A DNA stretch of 64,000 bases. Origin: an uncultured Acidimicrobiia bacterium. Its GTDB lineage: Bacteria > Acidobacteriota > Terriglobia > Versatilivoradales > Versatilivoraceae. Position 1 is the stretch's first letter, and each line of letters begins with the position of its first letter. Both the position numbers and the translations under genes were made by a program. Shown one piece after another: positions 1-64,000 of this stretch. The stretch spans positions 224,001-288,000 of the forward strand of contig CAWBAT010000008.1 of the NCBI GenBank assembly GCA_963786955.1, read 5' to 3'. The notes beneath the pieces were generated by a model. That model saw nothing but the letters and a program-made list of their open reading frames with translations, did no database searches and had not been told where the DNA came from.

Positions 1-762
1 GTAAAGAATATTGGCAGCTTCAATGTCTGGGGCCAAAAAGATGTCAGTGCTTTCAACCAGCGGGACTATCAATGGACTTTCCTGTCGGCAGCGAAGCGGC
101 TCAAAGGTACATCCAGAGCGATGGGGCCTTCGACGTACCCCCCAGTCAACTGCCCACGCCGGTTCATCAGGGTGAGGCCAGCAGCGTCCAGGGTTGCCGG
201 CATTTCCGAGTTGACGAATTCTAACGCACAGAGTGCTGCTACATTCGGTTTCACAATCCCAATGGCATGCGCGACTTCGATAGCGTTTCGACAGAGATCT
301 GCTTTCTGTTCCAGGTTAGGGGCAATATTAATCGCCGCGTCCGTCAGAATCATCAGTCGGTCATAAGCCAGGGACTTGGAACACGATGACCTGACTGAGC
401 AGCCGGCCGGCCCTTAGGCCGAACTCCTTGTCCAAAACTGCTCGAATTAGAGCCGCCGTGCTGATTTTCCCTTTCATCAAGAGATGGGCCTTCCCTTCAC
501 GAATGAGGGCAATGGCTTTTCGCGCGGCGGCGGATTCATCCAATTCATGGATGATCTGCTCCTCCGGGAGGGGGAATCCCAGCTTCCCGGCAAAAGCGCG
601 GATCTTCTCGGAGTTTCCGATAAAGATCCCTTCGGCAAGCTTCATTTCCTTTGCTTGCTTCATGGCTTCAATGACGTCAGGATCGTGGCCGGCAGCTACC
701 GCGACCTTTATCGGGCCTAGCGAAGAGGCAGCCCGAACTAGTTCATCCAGCTGTCTGTACAT
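1..762 (-). CDS. ptb: Phosphate acetyl/butyryltransferase (PTA_PTB family); frameshifted near 360 and 70, runs off the window edge
   Basis: ORFs 361..822 and 69..353 join: 'IKVAVAAGHD', 'LLMKGKISTAALIRAVL', 'LTDAAINIAPNLEQK', 'VEGPIALD'; a third frame continues 'DIFLAPDIEAANILY'. Likely ATG at 762. Confidence 0.8.
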
Positions 763-834
763 ATTCTTATTTTCCTGTTGCCACGGGTTGGTTCTTGAGA
801 ACGGCGCTGGCGATTTTCTCAAACTCGACGCTGC

Positions 835-2010
835 TTAATAGAGCTTTGTTCTCAATAGAGGCTCTGCTTGACGCGGGCTCAGGATCTCATTGATCTGGTC
901 CGCAGTGGCTGTCAATCCACGCCGTTCCAGGTGTTCTTCGATATTGGCCACTCCACTCCCTTTGCCTAAGGCAACGTCGACTCCCGGCCGTCCGACGACT
1001 TCAGGTAGGAAAGGAATATATTCCAATGGCTCAATATTTTTGCAGCGACGATGGAACATGGCGACGATCCCGGACTCGATGTTGTAAAGGGAATCTCCAA
1101 CGATGGGCCGATTCGGAGGAAGGCGGAAACCGGCAAGCTCTTGGACGAGTTTGGAAAGCTCGTAGAACTTTTCCGTCTTAATCCCGGTCTCTATCCCGTA
1201 AAGAACCCGAAGAGCCATGACGGTATCTTCCAAGGGAACGTTGCCTGCCCGCTCTCCCGTTGCCGACACCGTCACATGAGCCACCGATGCTCCGTTGGCC
1301 AGAGCCGCGATGGTGTTAGCAACCCCCAGGCCGAAATCTTCATGGCAGTGAATCTCAATGGGCTGTTTGAATCGAGCCCGAAGCTTCTTGACCACCATCG
1401 CAATTCCCTGGGGCGTGCAAACTCCAAAGGAATCGGCTAATGTCATGGCATCCATGTGCCCTTCCGTAGCCACTTTCTCGACGAGATCGAGATAACGTTC
1501 TAAATCGGAGCGCGTGCTGTCGATGGTGAAAAAAACTGTGTAAAGCCCTGCCTCCTTTGCGGCCAAGGTGGTTTCGATCGAAGATTTGATGGCCCAGTCC
1601 ATGGTCTTTCCCGTAGGCATTCTTAATGATGTGATCGCTGGAAGGGATCTCGGTGATGATGCCTTTCACTCCGCATTCTTTGGCCAATTTCACGTCGGCC
1701 GGCATACAACGCGCGAAAGAGAAGATCTCAGAGGGGAGCCCCAGGGCGACAATATCCTTGATCGCTGCTTCATCTTCGGCTGAAACAGCCGGCATCCCTG
1801 CTTCGATCCGATGAACTCCGGCTTCCGCCAATTTCTTGGCAATCGCCACTTTCTCTCTGCGACGAAACACAATGCCAGTTTGCTGCTCGCCGTCACGCAA
1901 AGTTACATCATGGATTCTAATCTTGGCCGGAAAGTTCAGATCTTTTTGCGCTTCGGCGGAAAAATTCCAAGGGCTTGCAAACCAACGCTCCGTTTTCCAT
2001 GGCAATTCAT
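835..2010 (-). CDS. LeuA/homocitrate-synthase-family DRE-TIM acyl-CoA condensing enzyme without a C-terminal regulatory domain; frameshifted near 1610 and at the start
   Basis: Motifs 'IHDVTLRDGEQ', 'IEAG', 'EIHCHEDFGLGVAN', 'GERAGN', 'LGKGSG' across ORFs 1355..2137 and 835..1620; AAGGAGG RBS upstream of the ATG at 2010. Confidence 0.85.
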
Positions 2011-2292
2011 AAATATCCTCCTTAGTTTGATGGCAGAAAGATTGGGAATAATTCACTCGACAACAATCTCTGAATCTAGTCATAAGGGAGAGTCGTGTCA
2101 AGTTCAAATCATGCCGCGAGATCGGGTTTAAAATCACTTCGCGGCGGACATAAAGTTGAAGGCGAGGTTGTGTCCTACAGCCAAGATGGGGCCTCTATCC
2201 GTCATTCTGAGGGTCACAGTTTTTTTTGACTTCGTCGACTTCCTTCCGGAGCGTTTTATGGAGTCAAGGCGGCAGAGCATCTCGTCCCAACT

Positions 2293-2529
2293 ATGACTAA
2301 GAGGAAGATGATCTATCGAGGGAAGTTACGGGTGAACGAAACCTTTCAGAGCCAGCTAAAAAAAATCAACACTGGAATGAACCAGAAACTTAGAAGTCGG
2401 CAGCGGTGGTTCAGCGTCGTGACAATTACAGCGTTTATCTATGGGCTGCTCGGCATCGGATTTTTCCTCGCATTTCATCCTCTCCAATCTGCAATCCCCA
2501 GTTTTACTCTCCCCGCTCCATCGAAATAA
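2293..2529 (+). CDS. Possible small membrane protein
   Basis: 78-aa ORF with one hydrophobic segment (WFSVVTITAFIYGLLGIGFFLAF) after a basic stretch; convergent with and slightly overlapping the FG-GAP gene. No family recognised. Confidence 0.3.
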   Translation: MTKRKMIYRGKLRVNETFQSQLKKINTGMNQKLRSRQRWFSVVTITAFIYGLLGIGFFLAFHPLQSAIPSFTLPAPSK

Positions 2530-5182
2530 AGGCGCCGTCGTCGCTCCGCACGCCAGGTGATCCCCCATCATTGATGACACCGTAGGCGATAAATGGATTG
2601 GATCCGCTGACCCGTGTAATTCGCGCATATCCTTGAGTTGTACCAGGAGCCTTAGAGAGTATCGACGAAATCTGCATCCACTGCTTGGCGGCCAGCGTGA
2701 TATCTTTTAAGGTTTGAACTTTTTCTCCTTTTTCACCGTCAAAAAGCTCGACACGAAATACATCCGCAGAATCATCGATCTCACCGGTATTGATAAGAGC
2801 AAGATTTGTCCGATTTTCTGAATTCTGTTGCAGCCCATAGATCCAAGCCGTGGAGTTGGCAGTTAGACCTTCAGGCACAGCAAAATAAAAAAGACCATAG
2901 TATCCGTCTCCCCCAGGCGCCGCTGTGCGTGCGCTCAAAAACATGCCTGTCGCGTCCGCTACCAGGCCAGCCTCGACCATTGCAAACAAGGATCCTGCGT
3001 AAGTTGGTCCAGCCGCCCCAATCCCCGGGGTCTCTTTCGAACGCAGAAACTGGACAAAATTGGGAATGATCTGTTGCTCCAGTGGCTGAAGTTCAACCTG
3101 ATATTTTGCAGTAGAATTTGGGGCCTGAATCGCGTCCGCCACATAGGAGAGATTCAATTTCCTGCTAATGGTCGTAAGGTTGGTTACCACAACTTCCGTC
3201 TTGAACACCGGAGTTTCGACGACAACAGGGAGTGTCAGCCGGTTAACCGCATATTGAAAGATTGCTGTCATCGGCGGAATAAAGGAACCGTCAGAGGTTG
3301 TCTGGTCATTGATCACAGCATAGGCAAAGTAGGGTGCAGTGGCCGATTGTTCCGTGGGTTGAACTTTCACCATGCCTTGACTCAAGGAAAGCCCATTTGA
3401 AATGAGAATATTGCTGATCTGTTTGAATTCTCCCGGCGCCAGGGTTACGTCCGGGAGTACCTGTGTTAATGGATTCTTGGGGTCTCCCGAAATAACCGTG
3501 AGACGTAGAGTAATGCTGGGATCTGCAGATGTCCCTGCATGCAAGACCGCCACATTGCTCCGATCCTGATTGTTCTGCCTGAGGCCACACAGATAAATCG
3601 ACTCTCGGAGAAAAGGCAGGGAAGCATGAATATCCGGGTAGGCAAGTCCGGCACGTCCCTCCTGCGTTTTTGTCGTTGTCCTCACGGTGACGGCGACGTC
3701 CGAGGGGGAGGAAAGCTGTTTGAATTGGGCGGCCAAGGTTCCGCCTCGATCACCCGAGTCAGGAACTGGAATGCCGATGGTTTTTAGCCATGAAATGACG
3801 TCCGGGATAATCAGTTGTTTGCCTGCATCCACCATTCTGCCGCCTGTGCCGCCGCCACCGCCGAAGGAGGGGGTATAGGTGAGCCGCATATCGGTGGCCG
3901 TGGTTCCCCGATTGGTGATCGTCATTTCTGAAGTATAAAAAGAATTGTTCTGTCCTGAGACAGAGAGAACGATTGGGACCACGGTGTTGACTACGCTCGT
4001 GGTGTTCAACAATAAATTGACTTTGTTGAAATTGCTAAGGGCCACAGCCAGGTCCGGTTTTCCGTCGGCGTTTAGATCCCCGACGGCAATCCCCTGCGGT
4101 TTTGAAGCACTCAGGAGGGGAACTCTACCTCTACGTCCTGAGAACCCCCCACGTCCGTCACCCGTCAGTAGAGACAAAGTAGACGAACTCGAATTGGTCA
4201 ACACCAGGTCGAGGTTGCCGTCAAGGTCAAGATCCACGGCAGCGAAGTTGCCCAGAGTCTCACCGGAACTTGCCGGTTGATCTCGCTTGGGGAAGAAGCT
4301 CCCATCGCCTTTCCCGAGGAAAATGGACACAGTTGTTTCTCCCATAGTGGCAAGGTCGGTCTTCTGATCTCCATTGAAGTCGGCAGACAGAATCCAAAGA
4401 GGGTCGGTCGAAGTTGCCAAATCATTCCTCTTTCCGAACTTGCCGGTTCCGTCACCTAGGAGTATTGTGATCTTATCGTTTTCAACGCAGGCTGCAGCCA
4501 AATCCAGCTTATTATCCCCGTTCAAGTCGGCGGCAACGAGCCCAACCGGGTTCACTTCAACGGCAAAATCTGCCTTGGGGCCGAAGGTCCCATTTCCAGT
4601 TCCCAGGAAAACTGATACGGAATTTGCCCCATAATTGCTGACCGCCAGGTCGAGCTTCTGATCGCCATTGAAGTCTCCAGTAACCAGGACCGCTGGATTG
4701 GCGGCGGTCTCAATTTCCGTGGTGTTCTGAAAGAAAAAATCTCCTTTGCCAATTAGAACCGATATTGTATTGGAACCCAAATTTGAAGCTGCCAAATCCA
4801 GCTTGCCATCTCCATTAAAATCTCCAACTACAAGTCCTGCGGTGACTAAGCCTGTTGTGGTCTCGCCAAAGACACCTCCAAAACCTCCGTAACTTCCGGG
4901 CAGGATTGCGACAGTCCCCTGTGCAGTCGTACTGGTCCCCGGCTCAGCACCCGGGTTAGCCACCGCTAAGTCTAAATAGCCATCCCCATTGAAATCGCCC
5001 GTTACCACTGAATAAGTGAAATTGCCCGTATTGACGGCGGATACTGTGGATACTTGGGAGTTGTCAAAAGTGACCCATTGTGCTGCAAGGATTGAAGAAA
5101 ACACAAGAAGGAATAAAAGTAGAATCAGCCCGATGATTGAGATGCGGGCTAACTTTCGCACATGCGAAACTTTAGGGTTCAT
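2504..5182 (-). CDS. Secreted FG-GAP/VCBS-repeat protein with a conserved C-terminal ~500-aa module
   Basis: Signal-like N-terminus (RISIIGLILLLFLLVFSSILAA); about seven 'GDFNGDGxLDLAV' repeats; C-terminal module homologous to those of the proteins at 46559 and 51472. GGAGG RBS precedes the ATG at 5182. Confidence 0.9.
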   Translation of the reverse strand: MNPKVSHVRKLARISIIGLILLLFLLVFSSILAAQWVTFDNSQVSTVSAVNTGNFTYSVVTGDFNGDGYLDLAVANPGAEPGTSTTAQGTVAILPGSYGGFGGVFGETTTGLVTAGLVVGDFNGDGKLDLAASNLGSNTISVLIGKGDFFFQNTTEIETAANPAVLVTGDFNGDQKLDLAVSNYGANSVSVFLGTGNGTFGPKADFAVEVNPVGLVAADLNGDNKLDLAAACVENDKITILLGDGTGKFGKRNDLATSTDPLWILSADFNGDQKTDLATMGETTVSIFLGKGDGSFFPKRDQPASSGETLGNFAAVDLDLDGNLDLVLTNSSSSTLSLLTGDGRGGFSGRRGRVPLLSASKPQGIAVGDLNADGKPDLAVALSNFNKVNLLLNTTSVVNTVVPIVLSVSGQNNSFYTSEMTITNRGTTATDMRLTYTPSFGGGGGTGGRMVDAGKQLIIPDVISWLKTIGIPVPDSGDRGGTLAAQFKQLSSPSDVAVTVRTTTKTQEGRAGLAYPDIHASLPFLRESIYLCGLRQNNQDRSNVAVLHAGTSADPSITLRLTVISGDPKNPLTQVLPDVTLAPGEFKQISNILISNGLSLSQGMVKVQPTEQSATAPYFAYAVINDQTTSDGSFIPPMTAIFQYAVNRLTLPVVVETPVFKTEVVVTNLTTISRKLNLSYVADAIQAPNSTAKYQVELQPLEQQIIPNFVQFLRSKETPGIGAAGPTYAGSLFAMVEAGLVADATGMFLSARTAAPGGDGYYGLFYFAVPEGLTANSTAWIYGLQQNSENRTNLALINTGEIDDSADVFRVELFDGEKGEKVQTLKDITLAAKQWMQISSILSKAPGTTQGYARITRVSGSNPFIAYGVINDGGSPGVRSDDGAFISMERGE

Positions 5183-5805
5183 TGTCTTGCCCTCCTTTTC
5201 CAAAAGGCCCTCAGCGCCTTGGTGCAAAGCAGAACTCGGTGAGGCTGAGAAAATCGCACTGGGGTATGACAAAATCCACAGGGGTACAAAGAGTGGCTGG
5301 AGGTCGTGTGACAAGACCAATCCAGTCTTTGGGTCTGAATCGAGAAGGCAGGCGGAGAGCGCCAAAAATCAACGATAAATTCTTTCTGGAAATTTTCTTG
5401 TTGAGAGAAACTTTCGGAGGGACTTGAACGCAGGCAACTGCCGAGCTGGTTAAGATCGAGAAAGGGACGGGAAACGGGATACATGAGCACCCCCCGAGCC
5501 TTCATCGGGTCCCGATAGGCCCTGAAAGCCCCCTCCCCTTATAAAGGTTATGCTATACCTCTCCTTCTAATCCTTCAAGATCTGGCAAAAGTTTTTTTAT
5601 TCAGCGATGGCTAGAACAAGAAGTCTTTGATCATCATAGGGATAGTGAGCGGTCCCAATTATGAATGGGTTGTGAACGACCACTCGGACCCGAAACTTAG
5701 AGGCCATCATTCGAATTTCTCCGGATGGGGTGCACACTCTGCAGAAGGAATACGGATGCCTTAGGTCCCAGCGCTGAGGGCCTTTTTCGAGGCGTGGATG
5801 TGTTC

Positions 5806-5967
5806 ATTGCAAATTTCGGAATGCGGATTGCGAATTGGAAAAGAGATCGTCGGGCTCATACTCGTTTCGACCCGCTGGTTTTCTGGCCGGGACAACGAGC
5901 TTCGCTGGGCTCTCAAGTCTTGAGGGGTAAGTCAAATCCGAAATCGACGATCCGAAATCCGAAATTC
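5806..5967. repeat. Inverted arms of heptamer-type repeats (TTTCGGA/TGCGGAT ... ATCCGAAA) around a ~100-bp core
   Basis: Left 'atttcggaatgcggattgcgaatt', right 'aaatccgaaatcgacgatccgaaatccgaaattc'. Confidence 0.6.
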
Positions 5968-6165
5968 AACTTCCCACTGCGGGCAAAAATCGATCACCGT
6001 GGCTTCGAGAACGGAATTTGCGCAGGGGGGAGATTTAATCTCAACTACATTGACGGGCCCCTGTCCTCTGATGACAGAGAGGTTTGCAAATTTGCAAAAT
6101 TATGATGTAACATGACCCGAACTCAAGCTGGACAAGCGATACGGGAAACCAAGAGAGGAACGCAC

Positions 6166-7727
6166 ATGATGAAGAAGAGCGAGCAACGAGGTTTCGTGGT
6201 GGGTTTGATGGCTTTTCTGCTCCTTCTGACAATAGCCTGCTCGAAGGATTCGTCAAAACCGCCTGCCAAACCACAAACGGCAGAAAATCCGCCCGCCTCA
6301 TCTTCAGTCGCTCCACCTGCATCTTCAGTCGGGGAAGGCACTCCTTCAAATCTGGAAGAGTCTGTCGAAGGCAAGCTTATCGCCCGGAAATGGACAGGTG
6401 ATCTGGACGGGATGATCGAACGACGGCAGATTCGCATCCTGACGACTTATTCAAAAACCGGCTATTTTGTTGATAAGGGAACCCAGCGAGGATTGGTTTA
6501 TGACATCTTCCAACAATTTGAAGATTCCTTAAACAAGAAACTAAACAACAAGAATGTTCGTGTGCATGTAGTATTCAAGCCGGTGGCACATGACGACCTG
6601 ATTCCGGCATTGTTGGACGGGCGGGGAGACATTGTCGCTGCATCAACGCTGGTTACGGAGTGGCGGCGGGAGCAGGTCGACTTTACGAATCCAACGCGAT
6701 CCAATGTCTCCCTCATTGTGGTTACAGGACCCGGAGCGCCTCCAATGAAGGGGATCAAGGATCTTGCAGGGAAAGAAGTGTATCTTCGCCTTTCGGGGGT
6801 GTCTCCTAAAGCAGTGGAACAATTCAATGCCAATGCTGGCCACGGACGGGCTTCCGCCTGTCAAGATTATCGCCGCACCCGAGGTTCTGGCAGACGAGGA
6901 CATTTTGGAGATGGTCAATGCCGGTATAGTCCAGATCACCATCGCCAATGATTTTGTTGCCGAGTTCTGGAAGCAGATTTTTCCGAATCTTGTGCTTCAT
7001 AAAGATGTGGCGGTCAAGTCAGATGGACAGACGGCGTGGATGATTCGCAAGAACAGCCCGCAGTTAATGGCTGAACTCAACGCTTTTATTGCGCTTTTCC
7101 CTGAAGGGTCCCTGAGACGGAACCTGCTCTTCAAAAAATATCTCAAAGACACTAATTATGCCAAGCAAGCAACCTCGAAGCAGGAGATCGCCAAATTCCA
7201 GCGCGTCGTCGAGTATATGCGTAAATATAGCGACAAATACGGACTCGATTATTTACTGATGGGAGCCCAGGGTTACCAGGAGTCCGGGCTCGATCAAAAC
7301 AAGAAGAGTCGCCGTTGGGGCTGTCGGCGTCATGCAAGTAATGCCTGCGACAGGCAAGGAATTGAAAGTGGGAGATATTACGCAGCTTGAGCCCAACGTT
7401 CATGCCGGAGTGAAATATATCCGTTTCATGATGGACCAGTATTATGCCAAAGAGCCGATGGACGAGCTCAACAAAGGCCTATTTACTTTCGCCTCTTACA
7501 ACGCGGGACCAGGCCGAATTAAGCAACTGCGGGAGAAGGCAGCCCAGCGGGGGCTGGATCCAAACAAATGGTTTAACAACGTGGAAATTATTGCCTCAGA
7601 ATCCATAGGCCGCGAAACAGTGCAATATGTCTCCAATATCTACAAGTATTATTTGGCGTACAAGATGGTCACAGAGCAAAGAGAACAGCGAGAAAAGGCC
7701 AAGAAGGAGGCCATCTCAAAGAAATAG
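6166..7727 (+). CDS. MltF-like lytic transglycosylase lipoprotein (SBP_bac_3 + SLT domains); frameshifts near 6835 and 7310
   Basis: Lipobox 'LTIAC'; 'WTGDLDGMIERRQIRIL', 'LIPALLDGRGDIVAA', 'AQGYQESGL', 'MQVMPATG', 'FASYNAGPGR', 'GRETVQYVSNI'. Confidence 0.85.
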
Positions 7728-7858
7728 GAAGGATTTAGGACAAATATGGGAGGCTACTTCCGGGAGAAAATAGAAATATCTTCAAAAACCGGGGTTGTCG
7801 GTGTGGGCACCAGCTCCCATATGGGGACACAGCCTCCCCACTTCTAATCAAGCAGGGC

Positions 7859-7955
7859 TCTCGCCAAGCGCGCCAAGACGTTATAGCTCTTTCCGCCTTA
7901 CGATCCCTCCAACTAGGGTTTAACCCATTCTCTGTGTCCTTTGCGCCTTTGCGAG
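7859..7955. repeat. Short inverted-arm element with CTTTGCGCC-type repeats
   Basis: 'tctcgccaagcgcgccaag' pairs with 'ctttgcgcctttgcgaga'. Confidence 0.45.
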
Positions 7956-8140
7956 AAGATATTCTTTCTGATTCTGAAGGATATTGTTTATGCGGTATAT
8001 AAGCGAGCCTACCTCAATGTGGGAGCCTACATCCGGCAGGCGACCAACTGGTACTCAAACGGTAAGGTGGCCGGTGAGGACACCGGCTCCCAAGTTCGAA
8101 TTACGCCGAAGTTCTCGCTGAATTTCAATTTTTTCCCAGC

Positions 8141-10273
8141 TCACAGGGACTGGTCTGTCCGAACTTCGAAGATGTCGACTTTGTATTGGGATGTTAGAGG
8201 AAGTATCACTCCTTTCTGGAATTGCTCGCCCAAGAAGTTCCCCAACGCATCTCCACTCATGATCGAGCGGACTCTAAATCTTCCGGCAGGATAAGTAGGC
8301 AGTTTGATCTCAACCTGGGGAGTCTCGGTTTCGTTCTTGAAGATCGCGATGAAGCCTTCGCCTCGCCGGCTTAACCGGGCATAGCCGTCCCACGCCATGA
8401 CGTTTGGTTGATACCAGTTCCCCAGCGGAAAAAAGCTCTCTTGAAGGGGCACTTCCCGACGAAGTTGTTTGAACCAGCGCACTTTCTCTCCAAACCATTT
8501 TACCTGTTCGGGAGTCAAATTCCTGATGTCGCCCATGAATACGGGAGTGGATCCAATGGCGGTGCCGAAGCGCTCTTCCGGATCCGGCATGTCGGCGCGG
8601 ACGAGCCCGATGATCATGCCTTCTGCCGGAATTGCCAGAGAACGGTGGTAGAGCAGCATTCTCGCGTTGCGCGGGCCGGCCATTTGCGGTGTACTGTCGT
8701 TAACATTCGCCATCCAATCGAAATCTACATAACCGAGCAAACCGTAATCAATGATGTGGGATTGTCCCCAGGTTTCGTAGGTGACGTCCAACAGGATATC
8801 GGGATGTTTCTGGTAGATCTTTTCGCTCATGATCCGTAGCCCGTCGTAGATGCCTTGCAAGGACTGATCCCGATTTTCATGATGATGTCCCTTGGCCCAG
8901 CAGCCTGCTCTCCAGCGGCCATAGGGGTCGAACGCCGTCATCAGGTCCATCTTAATATACTGTGGGCGGAATTTATCGATAAGCTCAATAATGCGCTGTG
9001 CCACCCAGTCACAGTAAGGCGAGTCGAGGCACATGAAACGGTCCCCGTCTTTGGGGAAATCAGATACTCGTTCATTTCCATCTTCGTCTCGCATGACCCA
9101 TTCGGGGTGTTCCTTGAAAACCTGACTCTCCGGGCTGACGACGACGATGGGGAACCAGAGTCCTAATTTCATTCCGTGGGTCTTCAGGAGTTTCTGCATG
9201 CCGTCGAGCCCTTCCGGGAACTTAGTCTTATCAACCTGGCAATCGTTATAGTTGTCACACCATCCGGTATCCAGGGTGAAATTGTCAAAGCCCATTGCAG
9301 CAGCGATGGGGACCAATTCATTGATCGTTGACTCTGTGTAATGCCAGTAAAAGGGGTCCCAGGTATTGAAGAACCAAGGAGGCGAATACGCATTTCCTTT
9401 CTTCAGGATAATTTGAGAGGTGTACCAGGGCATCACCCAGCGAGAGTCTGCCTTGCCTCGATCTTTGATGAAAAATGCAATTCCACTTTTGGCGCTGGTA
9501 AAAGTTTCTCCGGGCTTGAGGCTTCGCTTGAAGGGGAAGAGATCCGTGTCATACATGACACTGACCCCTTCACCAAAATTAATCATCTGGGTACGCTTCA
9601 TCCAGCCCGGGGCCTCATTCATAATGACAAACCCCTCTTGGGTACGGGGATTCATCTCGATGATTGCCGGTTCTTCAACACGGCCGGTGTAAAAGACCTC
9701 GCGCGGATGGACGCCATAGTACCCCAAAATCAGTTGTTCACTGGGAGGGGCGGCGATGAGGTCCAACTTTTCGAAAGACAAGCGATTGAGAAGAAGGGAT
9801 TCATTGCCGTTATTTGTGACCGATATCCATTTCCGAACGACGGGATGGCTCGCATAAACGGCATAAAAAACGGAAACTTCGATTGGTTTATTTTTTGCCC
9901 TGAGCCTAATTTCAAGTTGTTTCCCGGATGAGGTGATTTCAGAAATGTCGGACCCGACGAGATCGAAATGGGCGGCAGGACCCGGGGCTGCCCCCATGAG
10001 TTGCTCATTGCCAGAGTAAAATTCAAACTCGACTCGCCACTGCTGTTCTTTTCGCCATTCTTCGTCGTTGGGCATCGGAACCAGAAAGTTCGTTCCCGTC
10101 AGTTTGTGCTCCCAGCGTTCAGTGTAGAGACCGTGCATCGGTGCGTAGAGTAAACTCCGTTCCACAAGTCCGTTGCCGATTTTCCAGGTCGTGCCGTCGT
10201 CGCCTTTTCGAACATATGCAGGCTCGCCTTGGGCAGCCGCCAGCAGAGTAGAAAATGAATTTGAATCCTTCAT
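8141..10273 (-). CDS. Glycoside hydrolase family 36 (alpha-galactosidase-like)
   Basis: 'FFNTW', 'FTLDTGW', 'KFPEGL', 'LGLWF', 'FKEHPEW', 'YIKMD' match GH36 TIM-barrel motifs; GGAGG RBS. Confidence 0.8.
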   Translation of the reverse strand: MKDSNSFSTLLAAAQGEPAYVRKGDDGTTWKIGNGLVERSLLYAPMHGLYTERWEHKLTGTNFLVPMPNDEEWRKEQQWRVEFEFYSGNEQLMGAAPGPAAHFDLVGSDISEITSSGKQLEIRLRAKNKPIEVSVFYAVYASHPVVRKWISVTNNGNESLLLNRLSFEKLDLIAAPPSEQLILGYYGVHPREVFYTGRVEEPAIIEMNPRTQEGFVIMNEAPGWMKRTQMINFGEGVSVMYDTDLFPFKRSLKPGETFTSAKSGIAFFIKDRGKADSRWVMPWYTSQIILKKGNAYSPPWFFNTWDPFYWHYTESTINELVPIAAAMGFDNFTLDTGWCDNYNDCQVDKTKFPEGLDGMQKLLKTHGMKLGLWFPIVVVSPESQVFKEHPEWVMRDEDGNERVSDFPKDGDRFMCLDSPYCDWVAQRIIELIDKFRPQYIKMDLMTAFDPYGRWRAGCWAKGHHHENRDQSLQGIYDGLRIMSEKIYQKHPDILLDVTYETWGQSHIIDYGLLGYVDFDWMANVNDSTPQMAGPRNARMLLYHRSLAIPAEGMIIGLVRADMPDPEERFGTAIGSTPVFMGDIRNLTPEQVKWFGEKVRWFKQLRREVPLQESFFPLGNWYQPNVMAWDGYARLSRRGEGFIAIFKNETETPQVEIKLPTYPAGRFRVRSIMSGDALGNFLGEQFQKGVILPLTSQYKVDIFEVRTDQSL

Positions 10274-10305
10274 GAATCCAACCTCCTATTTAGGATGAAA
10301 AAGAG

Positions 10306-10414
10306 TGCCCTCCTATTTTAGGAGGGGTAGGGGGGTGGTAATTGAGTTGAGAGAATTCACCACCCCTGCCGTAGCTGACGCCTCGGCTTCCCCTCCTCGA
10401 CTGAGGAGGAGAGG
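10306..10414. repeat. Palindromic intergenic element (CCCTCCT..AGGAGGG / CCCCTCCT..AGGAGG arms)
   Basis: Two terminal hairpins plus GGGGTGG/CCACCCC inner arms between two GH genes. Confidence 0.55.
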
Positions 10415-10418
10415 CGAT

Positions 10419-12800
10419 TTACACCGCCGCAATCTCGATCCATTCGATCAGGGCACCGCCGGTGGCCTTTTCCCGGACAGGCAGCCGTAGTCTTCCATTT
10501 TGCACAATCTGCGGTCTGTTTTCCTTTCCGCCGCCAAAGTAATGCTCAGTAACCACAACGGATAGTACTTCTCCAGTTCGCTTTAATATGAGTTCTCCTT
10601 CGCCGAAGGGAACTACAGCCAGGTGGGAGGCTCTCTCAATCCCTTGATTAGTCTTTGAAGCGACCACTACAGACGTGTTGCTTTCGATGAGATCGCGAAA
10701 CTTTCCGGCTCCCTTACGTCCATCGAGGCGGCGCTCCCGTAGGGCTACCAGCATCACTTCACCGTTCTCAAGGCGGGCCCAGGAGGAGGTATGGGCCCCA
10801 CGGGCTGGCCCCTGACATTCGCCGTCAATCAGGACCGGGGAAAACACATTGGAATAGCGGATCGCATGGGTAAGACCATTGAATTTGGCTACCCGCTCAG
10901 GTGTGGCAAGCGCTCTGGGCTCCGGTCCAGAAAAACTGGTGAGATTCCCGAGCGTTCCAATTGCCGCCGAGTCAAACCAGATTTCAGGGGCGGTGAGCCA
11001 TTCATAACCGCTTGAGCCCCAGGTGGGCATCCCAATCTCGCCCAACAAACTGCTAAAGAAAAATCGACGGTTGGCTTCCAGATCGAAATCCCCCGCACAA
11101 AAGCCCAGGTCATCCGGGCTATGTAAGTCGAAATAATCAATGAAAAGAGGGGAGAGAGAATAGTACATTACTACAATGTCAGGATTTTCTTCCCGCATGG
11201 CGCCCACCACCACTTCCATTGCCTTAAGTAAGATCCGCTCGCCGGCCCAGTACATGTCCTTTGGTGCAGCCGCTGCCAGGGAAGGGAGTTCATATCCAAA
11301 ATCAAATTTGATGAATTCCGGCTGATAACGACGGACAAACTCTCTTGCCAGCTTCCGCAAGACCTGCTGGACCTCGGCTTGCGTGCAATCCATGATGTAG
11401 AAAGGTTTGTCGGTAATGACGTCTTTTCCAATCATGAACGGCTGGCCATCTTCCAAACGCAACATATTGGCGGTGGTCAGCCCCAATGCTTCAGGGTTGC
11501 TGCAGCGCATGAAAGCAGCCCAAAGCCCAATCAGATGTCCTTCCGAACGAATGCGGGCGAGAGTCTCTTTAAAATGGGGGAATCGTTCTGTCGAATGGAG
11601 CAAGTCTCCATAATTTCCCTCCCAGTACCCATCGATCACAAACATCTTTACGTTCATCCTCGACCGTTTCATCCCTTCGTAAATCGATAACAACATAGGT
11701 TCGTCGAATCGGTCAGGTGGCATTTGGCCCCGTCCAAATTGTTCTCCCCAGGTATCGAAGGAAGGTGCCAAGGCCGCCGCGTTCTTCCTCTCGGAATTGG
11801 TTTTCTTCTGGATAATACCTGCCTTAACGAGTGCTAGATAATACTGGCGAATGGCTTCGTAAAAATTAGGACCCACGGTCCAACACAACTTTGCCCCCAA
11901 AGACAATCGCCCCGGACCACGCAGGTGTCCCCATAGGTCGCTGCGATAGCTCAGAATTGGACCGTAATGGTTGTGGGCAGTCTCAAACAGATGGTCTGCA
12001 TTAGGAACCTCAGCCAGACCGCAACAGAAGGCGTTGAGCAGTTCTTGGGGAGGAACATTCTCGATTCTAATGGGCGGACTTTTCTGGAAATCAAACGGAG
12101 AGCGATGATATCCGCAAAAATAGTGAGCAGGGAGTCCCCAGGCCTGAATCTGTAACACCTTGGGATCACCGGTCCATCCACGCCCCAGCCAACAAATTTG
12201 GTTAACGTTTAAACCGATCTCCCCGGTTGGGATAATTGGACTCATGACCGAGGCTGAACTGACGCCGGGCAGAACCACATAGTCACTTTCCATTGATGGT
12301 CGCGCCTGCTCTCCAGCTCCTTCAGCAAAGTAATGCAGCGCGACCACATCCTCGGCGGCGGTACTTTCATAAACCAGCGGGTCAAGCCAGAAAACGTCAT
12401 GATCAAAACGCCAGGTAACTGACAATTTGGCTGTGCCGTTCAGTCCCTCGTATCCAATGGTCAAAGTATTGCCTTGCAGGTTGTATCCGGACGACTTCCC
12501 TGAACTGCAGCGGCGAACTCCCTTTTGCCCCACAGGCTGGACGACCACTGCAGGTTGCAAGGTCCCTTTTGCGATCAGAAGGCCGCGTTGATCGAGCAGA
12601 CGAAACTGATCGGATTCTTGTGACCACTCCCAGGTGTACTGATCCCCCTTCACCTCGATGCCCTTTCCCGTATCTATGATTCTGGGTTGAGAAGCTGCAG
12701 CCTGTTGCAGAGTCACTGTCGAGAGCAAACAGGTTGCCGTTGAAGTTTTAATGAATTCACGTCGGGATAAAGACCACATGGCAGCTGAATCCTCCTTCAT
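10419..12800 (-). CDS. Tat-exported clan GH-D-like (GH36/GH27/GH31-related) TIM-barrel protein
   Basis: Twin-arginine 'SRREFIK'; 'SFDTWG', 'FVIDGYW', 'ERFPHF', 'GLWAAF', 'FIKFDFGY'; paralogue of 20632..22911. Confidence 0.75.
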   Translation of the reverse strand: MKEDSAAMWSLSRREFIKTSTATCLLSTVTLQQAAASQPRIIDTGKGIEVKGDQYTWEWSQESDQFRLLDQRGLLIAKGTLQPAVVVQPVGQKGVRRCSSGKSSGYNLQGNTLTIGYEGLNGTAKLSVTWRFDHDVFWLDPLVYESTAAEDVVALHYFAEGAGEQARPSMESDYVVLPGVSSASVMSPIIPTGEIGLNVNQICWLGRGWTGDPKVLQIQAWGLPAHYFCGYHRSPFDFQKSPPIRIENVPPQELLNAFCCGLAEVPNADHLFETAHNHYGPILSYRSDLWGHLRGPGRLSLGAKLCWTVGPNFYEAIRQYYLALVKAGIIQKKTNSERKNAAALAPSFDTWGEQFGRGQMPPDRFDEPMLLSIYEGMKRSRMNVKMFVIDGYWEGNYGDLLHSTERFPHFKETLARIRSEGHLIGLWAAFMRCSNPEALGLTTANMLRLEDGQPFMIGKDVITDKPFYIMDCTQAEVQQVLRKLAREFVRRYQPEFIKFDFGYELPSLAAAAPKDMYWAGERILLKAMEVVVGAMREENPDIVVMYYSLSPLFIDYFDLHSPDDLGFCAGDFDLEANRRFFFSSLLGEIGMPTWGSSGYEWLTAPEIWFDSAAIGTLGNLTSFSGPEPRALATPERVAKFNGLTHAIRYSNVFSPVLIDGECQGPARGAHTSSWARLENGEVMLVALRERRLDGRKGAGKFRDLIESNTSVVVASKTNQGIERASHLAVVPFGEGELILKRTGEVLSVVVTEHYFGGGKENRPQIVQNGRLRLPVREKATGGALIEWIEIAAV

Positions 12801-12888
12801 CCCCGCGGAACGCAGGCGTTTCGCCTGCCTTGGTGGAGGTGAATCAATCGGTTTAATGCGATGGGAGGCACGATTTACTCAGCGATGT

Positions 12889-13287
12889 CGTAGCGACAGG
12901 CCTCCCGGCCTGTCAAACCGCGCCGTGGCGTCGCTGATATTGGCTTTCCGCAATGGACAGGCAAGGATGCCTGTCCCTAAAGTTTGGACATTTGTGCAGG
13001 CCAGAGGCCCGCATCACAAGCTTGTGGTGCAGGCGTCCTCGCCTGCCTCCAAGCGGCCTGAAAGGCCGCCACTGCGGGCGGGACGCCCGCGCTCCCAGGG
13101 CAATCCTTTCTACTCTTCCAGGTCTGATTCAACCTGCCGAGATTAACTGTCGCTTCGTCGTCATGTTTTACCATTTCAAACCGAAACGCTTATTTATATT
13201 TCGCTGCGCTTTACTACCGTATCTTCGGCATTCTGCCTTTGACATAATGTCCAATCTCCAGGGACAGGCAAGGATGCCTGTCCCTAC
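12889..13287. repeat. GTAG-type REP doublet interrupted by a MITE
   Basis: GTAG-CGACAGGC..GCCTGTC at 12889 faces GGACAGGCAAGGATGCCTGTCC-CTAC ending at 13287. Confidence 0.7.
12977..13261. mobile_element. MITE (285 bp) with 16-bp imperfect TIRs and 22-bp flanking direct repeats
   Basis: Left end CTAAAGTTTGGACATT; right end reverse-complements to CTGGAGATTGGACATT (13/16 match); flanked by identical GGACAGGCAAGGATGCCTGTCC at 12955-12976 and 13262-13283. Confidence 0.7.
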
Positions 13288-13308
13288 TTCATTGCTGTAA
13301 GCGTCGAT

Positions 13309-15285
13309 TCACAAACTCCTTCGATACTTCACTGGCTTGCCCTCGTAGGATGGTTTGCATAGGTTCTCTTCAATCCAACCGATCTGCATTCTTGTTTCTT
13401 TGCGCTTTTCAAACAGGTCCATGATCCCTTTCAATTGCTGCGGATTCATTTCTGAAATCCCGATGTCATCTCCAAAAGCGCCGTTTGAGATGGCGACGGG
13501 CACATCAAAAGTCTCCACGGCATACTGCGTGAACCGAAAATTGCTCACGGGAGCCCAGTTGCAGGACCAGAGAACATTCCGGAAATTGGGAAAAAGCCCA
13601 TAAGGCCAAGCCTCCGGCCGGCATCCGCTGTCCTGATATGTTCCGTGAGCGACCAGTCCGTAGGGGGCTTTCTGGTTCCAACCGCGCACGCCAATGACAT
13701 CGGAGGCCAGAAAAGCGAGTTGTGAGTTGGAATTGCCGGTTACTGTCGAGAGTTCTTTAACAAGAGTCATCATGGCCCGATCGGCATAGCCGGGATAAGC
13801 GTTAGTGCCCAGCTCTCCGGGATTGATGTAAAAGGTTTCGTCCCAAATCAATCCATCCAGTTCTGTCCCATATTCCGAAATCAATGCTTGCAGATAACTC
13901 CTGTAGAAATCTCTCACAGCCGGATGTAACGGGGACTGCTGGTAAGTTTTTCCTTTCGTGTCAGGACCTTTCCATCCTCCCTGGGTCAAGATCGTGCTCG
14001 GGTCGTAAATGTCCTTGGCCCCGGTGCAGGCACACAGGCCATCGGCGAAATACAATCCAACGCGAAATCCTTTCGCCTTCGCGAATTGGATGCGCCGATG
14101 CATTTCGGAAAGAGACATCTCCACCGGCCGCATCTTACTCACCGAACGCTTGTGCCAATAATGTTCGGTCCACTCTTCCGGGGCCTCACCGTAAGCCTGG
14201 ACATCGGGGTCCAATGCGCTCGGAAATGCCACCCAGCGTTTGTCGAGGGTTTTCTTGCGATGATCAAAACTGTATCTTCCGACCACATCGTACCAGCCGT
14301 GCAGTGCAAGAAAGACCTTCGCTCTGTCCTTACGCGGGATCAATTCCTCGAGTTGGTTAATATCAGCGAACCACCCCTCGCCATTCTTGCTCAGGTAGTC
14401 ATAATCGACCATGGCCACGTCATGCAACCAGTCGGGTCCTTGTTTTACGTCCTCGAGGGAGCATTCGTAAAAGACACTCATAGCCTTTTGGGTGTCACCG
14501 AAATGCAGTCCCGTCGACAGAACTCGCTTTTCAATGCCTTGAATCCCGACAGAGCTGGGATAAATGCAGTGGAATTGGCCGATCCTGTCTCCGAAAGGCA
14601 GGGAAAAATAAGAAGAGAAGTATGGATCGGCACTTAAGGTTAAATGAAGATCCGTTTGGTCTGCGTATTCATCGACCATCGGAATGGCTAGCGCCTGGGG
14701 TTTCCCCCCTTCGAACTCACCGGCTAATTGGAAAAGGTATTCATCCTCGTTATCAAAATTCCCAATTTGTTGCCGATGGCCAATTCCGTTTTTTAAAGGG
14801 AGAAAGACTTTTCTATCAGGGAAGGGAAGCTGAAGATTGCGCGGAAATATAAGCTTTACCCTCTCGCTAATTTTGGTGGGTGCGTTGATTTTGACTGTCT
14901 GCCTTAGATTGGCTGAACCCTCCTTCAAGGGGAGGAGCTCGATTTCATAGTCCACGGAAAACGTGAAACGATCGGAAAAGGAATATTGGAAAATCAGCTT
15001 CGAGCCTTCACGATGCGACGCATTAGGTTGATTGCAAATGTAATATTTCTTGCCAATAAACAAGATGCGCGGATGGTTATCTCCCAGCTTGCGGTTGATG
15101 AGCTCGATCTTGCCATCCTGCAGGGAAACGACGTCCCCGGTTGGACCCACCTTCAACTGCCATCCATTTCTTTCAAGTGTCTCCGTCGCGTACAGTGAGG
15201 AGATTCCAGAAACAAAAGGAGCGGTGACCGTTAATGCCGCTGAGGTTCCAAGAATTTCCACGAATTCTCTTCTTCCGAGTTTCAT
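13309..15285 (-). CDS. Tat-exported hypothetical protein, putative TIM-barrel glycoside hydrolase of unassigned family
   Basis: 'GRREFVE' Tat motif; 'GFRVGLYFAD', 'PLHPAVRDFY', 'LDGLIWDE' resemble (beta/alpha)8 GH strands; located in the GH cluster. Confidence 0.6.
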   Translation of the reverse strand: MKLGRREFVEILGTSAALTVTAPFVSGISSLYATETLERNGWQLKVGPTGDVVSLQDGKIELINRKLGDNHPRILFIGKKYYICNQPNASHREGSKLIFQYSFSDRFTFSVDYEIELLPLKEGSANLRQTVKINAPTKISERVKLIFPRNLQLPFPDRKVFLPLKNGIGHRQQIGNFDNEDEYLFQLAGEFEGGKPQALAIPMVDEYADQTDLHLTLSADPYFSSYFSLPFGDRIGQFHCIYPSSVGIQGIEKRVLSTGLHFGDTQKAMSVFYECSLEDVKQGPDWLHDVAMVDYDYLSKNGEGWFADINQLEELIPRKDRAKVFLALHGWYDVVGRYSFDHRKKTLDKRWVAFPSALDPDVQAYGEAPEEWTEHYWHKRSVSKMRPVEMSLSEMHRRIQFAKAKGFRVGLYFADGLCACTGAKDIYDPSTILTQGGWKGPDTKGKTYQQSPLHPAVRDFYRSYLQALISEYGTELDGLIWDETFYINPGELGTNAYPGYADRAMMTLVKELSTVTGNSNSQLAFLASDVIGVRGWNQKAPYGLVAHGTYQDSGCRPEAWPYGLFPNFRNVLWSCNWAPVSNFRFTQYAVETFDVPVAISNGAFGDDIGISEMNPQQLKGIMDLFEKRKETRMQIGWIEENLCKPSYEGKPVKYRRSL

Positions 15286-15308
15286 ATGGCTCTCCGACCC
15301 TATTTATT

Positions 15309-17889
15309 TCAACTGGACCAGCTCTGCTTTGCACCATCCCAGCTGCAGTTGAGTTCTCTTGTTGAGGATCCTCTGGCTGCCGCTATCTCAGGGGTCCATT
15401 CAGCCACTCGAACATTTTGTCCGTCCGATTGAGCGGCGATTAGCTCCAGCCGCTGAGGTACAAACCACAGGCCTTCGTCGGGAGTGATTAGGCTCACACG
15501 GGGAGGAGTTGGAGGGAAGTTTGCCCTGGAGATAACCGAGATCAAAGGTGCCAAAGGCACTAGAGACCTGACCGACCTTTTTCCCGTCGGCATGAACAGA
15601 CACGACTCCCCATTCACCCACCTGTGTTCCTTCGACCCTGAGGAAGAATGCTTTGGCCGCGCTGATTGAGGGCCGTTCTCCCCGCCTGCTTTTTGTTAGC
15701 TCGGCTTGGGGAAAAAGACGTTCACGCAGACGGTCAATTCGTTGGGCGTCTGCATCCTCCAACGCTGGCTCGAGTCCCTTCCCAACGACGAGTACTGAGG
15801 CGCTTCCGTGGTGAGTGATTTCTACCCGGGCTTCAGACATATCTTGTTTCAACGAAGCCCGATAAACAGGGCCATCTGCAGAATACACATGCGCCCAGTT
15901 CAGTGCGGCTCCGTCCTGGACTCGAAGCGAGACAGCAACGGTTTCGGTTGTCGGAATTCGCCGACTGAGAAATTGAACTCGCGAAGTGACCGGGACAACG
16001 TAATTCCCGTCACCGTTGACATACAAATTGACATCATTTGCGCCAGTGGCAGTCACGCAATGAGGTAAGAGGACTTGTTCTTTCCCGAGCAATGTTGAGA
16101 ACAGTGGCGCGTAGATCTCCAGCAAATCGGCGGCACGCTTATCTGGGGGCTGCTGGCAGATCGGATATTCGTGGGCAATCATGTGCGGAAAGATAGCGAA
16201 TTGAAGCCGCCGCTTGAGCTGAGCTTCAAACTGAAACAAGTCTCCATGATAATTCTTGCGAAAGTTCCAGGCGGAAACGGGACGATACGGCGCCAGATAC
16301 GATAAGGCGGGAAGAAATTCGATTTCGTAGCAATACCCATCGACATCGCGAAGGACCTCGATTCGATAGGAGTGGTTGATGAATACCCTTTTCCCAGCCT
16401 CATGATTGATGCGGCAGAATTCCTGTACAATCTCAGCCATGGGTACGGCCATGCTGGCAATCGGCTTCTCCCCGATCATCGTCAATCCGTCATCGTGGCC
16501 GTAATCATAGATGCTGCACCAATCCAGCCGGTCGATCACGAATCCCTGCAGCTCCGGCAGACGTTTCATATGCCCGCGCACTTGCTCCAGCAGATACGCG
16601 AAGAAGCCGTAGCGACGATCCGGATTCATGACCTTGACCCCTTCCCATGAGATAATATCCTGGCCGTGCTTGTCCTTTGCCTTGGCGTTGGGGAACAGGC
16701 TATTCCGAATTTGTTCAATTCTGGGTGAGTCGCCACGCTCCTCTATGCCGTCGTAGGTGCCCGGGCCTCCGAATTCGTTCAGGGCCATGTGCGCAAAGAC
16801 TCCCACACCCTGGGTATCCATTTTCTGGATAAACGTGCGGATCTTATCGTCGTTCATCATCTCGCCGAAGCGCCACCAGTGGTTGTAGCTATAGGGCTTC
16901 CATTCTTTTTCCTCCGGCAAGTACTCCCCACAGTGCGTGAACCAAGGGAAGGTCCAGATGTAGCGGATATGCTGCCGCGTCATCTCTTCCAAGGGGGGAT
17001 GGTCTTGGACGTGATGATAGTAGAAGGCCCCTTCGTAGGGGCTGCGTGGCAACGTCGGGCGGAAGTATCTGGGAAAATCATCACTGTAGGCTTTGAGGAC
17101 GCTGCGATAATCCGCCGCATGGGTGTAGAATAAGAGTTTCAGTGGAGAGACCCGGCCACCTCCCATTCCCCGGTGGGCCAGCGTCAGGCGCAAGGTCTTG
17201 CTATCTCTCCAGCTCACTTGAAGATGAGGAATCTGAACGTCAGCTGGGAGGGCGATCGTTAGGGCGCTGTCTCGTTTTGCGTCAAAGATGCTCACCAGAG
17301 GCAGAACGTAGTAAGCGTGAATGACTTCCCAGGATAAACCGTAGGTAGCATAGGGAGCATGCTTGAATGTGGGATAATCGCTGACCTGCATGACTCCCCG
17401 ATTACTGGGGGTAAAAACCTGAGCTGTTGGGGAGAGCACTGGAAGTTCCAGGATGACTTCATGGGCTGCACGTTGTCCATCTCCCACGAAGTTCAGTTCC
17501 CAAGCGAGTCCGCCGGAAGTGGCTGTCCAGAGTTGCGAGACCTCAAGAGAAAGGGGTTCCAGCCTCGCACCGACAATCACTCCTTGAGGGGTTTCCTTGA
17601 CGTGAACCTGTGTGAACGATGCAGTATGGTTGGTCGCTTCATTGCGAACCGTAAGACTCATGGGGCTGCTTAGCCATGACCTTTCAGTCCGGCCCGACCG
17701 AGTCTCAATGTGACTGAGCAAACTAGTCAACGGGTCAATACCTACTTTGATATCTTTCCCCTCATGCCAGACGAGATCTCTTGAATGGCTGTCTTTTTTT
17801 TCGGGCATCGTCTTTTCCTGGGCCCAAGTCTTGGTAGACGGGAACGGGAAGATCATGAAAACGACTAAGAAAAAGGTTCGCAAGCTCAT
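15309..17889 (-). CDS. Secreted hypothetical protein, putative TIM-barrel glycoside hydrolase; probable frameshift near 15510
   Basis: Signal peptide (MSLRTFFLVVFMIFPFPSTKTWA); 'GVGVFAHMALNEFG', 'LQGFVIDRLD', 'GKRVFIN'. ORF 15400..17889 appears to continue in the 15309..15617 frame. Confidence 0.6.
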
Positions 17890-18027
17890 GCTAAGACTGA
17901 CTCGAATACAGGCATAGAGCTTTTCTGGAGGCTGGCTTGACGACTCATCCTGAATTCCGGAGTTCCGATCGTTGACTCTGCCGTTCGGTAACGCTTCAAT
18001 GGCGTATACAAAGAGGAGGTTAGGAAG

Positions 18028-20535
18028 TCATCCCCCATCCCCACCATATTGCCCATCAGTGAGTGTGAAGTATCCCTTCATCCGCGGGCTCCATGTGAGA
18101 TCTTTTTCAGGGGCTGACAGTTGCGAGAAACGAATTCTTTGCTCCCTGTTCAAGAAATAGATGATAAAGCCGCCTGAAAATTCTTCGTGGACAGCCAATT
18201 TCTTCTCCGCGGTTTCCTTGTCGGCTTTGCCCAAGAAGTTACCAGCCGAAAGGAAATCGCTGATGACAACTTCGTCCAGCGAATCTCCAATCCGGATATT
18301 CGTCAATGGACCAAAAGGGATCAACAGCAACATGTGGTTCTCACCTTCCAGGCTGAGCCAATGAAGCCTTCGCTTGCTAATGACAGCTTGCAAGACCTTC
18401 AAAGAGACATGTTGCTCGAGCGTGTTATCAGCCCATTCCTTCGGTGTCGCAAGATTTAAAGCATCTCGGTTCCATGAGAGTTGTGTGAGCAAGCTGGACA
18501 ACTTCAACCTTAATCCAGCTTCAGGAAAGACACACTCCCGGTCAGAGCTGAATGAATAGGTAAACCGGATCCAGGATTGCCCAAATTCCACATGGATGGC
18601 TCCCGAGATTAACCATTCCTTGCTCTTGTCAATCAAGTTGCCTTTGACTGTGAATGGTATGGATAGAGAATGGGTTTTGCCTTGGGCTGGCAGATACTGA
18701 ATGGGCTCTACCTGCATCGTCGTCCAGCTTGATTTCTCCGGCTGCATGGCAAAGCCATTGAGCGTGAATAGTTCTTTCCCGCCATGATCATTTATGCAAA
18801 GTTGGTGATTTTCAACGCAAATTGCCTGATATTCATCCATGATTAGCTTGCCAGACGCTGGCGAAAGAGAAATGGGCCCAGTGGTCTGCAGCCCAACCTT
18901 TTTCAGGATTTCGTCTGTAGATGAAGAAGTCAGTTCAGAAGGGAGTGGAAACTCCTGTTCCACGATACAATAGCCTTCCGGATCGAGTATCGAAAAAGCC
19001 AGGTGATCTGCCCCCTGAGGGACACTGAATGCGAGCGGGAAGTAGAAGGTGGAGCGGGGCGATACGCGATATCTCTCACGGCCAGAAGAGACGACCTTAG
19101 ATTCCTTGGAAATCTCCCATTGGAATACAAATCCATCGAGATTGACGAAGTTGTACCGATTAACGACTTTGAGCGTGGCGTTCAATCGCCCTGCTGAGAA
19201 ACTGGGGGTTCGCAAAGCCAGCCCTACCGGCGCGTAGGCTTTGCGGATGTAGTAATATATTGGTTTTTTCTGGCGTTTACTGTCCGCTGCAGCCCCCTGG
19301 ATCAGGCCCAGATTTTCATTCACTGAACCGTCATCCCAGCCGCAAATCAATCCGCCCGCCACATACCAGGACCTCTCCATAAATCTTGTCCATTCCAGCT
19401 GCAAACTTCGCCCCCAGGTTTCTACAAACCCTTTGTCGCTCAATCGGTCAATCTCGTCGGGCACCGCGTGGAATTCGCCGAAGAGCACGGGTGTGGGATA
19501 GATTTCTTTGAACTCGACGTGTGTCAGCGGATCATAGTGCAAATCCGTGACGGTGTTTCCATACTTAGCCGGGTCGGCCACGTTACTACAGACGGCAACG
19601 GGGCGGGTTGGATCGTGTTCTCTTAGCCAGAGCGCCACCCTTCCTCCTCCCAGATTTATGGCGGTCGGGGGATTCTTGCTGACCGCATGCCACAGTATGA
19701 CACTTGGGTGATTCGTGTACTGATCGACGATTACTTTGGTCTGCTGAGTCAGATCATCGGGCAGATAACGGGGGTCTTCCTCTTTGGTCCGCCCATACGG
19801 CACATCCGGAATGACATAGATGCCGTGCTGGTCACACAAGCTCAAGAAATTTTCCTGGAGAGGCAACCAGCGACTGCGGATCGCATTGATGTTTGCCTCC
19901 TTGAGGAGACGGATTTCCTGAACCCAATGGTTTTCCCTGCTTTCGCCTGCAGCAGTCGAAATGGTTTGCGCCGTGACCACACCTCGAATCTCGATTGGAA
20001 CCCCGTTGATCCGAAGACTCATTCCGGCGATCTCTACCTGGCGAAACCCAATCGCTGTCTTAAACTCTTGGACACTCTTTTCCGCTTGTTGCAATCGGAT
20101 CACGAGTGAGTAGAGGTAAGGGGTTTCGGCAGTCCATTTTCTCGGGTCTTTGACGGGAGAAGTCAAAATCACCAGAACGGGTTGCTCTCCGGCGAGGCTG
20201 GGCTCAGCATGAAAGCCTTTGAGCGGGATTTCCTTCCCTTCGGCATCAAAAAGAAATCCTTCAATTTTCACGCTCGACGGGATGGCCGTTTCAAATGTGC
20301 GCAGCTTTAGTTCAGCCCGCAAAACGGCGTCCACATATACCGGATCTAATTCCGTCCGGATCTGGAAGTCCTCGATTCGAGTGAGCGGCAAAGAATTGAG
20401 ATAGGCGTCACGCCAGGTTCCATTCAGGGAAATCTTGTCAGCATGATATGGTTTTCCCGGTTGTCCCATCGCTACACCTACCCATAACAATAGGTATGGA
20501 ATCAATAAGGCGATAAATGAACGCATCCGCATCAT
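18028..20535 (-). CDS. GH2 (beta-galactosidase-like) protein lacking the N-terminal sugar-binding domain and with a degenerate acid/base motif
   Basis: 'PRKWTAETPYLY', 'IGFRQVEI', 'INGVPIEIRGV', 'ANINAIR', 'CDQHGIYV', 'NHPSVILW', 'HDPTRPV', 'PVLFGEF', 'VVNRYNF'; signal peptide present. Confidence 0.8.
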   Translation of the reverse strand: MMRMRSFIALLIPYLLLWVGVAMGQPGKPYHADKISLNGTWRDAYLNSLPLTRIEDFQIRTELDPVYVDAVLRAELKLRTFETAIPSSVKIEGFLFDAEGKEIPLKGFHAEPSLAGEQPVLVILTSPVKDPRKWTAETPYLYSLVIRLQQAEKSVQEFKTAIGFRQVEIAGMSLRINGVPIEIRGVVTAQTISTAAGESRENHWVQEIRLLKEANINAIRSRWLPLQENFLSLCDQHGIYVIPDVPYGRTKEEDPRYLPDDLTQQTKVIVDQYTNHPSVILWHAVSKNPPTAINLGGGRVALWLREHDPTRPVAVCSNVADPAKYGNTVTDLHYDPLTHVEFKEIYPTPVLFGEFHAVPDEIDRLSDKGFVETWGRSLQLEWTRFMERSWYVAGGLICGWDDGSVNENLGLIQGAAADSKRQKKPIYYYIRKAYAPVGLALRTPSFSAGRLNATLKVVNRYNFVNLDGFVFQWEISKESKVVSSGRERYRVSPRSTFYFPLAFSVPQGADHLAFSILDPEGYCIVEQEFPLPSELTSSSTDEILKKVGLQTTGPISLSPASGKLIMDEYQAICVENHQLCINDHGGKELFTLNGFAMQPEKSSWTTMQVEPIQYLPAQGKTHSLSIPFTVKGNLIDKSKEWLISGAIHVEFGQSWIRFTYSFSSDRECVFPEAGLRLKLSSLLTQLSWNRDALNLATPKEWADNTLEQHVSLKVLQAVISKRRLHWLSLEGENHMLLLIPFGPLTNIRIGDSLDEVVISDFLSAGNFLGKADKETAEKKLAVHEEFSGGFIIYFLNREQRIRFSQLSAPEKDLTWSPRMKGYFTLTDGQYGGDGG

Positions 20536-20631
20536 TATCTTTGAACAGATAAAAAACCGCCGAGTCAGACAAAGACTTTGCGCTACAGGCTAAAGGTCCC
20601 TGTGTCCCCGTTGTCTAAAGCCTCCTTATCC

Positions 20632-22911
20632 TCATGGCATCTCGATCTCAATCCACTCGACCAGAGTTCCGCTCTCCGTCTTTTCGCGCAATGGCACTCG
20701 GAGTTGCCCTTTTTGAACGTCAAGGAGGGTTGTCTTTGTTCCCTGTCGGAAATAGTGTTCCGTCATCTTTGCAGAGGATGCCTTACCTTCCCGCTTCAAT
20801 GTCAATGTGCCCTCCCCAAAGGGCACGACGGCCAAGTGGGAAGCTTGACTGATCCCATCATTAGTTTTTGAGGCCACGACCACCGAAGTAGTCGTTTCCA
20901 ACTGATCGCGGAATTTCTTGGACCCTTTTCCTCCCGTCAACCGGTACTCTCGCAGCGCCGCCATGACGACCTGATCGTTTTCGAACCGGATCCAGGAAGA
21001 ACTATGGGCTCCGCGCACCGGTCCGTAATAGTCGGCATCGATGGGAAGAATTGAGAAAGTTTCGGACAGTCGGAGAGTTTCCCTCAAGCCATTGAACTTG
21101 GCCACACGCTCCGGCGTGGCCAAGCCATGCGGATCCGGCCCGGAGAAACTTCCTAAGGATCCAAGGGTCCCAATGGGAGCTGAATCAAACCAGATCTCGG
21201 GCGAAGTGAGCCAGTCATAGCCGCCCGAACCCCAGGTTGGCATGCCGATCTCACCCAGGAGACTGCTGAAGAAGAAACGGCGATTGGACTCCAGATCGTA
21301 TTCTCCCAGGCTGATCATTAGGTCGTCCGGACTATGCACGTCGATGTAATCGATAAGCAGCGGCGAAAGGGAGTAGTACATGACCACGATATCGGGATTC
21401 TCCTCGCGCATGGCCTTAACCACGATTTCGAGACCCTTGAGCAGAATCCGTTCACCAGCCCAGGTCATATCCTTCGGTGCCGCTTCATCCAACACCGGGA
21501 GTTCGTAGCCGAAATCAAACTTGATGAAATCGGGGTTGTAACGTTTGACAAATTCCTTCGCCAATCGCCTGATCACTTCTTGAACCGCCGGCTGGGTGAA
21601 ATCCATGATATGAAATGGATGAGACTCTATCGGAGAGGTCTGCCGAATCTCAAATGCCGTACCATCTGCTTTTCGCAACATGTGGGCTTTAGTCAGCCCC
21701 AATTCGGCGGGATCCTCTAAACGCATAAAGGCTGACCATAAACCGACGTAGCGACCATCCTCACGGATTCGCTTCAAGGTGTCATCAAAATGAGGAAATC
21801 GTTTTGGATCATGGCGGAGATCGCCGTATTTTTCTTCCCAGAAGCCATCCACCACGAAATTGTCGACTTTGATGCCGGAAGCAATCATTCCTTCATAAAT
21901 ATCGTTCAAAGTGTTTTCGTTAAAATTATCTGGGTGTTCCTCTCTTGCGCACTGAGCCCCCCAGGTATCGAACGAAGTCGCCAATGCGATCTTGTTCTTA
22001 CGTGCTGAATTGACTTTTTTCCGGATCACGCCGGCTTTCAGCAAACCACGGTAATACCGCCGAATCGCTTCAAAATAGTTGGGACCCACGGTCCACAAAA
22101 GCTTACAGCCCAGAATCAAATGCCCCGGGCCGCGCAGATGCCCCCAGAGATCCCCGCGGTAATTGACATGAAGGCTGTAATGGTTGCGTGCTGTATCGAA
22201 AAAGAGATCCCCGTTGGGCAAATCGGCCAGCCCGCAGCAAAAGCTGTCCAGAAACTCCCCTTCGGCGTTGGTAGGCTCGAGCGGAACGCTGGGCGTTCGC
22301 TGAAAATCGTAAGGAGACCGGTGAAAACCGCAAAAGTAGTGTACCGGTAACCCCCACTGTTGGAGGAATCGCGGAGATTCCAGGTAGCCTCTTCCCAACC
22401 AGTAAGTCTCGGCCAGTCTCATATTCATCATTTTGTCGACGGGGAAAACGGGATTCATGGTGGAGCACTGCATGATTCCGGGAAGAACGAAATAGTCACT
22501 CGTCAGGCAGGGAGCGGTGCCCTCTCCATTCCCCATAGAAAAGTAATGGAGTCTGACGACATCCTCCGCGGCTGTAGAGTCATATTCAATCGGGTCTAGC
22601 CAGAACCCGTCTTGTTGAAATCGCCAAGTCATCGATAACCTAGCGCGACCATTGACCTCTGTATAATGGATCGTCAATCCATTCCCGTTGATCTCATGTC
22701 CTGAATGTTTCCCCGAGTGACAACGTGGAGATCCCCTCTGGCCGACCGTTTGGACGACAACCGCAGGCTGTAGTTTGCCGGTCACAATGGGCAATCCATG
22801 CTTGTCCAGTAATCGCCACTCATCATTTTCAATTCTCCACTCCCAGATGTAATCGTTGCCTTCTGCCCTTACGGTTCCCTGAAATTCTTTCGCTTGGACT
22901 GAATCCTTCAT
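20632..22911 (-). CDS. Clan GH-D-like TIM-barrel protein, signal-less paralogue of 10419..12800
   Basis: Shared motifs 'WGLPVHYFCGFHRSP', 'TVGPNYFEAIR', 'FVVDGFW', 'FIKFDFGYELP', 'HSPDDL', 'ATPERVAKFNGL'; no RR signal. Confidence 0.75.
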   Translation of the reverse strand: MKDSVQAKEFQGTVRAEGNDYIWEWRIENDEWRLLDKHGLPIVTGKLQPAVVVQTVGQRGSPRCHSGKHSGHEINGNGLTIHYTEVNGRARLSMTWRFQQDGFWLDPIEYDSTAAEDVVRLHYFSMGNGEGTAPCLTSDYFVLPGIMQCSTMNPVFPVDKMMNMRLAETYWLGRGYLESPRFLQQWGLPVHYFCGFHRSPYDFQRTPSVPLEPTNAEGEFLDSFCCGLADLPNGDLFFDTARNHYSLHVNYRGDLWGHLRGPGHLILGCKLLWTVGPNYFEAIRRYYRGLLKAGVIRKKVNSARKNKIALATSFDTWGAQCAREEHPDNFNENTLNDIYEGMIASGIKVDNFVVDGFWEEKYGDLRHDPKRFPHFDDTLKRIREDGRYVGLWSAFMRLEDPAELGLTKAHMLRKADGTAFEIRQTSPIESHPFHIMDFTQPAVQEVIRRLAKEFVKRYNPDFIKFDFGYELPVLDEAAPKDMTWAGERILLKGLEIVVKAMREENPDIVVMYYSLSPLLIDYIDVHSPDDLMISLGEYDLESNRRFFFSSLLGEIGMPTWGSGGYDWLTSPEIWFDSAPIGTLGSLGSFSGPDPHGLATPERVAKFNGLRETLRLSETFSILPIDADYYGPVRGAHSSSWIRFENDQVVMAALREYRLTGGKGSKKFRDQLETTTSVVVASKTNDGISQASHLAVVPFGEGTLTLKREGKASSAKMTEHYFRQGTKTTLLDVQKGQLRVPLREKTESGTLVEWIEIEMP

Positions 22912-22945
22912 TGCCCCTCCAGCTCTATTAAGTTGTGAAGAAATT

Positions 22946-23018
22946 GTAGCGGCGCTTTATGAGCGCCGGCCAAGCCGTTGAAATGGAAAGGGGCACGGCC
23001 GTCACAGACCGCCGCTAC
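22946..23018. repeat. GTAG-REP doublet (REPIN-like)
   Basis: GTAG-CGGCGCTTTATGAGCGCCG ... CGGCCGTCACAGACCGCCG-CTAC in inverted orientation. Confidence 0.65.
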
Positions 23019-23480
23019 AACCAATCGTTTCACCCCTTCCACGCCCTGGGGACGGATGGGAAGGATCGAGGTTTGAGTTGAGTCAATGTGGTTGGATCGT
23101 ATCATGGGTTCAGAATCTCAAAGTGTTTGGGGTTTTATTGCTTAGGCGTTTTCAGATCGCGGTCCCACGAAAGCCAGACATAACTGGTCTAACTTCAGCA
23201 ATAATCGCTCCAAATGAAAGAACGCTCAAAGCGTATTCCTGTCTGAACCAGGTCTGACCGTAAAAATCACAATGCACGCGATTTAACCCAAGATTATGGG
23301 TGAAATCGTCCAAAACAAGGTGAGGAGAAATCTGCCGAGGTTGCAAATTGGGGCGGAGGGCAGGGAGGGAATACACGAATCAGGCTAACCTGCGTCTGTA
23401 AGGACAGAAGCAGCTATGGACATCCCGTGACAGGAGTCTGTCCAGGATCACCGGATCTAAAACTCACCATGGACTACCGC

Positions 23481-23777
23481 TCAGGGCATAGTGGAGGTGC
23501 TTAGGCCGTAAAGTCCGCGGTATATTACAATGCCCCCGATGACGAGGAGCAGTCCTGCCGATGCAAACCCGAACCCCTTGGCGTAAGTCGTAATCCGTTT
23601 GACCTTGTCGATGACTTCCCGCTGTTCCTTTTCGAAGCCTGCCTCGGCATCGTCGAGGAAGATCTGGTCATCTTCTTGCATTCCCACCAGCGATTTCCAG
23701 ATCATGAGGCCAACGAAAACGGTTGTAATCACTCCCCAGATAATCAAGAGCAAAGTTACCGGAGTGAAACCACTCAT
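23481..23777 (-). CDS. Small two-TM membrane protein
   Basis: AGGAGG RBS; two hydrophobic helices around 'EDDQIFLD..E..FEKEQREVI'. Confidence 0.75.
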   Translation of the reverse strand: MSGFTPVTLLLIIWGVITTVFVGLMIWKSLVGMQEDDQIFLDDAEAGFEKEQREVIDKVKRITTYAKGFGFASAGLLLVIGGIVIYRGLYGLSTSTMP

Positions 23778-24075
23778 GGGCTTACCTCCTGTTGTTCTTT
23801 AATTGTTTAACATCCTGAAGCAGGTGAAAGCGAATGTCAAGTGAGGCGTATCATTTTCATAAGCCTGCAATAGTATTGCCATGTGGCAATAACTTTGCTC
23901 GACAGTCCATGAACCTCCGGGTTCGGTCCTAAAAACAGCCCAAGTCGAAATGTGAATCGGATTCGACTTGGCCAGCGGTGAATTTATCTTCTGATGTAAT
24001 CTAAATTCCAGCAATTGTGAGTCAGCGGGAAAGCGGCAAAGACTTCGGCTTCAAAGGCCAACATGGAGGAGGACG

Positions 24076-26733
24076 ATGAAAAGAAACGTAACACGGAGGG
24101 ACTTTCTGCAAGCTAGCCTGCTCGGTGGCGCTGGGGTATTGATTGGGTTGCCTCGGACCGGGTTCGGAGCCGGGAACTCTGATTCCGCAAACGGGATCTG
24201 CGTCACGTTAGCAAACCATTGGAGCTACATCGGGATTGGATGGCAGTTGGGAATTGAGTCTAACGTCCTTTCCGTGACGGACGCAATGGAGATGGCAGAC
24301 CGCCCGCCGCATGTGAAGACCTGCATCAATCTGGATGCACGGGCGTACGAGTTTATGGCCGAGAAGTTCCCAGAGGTCACGGAAAGGCTGAAGAAGTACC
24401 TGGCGGCGGGTAAGGTGGAATTAATCGGGGGAACATACGGACAGCCATTGGGGACCATGTTCAGCGGCGAATCCAATATCCGGCAAATCGTGGTTGGGCG
24501 GGAGACAATCCAAAAGGCATTAGGGTATGAGATGGTCACGTTCCTGGAGGAAGAGGAGTTCACGCATCCGCAGATTCCGCAGATTGCAATGGGAGCGGGT
24601 TTCAGGTATGCAAGCCTCGCCCAGGTGGACACCTGGGGCAAAGCCGGGATTCCCATCGTGGAGCTTGTCTCCTTCAATTGGAAAGGCACTGATGGAACGA
24701 CCATCCCGACGACCCCCAAGAACTCGCTTTATTCGGGCTGGTCCGCCGATCCGAAAGCTTTTGCTGCCACCCTGGCTTCTCCAGTATTTCAAGAAACTCC
24801 AAGCGCTCGGTAAACCTCTTGTGTTTGCTTGGGAAGAGTTCGGCTGGGAACCTCACGATGAGCCGGCCTACTTGACCGGCCCGCAGAAGTATCAGAAATT
24901 CGTGGAGCAGTTTCCGGTCGAGTTCGTGACGCTAGCGGAATATATGGATAAGTATGGTAAGAATCCGCGGGAGACCGTTTATCTGAACATGGATTCTTGG
25001 AAGAAGCTGCTGACCTGGGGGCTGGGCGGGGATCAATTGCGGATTCTCGATCGGAAAGTCGAAGGAATCCTGCTGGCCGCCGAGCGATTTGATGTGGTGG
25101 CAAGCGATTTAGGAGCAAGAAGCCAGGCGGGGGATTTAACCAGAGGGTGGAAGAACCTGCTGGCATCGCAAAGCCATGATGTGTCGTTATGTGAGTACTC
25201 ACGGTGGCAGGGAGATCGCATGGCGCCACTCGACCGGTTAGAGGATTACCACAATTTTACCTGGGGGGGCATTGGCTACAATCATCTCGACGCCGCACTG
25301 AAAGATGGGAAGGCAGTGCTGGATGCCTCACTGGATATGGTCGTGAAGAGGATTGGTTCACAATCAGGGAAACAGGGTCAGAAAGTCGCCACCGTCTTTA
25401 ATCCGAGTGGCTGGGAAAGGACTGAAACCGTGACCACCGGACGGATTTACCCGCTGCCGGATAAGATGAAGGGAGTGGTCGTCAAGGATTCAGCGGGACG
25501 GGTGATGCCATCGCAAGTAATCAAACGCGAGGTGAATGGCGAGCAGAACCTGGTGACTGGGGAAGTGGCATTTCGAGCTGAGAAGGTGCCGAGCCTCGGT
25601 TATGACACCTACTATCTCGAATTCATGTCTGAAGAGGTGGCTGGCGCGAGCACGGAACTCCGGGTAGATACAGTCAATCTGACGATGGAAAACTCACTGG
25701 TGAAAGTGAAGCTGAATCCCAAGACAGGGGCGGTCAGTAGCTTGGTCGATAAACGCACGGGTCAAGAGATGCTGAACGCGCAAAAAAGTGCATTCCCGGT
25801 TTTTAAAGGAAGGGCTAATCCTGAATATCGCCTGCGTATCCGGGAAAAAGACAATGTCGAATTTGACAGTTCAATTTCCCAGGCTGAAATTCGTTGGATT
25901 GAAAAAGGGCCCCTCCGCGCCACGGTCAAAGCCCGTCACAACTGGCCACTCTTGAAGTTCGAAACCTACGTGACCCTGTATGAGAGCGTCCCCTATGTCG
26001 AGGTCACAAGCCGGGTGCTGGCCGACGTCCCTCCAGCGGCCGACGCAATCGATGAGAACAATCGGTTTCCCGCAGAAATCAGGGAAGGTTACTGGTTCTC
26101 CTTTGCGCCCGGATTCCCGATTTCTTCGGTTGTTCGAGATTTCCCTCTAGCGATCGAGGCTACTGAAAAGAATTATTTTCACGCCTTGACCTTTGTGGAC
26201 TTGATTGGAAAGGATTCCGGGCTTCTCGTCCTGCACCCTGGGACCCAGTATTTCAAACGGGACTCGAGCGGAGTGATTTCAAATTTGGTGATGAGAGAAT
26301 GGGAATCCTATTTTTCCAAGGAATTTGGCTGGCCCCGTTATTCAGAATACCGTCATGTCTTGCTGCCTCATAGCCTGAATTTCACAAATGCAGAACGGTT
26401 GCGGGCGGCCGAGCAGTTCAGTCAGAAGATGATCACGGTGGTTGGGGACCCTCAAGCTGGAAACCTTCCGAAGCGGAATGGTTTTTTAAGCATGAGCCCG
26501 GAGAGCGTGCAATTGTTGGCTTTGCGAAAAAAAGAAAGTGGAGGGACAGAACTCCGCGTCGTCGAGGTGGAGGGTCGAGAGATGCCGGCGAATATTAAGT
26601 CTTGGCTGGGACCCTGAGCAGTGCAGTGGAAACAAACTTATTGGGGAAAAAAGTGGCGGAAGCCTCCTGAAGCGGCAACAAACTGAGCTTCCAAATTCAA
26701 CCCTGGCGAGTCCGGACCTTCGAGCTGACATAG
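24076..26733 (+). CDS. Tat-exported divergent GH38 (alpha-mannosidase-like) protein; frameshifts near 24780 and 26600-26670
   Basis: 'TRRDFLQ' Tat; 'GKVELIGGTYGQP', 'GESNIRQ', 'PQIPQI', 'FNWKGTDG', 'SQSHD', 'VFNPSGWER', 'VPSLGY', 'MENSLVKV'; the tail 'IQPWRVRTFELT*' ends at 26733. Confidence 0.75.
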
Positions 26734-26888
26734 GACCATCCAGAACACATATCTGTTGAGAAGCTTGCTCCCAATAGCAATATGAAGAGAGTTATCTCGC
26801 CCCCCAGACCATGTTTTGGAGGATGAACCACAGTCAAGCAATGCGCTGAGGTGTGTCTTCATGGTGAACTGTTGTTGCTTAAGAACCG

Positions 26889-29800
26889 GTGCTCATGAAG
26901 GGGTCCGCTTCCCACCTGATATTGGAAGGTTGCGCGCTAATGTTTCTCTTTTCCAGTTTGCTACTGCTCCCACGGGCCGCGCATTTCACCCGACGATCCA
27001 AGGTGAGGGTGGAAAAAATCGAACCCACATCGCTGTTTCCAAAAGTTCGGGAAGGGGAACCATTGCGGCAGAGAGCGATCCTTTACCTGAACAACTCGGC
27101 GGCCCCCCTGGCGCTCGTAGCCAAAATCACCTTTGGGTCTTCTGCTGTGTACACTGAGGAGCTCGGCGAAGTGCCAACCGGCAAGTCCACCAGGCCTATT
27201 TATCTTGCGGACATCTCATTACCCACTTTATTAAAAGTGCAAGTACTGCAAAAAAGCAGTGGGCAAATTCTTGCCGGGCAGGAGGTGATCTGGCAGCCGC
27301 AAAAGAAATGGACCGTCTATTGTGTCTCGTACTCCCACCACGACTTGGGCTTCGGAGATTACCCCCATCGGTTAAGGACTACCATCCGTCACGCCAATAT
27401 CCGGTTGCCACTGCAATTCTGTCGTGAAACTGATGACTGGCCTAAAGACGACCAATATCGCTACATGATCGAAACAGGAGAACCCATTACGAGTTTCATT
27501 AACTTCTTTGGAAAGGAAGAGGCCAAAGAATTGGGGCGCCGGATCCGCGAGGGACGCATCCAGATTGGGGGACTCCATAATACGGCAAGCACCGAACAAC
27601 TCAGCCATGAACTTTTAGCGCGACTTTTCTACATTTCGGGACGGCATGCTCCTGACCTGCTTGGATCTCCAAAGGGGAAAACAGTGCAGCAGGATGACGT
27701 GATCGGGTTGACCTTGCCCTTGGCCACTTTTGCCAAAGAGGCAGGCTTTGATTACCTTTTCCATGGGTATAACCGGTTGGCAATGCCAAATGTGGATGGA
27801 GTGAAACTCCTTAGCGAGTTTCGGGATCTTGATAGCGAGGTTGGGCAACCCATTTACGCTCCCGGGCGTGAACCCGCATTCTATTGGCAAGGACCGGACG
27901 GGCAATCTTTGCTCGTTCGAGCAACCACCTACGAAAGACATAGCTTGCTTTGGGATCCCTACGATAAGCATCCGTCTGATGATCAGGATCCGGCACGCAT
28001 TGAGCTGCTTGTTAGAAGTCACGAAAAAATGAATTGGCCCTTCAGTTGTTTCCTTTCCCAGGATGGCGGCGACTTTTTGCCGGTGAAGCGTACCATCGCC
28101 AATCGGATTCATAAATGGAACAGCCAGTACAGTTATCCAAAGTTGATCAGTGCCACAATGGATATGTATTTTGATGCCCTCTCCGTGGAACTAAAGCAAG
28201 TGAGCATCAAAACCTTCTCGCTGGACGGAAATAACCAGTGGTCCGATCAGGATGCCACGGATGCACGGCTGTTAGGACGTGCCCGGCGGTTGAATGAGAC
28301 CCTTCCCACTACCGAGAAATTGGCAACCTTTGCCCAAGTACTGACCCCGGGCGGTTATCCTTGGATGGACCTGTATCAGGCCTATCATCGTCTTCTTCAA
28401 TACCATGAGCACACTAATGGGCGTCTTGGTGTAGGAGAGTCATCAGAAGAGTTACGATGGTATGAGACCGAATTGGAAGAAAACCGGGAAATGATTGCGG
28501 AAGCAGAGGAGTTGCAGAATCGAGTCCGCGAGAATGTCCTGGAACGCTTGTCCCGCTTGATTGCACTGCCCTCGAAGCAGAACGTGTTGGTTTTCAACCC
28601 GCTACCGCACACTCGCACCGATGTGGTGACGTCCAAGCGGCTGAAGCTGCCGGAGGGAGCGCTGCTATTCGACGTCGCGTCTGGTAAACAGGTTCATTGG
28701 CAGCGCCTGCCAGATGGGTCGATTATCTTTCGTGCAAGCGACGTTCCTGCCACCGGCTACAGTGTTTACCGTGTCGAGGAAGGCCATAAAGAGGACTTGT
28801 CGCCTGTCCAATCTGCTCTCGCGAACACTATGGAAGGCCGGTTCTACCGGATGCAAATCGACCGCCAAACCGGCGATGTGAAGAGTCTGTACGATAAGGA
28901 GCTAAACTTAGAATTAGTAGAACCGAACGCGCCTCACGGTTTCAACCAATATCTTTATGAATGGGTGAGACTCGTCGACAAAGAAAAGAGTAAAAGAGAC
29001 TGGTATCGGATGACTCAAGCCAATGTGTCCATCGAGCGAGGGCCGGTGGCGGACGTTCTAACCATCAAGGGGAAAGCAACCGGAGCTGAAAACATCGAAC
29101 AGACTGTAATCTTGTATCATGAAACCAAGCAAATCGACTTCGCCATTCATATAGACAAGTCTCCCTACCTGAACAAAGAGGCAATCTATGTGGCATTGCC
29201 TTTGTCGGTCCCAAATTTTTCTATTCATCACGAACTTCCCGGGGCCGTCATCGAGCCTTACCGAAAACAGTTCGAAGGATCCTGCACTGCGCACTATGCT
29301 ATCCGCAGCTTTACAGACCTATCAAACAAGGACTATGGAGTAACCATCTGCCCGATAGAAGGGTCACTGGTTAGCTACGGCCAGCCAACTTCATCCCCGA
29401 TGCTTTGGGTTGGCAAAGAGTTCATATTCAATCGTTCCCAGGAATATCCGAAGAACAGCCGCGTGTATTTATACCTGCTCAACAACATGTTTGATGTGAA
29501 TATACCCGTGGATCAACGTGGGCCGGTGGATTTCCGCTGGTCGCTGCGTAGTCATCCCGGAGACTGGAAATCCGGCAAGGCCGATCAGTTTGGGCGGCAG
29601 GTGAGTCAGCCGCTGCTTGCCTGGCAAGCCGATGGGCCACATGAGGGCACTTGGCCCGCACGGGGGGGCTTCATGAGTGTTGACGCCCCCAATATCTCCT
29701 GCAGCACGATCAAGCCCGCGGAAGCCAATGGCCGCGGGATCATCTTGCGGTTTCATGAAACGGCAGGGATGGAAACCGCTACCCAGGTTTCTCTGCCGGT

Positions 29801-30686
29801 CATGAGCCGAATATCCACTGTTATCGAAACCAGTCTCCTGGAAGACGACCGGCCGTTCAAGTTTTCGGTCGGTCCCGGAAGTACCTTCACGCTGAAGTTG
29901 CGGCCTTTCGGGATTAAGACCATCCGTGTGTTGAGTGAACCGACCTCAGCACTGGGGATTGTCCACACACCACAAGCTTTAGCCACGGCAGATATGCGAG
30001 TGGAATTGACATGGAAAAGTGACCTGGATAAAGACCGACTCAGCCACTTCAACATCTATCGCGATTCCGATGCCCAATGTGAGCCGACCCTGTTGAACTT
30101 AGTCGGACAGACCTCCTCCACTGAGTTCACAGACATGCCTCGGCTGAACTCAGGTGGTTGGATCCGCAATACCCTTGAGCCGGAAACAACTTACTACTAT
30201 CGCGTCGTAGTCGTGGATCGCTGGAACAACCTGGGTCCCCCGAGTGCCGCTGTAAGAGTGACGACCCTCTCGCCGAAACAGAAGAACCTGCCGCCTCTGA
30301 AAGTCGAAGGCCTGCGGGCAATCCTGGTGAGCCCGATCTCGGCACACAATTTTGTCAACCTGCTGTTTCGAACTGCTTGCGAATCGGATGTAGCCAGCTA
30401 CGAGGTCCATCGTTCTATTAACACGGGATTTGTTCCGGACGCCACGACCCTGATAGGAGGAGTCAAGAGCACCGATGTTATTAAGGGATCAGAAGAGTAT
30501 GGCCACACGGCCATTGATTACCCTGTCAAGGCTTTTGATCACGCCATGTTTGCGGATCACACCGTCTTGCCTGGAAAGATGTACTTCTACAAGATCTGCG
30601 CTGTGGACAAAGCCGGCCAAAAAGGGCCGTTCTCATTGGAAGCTTTTGTGAAGACGAAGGTATCGGCATCGTCTCAAAAAAAATGA
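26889..30686 (+). CDS. GH38-family glycoside hydrolase with C-terminal fibronectin type III-like domains
   Basis: 'YSHHDLGF', 'IREGRIQI', 'QDDVIG', 'FYWQGPDG', 'YHEHT', 'VFNPL', 'VPATGY', 'IKPAE..GIILRFHE'; FN3-like 'TTYYYRVVVVDRWNN' and 'YFYKICAVDKAG'. Confidence 0.85.
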   Translation: MLMKGSASHLILEGCALMFLFSSLLLLPRAAHFTRRSKVRVEKIEPTSLFPKVREGEPLRQRAILYLNNSAAPLALVAKITFGSSAVYTEELGEVPTGKSTRPIYLADISLPTLLKVQVLQKSSGQILAGQEVIWQPQKKWTVYCVSYSHHDLGFGDYPHRLRTTIRHANIRLPLQFCRETDDWPKDDQYRYMIETGEPITSFINFFGKEEAKELGRRIREGRIQIGGLHNTASTEQLSHELLARLFYISGRHAPDLLGSPKGKTVQQDDVIGLTLPLATFAKEAGFDYLFHGYNRLAMPNVDGVKLLSEFRDLDSEVGQPIYAPGREPAFYWQGPDGQSLLVRATTYERHSLLWDPYDKHPSDDQDPARIELLVRSHEKMNWPFSCFLSQDGGDFLPVKRTIANRIHKWNSQYSYPKLISATMDMYFDALSVELKQVSIKTFSLDGNNQWSDQDATDARLLGRARRLNETLPTTEKLATFAQVLTPGGYPWMDLYQAYHRLLQYHEHTNGRLGVGESSEELRWYETELEENREMIAEAEELQNRVRENVLERLSRLIALPSKQNVLVFNPLPHTRTDVVTSKRLKLPEGALLFDVASGKQVHWQRLPDGSIIFRASDVPATGYSVYRVEEGHKEDLSPVQSALANTMEGRFYRMQIDRQTGDVKSLYDKELNLELVEPNAPHGFNQYLYEWVRLVDKEKSKRDWYRMTQANVSIERGPVADVLTIKGKATGAENIEQTVILYHETKQIDFAIHIDKSPYLNKEAIYVALPLSVPNFSIHHELPGAVIEPYRKQFEGSCTAHYAIRSFTDLSNKDYGVTICPIEGSLVSYGQPTSSPMLWVGKEFIFNRSQEYPKNSRVYLYLLNNMFDVNIPVDQRGPVDFRWSLRSHPGDWKSGKADQFGRQVSQPLLAWQADGPHEGTWPARGGFMSVDAPNISCSTIKPAEANGRGIILRFHETAGMETATQVSLPVMSRISTVIETSLLEDDRPFKFSVGPGSTFTLKLRPFGIKTIRVLSEPTSALGIVHTPQALATADMRVELTWKSDLDKDRLSHFNIYRDSDAQCEPTLLNLVGQTSSTEFTDMPRLNSGGWIRNTLEPETTYYYRVVVVDRWNNLGPPSAAVRVTTLSPKQKNLPPLKVEGLRAILVSPISAHNFVNLLFRTACESDVASYEVHRSINTGFVPDATTLIGGVKSTDVIKGSEEYGHTAIDYPVKAFDHAMFADHTVLPGKMYFYKICAVDKAGQKGPFSLEAFVKTKVSASSQKK

Positions 30687-30792
30687 GGGTTGCACGGTGG
30701 GTGAGGGCCAATCACTTGCGCATTCATCGGGCCTTCTGAGTGAATCTCTACTTTAGCCCAGCAATCAAAACTGAAGGACTAGCAAAAAAAGG

Positions 30793-30839
30793 TTGACTTA
30801 AAAACGGAGTTTGCCGTATAAGTCTACTGAGTTGATAGA
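30793..30839 (+). promoter_or_regulatory. Sigma70-like promoter (TTGACT-N18-TATAAG) followed by a putative Rrf2 operator TCTAC-N7-ATAGA
   Basis: Directly upstream of the Rrf2 gene; the near-palindrome abuts the -10 box; similar site at 31340. Confidence 0.5.
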
Positions 30840-30859
30840 TTGAATGAGGTAAATACTCG

Positions 30860-31321
30860 ATGCTCTCCATGAAGGCAAAATATGGTCTCCGGGCATTGCT
30901 TTATCTGGCGAAGCACGAGGGGGAAGGACTGGTCTTGATTTCAGATCTTGCTGAGAAAGAGAACATACCCAAGAAGTTTTTGGAATTAATCCTTCTGGAC
31001 CTTAAGAATCACGGGATTCTTCAAAGCAAGAAGGGAAAAGGCGGTGGGTATTCGCTGGGTCGAAAACCTGCGGCTATCAAGCTTGGGCGGGTGATTCGCT
31101 TACTGGATGGCCCGTTAGCTCCATTGCCTTGCGTCAGTCAAACGGCCTATGCCCCCTGTGATGAATGCGAAGATGAAAAGACTTGTGGCATTCGGCTCGT
31201 TATGAGAGATGTCCGGGATGCAATTGCCAATATCCTGGATAATACGACCCTAGCGGACGTGTTGCAACGCGTCGAAGCGGCTTCAAATAATCCTTATGAA
31301 GCCCTGATGTATCATATTTAG
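30860..31321 (+). CDS. Rrf2-family transcriptional regulator (CymR/IscR-like) with three conserved Cys
   Basis: 'KAKYGLRAL', 'IPKKFLELIL', 'SKKGKGGGYSL', 'DGPLAPLPC...C.EC....C'. Confidence 0.95.
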   Translation: MLSMKAKYGLRALLYLAKHEGEGLVLISDLAEKENIPKKFLELILLDLKNHGILQSKKGKGGGYSLGRKPAAIKLGRVIRLLDGPLAPLPCVSQTAYAPCDECEDEKTCGIRLVMRDVRDAIANILDNTTLADVLQRVEAASNNPYEALMYHI

Positions 31322-31339
31322 TTTTTTTTGGTCTATTAC

Positions 31340-31356
31340 ACTACTAAAAAAATAGA
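31340..31356 (+). promoter_or_regulatory. Second putative Rrf2 operator (ACTAC-N7-ATAGA) upstream of the porin/sulfate operon
   Basis: Same half-sites and spacing as 30823-30839. Confidence 0.4.
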
Positions 31357-31530
31357 GTAAATAGTGTATTGGCAATAGACCTCTCTTGAGCAAGCTTTAA
31401 ATGAAGTGACCTTGGAGTAAAGTGACGAGATAGCACGGGAGTCATTTTGAAAATTATTTCGGCGCTCAAAAGCACTCGCTACCGGTCGTAGAATTTGTCA
31501 TTTACACCTCCAAATTGGAGAGGAGTTCTT

Positions 31531-33025
31531 ATGAGAATTCACGGGTTGTCCATTCTTTTCATCTTGGCTGCCTATAATTTCTTCGCTTTTCAGGCTTCCG
31601 TTCTGGCCGAGTCATCCAACACTGTCAAGAGTCAGTCCACTGAAGAAAGGCTGGCCGCGATTGAAGGGAAGTTACAACAACTGGAAGACCGGTTGGATCA
31701 AGCGCTCGGAACTGGCGGCCAGAAACTTGACGTCACTGGAGGTTTGGCGAAAGCCGCTTTGGTAACTCCCATCCCTGAACAACTGGCTGCCCTGGATCAA
31801 AAGCTGCGCATCGTCGAAAGGAACAAAGAGCTTGATGCTGAGGCCGCGGCAACCAAGTTAAAAGAAACGCCGATCGTGTCCGCAGGAAAGGAAGGATTTT
31901 GGATCAGATCCGCGGATAACAATTTTCAGTTGAGGGTGGGAGGCCATTTACAAGCGGACAGTCGATTTTACACGGAGAGCGACCCCGCAATCATTTTGGG
32001 AAGCAGCACTTTTTCCCTCCGTAAGGCGAGACCGATCCTAGAAGGAACGGTTTACAAGTTTTTCGATTTTAAAATTATGGCCGATTTTGGAAATGGCCAG
32101 TCGCTTGTACAGGATGCTTATGTGGGTTTCAACTATTTGCCACGAACCCAATTCCGGCTCGGCAAATTCAAGCCTCCGGTTGGCCTGGAAGCGTTTACAG
32201 GCGGATGTTGACACGATCTTTGTCGAGCGAGCGCTTCCAACAGATTTGGTTCCCAATCGGGACCTTGGGGTTCAAGTGTTTGGGGAGCATCTTGGAGGTG
32301 TTTTCAACTACGCCTTAGGTGTATTCAATGGGGTCGTGGACGGCGGCAATGGCGATCTGGACACGAACAACACCAAAGACTTCGCCGGGCGAGTCTTCCT
32401 TAACCCCTTTCAGTCAAGCAGCATTGCATCACTCAAAGGACTGGGTATTGGCCTTGCAGGCACTTCAGGCAGTCAACAAGGGCCTCTTCCTGTCTTGAGG
32501 ACACCTGCTCAGGCAATCTTCTTCAACTATTACCCGAGTACTTTAGCTGACGGGAATCGTAACCTTATTACACCCCAGGCTTATTACTATATGGGTCCTT
32601 TCGGATTGTTGGGCGAGTATGTTCAAACCGCCCAAGATGTGAAGAATGGAAACACCTTTGGAGAAATCAGCATGAGTTCCTGGCAGGTGGCTGCCTCCTA
32701 TGTGATCACGGGTGAGAAGGCTTCCTTCAAGAGTGTGACACCTAAAAAGCAGTTCAATCCTGGGGTTAGAAGTTTTGGCGCTGTTGAGCTGGTAGGCCGT
32801 TATACCCAATTGAATATTGACAACGAGGCGTTCATCTAGAAATTTGCCAACCCGAATGTTTCTGCCAGCCGTGCCAGCACCTGGACCGCCGGTGTAAACT
32901 GGTATTTCAACGAAACCTCAGGCTTCAGTTGAACTACGAGCAATCGGCCTTCAAAGGTGGCAATACTACGGGGGATCGGCAAACGGAGAAAGTAATTCTC
33001 AGCCGTTTCCAGGTGGCCTGTTTAG
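31531..33025 (+). CDS. OprO/OprP-family anion-selective porin; frameshifts near 32190 and 32910 and an in-frame TAG at 32837
   Basis: Signal peptide and coiled coil; 'GFWIRSADNNFQLRVGG..QADSRFY', 'ARPILEGT', 'QDAY', 'GKFKPPVGLE', 'FVERALPT..VPNRDLG', 'GVNWY', terminal 'SRFQVA'. Confidence 0.85.
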
Positions 33026-33083
33026 ATTACTTATATAGGAATATTCTTAGGAAGCTTATGCCACTACAGGACAGGAGAAAAGA

Positions 33084-34103
33084 ATGGTGAGAAAGTTTCT
33101 GACCGCGCTATTGATGGCCTTTATCTTTATTTTGGGGGTGGCCTGGCCGGTCCCTGCCGGCAGTACCGTAACGCTGCTCAATGTGTCCTACGACCCAACC
33201 CGGGAACTTTATCAGGAATTCAACGCGGCCTTCGCCAAGTTCTGGAAACAAAAGAACAATCAGGATGTTTCGATTAAGCAATCTCACGGAGGTTCAGGAA
33301 AGCAAGCGAGGTCAGTGATGGATGGACTGGGAGCGGATGTGGTCAGCCTCGCTCTCGCTTATGACATTGACGCCATAGCCGAGAAAGCCAGATTGCTCCC
33401 CAAAAACTGGCAATCCCGGCTTCCCAATAACAGTGCTCCTTACACCTCGACCATTGTCTTTCTCGTGCGCAAAGGCAATCCCAAGAAAATCAAGGATTGG
33501 GATGATCTCGCGAGACCCAACGTCTCCGTAATTACCCCAAACCCCAAGACCTCGGGGGGCGCCCGCTGGAATTATCTAGCCGCTTGGGGGTATGCCCTAA
33601 AGCACCAGGGAGGTGACGAGGCCAAAGCCAAGGATTTTGTGAGCCGCTTATACAAGAATGTTCCGGTGCTTGATTCCGGTGCGCGCGGATCCACAACCAC
33701 CTTCGTGGCACGGGGCATTGGGGATGTGCTCATCAATTGGGAGAACGAAGTTCTGAATGTGATCAAGGAAATAGGCAAAGACAAGTATGAGGTGATTGTC
33801 CCATCCACCAGCATTCTTGCGGAACCTCCGGTCAGTCTTGTGGATAAAGTCGCCGATAAACATGGCACTCGCGTTGTGGCTCAAGCCTATCTCGAGTATC
33901 TGTACTCTGAGGAAGGGCAGGAGATTGCTGCGAGGAATTTTTATCGACCTCGACAAAGTCAAGTAGCGGCAAAATACTCGTCTCAATTCGCGAAGGTGAA
34001 CCTCTTTACCATCGATGAACTTTTTGGAGGCTGGCAAAAAGCCCAGCAGACCCACTTTGCCGATGGCGGGAGCTTTGACCAGATTTATCAGCCATCCCGC
34101 TAG
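33084..34103 (+). CDS. sbp: Sulfate ABC transporter substrate-binding protein
   Basis: '[13 protein letters not shown]', '[11 protein letters not shown]', '[17 protein letters not shown]', '[12 protein letters not shown]', 'LDSGARGST'. Confidence 0.97.
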
Positions 34104-34110
34104 CTTTATA

Positions 34111-34230
34111 ATGTTCGATCACCTTTCGGTTGGCGAAGTTTTCGGAGGCGGGAAACAAGTGCAAGAAAATCACTTTGACGATAGCGGAATTTTCGATCAC
34201 ATTTACCAGCCAAGCAGGACAATCGTCTAG
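34111..34230 (+). repeat. Diverged tandem copy of the sbp 3' end (39-codon ORF)
   Basis: MFDHLSVGEVFGGGKQVQENHFDDSGIFDHIYQPSRTIV aligns with the Sbp tail [33 protein letters not shown]. Confidence 0.75.
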
Positions 34231-34248
34231 ATCGAATTGGAGATGTAG

Positions 34249-35091
34249 ATGGCTATCGGTTTTAAGCAGCGGAGTATTTTGCCCGGTTTTGGATTGGCGA
34301 TGGGGATCACTCTGTCTTATCTAAGCCTGATCGTTCTCATCCCTCTCTCCGCAGCTTTCCTCAAGACGGCCACCCTTAGCTGGGACCAGTTCTGGAGCAA
34401 GATTGCCGATCCCCGGGCATTAGCCTCATATCGACTCACCTTTGGGGCATCTCTGATTGCGGCAGGGGTCAATCTACTGTTTGGTTTCTTAGTGGCCTGG
34501 GTTCTGGTGCGATATGAATTTCCCGGGAGAAAGGTCATCGATTCTCTGGTCGACCTGCCTTTCGCTTTGCCAACTGCGGTGGCCGGGATCGCATTAACGG
34601 CCATCTATTCCAGCAAGGGTTGGATAGGACAATATCTCGAGCCCTTTGGCATCAAAACAGCTTATTCACCGCTCGGCGTCGTCATTGCACTCACGTTTAT
34701 TGGATTGCCGTTTGTCGTGCGGACCGTTCAACCGGTTCTCGAGGATCTGGACAGAGAGATCGAAGAGGCTGCGGCCAGCCTTGGTGCGAATCGCTGGCAG
34801 ACATTCCGAAGAATCATCTTGCCACCGGTCCTTCCAGCGGCAGTGACAGGTTTCACGATGGCCTTTTCCCGGGCCATTGGCGAGTACGGCTCCGTAGTGT
34901 TCATTTCAGGCAACCTGCCGATGCGCACTGAAATCACTCCCTTGCTGATCGTCACCAAGCTTGAAGAGTACGACTACGCGGGCGCTACGGCCATTGCGGT
35001 CGTCATGCTCGTGGTCTCATTTTCATTGTTGCTTCTTATTAATTTGCTGCAGCGATGGAGCAGCCAGCGCCTCGGGGACGTCAGCAGTTGA
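34249..35091 (+). CDS. cysT: Sulfate ABC transporter permease CysT (CysU)
   Basis: 'LPGFGL', '[12 protein letters not shown]', 'PFVVRTVQP', EAA loop 'EEAAASLGA', '[12 protein letters not shown]'. Confidence 0.95.
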
Positions 35092-35246
35092 AAATTTGTG
35101 AACAGCTTTAAAGGATTTCTTTCACGGTCCGCTCAACATAGCTCACTGCTCGTCCCAGAAAGTCAGAGAGATGGGTGGACCTTCTGACGGCCGTTCGGGG
35201 AATAGGAACCTGTTCCAAAAGTCGCCTCATTTAGGAGAGTAGCCGG

Positions 35247-36153
35247 GTGGCAGGAAACGTTTCATTGAATATCCATCGATCGTCACGATCTGTACAGCAG
35301 GCAACCCATGAACCCGCCTGGGTGCGCCGTTTGATGATTGGAACAGCCGTGGCGTTCCTGATTCTCTTTATATTCTTGCCTCTGGCGATGGTGTTTCATT
35401 TCGGCGCTTGAAAAAGGAGTGGGAGTGTATCTGCAGGCGATCAGTGAACCGGACGCCCTGTCTGCTATTTACCTGACTCTCTTGACGGCTGCGATTGCCG
35501 TGACCCTTAATTTGATGTTCGGGATTGCTGCCTCGTGGGCGATTGCCAAATTTCATTTTGTGGGCAAGAGTCTCTTGATCACTTTGATTGACCTTCCCTT
35601 TTCCGTCTCTCCCGTGGTTTCAGGGCTAATCTATGTGCTGATTTTCGGCTTGCAGGGTTTTCTGGGTCCCTGGCTGGACGAACATGACATCAAGATTATC
35701 TTTGCGGTGCCTGGTATTGTCCTGGCAACTATTTTTGTTACGTTTCCCTTTGTTGCCCGCGAATTAATTCCCTTGATGCAAGCTCAAGGCAGCGAGGAAG
35801 AAGAAGCCGCCTTGACGCTAGGGGCCAGCGGTTGGCAGACTTTCTACCGGGTCACTTTGCCGAATATCAAATGGGGTTTGTTGTATGGGGTTATCTTATG
35901 TAATGCTCGTGCCATGGGGGAGTTTGGCGCAGTATCCGTCGTTTCCGGACATATCCGCGGCTTGACCAATACGATGCCTCTTTATATTGAAATTCTTTAC
36001 AATGAATACCAATTCGTGGCGGCATTTGCAGTCGCTTCCTTATTAGCTTTGTTGGCTCTAGTCACTTTGGGGATTAAGAGTTTTGTCGAGTGGAGAGTAC
36101 GCCAGCAATTGGCACAATTAGAGGCAGACTCGTCAAGTGGCGGAAAAGCATGA
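35247..36153 (+). CDS. cysW: Sulfate ABC transporter permease CysW; frameshift near 35400
   Basis: GTG start 35247 (MAGNVS...HEPAWVRR) joins ORF 35419..36153 with '[12 protein letters not shown]', 'PFVARELIP', '[19 protein letters not shown]'. Confidence 0.93.
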
Positions 36154-37215
36154 GTATTGAAGCAGTCAAGATCACGAAGAAATTCGGCAATTTCACGGCT
36201 CTACAAGGATGTTGACTTGGAAGTGCCTTCCGGGGAATTGGTGGCTTTGCTGGGACCGTCGGGTTCAGGCAAGACAACACTTCTGCGAATCATCGCAGGC
36301 TTGGAGATTCCCGATTCAGGGTGGGTCCGGTTTGAGGGAAATGACATCACCGATCGAAACACGCGAGAGCGCCAGGTCGGTTTTGTTTTTCAGCATTATG
36401 CCTTGTTCCGGCATATGACAGTCTTTGAGAATATTGCCTTTGGACTTCGCGTCCGGCCACGGCAATTTCGTCCCTTCGGAGGAAGAGATTCGTGCCAAAG
36501 TGCATGAGCTGTTGCGCCTCGTTCAGCTGGAACAACGGGCGGGACGCTTTCCGAATCAGCTTTCGGGGGGACAACGTCAGCGGATCGCTTTGGCAAGGGC
36601 ATTAGCGGTGGAACCGAAGGTGCTGCTTCTGGATGAACCTTTCGGTGCATTGGATGCTAAAGTTCGGCAGGAATTGCGGCGCTGGTTAAGGCGATTGCAT
36701 GACGAAATTCATATCACCAGCTTGTTTGTGACGCATGATCAGGAGGAGGCCCTGGAGGTGGCGGATCGGGTTGTCGTGATGAATGAAGGCAGGTGGAGCA
36801 GGCAGGTACTCCGAATGAAGTCTATCACCAGTCCATCAACCCCGTTTGTCTATAATTTCCTGGGGAATGTAAACTTGTTTCATGGCCGTATTGAAGACAA
36901 CAAAGCTTACATCAGCGGTGCGCCAGGCGAAGATGCTGACAACCCTCTTCTCTTCCGCAAGAAACTGTTTTTTATGTTCGTCCCCATCTCATGGATATCG
37001 ACCATAATCCCAATGGCAAGAATCACGTTCGGGCTACCGTTCGACACATCAACTCCGCGGGTCCGTTAGTAAAGGTTGAAGTGTTGACCAAGGCAGGAGA
37101 CTCCGTTCACGTGGAATTAACCCAAGAAAGATTGAAGGAATTGCGGCTTAAGAAGAATGATGAGGTCTTCGTCTTCCCTAAGGATATGAAGCTTTTCATC
37201 GACTATCAGATTTAA
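36150..37215 (+). CDS. cysA: Sulfate ABC transporter ATPase CysA; several frameshifts
   Basis: Walker A 'GPSGSGKT', '[11 protein letters not shown]', 'LSGGQRQR', '[11 protein letters not shown]', 'FVTHDQEEA', C-terminal TOBE-like segment. Confidence 0.93.
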
Positions 37216-37353
37216 AAGCTAGCTTTCCTTACATCATCAAGACGAGATCTCCCATCCATCCACCACGTCCATTCTGCATACCTCCCCCAACCTGGGAGAG
37301 GAATGCAATAATAAATCCTCGGCTCCCCTCCCCAACACAGATGAGGAGGAACA

Positions 37354-38265
37354 CTGGAAGCGATCCCGATTGGAACCAAAGGCCGACAGCAGTCGAGGTC
37401 CGAAAACGGGACCCGACCCTGGGAAACTGTGAAACAGGGTGTAATCATCGTGCTGCTGAAAGCGTTCCTTAAGCTGTTGATCAAACTGATGGATCGACTC
37501 GATCAGGGGTCGCAGCTGGCCCACCAGCGCCTGAATCATCAAGGCCGAAGCCGTCAACAGAGCGGGATCTGTGGTCAGGGGCTGGGCTTGGCGGATCTGC
37601 TCCAGACGTAACCCGATCCGGTCGGCATCCTCACGACTGTGCTTGTGATAGAATTGCCGCACCCGGGCTCGGGAGGCCTTCTGCAGAGACTGGAGGCTGG
37701 GCCATTGCTGGAGGAAAGCGCAGGCTCGCAGATGGTCCAGCGGCCCCGCCCATTCCAGAGCCTGAGGAAAGGTCTCCTTCAGCAGGCTGGTGAGTTGGTT
37801 GGTCAAAGCCGTGCGGCGATTCACCAGTTTGCGGCGATGCTCGGCCAACAGTCGCAAACAGCGAGTGCTGGCCTCATCGGGCACCCAGACCCGCAACCGG
37901 TCTCGGTGCTTTTCCAGCATCTCCAGCAGCAAGAGGGCATCTTGCGGATCATCCTTAGCACCGCTGGGGTAGAAGGCTTTGCGGTACTTAGCCAGGCTCT
38001 GAGGATTGACCGGATACAAGAGGAGGAAGTCCACATTCATTAACGCATAGAGTAAACTCCCTCGGGACTGTTCCAGGGCAATGGCGACGCGCCGGCCTTG
38101 AAAACGTTGGCGCAGTTCCTGAATCCAGGCCCGTAAACTTTCTGGTTTCTGATCCAAAACATGGGTTTCGATTGGAGGCGAACCAGCCACTCGCAGGCGG
38201 ATCACATGTTGCTGGTCGGCCCAATCTAAGCCGATGAAGGCGGCAATCTCAAGGTCGGAACTCAT
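37354..38265 (-). mobile_element. IS110-family recombinase/transposase, C-terminally truncated
   Basis: DEDD motif residues in 'IGLDWA', 'IALE', 'KDDPQDA'; the Tnp_20-like region starts 'SFPGSGPVFGPRLL..RDRF' and then breaks off. GGAGGA RBS before the ATG at 38265. Confidence 0.85.
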
Positions 38266-38503
38266 AGATTCCTCCGGGTCATAGAATATGGACAACTCGC
38301 AGGCTGGGGCGGGCATAACCCTTATAGTGAGTCCTCGAGGGACAACCTCTGAGTATAGGGGTTGGGGGTGAGGGGGGGTGCTAGGCTGCGGGGGGTATTC
38401 TAACTGCTCTCTTCCTCCATTGAAGTCAAACGGCGGTGGGTTCATTGGTAACAAAGACCGTGCAAGATGCTCGCACCCAGTGGCTTTTTCCATGCATCCT
38501 TGC
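38266..38503 (-). ncRNA. Non-coding left end of the IS110, candidate bridge-RNA region
   Basis: ~240 nt between the photolyase stop and the transposase start, with nested stems (TGGGT..ACCCA enclosing GCGAG/CTTGC and GGT/ACC). The position matches IS621-type elements; function is inferred. Confidence 0.4.
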
Positions 38504-39884
38504 CTACTTGGGTATTACTTCAACCCGGGCAATGTACCCTTCTACGTCGACTTTCCGTTTAAGGCTTTCCCCGGACATTGAGCGGATTGTGCCGTAGACA
38601 GGGCGCGAACCCCAAGGGCGGTCGTGAAGTCCGAAGCACCATAGGATTCCTGTCCAGGAATTGGGATTCCTTCCATCCAAGCCGTATTGATTGTTCAAGA
38701 AAATCATGGTCTCCAAAGCTTCAGCATAGGTTCGGCTCCACTCGATAATCTTTTTTCCCCAATACATACGCATGTAGCCATGGATCTTTCCCACCGAGAG
38801 TAATTCCTGTTGGCAGGCGTTCCAGATGGGATCATGGGTTCGAGCCGCTTCGAATGCTTCCAGAGAGTAAAGATTAGGGTCGGCGGTCGCGAGCATGGCG
38901 GCTTAGGTTTTCCTGCACCCAGCGCGGCAAGGCCTGCAAGGATTCATAGTCACCCGAGAATCGTGTAAAGTTATAAGACAATTCGCGCCGAACGATGAGT
39001 TCTTCCAGGAAGGCCTCGGTGGACAGCTCATTTCTGCCTGCCGCTTTGGCTTTTAAGGCAACCTCCAGAGGAGAAATCATTCCAAAGTGCAAATAGGGGC
39101 TCAAGTTTGAAGTCCCGTGAACGGAAGGGTCATTTCGAATCTGGGCGTAGTTTTCCAGTTTGTGGTCTAGAAATTCTTTGAGGTGGCGGTGCGCCTCAGA
39201 ACCGCCTCCCTTAAAGAAAATGGAAGGCTTGATGGCGTGATTGATGGCACATTCTGCCACCCATTTTTCGATGGGTTGCCGGAGCAGGGGAGTGTCTTGC
39301 CAGTCGACTTTGAGTTTCGAAGAATCTTTATCAATTGAGAGTCTCTCCATGGGCTTGAGATGATCAGACAGGAGCCTCCGGATCTTGGGTCGGATTGTTC
39401 GGGCGGCATATTCTTGCTTGGTGAATTCACCAAGCGGAACGATGCCATTGGAATCGACCGCGAAGAAAGGGATGTCGATTTGTTCAGCGACTCGAGCATT
39501 ATGCCGGGGAATGATAAAGGCCGGAAAATCGTCTGTAACCAAAATTGCAGCTTCTTCAGCCAGATGCAGGACAACAGGATAGCGCTCCTTGGCTTGGCGC
39601 TCGAGATGAAAAAGGTAACGAATCCCTCTCTCTTCGAAGCGCTCTTTCAAGTCCAGGGAATTCTCAAGGATGAATTGGTGAATGCGGTCACAGGCATAGG
39701 GATAGGAATACTTCAACCCTTCGTAGACCAGAAGCGGCAGTTTCAATTCATTGGCCTGCCCAATGGCAAAGTTAAGCGCATGGTTATTTTCCACCCGTTT
39801 GAACATCTGCATCCAGTAAATCACGTAACGGGCTTTCCGCCGAACTGGAGCTGATTTCAGACTAACGATCCGTTTGTTATCCAT
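38504..39884 (-). CDS. phr: Class II CPD deoxyribodipyrimidine photolyase; frameshift near 38885
   Basis: 'VIYWMQ...RVENNHAL', 'SNLSPYLHFG', 'FLEELIVRRELS.NF', 'THDPIWNACQ', 'HGYMRMYWGKKI', 'LDGRNPN'. Confidence 0.93.
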
Positions 39885-40389
39885 AGGCGCTGGGTCCTGA
39901 AAGAATTCTTATCGGTCAATTGTGCTGGAGCCCGCGACGCAACCCTTGCGCCGTATCCCTCACCTGGAACTTCGGTTCCACTATTCTGACGCTAATTGGG
40001 TTGTTCCAATGAGTCAATTGTAAATGATCTAGCTGTAAGAGAATTCACCTCTTTTGAAACATACCACTCATCCGTCGTTGGCCCGGAGCTGCTATGAAAT
40101 AAGTAAGCGACTCTACCAGGGAGGGACTCCATTGAGATGTCCCCAATAGGACCGAATCTCCTCGGTTTTTGTTTGACGGGGAACAGTGAATATGCCAGAC
40201 TCGGCACACTGAGGCTCGCTATAAATAAGTAACTGCAGAGAATGCACATTCCGTTCGGTTGGAAAGAAAATCAGCCCCAGTGACTATTGGGGCCCACTCC
40301 TGGCCAAGAGAGAACGATTTGATTTTGGGTAAATGGATCCGCGTCAACGGAATGTGCCTGGTACAAACAAAAAAAGGAGACATCATTCC

Positions 40390-41163
40390 ATGTCCAGTAA
40401 GAAAACACGAAAGCGAGGTTTTGGTTGGGTGCCCGATCTTCCAGATCATCGGGACTTTCTGTACGGCGCCGTGCGCAAGATACCGAAGAGACTCCCTCCA
40501 AGAGCGGATTTGCGCCGGCAGTGTTCGCCGGTTGAGGATCAGGGTCAACTGGGCAGTTGCACGGGGAATGCGTTGGCTGGAGCCGTGGAGTTCCTGGAAA
40601 AAAAAGACAAAGTACCGTTCGTGGACGTGAGCCGGCTGTTTATCTACTACAATGAGCGGGCTATTGAAGGGACCATCAAATCCGACTCCGGGGCCATGAT
40701 CCGCGACGGCATCAAAACACTGGCGAAGCAAGGGGTCTGCTCGGAGAAATCATGGCCCTATGTCATCTCCAAGTTTAGCGTCAAGCCGGCTCCGACCTGC
40801 TACAAAGAGGCAGCCAACCACCAGATCACCTCATATCTCCGCATCACAACACTCAATGAAATGAGAACCTGTCTGGCCGATGGTTATCCGTTCGTCTTTG
40901 GCTTTACGGTTTACGAAAGTTTTGAGACGCAACAAGTCGCCAGAACCGGCATCGTGCCGATGCCGAAGTCGAAGGAAAGGGTCTTGGGTGGGCACGCGGT
41001 GCTGGCGGTGGGTTATGACGACGGAAAGAAGCAGTTTGTCGTGCGCAATTCATGGGGGACGGACTGGGGGCTGAAAGGCTACTTCATGATGCCGTACCCC
41101 TACCTTGCCGACCGCAATCTTTCTGATGACCTTTGGACGATTCGTTGCGGAGAGGCAATCTAG
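40390..41163 (+). CDS. Papain-family (C1A) cysteine peptidase
   Basis: 'GWVPDLPDHRD', 'DQGQLGSC', 'SRLFIYYNER', 'GGHAV', 'VRNSWG..WG..GYF'; AAGGAG RBS. Confidence 0.95.
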   Translation: MSSKKTRKRGFGWVPDLPDHRDFLYGAVRKIPKRLPPRADLRRQCSPVEDQGQLGSCTGNALAGAVEFLEKKDKVPFVDVSRLFIYYNERAIEGTIKSDSGAMIRDGIKTLAKQGVCSEKSWPYVISKFSVKPAPTCYKEAANHQITSYLRITTLNEMRTCLADGYPFVFGFTVYESFETQQVARTGIVPMPKSKERVLGGHAVLAVGYDDGKKQFVVRNSWGTDWGLKGYFMMPYPYLADRNLSDDLWTIRCGEAI

Positions 41164-41214
41164 TGACTGATTTGCCTACGGATTTAGGTGAAACGCGCGC
41201 TCCGCCGCGCGGTC

Positions 41215-41653
41215 CTGTCGGTACCGTCTGTGGTAGCGGGCGGGTCAACCCCTGTCAGTGCCCCCGGGCTGTCGGTACCGTCTGCGTTAGCGGGCGGGTC
41301 AACTCCTGTCAGTGCCCCCCGTGCTGTCGGTACCGCCTGCGTTAGCGGGCGGGTCAATCGTCATCAGCGCTACCTCGGGCTGTCGGTACCGCCTGCGGTA
41401 GCGGGCGGGTCAATCGTCATCAGCGCTACCTCGGGCTGTCGGTACCGTCTGTGGTAGCGGGCGGGTCAACTCCTGTCAGTGCCCCCCGTGCTGTCGGTAC
41501 CGCCTGCGGTAGCGGGCGGGTCAATCGTCATCAGCGCTACCTCGGGCTGTCGGTACCGTCTGTGGTAGCGGGCGGGTCAACTCCTGTCAGTGCCCCCCGT
41601 GCTGTCGGTACCGCCTGCGTTAGCGGGCGGGTCAATCGTCATCAGCGCTACCT
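41215..41653 (+). repeat. Tandem array of eight 34-bp REP-like repeats with two alternating spacer types
   Basis: Core CTGTCGGTACCG(C/T)CTG(C/T)G(G/T)TAGCGGGCGGGTCAA at about 41215, 41269, 41324, 41380, 41436, 41491, 41547 and 41602; period 54-56 bp; internal hairpin TACCGC-CT-GCGGTA. Confidence 0.95.
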
Positions 41654-41659
41654 ATCTCC

Positions 41660-42169
41660 TCAGTCAAACTCCGGCAGGTTATCGCCTTGCCCGTTGATGA
41701 CATAATCAATGGCGCGCTCGATGCTTCTCTCATTCCATAAATATCGCTTGCTGCCCTTGTCCGCCCAAGGAGTCTGTTGTGAAAGCCAATGGCCGTCCTG
41801 GCGCAATTGCCTCGTAGCGTTTGCCTTGAAAGCATTCAGGGCGTGCTCAGGTCGTGCTTTTCCGATAGCGACAACTACGTGCACGTGGTTTGTGCGTACG
41901 TTAATCGCATGCATGACCCAGTTGCGTAAAGTACAGGTTTCGCGCACAGCTGTCTCGACCGATTCGCGTTGGGCCGCATTCAAGGACACAGTTTCGCATT
42001 TGAGGGCCTGTGCATTATGTCGACGCCAGCGTTCGTTGGGTGGAATGGTCGGGGCCTGATATTGGTTGTGGAAACGGTCCACCGACCCCCGCCCGTCGCC
42101 ATGCAACCAGGTGCCGTAACAACGGAACGTGATGAGAAAGGCTAAGGGGAGGTTGGTGTTGTTCCACAT
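41660..42169 (-). mobile_element. REP-associated tyrosine transposase (RAYT, HUH Y1/IS200-like)
   Basis: 169 aa; 'FLITFRCYGTWLHGD', HUH 'NHVHVVV', catalytic helix 'AIDYVINGQ'; flanked by inverted REP arrays. Confidence 0.85.
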
Positions 42170-42189
42170 CTCTACAGTTCGGCAACACG

Positions 42190-42322
42190 GACCCGCCCGC
42201 TACCGCAAGCGGTACTGACATAGCGACAGATCGGCGACGCGACCCGCCCGCTACCGCAAGCGGTACTGACATAGCGACAGATCGGCGACCGCGACCCGCC
42301 CGCTACCGCAGGCGGTACTGAC
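42190..42322 (-). repeat. Three inverted copies of the same REP-like repeat
   Basis: GACCCGCCCGCTACCGCA(A/G)GCGGTACTGAC at 42190, 42241 and 42293, the reverse complement of the 41215 core; near-identical spacers ATAGCGACAGATCGGCGAC(C)GC. Confidence 0.95.
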
Positions 42323-42374
42323 TCGCGGGCTGCCCGGCAACAGCATTCGCATGGTCGCTGCGGCCTCACGGTGC

Positions 42375-44968
42375 TTATTGAGACTTTTTGATTTCATCGA
42401 GCAGATCCTGTGCGACCTTCTTGTCGATCGTCGCCAGCTTTCTGTACACCTGCATTGCCTGCTCCTTCTGGCCCAATCCGAGAAACGTGTGGCCGAGACC
42501 GTACTGAAGGTACGCCTCCTGGGGCTTAGCTTGGAGTAAGCGCTGATACATCATCAGCGCTTGTTGATACGCAGCGGTAGCCTTAGCACCCTTCTTTAGC
42601 TCTTTAAAAACGTCACCCATCATGCGGTAAACCGCCGCTGCCGTACTCGGTTCCGGCTTGAGCAGAAGGACGCGTCGATAAACGGGCAAAGCAGCCTCCG
42701 GATAACCCATGTCGCTGGTAATATTGGCGTACCCGAGGAGGTACTCTGGATCGTCCTTGTCGCTGGGGAAAGTTGCGTCGATTTGTTCGGCGAGCCCCTT
42801 GGCTCTGGCGCTATCGATTTTCTGTAACGTCTGCTGAACGGCGATGGCTTGCTCTTTCATCCCCATCTCAACGTAGGCTAAGCCGAGATTCGAATGGTAG
42901 ACACCTACACTGGGCTTGAGTCGAATCGCCTCCTTATACGCATCCACGGCCTCCGAAAATTGATCAAGTTCGTAATAGGCAAGTCCTGTTTCATTGAGAG
43001 TGCGAGCATCGTCGGGTCTGAGCCTGAGTGACTCACGATAGGCTTTTAGACCGTTTTCGGGCTGTTTCAGTCCAAAGAAATAGACTTCGCCGATCCAATA
43101 CTGCGTTTCGGCATCCTTGGGATTCAGACGAACTGCCTCTTGCAGCGTCGCCAGCGCGTTCTGATACTGGTCCGCAAGGTGGTAGGTCCAGCCGAGGCCA
43201 AACGTGGTATTCGCATCGTTTGGCCTCAGTCGCAGCGACTCTTTCAAGGCGGCGATTGCGTTCGGATACTGCTTCAATTCTCGATAACTGGAACCGAGCC
43301 ACGCATGGGTACTCGCCAGCGTCGGTACATCAGGCTTCAGCGTTATGGCCTTCTGGAACGACTCGACCGCTTTAGCGTACTCCTTCGCGTCGTAATACTT
43401 CTGCCCCTCATTGGAGAAATAAGCCGCAGTGCCCGGTGCGGTGCTCGCCACAGGCGAATTGACCGCGACCGGCTTATTGATTTCCGTTAGCAGCTTCTGA
43501 GCGTAGTCTTTATCAAGAGCGGCCAGCTTCCGGTAAACCCCCATCGCCTCGTCCTTCTTGCCAAGTTTTGCGTAGCTAAGGCTCAGCAAGTAAAGACTGG
43601 CCTGATCGTCCGGTTTTAGTCGAATTGCTTGCTGGAAGGCTGTCAACGCTTCTGGATATCTCCTCTGCACAAAAGTTGCATTCCCAAGCATAAAGTAGGC
43701 GTCGTAGTCGCCCGGCTTGAGCCGGAGCGCCTCTCGAGCTTCGGCTTCGGCGTTCTCGAAGGGCTTCAAATCTTTAGAATGCGAAGGTCCTAAAGCAAGT
43801 TCACTCCCTTGGCCCTGATAAGCAGTTGCGAGTCGCAGATGGACTTCGGCGTTGTTCGGCACCATCCGAATCACTTGCTTGTACGCCTCGATGGCTTCCG
43901 GATACTGCTTGAGCCGAGAATAAGCAATACCCAAGTCCATATACGCCGCACCCGAAGGAACGATCGAGTTAGATTTCTTTAGGTGTTCGATGGCTCGGGC
44001 ATAGTCCTTGGCTTCAAGAAGAGCTCTGCCTTTCTTATATTCCGCGGTCGATGCCTGCACGTCCGCGGCGCTCCCTTGCGCACGAGGCAGCTGAGACGGT
44101 GGCTGCGTCACGGGTTGATTGATCAAATCGGAGAGCGCCTGAACCAGCCCATCGACTCCTGACTGCGCCGCTGGCTGTCCATTGTTGGCTGCTGGCGGCT
44201 TTACCCGGATTGGATCAGCCTCCTGGCGCGCCTGGCGACGCGCGTTGTCGCCTCCAACAATCTTGTCAAATTCGGCATTAAGCGTTGGCGAGAGAAAGGT
44301 TTTGAACGTCTGAATTCCCTCCACGCCAAAGTTGGTGTCCCAGCGACCGTAGCGATACGGCGTCTGGTCACTAAACTTTGCCGATGTTCCGGCTGGGCCC
44401 GGGAAAGACTTGTCCGCCGCCTGGGCAACATTGTAATGGGCAACGTCGTACGCCCCGATAATGCGGCTCTCGTCTGGAGTGAAGCCTCTGAACTCGCGAC
44501 GGCCCGACAAAGTCTTGATGATTTCAATGAGCTGATAAAATGTACCGATCTGGCGCAGTGCTGTCTCCCGCGGATCTGGCGTTTCCATCGCTCGCATCAC
44601 ACGCTCCACGGAAGGCATCTCACTGAGATACGGCGGATTCAGCGCCTGCCCCGGTTGGTTGGCGCGGCAGCCGGTTTCCCGCTTGGCGCGCTCTGGACCT
44701 TGCAGACTTTCAACCAGCCATCCATCTGGCTGCGGATATTGTAGCGCTCGACGATGAGTTGACCGTTCTTCTCTTCTCGCCAGAAGCAGACCTCACCGCG
44801 AGCGTTAGACTGGCATCGCGTCACGATGTTGTCGGTCCCATCCGGACAGTGATAGGGCACGTTGAACTGCAGAGCTTCCTGCGCGGCCACAATCGAGGTA
44901 CAGATCACGACTCCCAGTAAGACGGCAAGGATCTTTCGCCAGGATAAAATACGATTCGAAGTCAACAT
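42375..44968 (-). CDS. Secreted tetratricopeptide-repeat protein; frameshift near 44640
   Basis: ORF 44639..44977 supplies a signal peptide and a Cys-containing domain; ORF 42375..44618 has many TPRs ('AYMDLGIAY...EAIEAYKQVIR', 'EALTAFQQAIRLKP'). Confidence 0.85.
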
Positions 44969-45063
44969 TGGACACACTCCCTCGTCGGAAAACTTAAGTG
45001 ATCGTGGCTGGCACAGACATGCTGGGGTTTGGCATGTGTGTGATGAGTCATACCACCTGTCTT

Positions 45064-45094
45064 GTCGGTACCGCCTGCGGTAGCAGGCTGGTCA
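45064..45094 (+). repeat. Solo copy of the RAYT-associated REP
   Basis: GTCGGTACCGCCTGCGGTAGCAGGCTGGTCA. Confidence 0.8.
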
Positions 45095-45128
45095 GCCGAT
45101 GTCTGCACCACAATTCTTCGACAAGATC

Positions 45129-45443
45129 TTAAGACCTGGACTTTTTCATGGCTCCGATGAAACCCGGTCCGTTCAAGGAACCATCCTCATTGATCATAAA
45201 CTCAAGTTTGTCTCCCTGTAAGTCGAGCGTAAGCCTATTCCCGTCGACCTTGTAGGTACCTGTTTTTGTTTCGCCCATCATCGTCATGGACACCTTTCCG
45301 CCCGAGCTAAGATTGAGTGTGACTAGACCCGTCGTATTCGTGTACGTGCCCTCGAACTTAGACCCGCCACAGGCAACAACCGCGAGGATGAATGAGGTTA
45401 GCACCATAAAGGTAATGATTTGACGCATTGTCAAGAAATTCAT
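45129..45443 (-). CDS. Small lipoprotein (beta-strand rich)
   Basis: AAGGAG RBS; lipobox 'VVACGG'; 'FEGTY', 'TGTYKVDGNRLTL'. Confidence 0.8.
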   Translation of the reverse strand: MNFLTMRQIITFMVLTSFILAVVACGGSKFEGTYTNTTGLVTLNLSSGGKVSMTMMGETKTGTYKVDGNRLTLDLQGDKLEFMINEDGSLNGPGFIGAMKKSRS

Positions 45444-45748
45444 TGTTATCTCCTTAAATGTGCGCAGGGAAGGTCCCACGCATTGTCCGCTCAAAATAGT
45501 CTGACTCCGGAAGCCCGATTACGAATCATTGGGTATTGAACTCCATAGAGCATCGCGCGGGCAGGTAGGAAGACCATCATGCCACTCCAGAAGAAGAATC
45601 GTCGGGCGGCGTAGACATGCTGTGATCTGGCATGTCTGCGATGAATAACCCTCCAGGGCTGGACCCAATACTAATCAAAGGATTGAATTGCACCCTATGA
45701 CACTCGCAGACATCAAGAAAACGATGTCTGAGCCACCCGCGATTTCTT

Positions 45749-46267
45749 TTACGCGAAGATCTCCTGATAGGCTTCCTGATACTCCTGGTAATCTGAATTC
45801 GAAAAGGTCACGAAGATCACACGCTCTAGGGTAGTCCCCGCCTCCAACTCTTTCTTCACCGTCTGCAGGGCCGTGCGGCAGGCCTTTTCGATGGGATAAC
45901 CGTAGGCGCCAGTTGAGATTGAGGGGAAAGCGATGGATTGAAGCCCATGCTCATTGGCAATCCGGATACAGTTTCGATAACAATTCTTGAGTAATTCCGC
46001 TTCTTCCGTGGGGTTTTTCCCACTGTAAACCGGTCCAACCGTGTGAATGACAAATTTTGCGGACAAGTTGTAGCCTTTGGTGATTTTGGCTTCTCCGGTT
46101 TTACAGCCATGAAGCGTGCGGCACTCCTCGAGAAGTTTCGGCCCCGCGGCGCGATGAATTGCACCGTCCACTCCACCTCCTCCGAGCAGACTCGAGTTTG
46201 CCGCATTCACAATGGCGTCTACCGCCTGCCTTGTAATATCGCCCATGAGGATTTCAATGTGTGTCAT
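45749..46267 (-). CDS. ymdB: Macro-domain O-acetyl-ADP-ribose deacetylase
   Basis: 'GDIT', 'DAIVNAANSSLLGGGGVDGAIHRAAG', 'VIHTVGPV', 'SIAFPSISTGAYGYP'. Confidence 0.93.
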   Translation of the reverse strand: MTHIEILMGDITRQAVDAIVNAANSSLLGGGGVDGAIHRAAGPKLLEECRTLHGCKTGEAKITKGYNLSAKFVIHTVGPVYSGKNPTEEAELLKNCYRNCIRIANEHGLQSIAFPSISTGAYGYPIEKACRTALQTVKKELEAGTTLERVIFVTFSNSDYQEYQEAYQEIFA

Positions 46268-46292
46268 GAACGATGACCAACCTTTTCGTCGC

Positions 46293-46453
46293 TTAGTACT
46301 GGGTTCATAAATAAGGCCACGTATTTTTGATGGTGGAACGCGCCCTACCGCGCGTTCAAGCTTGCGGCGGGGACAGCGGTCCCACGCGCCCCCTCCACCC
46401 CGTCTGTTGGCAGCTCGTAAATACGCCAGTACATTTATGAAACCCAGTACTAA
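46293..46453. mobile_element. MITE-like element with ~21-bp TIRs (TTAGTACTGGGTT(T)CATAAAT) enclosing REP hairpins
   Basis: The left end and the reverse complement of the right end match apart from one T; internal GTGGAACGCG..CGCGTTC hairpin and a ..CTCCAC arm. Confidence 0.7.
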
Positions 46454-46500
46454 GGCTAAAGAGTCAATTAACGCGGCCTTTGTTTTTGTGCTTGGGAGAT

Positions 46501-46538
46501 CATAAAGCCGCCTCCTGGTTAAGGAAGGCGGCTTTATG
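46501..46538 (-). terminator. Strong hairpin just downstream of the 46559 gene (likely intrinsic terminator)
   Basis: CATAAAGCCGCCT ... AGGCGGCTTTATG 13-bp stem; only a short U-run. Confidence 0.55.
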
Positions 46539-46558
46539 CGTTACGGTTGGTTTGAGGG

Positions 46559-49500
46559 CTATTGACTGCTGCCGATAAAAGCCCCATCGCCCGTCCGTTG
46601 CCCTGGACCGGCGCCATCATTGATCACCGCATAAGTGACGAACGGGTTGTTGCCCGCTGTACGGCGCACGCGGGCGTAGCCTTGTTGTACCCCTCCCGGG
46701 GCGCTATTCAGAATCGTCCCGATCTGAGTCCAGCCATGAGCCTTGAGGACAATGGGCTCCATGGTTTTCTTTAACGTTCCTGTCGCCCCATCATAAAGAT
46801 CGATGACAAAGGTGTCATCGTTGGCATCGGTTTCGCCGGTGTTTACAATCGCCAGATTGGTCCGGTTTTCAGAATTCTGCTGCAATCCGAACACCCAGGC
46901 GCTCGTGGTCGAAGCCTGGCCATACGGCACCGCAGTATAAAAGAGTCCAAAACGGCCGCCCACGGTTCCTCCTGCCGCGGAAGTCCGTGCCCCTAAGACC
47001 ACTCCGCTGATATCTCCGCCCGTGGCCGTGGCGAACAAGAGCTCCGGCAATCGTGGTGCCCGCCGCTCCAATGCCAGCTACCGCATTGCTTCTCATGTAG
47101 GCAAAAATGTCCGGAATGATCTGCTGCCGCCCGGCTGGGATGTTAATACTAAAGTGAGCCGTCTTATCCGCAGTCGTAATGGCATCGGCCACAAAGCTGA
47201 AGTTAACAGTGCGAGCCTGGCTGGAAAAGTTGGCCAAAACCACCTCACTGATGAAGGTGGTGGTCTGAACTATGACCGGCAAAGTCAATCCAGTCACGGC
47301 TGACGTGCTGGCGGGTTGAGGAGTCAGAAATGAACCATCCGAATTGACCTGATCATTGACGACACCGTAGGCGTAGTAAGGGGCGGTGCCGCTGGTCCGC
47401 TCCACTTTCACATATCCGTTCGTCAAGGAGAGGCCATTCGATGCGAGCACGCCGCTGATCTGATTAAAGGCTCCTGGCTCCAGGACAATCAGAGGCAAGA
47501 CTTGGGAGAAGGAACTGTTGCCATCGAAGACAGTGACTCGCAAGGTAATGCTCCCGGCCCCTGCAGCTCCCGCGTTTTGGAAAGCCACATTGGAACGGTC
47601 GGTGGTATTCTGCCGCAATCCACAGATATATGAAGTAGTGGTTAGAGCCGCGCTGTATGGTGTTCGCGGATTCAGCCAGCCCGGCGCGGTTTAGTTGAAT
47701 TCCCACCACTGTCTTTCCCTTGGCTGATAGCCGCCGCGCCGCCGTTGGAGACGGTTATGCCTGGATAGGCCAGCCCGGAGCGGCCTATTAGGTTCCCACC
47801 GGTATCCTTGACCAGTGTCGTGGTTCGGGCGGTGATGCTGGCATCTGAAGCCAAACTGAGATTAGAAAAATGAGCTCGCAAGGTCCCAACCCTGCTTCCC
47901 GTGTCCGGTATCGAGAGCCCTTTGGTCTTCAGATAGTCAATGGCATTCGAAAACACAGACTGGCCTGGAGGAAGGGTTGTCGATGCGGTTCCAGTGCCTC
48001 CGCCAGCGGTCGCTGTGTAACTCAGATCAACGTTAGCCGTGGAGGTTCCCAGGATGGTGAAGGTCAGCTCCGTGGTAAAGAACGAGCCACCGACTCCACT
48101 GCTGGAAAGCACGACGGGCACGAACAGGTCAGTTGAAACGCCACCGCCGCCGCCACCCCCGCCTCCACCGCCTGAGGTTGAGATCGTGAAGTTGCCGTTG
48201 CTGGTATCGGAAACCGTTCCAGCGGCGTCGCTAACGCGTATTTTAACGGTGGTGGAAGCTGAATTGGGGACCGTCCAACTGTAGCTGCCCGTGTTCGACG
48301 TGGAAGCGACGATAGTCGAGTAACTGGTTCCGCCGTCGGTGGAAATTTCGATTTTGACGTTGCTAACCGTTCCGGTAGTCGTCCAGGTAATGTTATGGCT
48401 GGACCCGACCACCCAATTTTCACCGCCATTGGGAGAACTCACTGTAACGGTTGCAGAGCCTCCACCGCCCCCTCCTCCACCACCTCCACCACCGCCGGTG
48501 CCTGTGTAGATAAAGATGCCCTGGTTTGCTGCATACACAGTCGCGTGATCGGCATGGCTCACGTCGATTTCAGTAGCAGAGAATGGCAATCCGGACTGAG
48601 CGATGGTCCATGTCCCCGCAGCATCAGAAGTCCGCAAGACGAATCCGTCTACGATCGCAAAGAGAACAGAGGGTGTCGTGGGATCAATTGCTATGTTGTT
48701 GGCGCTGATCAAAAACGGAAAGGGACAATTGAGTGGGCTGCCCGCATAGTGGATGTTTCCGAAGCCTGGGTCTGAATAATTCTTGATCAGCTGCTCGATT
48801 CCGGAAGTGGTGTTTTGCCAGAAGCCGCTATCGTCGAGTTTGTATATACCTCCGTTGGCTGTGGAAGAAGCGACCAAAGAAGCATAGACATTGGAAGAAT
48901 CGATAGGGTCGACGGCAAGGTCGAAAACACCTAGCGTATTGGGCAATCCGGCTCCCAAAGGACTCCAACTCAATCCACTGTTGGTGCTCTTGTAGATCAA
49001 GGCCGGGACCGAGACTCCCGAGTATAAGCCTGCATAGAGAACTGCCGGGACCTTAGGGTCGACAGCTAGCGTATTAACGACCGCACCACCACCCAAAGGC
49101 AACCCTGTAACGGAAGAATTCCAGGTCGAGCCAGCATCGGTGCTGTGGTAGATCTGGGTATAGGCTACAGCATAGATCCCATTGGGATCCACCGGGTCAG
49201 GCACGAGCACCGTGGGAGCAATAAATCCAAAATTGTCCGCGGGGGTTGTAGTGAGCGTCCAACTGCTGCCCCCATTGGTGGATTTGTAAATCCCAGGCAA
49301 TGAAAACGTAAAGCCTCCACCTAAATCCTGCACCGTGGCATTCTGAATCGACACGTAAAGGATCCGATTACCCACCTGGCTCATCGCCAATCCTCTTACC
49401 ATCAGGCCCTGCAAGCCTGCATTTTTTGCGGTCCAGTTGTTTCCACCGTCGGTACTCTGAAAAACTCCCTCTCCAAACAAACCGGCGAAAATCGTGTTCT

Positions 49501-50695
49501 TGTTGGATGCATCTAGTGCCATGTATTGGACCAGGGCTTTGATTCCTGTGTTTTTGAGGGCCCAGCTCGTCCCAGAATTTGTGCTCTTCAGCACACCGTT
49601 TGCCAGGGTTCCGGTATATAACGTGGCAGAGTTGGTAGGATCGACCTCGATGACGAGAGCACCGAAATCTGAATTACCCAGGTCGACAGCGTTCCATTGA
49701 CCTCCGCCATTCGTGCTCTTGTAGAGAACACCAAGAGCGTTCGTGCTTGACGTTGCGATCACATACACATTGCTTGGTGTCAGGGGGTCGACAACCGGAT
49801 CCGTCAAATTCACTCCGCTAATGCCAGTATTCGAAAGTTGCCACTGCCCGCCGCTGTTTGTGCTCTTGTAGACGGCATCCGCCACAGTGATGTAGAGCGT
49901 AGCGGTCGTCTTCGGGTCAATCACCGGAGTTCCCAGAGCCTGCCCACCGGGCAAACCCGTACCGGCGGAGCTCCAAGTGCCGCCACCGTCCGTGCTTTTC
50001 TGGAGCCCGGTTGTCGTACTGGCGTACAGAATGCTACTGTTGGTGGGATCAACTGCCAAAGCGTAAGCTTTCCAAGTTAGTTTCGTCCAAGTCGTTCCTC
50101 CGTTGGTACTCTTGATGACGTAATAGTCCAGTGTCGTGCCGACCTTTGTAATTACGGGGGCATAGAGCGTGCTGCTGTTCTTGGGATCGATCACCAACGA
50201 CTTGGTTCCATCGCCGCAAGGGAGCTTCGTGTCCAGAATGGTCCAGTTCGCTCCTGCATCGGTACTCTTGATGACATTGCCGTTGCCAATGTAGAGCGTA
50301 TTGTGGTTGGCGGGATCGATCAGGATTTTGGAAGCGCCTAAATACACGTTCAGGTTAATCCAGTTATTTCCGCCATTGGTGGTTCTATAGATTCCCGCAT
50401 AATTTGACAGGTAAATAATGTTGTGGTCCGTGCGGTCAACGGTGATCTGAGCAACATATCCACCCTCCGGACCATTTCGGGCGGTCCAGTCAAGGGCAAC
50501 CGCTGTCTGGGAGAAACCAGCTGTAAAAATCCCCCAAAGAATCACTGCACAAGAGAGCCAAGAAATTAAGAATTCGTTGTCGCTTTTCTGATTCCAAGTG
50601 TTGTCTTCGTCACGGTGATTTCTCCTGTTCATCTTTACATGGGGTACGGAATGCGACATGCTTCCACATTCCGGTGTAATCGTCTCATTGCTCAT
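46559..50695 (-). CDS. Large secreted BNR/Asp-box beta-propeller protein + Ig-like 'SPNGGE' domain + conserved C-terminal module; frameshifts near 47700 and 47040
   Basis: Many 'KSTNGGxxW' Asp-boxes and 'DP.NS..LY' repeats; poly-Gly linkers; ORFs 47672..50695, 46869..47618 and 46559..47071 are colinear with the paralogue at 51472. Confidence 0.88.
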
Positions 50696-50700
50696 TTGTT

Positions 50701-51102
50701 GTAGCCGGGGCCGTTGGCCCCGGACAACAGGCCTGGAGGCCTGCTACTACTGTCTTGTGTGGCGACAGGGGTCCACGCCTGTCGTGCGCTGTTACCAATG
50801 TCACTTGTAGCCGGGGCCGTTGCACCCGGACGACCGGCCAGAGGTCTGCTACTACAGCCTTGTGTGGCGACAGGCGTCCACGTCTGTCGTACGTTGTTAC
50901 CAATGTCACTTGTAGCCGGGGCCGTTGGCCCCGGGATAACAGGCCAGAGGCCTGCTACTACAGTGTTGTGTGGCGACAGAGGTCCACGCCTGTCGCGCGT
51001 TGTTGCCAATGTCAGCCGCAGGCCGGGGCCGTTGGCCCCGGGATAACAGGCCAGAGGCCTGCTACTACAGTCTTGTGTGGCGACAGAGGTCCACGCCTGT
51101 CG
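50701..51102. repeat. BIME-like array: four ~105-bp units, each with three different REP hairpins
   Basis: Units at about 50701, 50807, 50912 and 51019: GTAG-CCGGGGCC-GTT-GGCCCCGG; CAGGCC-AGA-GGCCTG-CTAC; GTGG-CGACAG...CTGTCG. Confidence 0.9.
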
Positions 51103-51471
51103 TGAATTGTTTCAAAGGGGTACTAATACAACGCATCAAAAAGGCGTCGCAATCCCGCTTTGTTAGCCACGCTGAGCTAAGCGAGGCGTGGGTGATTCGT
51201 AAAAATCCATGATGCGGTTGTATTAGTTTCCCACCGCTCGGCAGCAACCGTCTATATCATCTGCTATCAGAACATGGCTTGCCTAGTCAGTGCTCCGCCC
51301 TCTCTCAAAGCCCAGTCCTCAAGATATGGACTGTGGGGGACGATACGACCGTGATGAGGCTTCACTATGAAGTTGCGCAAAAAGAGCTCAAAAACCGTCA
51401 GCAAATACGAGCAAGATTCATTCTCCCTTGAAAGGAAGACGGCTTCATCCGCAATACGGCTGACAGGAGGA

Positions 51472-54400
51472 TCATTGACTGCTGCCAATATAGGCGCCAT
51501 CTCCCGTCCGTTGTCCTGGACCGGCGCCATCATTGATCACCGCATAAGTGATGAACGGGTTGTTCCCCGCTGTACGCCGGACCTGGGCGTATCCTTGTTG
51601 CACTCCCGGGGCGCTATTCAGAATCGCGCCGATCTGAATCCAGCCGTGAGCCTTGAGGGTGACGGGATCCATGGTTTTGACGAGGTTTCCGGTAGCCCCA
51701 TCATAAAGATCGATGACAAAGGTATCGCTATTGGCATCGGTTTCGCCGGTATTCACAATCGCCAGATTGGTGCGGTTTTCCGCATTTTGCTGCAGTCCAA
51801 ACACCCAGGCGCTCGTGGTAGATGCCTGGACATTCGGCACGGCCGTGTAAAAGAGCCCGAAACGTCCGCCCGCACTACCGCCTGATGCAGAGGTTCGAGC
51901 GGCCAAGACCACGCCGCTCAAGTCACCACCCGTAACCGTGGCGAACAAGGCTCCGGCAATCGTGGTTCCCGCCGAGCCTATCCCGGCCACTGAATTACTT
52001 CTCAAGTAGGCAAAGATGTCCGGAATGATCTGCTGCCGCCCGGCCGGGATGTTAATGCTAAATTGGGCCGTCTTGTCCGCTGTCGTGATGGCATCGGCGA
52101 CAAAGGTAAAGTTGACGGTTCGTGCCTGACTGGAGAAGTTGGTCAAGTCCAATTCACTGATGAAGGCACTTGTCTGGACAATAACTGGCAAGGTTAATCC
52201 AGCCACGGGGGTAGTTTCGCCTGGCTGAGGGCTCACGAAAGAACCGTCGGAATTGACCTGATCATTGATGACTCCATAAGCATAGTAAGGAGCTGTGCCG
52301 GCAATTTGCTCCACTTTCACATATCCGTTCGTCAAGGATAGACCATTCGATGCGAGCACGCCGCTGATCTGATTAAAGCCGCCTGGCTCCAGGACGATTG
52401 AAGGCAAGACCTGGGAAGAGGAACTGTTTCCATCGAAAACTGTGACTTTCAAGGTAATGCTCCCCGCTCCTGCAGCCCCCGCGTTTTGGAAAGCCACGTT
52501 GGAACGATCGGTGGCATTCTGGCGCAAACCACAGATATATGAAGTAGTGGTTAGAGCCGTGCCGTATGGAGTTCCTGTTTCAGCCAGCCCGGCGCGGTTT
52601 AGTTGATTCCCACCAATGTCCTTCCCTTGGCTGATGGCCGCGGCACCGCCATTGGAGATGGATATGGCTGGATAAGCCAGCCCGGAGCGACCGATAAGGG
52701 TTCCTCCACTGTCTTTGACTTCCGTGGTGAGGCGGGCCGTGATGCTGGCGTCGCTGGCCGAGCTGAGATTAGAAAAATGAGCTCGCAAGGTCCCAACCCT
52801 GCTTCCCGTGTCGGGTATCGAGAGTCCTATGGTCTTCAGATAGTCAATGGCATTCGAAAACACAGACTGGCCACGTGGAAGGGTTGTCGATGCGGTTCCA
52901 CTTCCACCACCAGCGGTCGCCGTGTAACTTAGGTCAACATTAGCGGTTAAGGTGCCACGGTTCGTAAAAGTCAACTCCGTCGTAAAGAATGAGCCACCGA
53001 TTCCGCTGCTGGAAAGCACGACTGGTACAAACAGATCGGTTGAAACGCCACCGCCCCCACCGCCTGAGGTTGAGATCGTAAAATTGCCATTGCTGGTGTC
53101 GAAAATTGATCCATCATCGTTGCTGATGCGAATCTTAACGGTGGCAGAAGCCGAGCTGGGGACCGCCCAACTGTAGCTGCCTGTATTCGACGTGGAAGCG
53201 ACGATGGTCGAGTAACTGGTTCCGCCATCGGTGGAGATCTCGATTTTGACATTGTCAATTGTTCCGGTATTCGTCCAGGTAATGTTATGGCTGGACCCGA
53301 CCACCCAGTTTTCGCCGCCATTAGGAGAAGTCACAGTGACGGTTGCAGTGCTGCCGCCCCCCTCCTCCGCCTCCGCTCCCACCGGTGCCGGTATAGACCC
53401 AGATCCCTTGGTTAGCTACGTAAGCTGCCGTGCGATCGGCTAGGCTGATCCCAATTTGAAAGGGGGAAAACGGCAAACCGGAGTGAGCAACTGCCCAGGT
53501 GCCGGCTCCATCCGTGGTGCGGAGAACAAATCCATCCACGACCGCAAAAAGAGTAGCCGGAGTATTAGAGTCGATAGCTAAATTGGATGCGGTGGTTAAG
53601 AATGGGGTCGGGCAATTCGGTATAGCGCCAGCATAATGAATATTGTCATATTGCGTAAGAGCGTAGTCGGTAATCAGCGGTTTGATTTCGGAGGTAGTGT
53701 CTTGCCAGCTTCCGCCGCTATCGATGCTTTTGAAAACTCCGCCATTCACGGTAATCGAAGAAAGGACCGCTGCATAAATGGTCGAAGAAGTTTTGGGATC
53801 GATGGCTAGGTCATAGATACCTAGCAAGTTGGGCAGTCCCGTAGACGAAGGATACCACATGATGCCGCCATCGGTGCTCTTATAGAGAGAGTTACCGGAT
53901 GTAGAGTCATATAAACCCAAGTACAAAACCATCGGATTCTTGGGATCAATGGCGAGACTGTTCAAGAAAGCGTTGTCGGGCACGCCATTTCTAGAAGTAA
54001 ACCAAGTAGTACCTCCATCGGTGGTACGGTACACGCCGGCAATACCCAGCGCATAGATCCCATTCGGGTTGACCGGGTCTGCAACGATTTTTGTCGGAGC
54101 AGATGAAAGAAAGTTATCCGGGGGGATGATGGTGGCTGTCCAGGTTGCCCCGCCATCGTTGGATTTAAAGATGCCCGGTAGCGAACCACCCGTACTTGGA
54201 GTAACGGCGTTATTGACGGAGGCCCAGAGAGTATGGCTTCCGACCGGACTGATGGCCAGAGCCGCGACCTGTTGACTTCCCAATCCCGCATTGCGCGAAA
54301 CCCAATTGTTGCCACCGTCAGTACTTCGAAAAACACCGAAATCGGGGATGCCTATATAGATTATGTTCTTGTCGGTGGGATCCAATGCCATATATTGGAT

Positions 54401-55516
54401 CAGCGCCTTGAGGCCGCTGTTCTTGGCATCCCAGCTAGTTCCGCTATTGACGCTCTTAAACACGCCATGACGGAGGGTGCCTGCATAAAGATTAACAGGG
54501 TTGGAAGGGGCTAGAGCGACAACCTGCACATCCTCACTCGGAGAGCTAACATAGATAGGATTCCACTGCCCCCCGCCATCGATCGTTTTGTAGATGATTT
54601 CGGGGGCGTTGCTGAGAGTGACTCCTCCCCTTACAATGACATACAAATTATTGGGACTGAGCGGATCAATAATCAGATTTTCGGCCTTCAGACCGCTAAA
54701 GGTTTCCCACCCATTGCTGGAAATTTTCCATTGCCCACCGCTATTGGCACTTTTATAGACTGCACCGTCAGCGACTATATAAAGATTGCTGGGGGTCTTG
54801 GGATCGATCACCACGGCTCCGAAATTGGTAGTGTCCAGCCCGGTTCCGGAAGGATTCCACGTTACCCCACCGTCGGTACTCTTCATCAGACCTGCTGTCG
54901 TGCTGGCATACAGATTGTTGCTGTTTGTCGGATCGATCGCCAGAGCGTGCGCTTTCCAGCTTAGCTGATTCCAACTTACCTGATTCCAACTGGTGCCCCC
55001 ATTGGTGCTCTTGATCACGTAGTAATCCACCGTCGTGCCCACCTTGGTGACGATGTTGGCATAGAGGGTACTTGAATTCTTAGGATCTATGACCAAAGTT
55101 TTGGCACCATCCCCGCAAGGGAGCTTAAGATCGAGAATCGTCCAATTGGCGCCTGCATCCATGCTTTTGAAAATATTGCCACCCACTTCATAAATGGTCG
55201 TATGGTTGGTTGGATCGAGGAGGATTTTCGAAGTCCCAAAGTTGGCATGGAGATCAGTCCAGCTTGTACCGCCATCGGTGGTCTTAAAGATTCCTCCAGC
55301 GTAATTGGCCAAATACGCAGTATTGGGATCAGTATAGTCCACTGCGATCTGAGCAACATATCCGCCCTCCGGGCCGTTTCGGGCAGTCCAGTCAAGGGCA
55401 ACCGCTGCCTGCGGGGAAACAGCTGTAATAATCCCCCACAGGAGCACTGGAATAGAGAGCCAAGAAATCGAATGACTCGGTGTAGGTTTCAAGGTTCCGC
55501 CTGTGGTATTTATCAA
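51472..55516 (-). CDS. Tandem paralogue: BNR beta-propeller + 'SPNGGE' Ig-like domain + conserved C-terminal module; frameshift near 53360 in the Gly linker
   Basis: ORFs 53321..55516 and 51472..53382; same 'ALDWTARNGPEGG' mature start and 'GQRTGDGA.IGSSQ' end as the 46559 gene. Confidence 0.88.
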
Positions 55517-55602
55517 GCTAATTTCTCCCGTCTATCTTGCATGGATTGCGGAGTGCGATTCCTGCCACATTCCGGTGTAATCGTCTACTTGCGCTCAGAT
55601 GT

Positions 55603-55661
55603 TATAGCCGGGGGCGCTGCCTCGGACAACAGGCCTGGAGGCCTGTTGCTATTGTCTTGTG
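55603..55661. repeat. Degenerate partial copy of the 50701 REP unit upstream of the second paralogue
   Basis: 'atagccgggggcgctgcctcggacaacaggcctggaggcctgttgctattgtcttgtgt' matches 50701-50760. Confidence 0.75.
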
Positions 55662-55890
55662 TTCTGCAGCATCGCCCCGTCCTAGGACGAAATGGGCGAC
55701 GACTATCCCGACAACTCAATATCGCAATAGGGCAAAACTCCCGGCGCTTTTTCTGGACCATGGAAGGGTCTTCAGTCACGATCTTTGATGGGTATAGCGC
55801 GCCGATAAAAGGATAGCAAAATAAGGAATTTTGGGCAACCCGATCGCGACAAGTTGCGCTGAACCCTTTCGCGGTTACCCGGCACCTTGA

Positions 55891-57174
55891 TCAGGCTCCT
55901 CGAGCTTCCGGCTTCTCCGGCCAGAACCAGCCAACCATCGAGCCCAGCAAGGGGACAAAGGCGACGCACATCACGGACGGGGCAAAGGTGCCGCTCTGGT
56001 CCGCGAGACCTCCGATAATTGGGTTGAGGAAGGCCAGCACGAGCCAGGGGAGGGAACCAGCCAGTCCCACTAGTTTGGCCGTATGACGGAGTGAGGTTTC
56101 CTGTGAAAGGGCAAACATGTTGGGAAATCCTCCCATGGCTCCTGCGGCTACAATCAAGACCAATGGTATTGCTAACCAGGGTGCCGGTTTGAATGCCACT
56201 GGAATGGCCAAAAGGCAGAGCAGCGACGTCCCGGTACTGACGAGCTTACGAGAGCGAGCGACTGTGAAGCCCGCCTGCGTCAGCTTGCGCGTGCAATAAC
56301 CGGCCAGCAGGGATCCCAAGTCAGCCGCTACGAAGAATGCCGCGAGCATCCACAGCATTTCTCCCTCGCTATAATGCAAGTCTTTCCTCAGAATGCGCGG
56401 CAGCCAAGCACGAAAGAAATGCCAGCAAACATTGACGGTCAGGCTGACCATCATCATGATCCAGAACAGCCGGCTCACCAGGACCCGGCGAAAAGGGAGT
56501 TCGGGTTCGGGAAACGCAGAGACATCAGAAGAGACCTTCGGGTGCTCGATCTCCAGGGCCCGGTCTCCCCGGATGAAGATAACCCAGAGCAGGGCCCACA
56601 GGCCGCCACTCGCGCCGACCACAACGAAGAGCTTCTGCCAATTCTCCCCGCTCGGGCTGATCATCGCCCAAGCCAGGATGGGGGTAATGGCTGCGCCGAG
56701 GGAGGCCCCACTGTGGAAAATGCCGTTTGCCAGGCTTCGTGCCTCCAGCGGGATGACCCTGCGAACTACGCTCACGGCACACGGCCAGTTGAACGCTTCG
56801 GCGACTCCCAGGGTCACACGACACAAGATCATGGCCTCGATGGTGTTGACTAGACCTGTCAAGAGACCGGCCGCCGACCAGACCAGCAGTGCGCCTAAAT
56901 AGAACCAACGGACGTTAAAGCGGTCTACTAGGAAGCCTGCAGGGATCAGTGCTAGCGCGAAAGCATACTGGAACGCCGACTCCACCTCCCCATAGCCTCT
57001 CTCTTTGCCGTCAAAGAACTGGCGGATCAGGTGGCTAGATGTGGCCTGCATGGTCTGCCGATCCATGTAGTTAATCATCGTAGCCAGGAAAAGTAACCAG
57101 ACGATTCCCCATTTCCAGGATGGGATGCGGTTAGTTTTCAAGCTAGTGGTCGTCTGAGTAGAGGAAAGAGTCAT
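55891..57174 (-). CDS. MFS transporter, ExuT/anion:cation symporter-like
   Basis: 'WGIVWLLFLATMINYMDRQT', 'GFLVDRF', 'LGVAEAFNWP', 'RSLANGIFHSGASLGA'; about 12 TM segments. Confidence 0.9.
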   Translation of the reverse strand: MTLSSTQTTTSLKTNRIPSWKWGIVWLLFLATMINYMDRQTMQATSSHLIRQFFDGKERGYGEVESAFQYAFALALIPAGFLVDRFNVRWFYLGALLVWSAAGLLTGLVNTIEAMILCRVTLGVAEAFNWPCAVSVVRRVIPLEARSLANGIFHSGASLGAAITPILAWAMISPSGENWQKLFVVVGASGGLWALLWVIFIRGDRALEIEHPKVSSDVSAFPEPELPFRRVLVSRLFWIMMMVSLTVNVCWHFFRAWLPRILRKDLHYSEGEMLWMLAAFFVAADLGSLLAGYCTRKLTQAGFTVARSRKLVSTGTSLLCLLAIPVAFKPAPWLAIPLVLIVAAGAMGGFPNMFALSQETSLRHTAKLVGLAGSLPWLVLAFLNPIIGGLADQSGTFAPSVMCVAFVPLLGSMVGWFWPEKPEARGA

Positions 57175-57310
57175 TGGGATCGTATCGGTACAGAACGAAA
57201 CACGAACGGTTCGAGTGAGTGGACTCGTGATACCAAGTTGCAATCAATTGGATACATATAGTTGAGCTAGCATCTCCAGTAGAGGCAGCTAAAACACGGA
57301 AATCTGCCAC

Positions 57311-57459
57311 TTAGTATGCCATTCGTAATTACGGTGATGTATCTTAGGATAGGCGCCGCGTGAGGTTGAGGTTTTGAGAAAGCCTCAAGCCTACAAAGTT
57401 GTAGGCCGGGTCACCGACCCGGCGTTAACGTCACCTTAATTACGAATAGCAGTACTTAG
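57311..57459. mobile_element. MITE-like element with ~30-bp imperfect TIRs enclosing REP hairpins
   Basis: Left TTAGTATGCCATTCGTAATTACGGTGATGT vs right reverse complement TAAGTACTGCTATTCGTAATTAAGGTGACGT; internal GTAG-GCCGGGTC..GACCCGGC. Confidence 0.65.
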
Positions 57460-57537
57460 TAATAGTGAATTGAGCATAAACGAACTTCAGTAATGCCTAG
57501 AAAGGTTGCCGAGGCTTCCCAATTCTTTGCCGCTTGA

Positions 57538-58330
57538 TCAGCGGGAACGAATCGCATGACTCGCAGGATCAGCCAGCAGCGCGCCACCGTCGCAGATCAG
57601 TGTGTGTCCCGTCACCATATCGGAGCCCGTGATCAGACTCACGATCGCATCGGCTACATCTTCGGGTTGGCAGGCTCGCCCGAGCGCACTGGCCGCGGCA
57701 AAGCTCTCCCGGGATTCCAGGTACCGCTCCCCTAATCCTTCCCGCATCCAGCGGCCTTCGATGAATCCAGGCGCCACGGCGTTGACGCGGATCTTGGGAG
57801 CGAGGACACGAGCCAGCGCCTTGGTGAGATTAATGACCCCAGCCTTCGATACCGCATAAGGGATTGAGCTGCCTGCTCCATTGAGGCCCGCGATGCTGGC
57901 GACGTTAATGATCACTCCACCGTTAGTCTCCAGGGCACTCCGGCAGGCCCGGGCACAATGGAATGTTCCCTTCAAATTAACGCCCAGGATGAAATCCCAG
58001 TCTTCGTCCTTCACTTCGTCCAGGTGGTCGTGCGGGATGAAACGGGTAACGCCGGCGCAGTTCACCAAAATATCGAGACGGCCCAGCTCCCCGACGACGG
58101 CTGTAACCATCGCCCGGCAGGCATCACTGTTCCTAACGTCTGCTTCTACCGGGAACAGCGCGAACGCCAATCGCGGCCAGCTCGGCGGCCGTCTGGGCCG
58201 CTTCTGGCTTTGTGTCTGCAATGTGATTGACGGCGATGGAGCAGCCAAGCCGTGCCAACGCTAAGCTGGTGGCTCTTCCCAGCCCGGTTGCAGCCCCAGT
58301 GATCAGCGCCACTTTTCCAGCCACGTTCAT
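57538..58330 (-). CDS. SDR-family oxidoreductase; frameshifted near 58150-58230
   Basis: 'TGAATGLG', 'DILVNCAG', 'NVASIAG', 'YAVSK', 'IRVNAVAPGFI'. Confidence 0.9.
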
Positions 58331-59292
58331 GGAGAACCTCCTTGCGAAGCCGGATGGAGGAGTTTGCCGAGAGCCAGGAAGAGAGCGTCTCGCCGTGCCC
58401 GGCGCTCAACCAGGCGTCCTGGAGGGTACTCATGAAACCCTTTGCCGGTCTTGGCCCCCAAATGGCCTTGATCGACCAGCCCCTGAACCAGGGCAGGAAT
58501 CTGGCTATCGCTCTTAATCTGTGGAGCCAGGTTTCGGAACACCGTCGTTTGGATATCCAAGCCTCCAAAGTCGTGAACTTCCAGAGGCCCGACTGCAGCC
58601 AGGCGGAAGCCCACGCTATTGCGGAGAGCGTCATCAATCTCAGTTGCGCTGGCCACGCCTTGATCGAGCAGATCCCACACTTCCCGCTGGATCGCCACCT
58701 GAATGCGGTTGACGAGAAAGCCCGGCAGCTCTTTGCGCAGCCAGAGAGGCTGCTTGCCAATGTGTTTCATCAGGGCCATGGTCGTTCGTGTGGTTTGCTC
58801 ATGGGTGCCTGGTGCTGGAACGACCTCCACGAGCGGTACCAGGTGCGGGGGATTAAACCAGTGCGTCACTAACGCTCGCTCCGGATGCTGCATCCGAACG
58901 CCTGATTGTGAGATGGGGAAGGTGGATGAATTGGAGGCCAGGATTGTGTCGCGGGTGACCAGCGATTCCAGGCGCTCGAACAATTCTTGCTTTACCTTGA
59001 GGTCTTCTTTGACTGCCTCGGTAACGAAACCGACGTTAGCCACGGCCTCTGCTTCGCTTCCCACAAATCACCAGACGAGACAGGATTCTTCAACGCGACT
59101 TTGCGGAATCAGTCCGGCTTCCACAAAGGCCTGGAGATTTGTCCGCACCCGCTCATGCAGGGACGCGCTCGCACCCGGCTGTTCATCAAAGCAGTTTACC
59201 GGATATCCCGCCACGGCAAAGGTCTGGGCGATTCCGTGCCCCATCGTCCCCAGTCCGAGAACAGCCACTCTGTGAATCGTATCATTGGGCAT
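58327..59292 (-). CDS. 3-hydroxyacyl-CoA dehydrogenase-family protein; frameshift near 59065
   Basis: 'VLGLGTMGHGIA', 'EAVKEDL.VKQ', 'ASNSST', 'HWFNPPHLVPLVEV', 'PGFLVNRIQ', 'LGAKTGKGF'. Confidence 0.9.
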
Positions 59293-59301
59293 GGTCGCTT
59301 C

Positions 59302-60974
59302 TTATCCCCACGGATCCGGTGCCAGAGCCCGAATGTCACTCACCACATCGAGCACCGCCGGCCGCCCGCTTGCAAGGGCTCTGCTCGAGCGCTGGCCGGA
59401 TCTGCGCGGGCTGTTCCACCCGCTCGGCATAACAGCCGAACGCCTCTGCAATCCGAGCCAGATTCAGATCCTCGAACTGCCACATCTTGAGGCCGGAGCG
59501 CTGCTCTCCGCCATAGGCCTGGGCGAAGAGCAACGTCTCCTGGCTGAGCGAGTGATTGTTGTTGACGATCGTGACGGTGTTAATCCCATAGCGCACGGCG
59601 GTCTCCAGTTCACTGATGTGGTAATAGAATCCTCCATCTCCGCTGAAGCAAATCACAGGCCGGTTCGGGCAAGCACACTTGGCCCCCATGGCTGCGGGCA
59701 GCCCCCAGCCCAGCGATCCCGCCGCCCGCAGATACATTTGGCCGGGATGATGAAGCTCCAAGTGCGTCCCGGTCCAAATTCCCAGCATGCCCCGTTTCGG
59801 AAACAAGCACAGCGTCAGCCGGAAGAGCCTCCTGCAACTCCTTGCAGATGCGCTCGGGACGCATCGGGGTGGCCTCTGACTGACGCAGCGGTTCGACACT
59901 GGCCCGCCAATTCCACGATGAGCTGTTCCACCCGCTTCAGCCAGGTTTCGCGCGATCGGGGTTTGGACATCGCCTGCAGAATCTGCCGCAGAACTGTTTT
60001 GGCGTCCCCGCACAATGACACGGCATTGGGATAATGGCGACCCAATTCCTCTGCTTCGATATCGAGTTGGATCACCCGAGTGCCCGGGCGAGGGATGCGC
60101 CAGAAATTCGTGACCTGGCTGCCGGTCCGGCTGCCGATGAAGAAAACAAGATCCGCTTCTGCCACGGCCCGATTGGCACAGTCACGCGAATAGGTACCCG
60201 CGACGCCCACGGAAAGCCGATGGTTTTCCCGGATCGTTCCCTTCGCATTTAGGGAGGTGGCCACGGGTATCCCGAGACGTCTCGGCCAATTCGACCACTT
60301 CTTCGCAGGCGCCGGAGGATGCCACTCCACCCCCTGCCACCAGGATGGGCCTTTCTGCCGTTTGAAGTAAGTAGTGCCGCCTGATCGACGTAGCGTGACT
60401 CGGCAGCGGGACGAAGCGGAGGAACAGCAGGCGAACGATGGGACGAAGGGTTCCGTCAACTCTCCCAGGACGTCCACAGCCTGGCCGAAGTGTCCCGCGA
60501 TTTCCAGATGGACAGGGCCCGGGACAGCCGGAGGTGGCAGAGCGAAAAGCCTGCCCCAGCAGGTCGGGAAGTCTTTCAACCGTATCGATGCGGGCATTGA
60601 AGCGGGTCAGCGGTTCGAAGAGTGGGAAGTCGTCAATCTCCTGGTAGACGTGGCGGTGCCGGTACTGGGGCATCGGGCCGCCGGTGATTGCAATCACCGG
60701 CGAGCAGGCAAGAAAGGGGTCACGCAATCCGGCCGCGAGATTGGCCGCGCCAATGACCTGTGACATGCAGATGCCGGGACGGTGAGAGGCCCGGGCGTAG
60801 CCGTCTGCCATGTACACAGCCGACTTCTCGCCATGCGTCATCACGCCAATGATGCCGCGGCGGTCCATCTCGGCAAGAGCCGGGAGTCAGCACGACTGGG
60901 ACAAAAAAAACATGTGTAATGCCAGAGGCTTCGAGAGCCTCCGCCAGATATTGTGAGCCAGTCATGCTTGGCAT
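59302..60974 (-). CDS. Thiamine-diphosphate-dependent enzyme (acetolactate-synthase/POX superfamily); multiple frameshifts
   Basis: 'HGEKSAVYMADGYARAS', 'PGPVHLE', 'GSLGWGLPAAMGA', ThDP motif 'GDGG...NNN'; the tail '...LAPDPWG*' ends at 59302. Confidence 0.88.
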
Positions 60975-61454
60975 TCAGACAGCTCCCAATGGTCGAGCAG
61001 CAAATAGGTTGTCCATGATGTTCCTGTACAGGCGGAGCTCGCAAGATTTGTCCAAGTCGAAGAATCAGGGCCGATGAATCGCAGCCATACAAAAGATAGG
61101 CATCAACCGGTTCTGAATTGCGCAGAATTCTGGTGTGAACAATGAGGTGTAGTCAAGGAGAAAACAGAAGAGAGCCATACGGACCGGGCTATTGATAAGT
61201 CGCCCTACTAAGGCTGGTGTCAAGACGGGATGTGGTTTCTATAAATCGGGCGCTCCTGACGGAGGCGGGGGTCGGGTTTTCCACCGAGCTTTATCGGGCG
61301 ATGAAATGGAGTCCCGATGATGAGACGAGCACTATTAATAGAAACTCTTGTCGTGCAAGCATCCCCAGCTCCGTTAGTGGCGGCATATTCAAAGTCGGTG
61401 ATGAGATTGGAGGCCCGGCAGCCGATATCAAAAATTTAGATTTTGTAACGTGAA

Positions 61455-62397
61455 CTAATGGCGATAGTGGCCACCGTGGTAGCCGTGATGTAGCATAATG
61501 TGGGCGCGAATAATAGACGAAGCTCGGACCATAATAATAGGGTGAGTAGAAGCCACCATAGTAGAAGGGTCGAGCATATCCCCCGTAAACTGGCGGGGAA
61601 TAGTATCCACCATAACTCGCGCGAGGGGGTGGCCCTTGCGGCGGACCCTGCTGGACGAGTCTCGGTGGCTGGTCGTAATCTTCTTGTCGAACAGGTTGAA
61701 ACACATCTACAGAGGACCCTGTTTGGATAGTGACCGGGTTCTCGGTCCGGAAAGCGAGTATGTCTTCAGGATATACCACAGTAGGGAGGCCGCGTGTAAC
61801 GAGAACGCCAATGGTGGAAGCAGCAGCTCCGGCTATTGCCCCAATGCCCGCACCATAACCATAACCGCAACTGGCGGCAAGACCGATCATCGTGCCAACG
61901 CCTGTGGCCGTCCCGATGGCCGCAGCATCCCGACCGACTGAGGTATTCCCTCGGCGCTCCATGAGTGTTGTTTTCACCTGAACTTGCCGGCCATCGACAA
62001 GGCTTAATTCGGTGAGCTCGAGGCGAAGACTCGAAGTTCCCTTCACCCGGCCGGCTTTTGCAGCAGAGGCGACTACCCCGGCAACAGTCTGTCCTCGACG
62101 GGCAATCACGAGTCCATTGGCAACGAGCGGCTGAGAGAGCGTTGCGGTGAACGCATCGCCTGGTTGATTGCGGTCAGTCGAGAGCAATTGATCCACTCGA
62201 ACTGTGATCCATGTGCCTGGAGGTAGAGTGAGTTCCATAGGGGGTGGTGGCGGACCTTGCTGGGCAGATATCTCCGAATCGATGCCACCCGGTCGGTGGA
62301 GTTTCGTCTCCTGGGGCTGGCGTCCTTGCCCAACAGTTCTCCTCCCACCAAAAATGCCAAGACGTATGGCAGGAATCCATTTCAGTTGAGCTTACAT
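61455..62397 (-). CDS. Exported hypothetical protein (TLPxGT/'GDxFTATL' beta domain, glycine zipper, Pro/Tyr-rich tail); frameshifted at both ends
   Basis: Core ORF 61291..62238 'LTLPPGTWITVRVDQLLS...GDAFTATLSQPL...AGRVKG'; GAGGAGG RBS near 62405; the true C-terminus is probably 'GYHGGHYRH*' at 61455. Confidence 0.65.
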
Positions 62398-62858
62398 GTT
62401 CCACCTCCTCAATTCTTCTCCCCTAAGAGTGCATGTGGAATACCAATACTAAATACTTTAGATTCAAGGGATAGAAGGGAGGGGCCTGGCTGATAATGGC
62501 CACAGTGGCTATTTTCGGCCAGCACTTCGAATTGGAACTCGGGGTTTAAATGAGTCTAAGCTCTCGAAGAAGGCTTTGATTCAGGCGAAGCTTGTGGAAA
62601 AAAGGAAGGCATTTCCGCCACATCTCTTGACTTATGTCTTTTAGAAATTTCCATGAAACCTTTTTGAAAGATTTTGCGTCTCAAATCATTAGTCAAGTCT
62701 GGTCCAAAGGCTGGGCAAAAGAGTGGGACCCGAGTGGAGAAGGGACATCTTCCGGCACCCAGTTAAGTCTTCAACGGCGATTGGAACATGCCGCGTGAGG
62801 TTTAGACTTTGATGAAAACCTGAGCCCTCAATGATTTCAAAGAGTTTGCCACCGTGTT

Positions 62859-62883
62859 GTAGGCTGGGTCCCCTGACCCGGCG
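62859..62883. repeat. GTAG-REP hairpin related to the copy at 57401
   Basis: GTAGGCTGGGTCCCCTGACCCGGC vs GTAGGCCGGGTCACCGACCCGGC. Confidence 0.6.
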
Positions 62884-63220
62884 GAACTCTTTCACACCTT
62901 TTCCTTCAAAGAACGTGATTATTGAGCATCAAGAAAATTAAGGCTAAACAAGATTCGTGTCGTATTTATAAAGCAAAGTCCTCAGGAGGATGACACGATG
63001 TTTCTCGAGAGGTTGTTGAATAAGTTCTTGCGTTGGCAAATCTGCTTTGCAGCCGCCATACTGATTTGTTATGTCCTGCGCATCGGTTGGCAATGAAGTC
63101 AAAAATCAAATAAATAATGTAGTTTTCGTGTAATTCTTCACGCCGGACTAGTTCCTCTTTGACAATCGGATCATGTCCCTAATCTTTTAGCTGGACACAG
63201 GGGGCGGAGGCAGTGCTCGG

Positions 63221-63448
63221 GAGTCCCTGGGGACTAACGTGAGCCCGGGGTGGCGTGGCCGCGCCACTCGGGGGATGTAACGTAAAGGAGACCCGACCCG
63301 AAAGAGTCGAATAAGATAGCGTCTGCTGACCGTTCGAGGCGATTCAACCCTTTCAGGATTGAATGCGAAATATTCTGAGCACCGTGGGTTTCGCTTCACG
63401 TTGCTGCGCTCAACCCACGGTTGTTGATGTCGGTCCCCTTCGGGACTG
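63221..63448. repeat. Nested palindromic element of a different REP-like class
   Basis: GTCCC-TG-GGGACT ... CCCGGG/CTCGGG ... CCCGAAAGAGTCGAAT // ATTCAACCCTTTCAGG ... ACCGTGGGTT/AACCCACGGT ... GTCCCCTTCGGGACT; symmetric about the centre. Confidence 0.6.
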
Positions 63449-63660
63449 CAGCCAGTTCCCCATTTGTGTCTGGCCATCGGACTTCAGGGTAATGATCACC
63501 TTGACAAAAGAGGACTTGAGGGGGTCGTGATATATTTACAAAATTATTTTTTGCGTTTGTGTTAGTTTCACTCATGTGAAACCGCCCCCTGAATCGACAG
63601 TTGGGGAAGTCTCGGTTCGAAACCCGCCGGTTCCTGTCACTTGGACAATGAAGGATCCTA

Positions 63661-64000
63661 ATGACCGTACGCAAGTTGAATTCCTGGCGTAGGCTCGCAG
63701 GGTTTATATTATTCGGTGTCGTTGGAATATGTGTCGGCGCTCCGCGGAGAGGATACGCCTACTCAGAAATTGGTGACGGCCCCGAACTTCTACCATGACG
63801 TGCTCCCCATTCTTAACGAGCACTGTCAGCGATGTCACCGCCCCGGCGAAGTGGCTCCGATGCCCTTCGTAACCTATGAACAGACGCGACCCTGGGCTCG
63901 TGCGATCCAAAAAGCAGTCCTTTCGAAGCACATGCCACCCTGGTTTGCGGACCCACGCTTTGGTCGTTTTGCAAATGATCCGTCGCTCTCCCCGGAGGAA
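63661..64000 (+). CDS. 5' part of an exported CxxCH c-type cytochrome protein; frameshift near 63730, runs off the window
   Basis: Not in the ORF track. Reads 'PNFYHDVLPILNEHCQRCHRPGEVAPMPFVTYEQTRPWARAI...MPPWFADP'; the signal-like start is in another frame from the ATG at 63661. Confidence 0.8.

Follow-up and report, generated by a model that had tools for sequence, protein, structure and literature searches.

A duplicated A-B-A-B module on secreted Acidobacteriota proteins, very probably of the ASRAH/DUF5719 superfamily and a candidate glycan-binding tether

Introduction

In De Souza, Iyer and Aravind 2009 (PMC2739507), ASRAH domains, first proposed as binders of small molecules, are predicted to bind sugars. 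Solo ASRAH proteins form tetramers with a cleft whose walls come partly from the dimer interface, and on cell-surface proteins the extracellular forms are arranged in dyads or tetrads. The domains are marked by a conserved aromatic residue (Trp) at strand 1 and by an Asn ending strand 2. As a guess, the actinobacterial lipoprotein family treated in the same paper could be DUF5719. This publication was the sole relevant find in the literature searched, and no paper on the module described here was found.

The window (the whole stretch of 64,000 nucleotides that was analysed) comes from a lineage of Acidobacteriota, relatives of which are classified under Candidatus Versatilivoraceae. Acidobacteriota rank with the most abundant bacteria of soil and sediment, and we know of no established mechanism that retains their very large complements of secreted proteins on the cell surface.

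Results

Genes carrying the shared module

The FG-GAP protein gene is located at 2504..5182 (-) and encodes 892 aa from the likely start ATG at 5182. The mechanical ORF, 2504..5365 (-), reaches to TTG at 5365; the 892-aa form is found in a public protein collection with 100% identity. The N-terminus (5081..5182 (-)), as read from the translation, is signal-peptide-like, with a basic stretch, a hydrophobic core, and the ending ...LAAQ. It is followed by the propeller cargo, an FG-GAP/VCBS repeat region with approximate borders at 4001..5020 (-), which comprises six FG-GAP_3 and five FG-GAP stretches (Pfam, E 9.7e-46 for FG-GAP_3). Residues 402-892 form the first copy of the shared module (2507..3979 (-), 491 aa).

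BNR3, a secreted Asp-box/Sortilin-type propeller protein, occupies 51472..55516 (-) in two frames (53321..55516 and 51472..53382), and the frame shift sits in a G-rich (GGN)n linker at about 53321-53382. Its module, the third copy (51475..53028 (-), 518 aa), has an insertion of ~27 aa between the first two domains, A1 and B1. Ahead of it lies an Ig-like, Kre9_KNH-like spacer (53113..53328 (-)), whose match (E 1.4e-4, 23 bits) is below the Pfam cut-off of 24.6. The BNR3 paralogue BNR2 (46559..50695 (-)) is spread over three frames (47672..50695, 46869..47618, and 46559..47071). The two genes are 83% identical in DNA over 1973 nt, their tail pieces are 79-87% identical, and Sortilin-Vps10/BNR domains are matched in both Asp-box proteins (Pfam, E 2e-27 and 6.7e-21). 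The BNR2 module, the second copy (46562..48121 (-)), contains three single-base insertions, near 47693-47705, 47666-47668, and 47037-47041. In metagenome contigs of related strains, 90-95% alike, the extra base at 47037 is missing in all four of the 4 public sediment runs, that at 47666/47668 in three runs, and that at 47698/47705 in two. The frame breaks of BNR2 and BNR3 are probably assembly errors.

All three proteins end in one colinear module of ~490 aa. The tails of the FG-GAP protein and BNR3 align with 46% identity over 523 columns (BLASTP, E 1e-149), and the off-diagonal alignments between them (27-28% identity, E 8e-19 and 3e-14) show an internal duplication. The two halves of the module (residues 1-245 and 246-491) are likewise aligned by hhalign with a probability of 100% (E 1.4e-44, 229 columns). 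The motifs CGLRQN..DRSNVA, GLQQN.ENRTNLA, and YxVIND...DG are present in the translations of the module copies. Pfam scans of all three window proteins gave zero matches on the shared tail, the curated Pfam and NCBIfam models all stay below their cut-offs on the module, and Rfam has zero matches in the window. A sequence-only reading of this DNA had described the common colinear ending, its tandem duplication, its motifs, the positions of the open reading frames, and the different N-termini (FG-GAP in one protein, Asp-box in two), all of which were borne out; the module that it saw in the two BNR proteins is present, but their frame breaks were not mentioned.

Predicted structure of the module

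The predicted model of the whole module (pLDDT 93.8, pTM 0.91) consists of four beta-sandwich domains, a number that the sequence-only reading had put as a question, in the order A-B-A-B. A single half modeled alone reaches a pTM of 0.62, which indicates that the halves support each other. In the FG-GAP protein, domain A1 (module residues 1-118, 3626..3979 (-)) forms a beta-sandwich that includes a single short helix and has no clear match among solved structures; it is followed by B1 (residues 119-243, 3251..3625 (-)), A2 (residues 244-368, 2876..3250 (-)), and B2 (residues 369-491, 2507..2875 (-)). Both B domains are TM1070/ASRT-like sandwiches, with CGLRQN..DRSNVA and YAVINDQ..SDGSF in B1 and with WIYGLQQN.ENRTNLA and YGVINDG...DDGAF in B2. 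In the hhalign comparison A1 pairs with A2 (99.3%) and B1 with B2 (99.9%), while no relation is found between the A and B types (probability ≤4.4%).

The B-domain model is an eight-stranded beta-sandwich that superposes on TM1070 (1NC7) over the whole domain, at 12% identity. With the whole 491-residue model, Foldseek finds in the PDB only generic multi-Ig chains (TM ≤0.16), namely alpha-2-macroglobulin, complement C5, and transglutaminase 2, and searches of the PDB sequences (phmmer, and hmmsearch with the module HMM) gave nothing real.

The alignment of 40 module sequences has 34 invariant columns, and the invariant polar or acidic residues include D230, G231, S232, and D481. W379 is invariant and aligns with Y129. 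In the consensus an Asn, placed by motif spacing, closes the NLALVN / NVAxQN strand (the FG-GAP copy has His here in B1). The conserved motif, positioned by the same spacing, may map onto the ASRAH pocket.

Placement in the superfamily

The module very probably belongs to the ASRAH/DUF5719 superfamily, the fold match coming from predicted models. Like the extracellular ASRAH dyads and tetrads, it carries more than one such domain, namely two B domains. The Pfam models of ASRT and DUF5719 remain below cut-off on the module copies of the window: PF07100 (ASRT) has no match at E up to 10 in 11 module proteins and none on the window proteins, and PF18986 (DUF5719) has 0 matches on the window copies and scores 17.8 and 20.8 bits, against 26.2, in 2 of 11 relatives. 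Nor does DUF5719 appear in the list of 25 families given for the 40 aligned module members.

The relation appears in the profile comparison. The module profile aligns with that of 20 DUF5719-annotated acidobacterial tails over 317 columns (hhalign, 97.0%, E 8.1e-11), and with a single protein (C5:1316037-1317629), which scores 30.5 bits on PF18986 (cut-off 26.2), at 71% (E 3.7e-5). The alignment lays B1-A2-B2 of the module onto the first three domains of the DUF5719-type tail. PF07100 is carried by 2 of the 120 listed proteins of this DUF5719-type family, and the named Atlas clusters nearest to the module are DUF5719 and ASRT. We place the module, very probably, as an uncatalogued and diverged sister of the acidobacterial tails that Pfam calls DUF5719. 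The sequence-only reading could assign it to no named family, a view that gives way to the TM1070/ASRT fold of the B domains and the profile homology to the DUF5719-annotated tail.

Occurrence, partners and genomic context

This genome contains nine loci of the module and about ten of its DUF5719-type sister tail. Module matches are found in all 24 of the 24 sampled genomes of the same family, with up to 39 per genome, and a search of 1.84 billion representatives (clusters at 50% identity) returned 1444 matches. The paralogues keep the four-domain cassette at about 50% identity. Among the 150 best relatives, 112 carry the module at the C-terminus, 27 at the N-terminus, and 9 internally; in the paralogue at C8:610220 it is followed by about 90 further residues, and stand-alone proteins consisting of a signal and the module exist. 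Signal-like starts, judged by visual inspection and a crude hydrophobicity rule, occur in 100 of 132 relatives compared with 9 of 132 in a control stretch.

The module is joined to more than 20 kinds of partner domain. In the Pfam scan of 80 relatives, peptidases are found in 8, the rest being propellers, LRR, Ig-like, BACON, LamG, or unassigned; 23 have no Pfam match outside the module, and none of the 80 has a glycoside-hydrolase, lyase, or esterase catalytic domain. The GH genes within the window are also without the module. For a 1633-aa paralogue, a glycoside-hydrolase-like reading of the N-terminus was dropped, as Pfam finds there only Ig-like and BACON domains.

The gene neighborhood was surveyed at 78 related loci, 6 kb on each side (434 neighbor ORFs in 345 clusters). 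No recurring partner gene was found near the module: the commonest neighbor cluster, a CarboxypepD_reg + OMP beta-barrel receptor of a type common in these genomes, is present at 9 of 78 loci. One paralogue (C6:957914-962815) lies inside a glycosyltransferase cluster (four GT4-type genes, one of them also GT2, and one GT2 gene) together with a GNAT gene, and the stand-alone copy is separated by 4.5 kb from a Wzy_C gene; such surroundings apply to 1 or 2 of the nine paralogues, as an uncontrolled observation. Since no neighbor gene recurs, the gene context says little in either direction. Of the classic tags, the genome (93% complete) has one PEP-CTERM match, located elsewhere than in the module proteins, and no Por_Secre_tail or SLH match. 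None of these three models matches the module proteins, whose C-termini read ...DGAFISMERGE and ...DGAYIGSSQ and have no hydrophobic stretch. The sequence-only reading had named many paralogues per genome and diverse cargo as support for its proposal, and both are found here, as are the signal-like starts that it had seen; the always C-terminal position and the co-occurring partner genes that it also named are not borne out, given the N-terminal and internal copies and the neighbor survey.

Discussion

We infer glycan binding for the module, and regard it as an evenly balanced proposition that proteases, propellers, and LRR proteins carry it as a glycan-binding tether. As such, it would be an autonomous, rigid extracellular unit derived by duplication of one A-B unit, on proteins likely exported by Sec. 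The two B domains may pack as an intramolecular pair, in the manner of ASRAH domains in dimers, and the strand-1/strand-2 motif [YW]xxGL[RQ]QNxx[DN]R[ST]N[VL]A, with the closing NDx(3-8)DG loop, is a putative glycan/cation site. The module would bind one common polysaccharide, for which the cell's own envelope or matrix is the likeliest source, and the fused partners (propellers, LRR arrays, proteases, and Ig stalks) would thereby be held at that polymer. It would act like an SLH or LysM anchor, unlike a secretion signal. Of the roles named in the sequence-only reading, anchoring or docking by way of glycans would thus be a fair candidate. That the ligand is a polymer of the cell itself is a more specific claim, which we make tentatively.

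The same binding could serve substrate targeting, as in a CBM, with the tail attached to a polysaccharide of the surroundings, whether from plants, fungi, or foreign microbes, and bringing enzymes or binders to food. We think this unlikely. CBMs of CAZymes sit mainly on hydrolase, lyase, or esterase domains, which is the case for none of the 80 scanned relatives of the module; the window's own GH genes lack it, the partners are for the most part binding scaffolds without a catalytic function, and the scores of the CBM rows fall among those labeled a common arrangement by the tool. With no glycoside hydrolases and eight peptidases among the 80, a general tether fits better than a substrate-targeting CBM.

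The tetramers of solo ASRAH proteins (TM1070 is one), with cleft walls partly from the dimer interface (PMC2739507), are also consistent with a protein-protein scaffold, in which the module oligomerizes and builds, or docks onto, an S-layer-like surface lattice that displays the partners. The compact model (pTM 0.91) and the many paralogues sharing one conserved surface (the 34 invariant columns) point the same way, but two B domains per chain may already satisfy the dimer interface, and no lattice or partner gene recurs nearby at the 78 loci. Such a scaffold is improbable. There is similarly little chance that the module is a stabilizer only, with the NDx(3-8)DG loops and R/N motifs binding calcium or a small ligand to add rigidity. 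The invariant D230, G231, S232, and D481 would suit such a role, as would the first proposal for ASRAH domains; it leaves unexplained, however, why a fixed four-domain cassette is maintained at ~50% identity among paralogues and moved whole to either end of unrelated proteins. A terminal sorting or secretion signal read by a dedicated export or attachment machine, like T9SS CTD, PEP-CTERM, or LPXTG, which the sequence-only reading had considered in its comparison with T9SS CTD and PEP-CTERM, agrees with the extreme C-terminal position in 112 of the 150 best relatives, the signal-like starts, and the scarcity of classic tags in this genome, but is very improbable given the 36 N-terminal or internal copies, the residues past the module at C8:610220, the stand-alone forms, a length of about 490 aa (several times that of known tags), C-termini with neither a hydrophobic or basic tail nor a tag-model match, and no machine gene recurring beside the module.

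For the glycan-binding tether, the wider reading would be that the A-B-A-B module and its DUF5719-type sister together are the lineage's general surface-display device on a lineage-specific envelope or matrix glycan, which is possible, though doubtful. If it is true, dozens of exoproteins with no relation to one another are attached to that glycan on each cell by a lectin-like cassette, which takes the place of the SLH, PEP-CTERM, or T9SS tags of other phyla, and DUF5719-type domains receive their first assigned role. The superfamily placement gives a concrete hypothesis, one common glycan ligand, and helps with the annotation of 'hypothetical' tails, which number in the thousands (1444 representative clusters at 50% identity). 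Should the ligand be the cell's own polymer, the module would be usable as a display tag for proteins of uncultured lineages. The value is moderate, the fold being known and the function inferred.

Among known systems, the T9SS CTD and PEP-CTERM tags resemble the module in being usually C-terminal and in sitting on large secreted adhesin-like and protease proteins. The module differs in that it is not strictly terminal, matches neither model, lacks a transmembrane or basic tail, and has about five times their size. In comparison with the ASRAH proteins TM1070 (PDB 1NC7) and ASRT (PDB 2II7, PF07100), which are small cytoplasmic stand-alone proteins, it is a secreted fusion module with no sequence-level match to them, each of its B domains follows an unrelated A sandwich, and the signature H and C of ASRT are apparently replaced by R and A. 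The DUF5719 tails have the same two domain types, a similar length (about 440-490 aa), and the same position as tails of multidomain secreted proteins from this lineage, and both kinds occur in this genome; as aligned, the domain order is A-B-A-B in the module and B-A-B-A in the DUF5719-type tail. SLH anchors are unrelated in fold and sequence, neither the module proteins nor the genome has an SLH match, and the module's host is a diderm Acidobacteriota bacterium. The analogy with SLH, LysM, and choline-binding repeats is a working one: a single constant module, which would bind one envelope polymer, is shared by many exported proteins of unrelated kinds and stands at either end of them, without a dedicated sorting enzyme.

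The common tail of three secreted proteins

Three genes of the window, all on the minus strand, encode proteins that carry the module at the C-terminal end: the FG-GAP protein (ORF 2504..5365), BNR3 (51472..55516) and BNR2 (46559..50695). The likely start of the FG-GAP protein is the ATG at 5182, which yields 892 amino acids, with the module at residues 402-892, and a form of identical length is present in a public collection. The N-terminal parts had been read from the sequence as FG-GAP in one protein and Asp-box in the other two, in agreement with Pfam, which finds FG-GAP repeats (E 9.7e-46) in the former and Sortilin-Vps10/BNR propeller repeats (E 2e-27 and 6.7e-21) in the latter. The tail of the three proteins has no match in Pfam or NCBIfam. 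The FG-GAP protein and the BNR3 tail share 46% identity over 523 columns (BLASTP, E 1e-149), with off-diagonal alignments that reveal an internal duplication, and the two halves of the module match one another in a profile comparison (probability 100%, E 1.4e-44). The coordinates, motifs and tandem duplication described in the sequence-only reading are thus correct.

In the gap between BNR3 and BNR2 (50699-51134), a ~106-nt unit is repeated four times in tandem, each copy with the 22-nt palindrome CGACAGnnGTCCACGyCTGTCG, a motif found 4 times in the window (0 expected) and 18 times in the whole genome. The unit has no Rfam match and resembles intergenic hairpin elements of the REP-like type. 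The stretch from the sulfate/ABC transport genes to the BNR pair contains two transposase genes, one of the IS110 family (DEDD, 37237-38493) and one of the IS200-like Y1 type (41660-42169). A glycoside hydrolase gene cluster (8141-30686) comprises GH36/melibiase, GH2, GH31 and two GH38-type genes, along with three large ORFs without a Pfam match (10419-12800, 13309-15285 and 15400-17889).

Frame breaks and assembly quality

The coding sequence of BNR3 occupies two frames and shifts between them in a (GGN)n linker; that of BNR2 occupies three, owing to three single-base insertions relative to BNR3. At least four further genes of the window are split in a similar way, each into two overlapping frames: those of an HMGL-like enzyme (835-2137), a GH38 mannosidase-type enzyme (24076-26617), a phosphate-type porin (31495-32839) and a TPP enzyme (59815-60868), which suggests an assembly with many single-base indel errors. 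All three extra BNR2 bases are absent from short-read contigs of four public sediment metagenome runs (at 47037 in all four runs, at 47666/47668 in three, and at 47698/47705 in two); these contigs, being 90-95% alike, represent related strains and are no proof of an error in the window's own assembly. Taken with the split state of the other genes, the contigs make assembly indels the more probable origin of the frame breaks in BNR2 and BNR3. The FG-GAP, BNR2 and BNR3 genes were all treated as functional.

Domain composition of the module

The whole module was modeled as an all-beta structure with a pLDDT of 93.8 and a pTM of 0.91 (AlphaFold2, 40-row alignment). A single half folded alone gave a clearly worse model (pLDDT 81.0, pTM 0.62), so the halves seem to pack against each other. 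In a profile comparison of the four parts, A1 matches A2 (99.3%, E 4e-20) and B1 matches B2 (99.9%, E 1.2e-31), whereas a relation between A and B is undetectable (at most 4.4%); at this level, the comparison shows two domain types, A and B, in the module. In three genomes from a second family of the phylum (G132, G191 and G282), the matches of some proteins are confined to module residues 1-105 and 345-487 and recur several times within one open frame; such partial, repeated matches indicate that the A and B domains can be arranged otherwise than in the fixed A-B-A-B cassette.

Abundance and distribution

A full search with HMMER against 1.84 billion representatives yields 1444 relatives of the module at E ≤0.001, 730 of them at E ≤1e-30. 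The many paralogues expected from the sequence were found: the genome contains nine module loci, three of them in the window, and closed genomes of the family reach up to 39 matches. Outside the window, the module occurs in an SBBP-type fragment, in a 1633-aa protein that also has Ig-like and BACON domains, and in a signal-plus-module protein that continues for ~90 residues beyond the module. Three other loci, which encode a further Asp-box propeller protein, a LamG protein and a matrixin-type protease, are interrupted by frame shifts or stops. Tandem paralogues like BNR2 and BNR3 are usual, as two or three module genes occur in 16 of the 72 related loci at which ORF calling detected any.

All 24 sampled genomes of the same family contain the module, whereas it is missing from all 16 genomes sampled in ten further families of that class. 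Elsewhere in the phylum, an even sample of 300 genomes added three from one genus and one weak case. The related public records are labeled Candidatus Versatilivorator/Versatilivoraceae, Terriglobia, Thermoanaerobaculia, Holophagales and Acidimicrobiia (the last probably mislabeled); NCBI taxonomy places Candidatus Versatilivorator in Acidobacteriota, Terriglobia. No paper on the module was found in the searchable literature.

Position and partner proteins

The position of the module was scored by script on the 150 best representatives of the 1444. It is C-terminal in 112 of them, N-terminal, directly behind the leader, in 27, and internal in 9, so that 36/150 carry it away from the constant C-terminal place that had been claimed. 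The remaining 2 were called 'module only', a second weak stretch having widened the span; among them is the FG-GAP protein of the window, with its C-terminal module. Natural signal-plus-module proteins are represented by the relatives P0188 and P0202. Signal-like starts extend to the relatives: under a crude hydrophobicity rule, 100 of 132 M-started representatives have an N-terminal hydrophobic stretch, vs 9/132 in a control stretch.

The diversity of the cargo is likewise upheld, with more than 20 partner types in Pfam scans of 80 of the 150 best representatives. They include FG-GAP, Sortilin/BNR, Kelch, SBBP with DUF7948, NHL, LRR, BACON, TIG, HYDIN-type Ig, CARDB, DUF11, PKD, LamG, reprolysin, M64, S8, trypsin and FGE-sulfatase. 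Peptidase domains are present in 8 of the 80, and in one protein P_proprotein matches between two module stretches. In 23 of the 80 there is no Pfam match at all outside the module, and none of the Pfam families matched in the 80 models the module itself.

Predicted function of the module

[quoted passage not shown] Each compact module contains two B domains, and its most conserved polar residues fall in strands 1 and 2 of both B domains and in the closing loop, NDx(3-8)DG; R140/N142 and R390/N392 are invariant. The module may therefore be a lectin-like cassette that recognizes a single shared ligand, a prediction that builds on the predicted sugar binding of ASRAH, and it would serve as a general tether between its carrier proteins and a glycan of the cell's own envelope or matrix.

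The alternative of a substrate-targeting CBM, by which the tail would bring its carriers to an environmental polymer, fits less well. The tether appears the more apt reading because most partners are binding scaffolds and proteases, with no glycoside hydrolase among them (Pfam finds a glycoside-hydrolase catalytic domain in 0 of the 80 scanned proteins), because the cassette is kept at ~50% identity among paralogues, and because it is confined to a few lineages and found at either protein end. The 1633-aa paralogue is encoded inside a glycosyltransferase cluster (L017, G000:C6:951000-970000 of this genome), in which GT4-type domains occur in four genes, one of which also has GT2, and a further gene is of the GT2 type; the run also includes a GNAT gene, a gene for an M28 peptidase and two TIG/LamG proteins, and the whole looks like a surface-polysaccharide locus. 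The stand-alone copy is encoded close to a Wzy_C gene. Hardly any of the usual anchoring tags occur in this genome (93% complete), with one match for PEP-CTERM and none for Por_Secre_tail or SLH. The cluster paralogue, the Wzy_C neighbor and the scarcity of tags weakly favor the tether.

A terminal sorting signal, one of the roles considered in the sequence-only reading, is disfavored by the non-terminal positions, the stand-alone forms, the large size of the module, and the lack of any machine gene recurrent beside it in 78 related loci (6 kb each side). Co-occurring partner genes were also not borne out: the 434 neighbor ORFs fall into 345 clusters, the commonest of which, of the outer-membrane receptor type, is found at only 9 of the 78 loci.

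Relation to the DUF5719 and ASRT families

No PDB sequence matches the module. Sub-threshold DUF5719 matches occur in 2 of 11 module proteins, and the nearest labeled clusters in a language-model Atlas are DUF5719 and ASRT. Pfam DUF5719 does reach its cut-off in a different protein encoded by the genome (G000:C5:1316037-1317629; match at C5:1316691-1317434, 30.5 bits), which has a signal peptide, FN3/purple-acid-phosphatase-N-type domains and a tail in which both domain types of the module recur. Together with its relatives it belongs to another large family of acidobacterial tails, with four domains each, annotated as DUF5719 in the sources, with ASRT also annotated on 2 of 120 listed members; in this genome, such tails are found at about ten loci, on other secreted proteins.

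The module profile aligns with 20 DUF5719-annotated tails (hhalign, 97.0%, E 8.1e-11, 317 columns), B1-A2-B2 being placed against domains one to three of the sister tail. That the module could not be assigned to a named family in the sequence-only reading thus holds for direct matches, but not for profile homology, and it is at the profile level only that sequence supports the fold match. Judged from this alignment, the module is a diverged sister of DUF5719, and it constitutes a real, large and uncatalogued branch of a known superfamily, in which the B-A-B-A order of the DUF5719-type tail is shifted to A-B-A-B.
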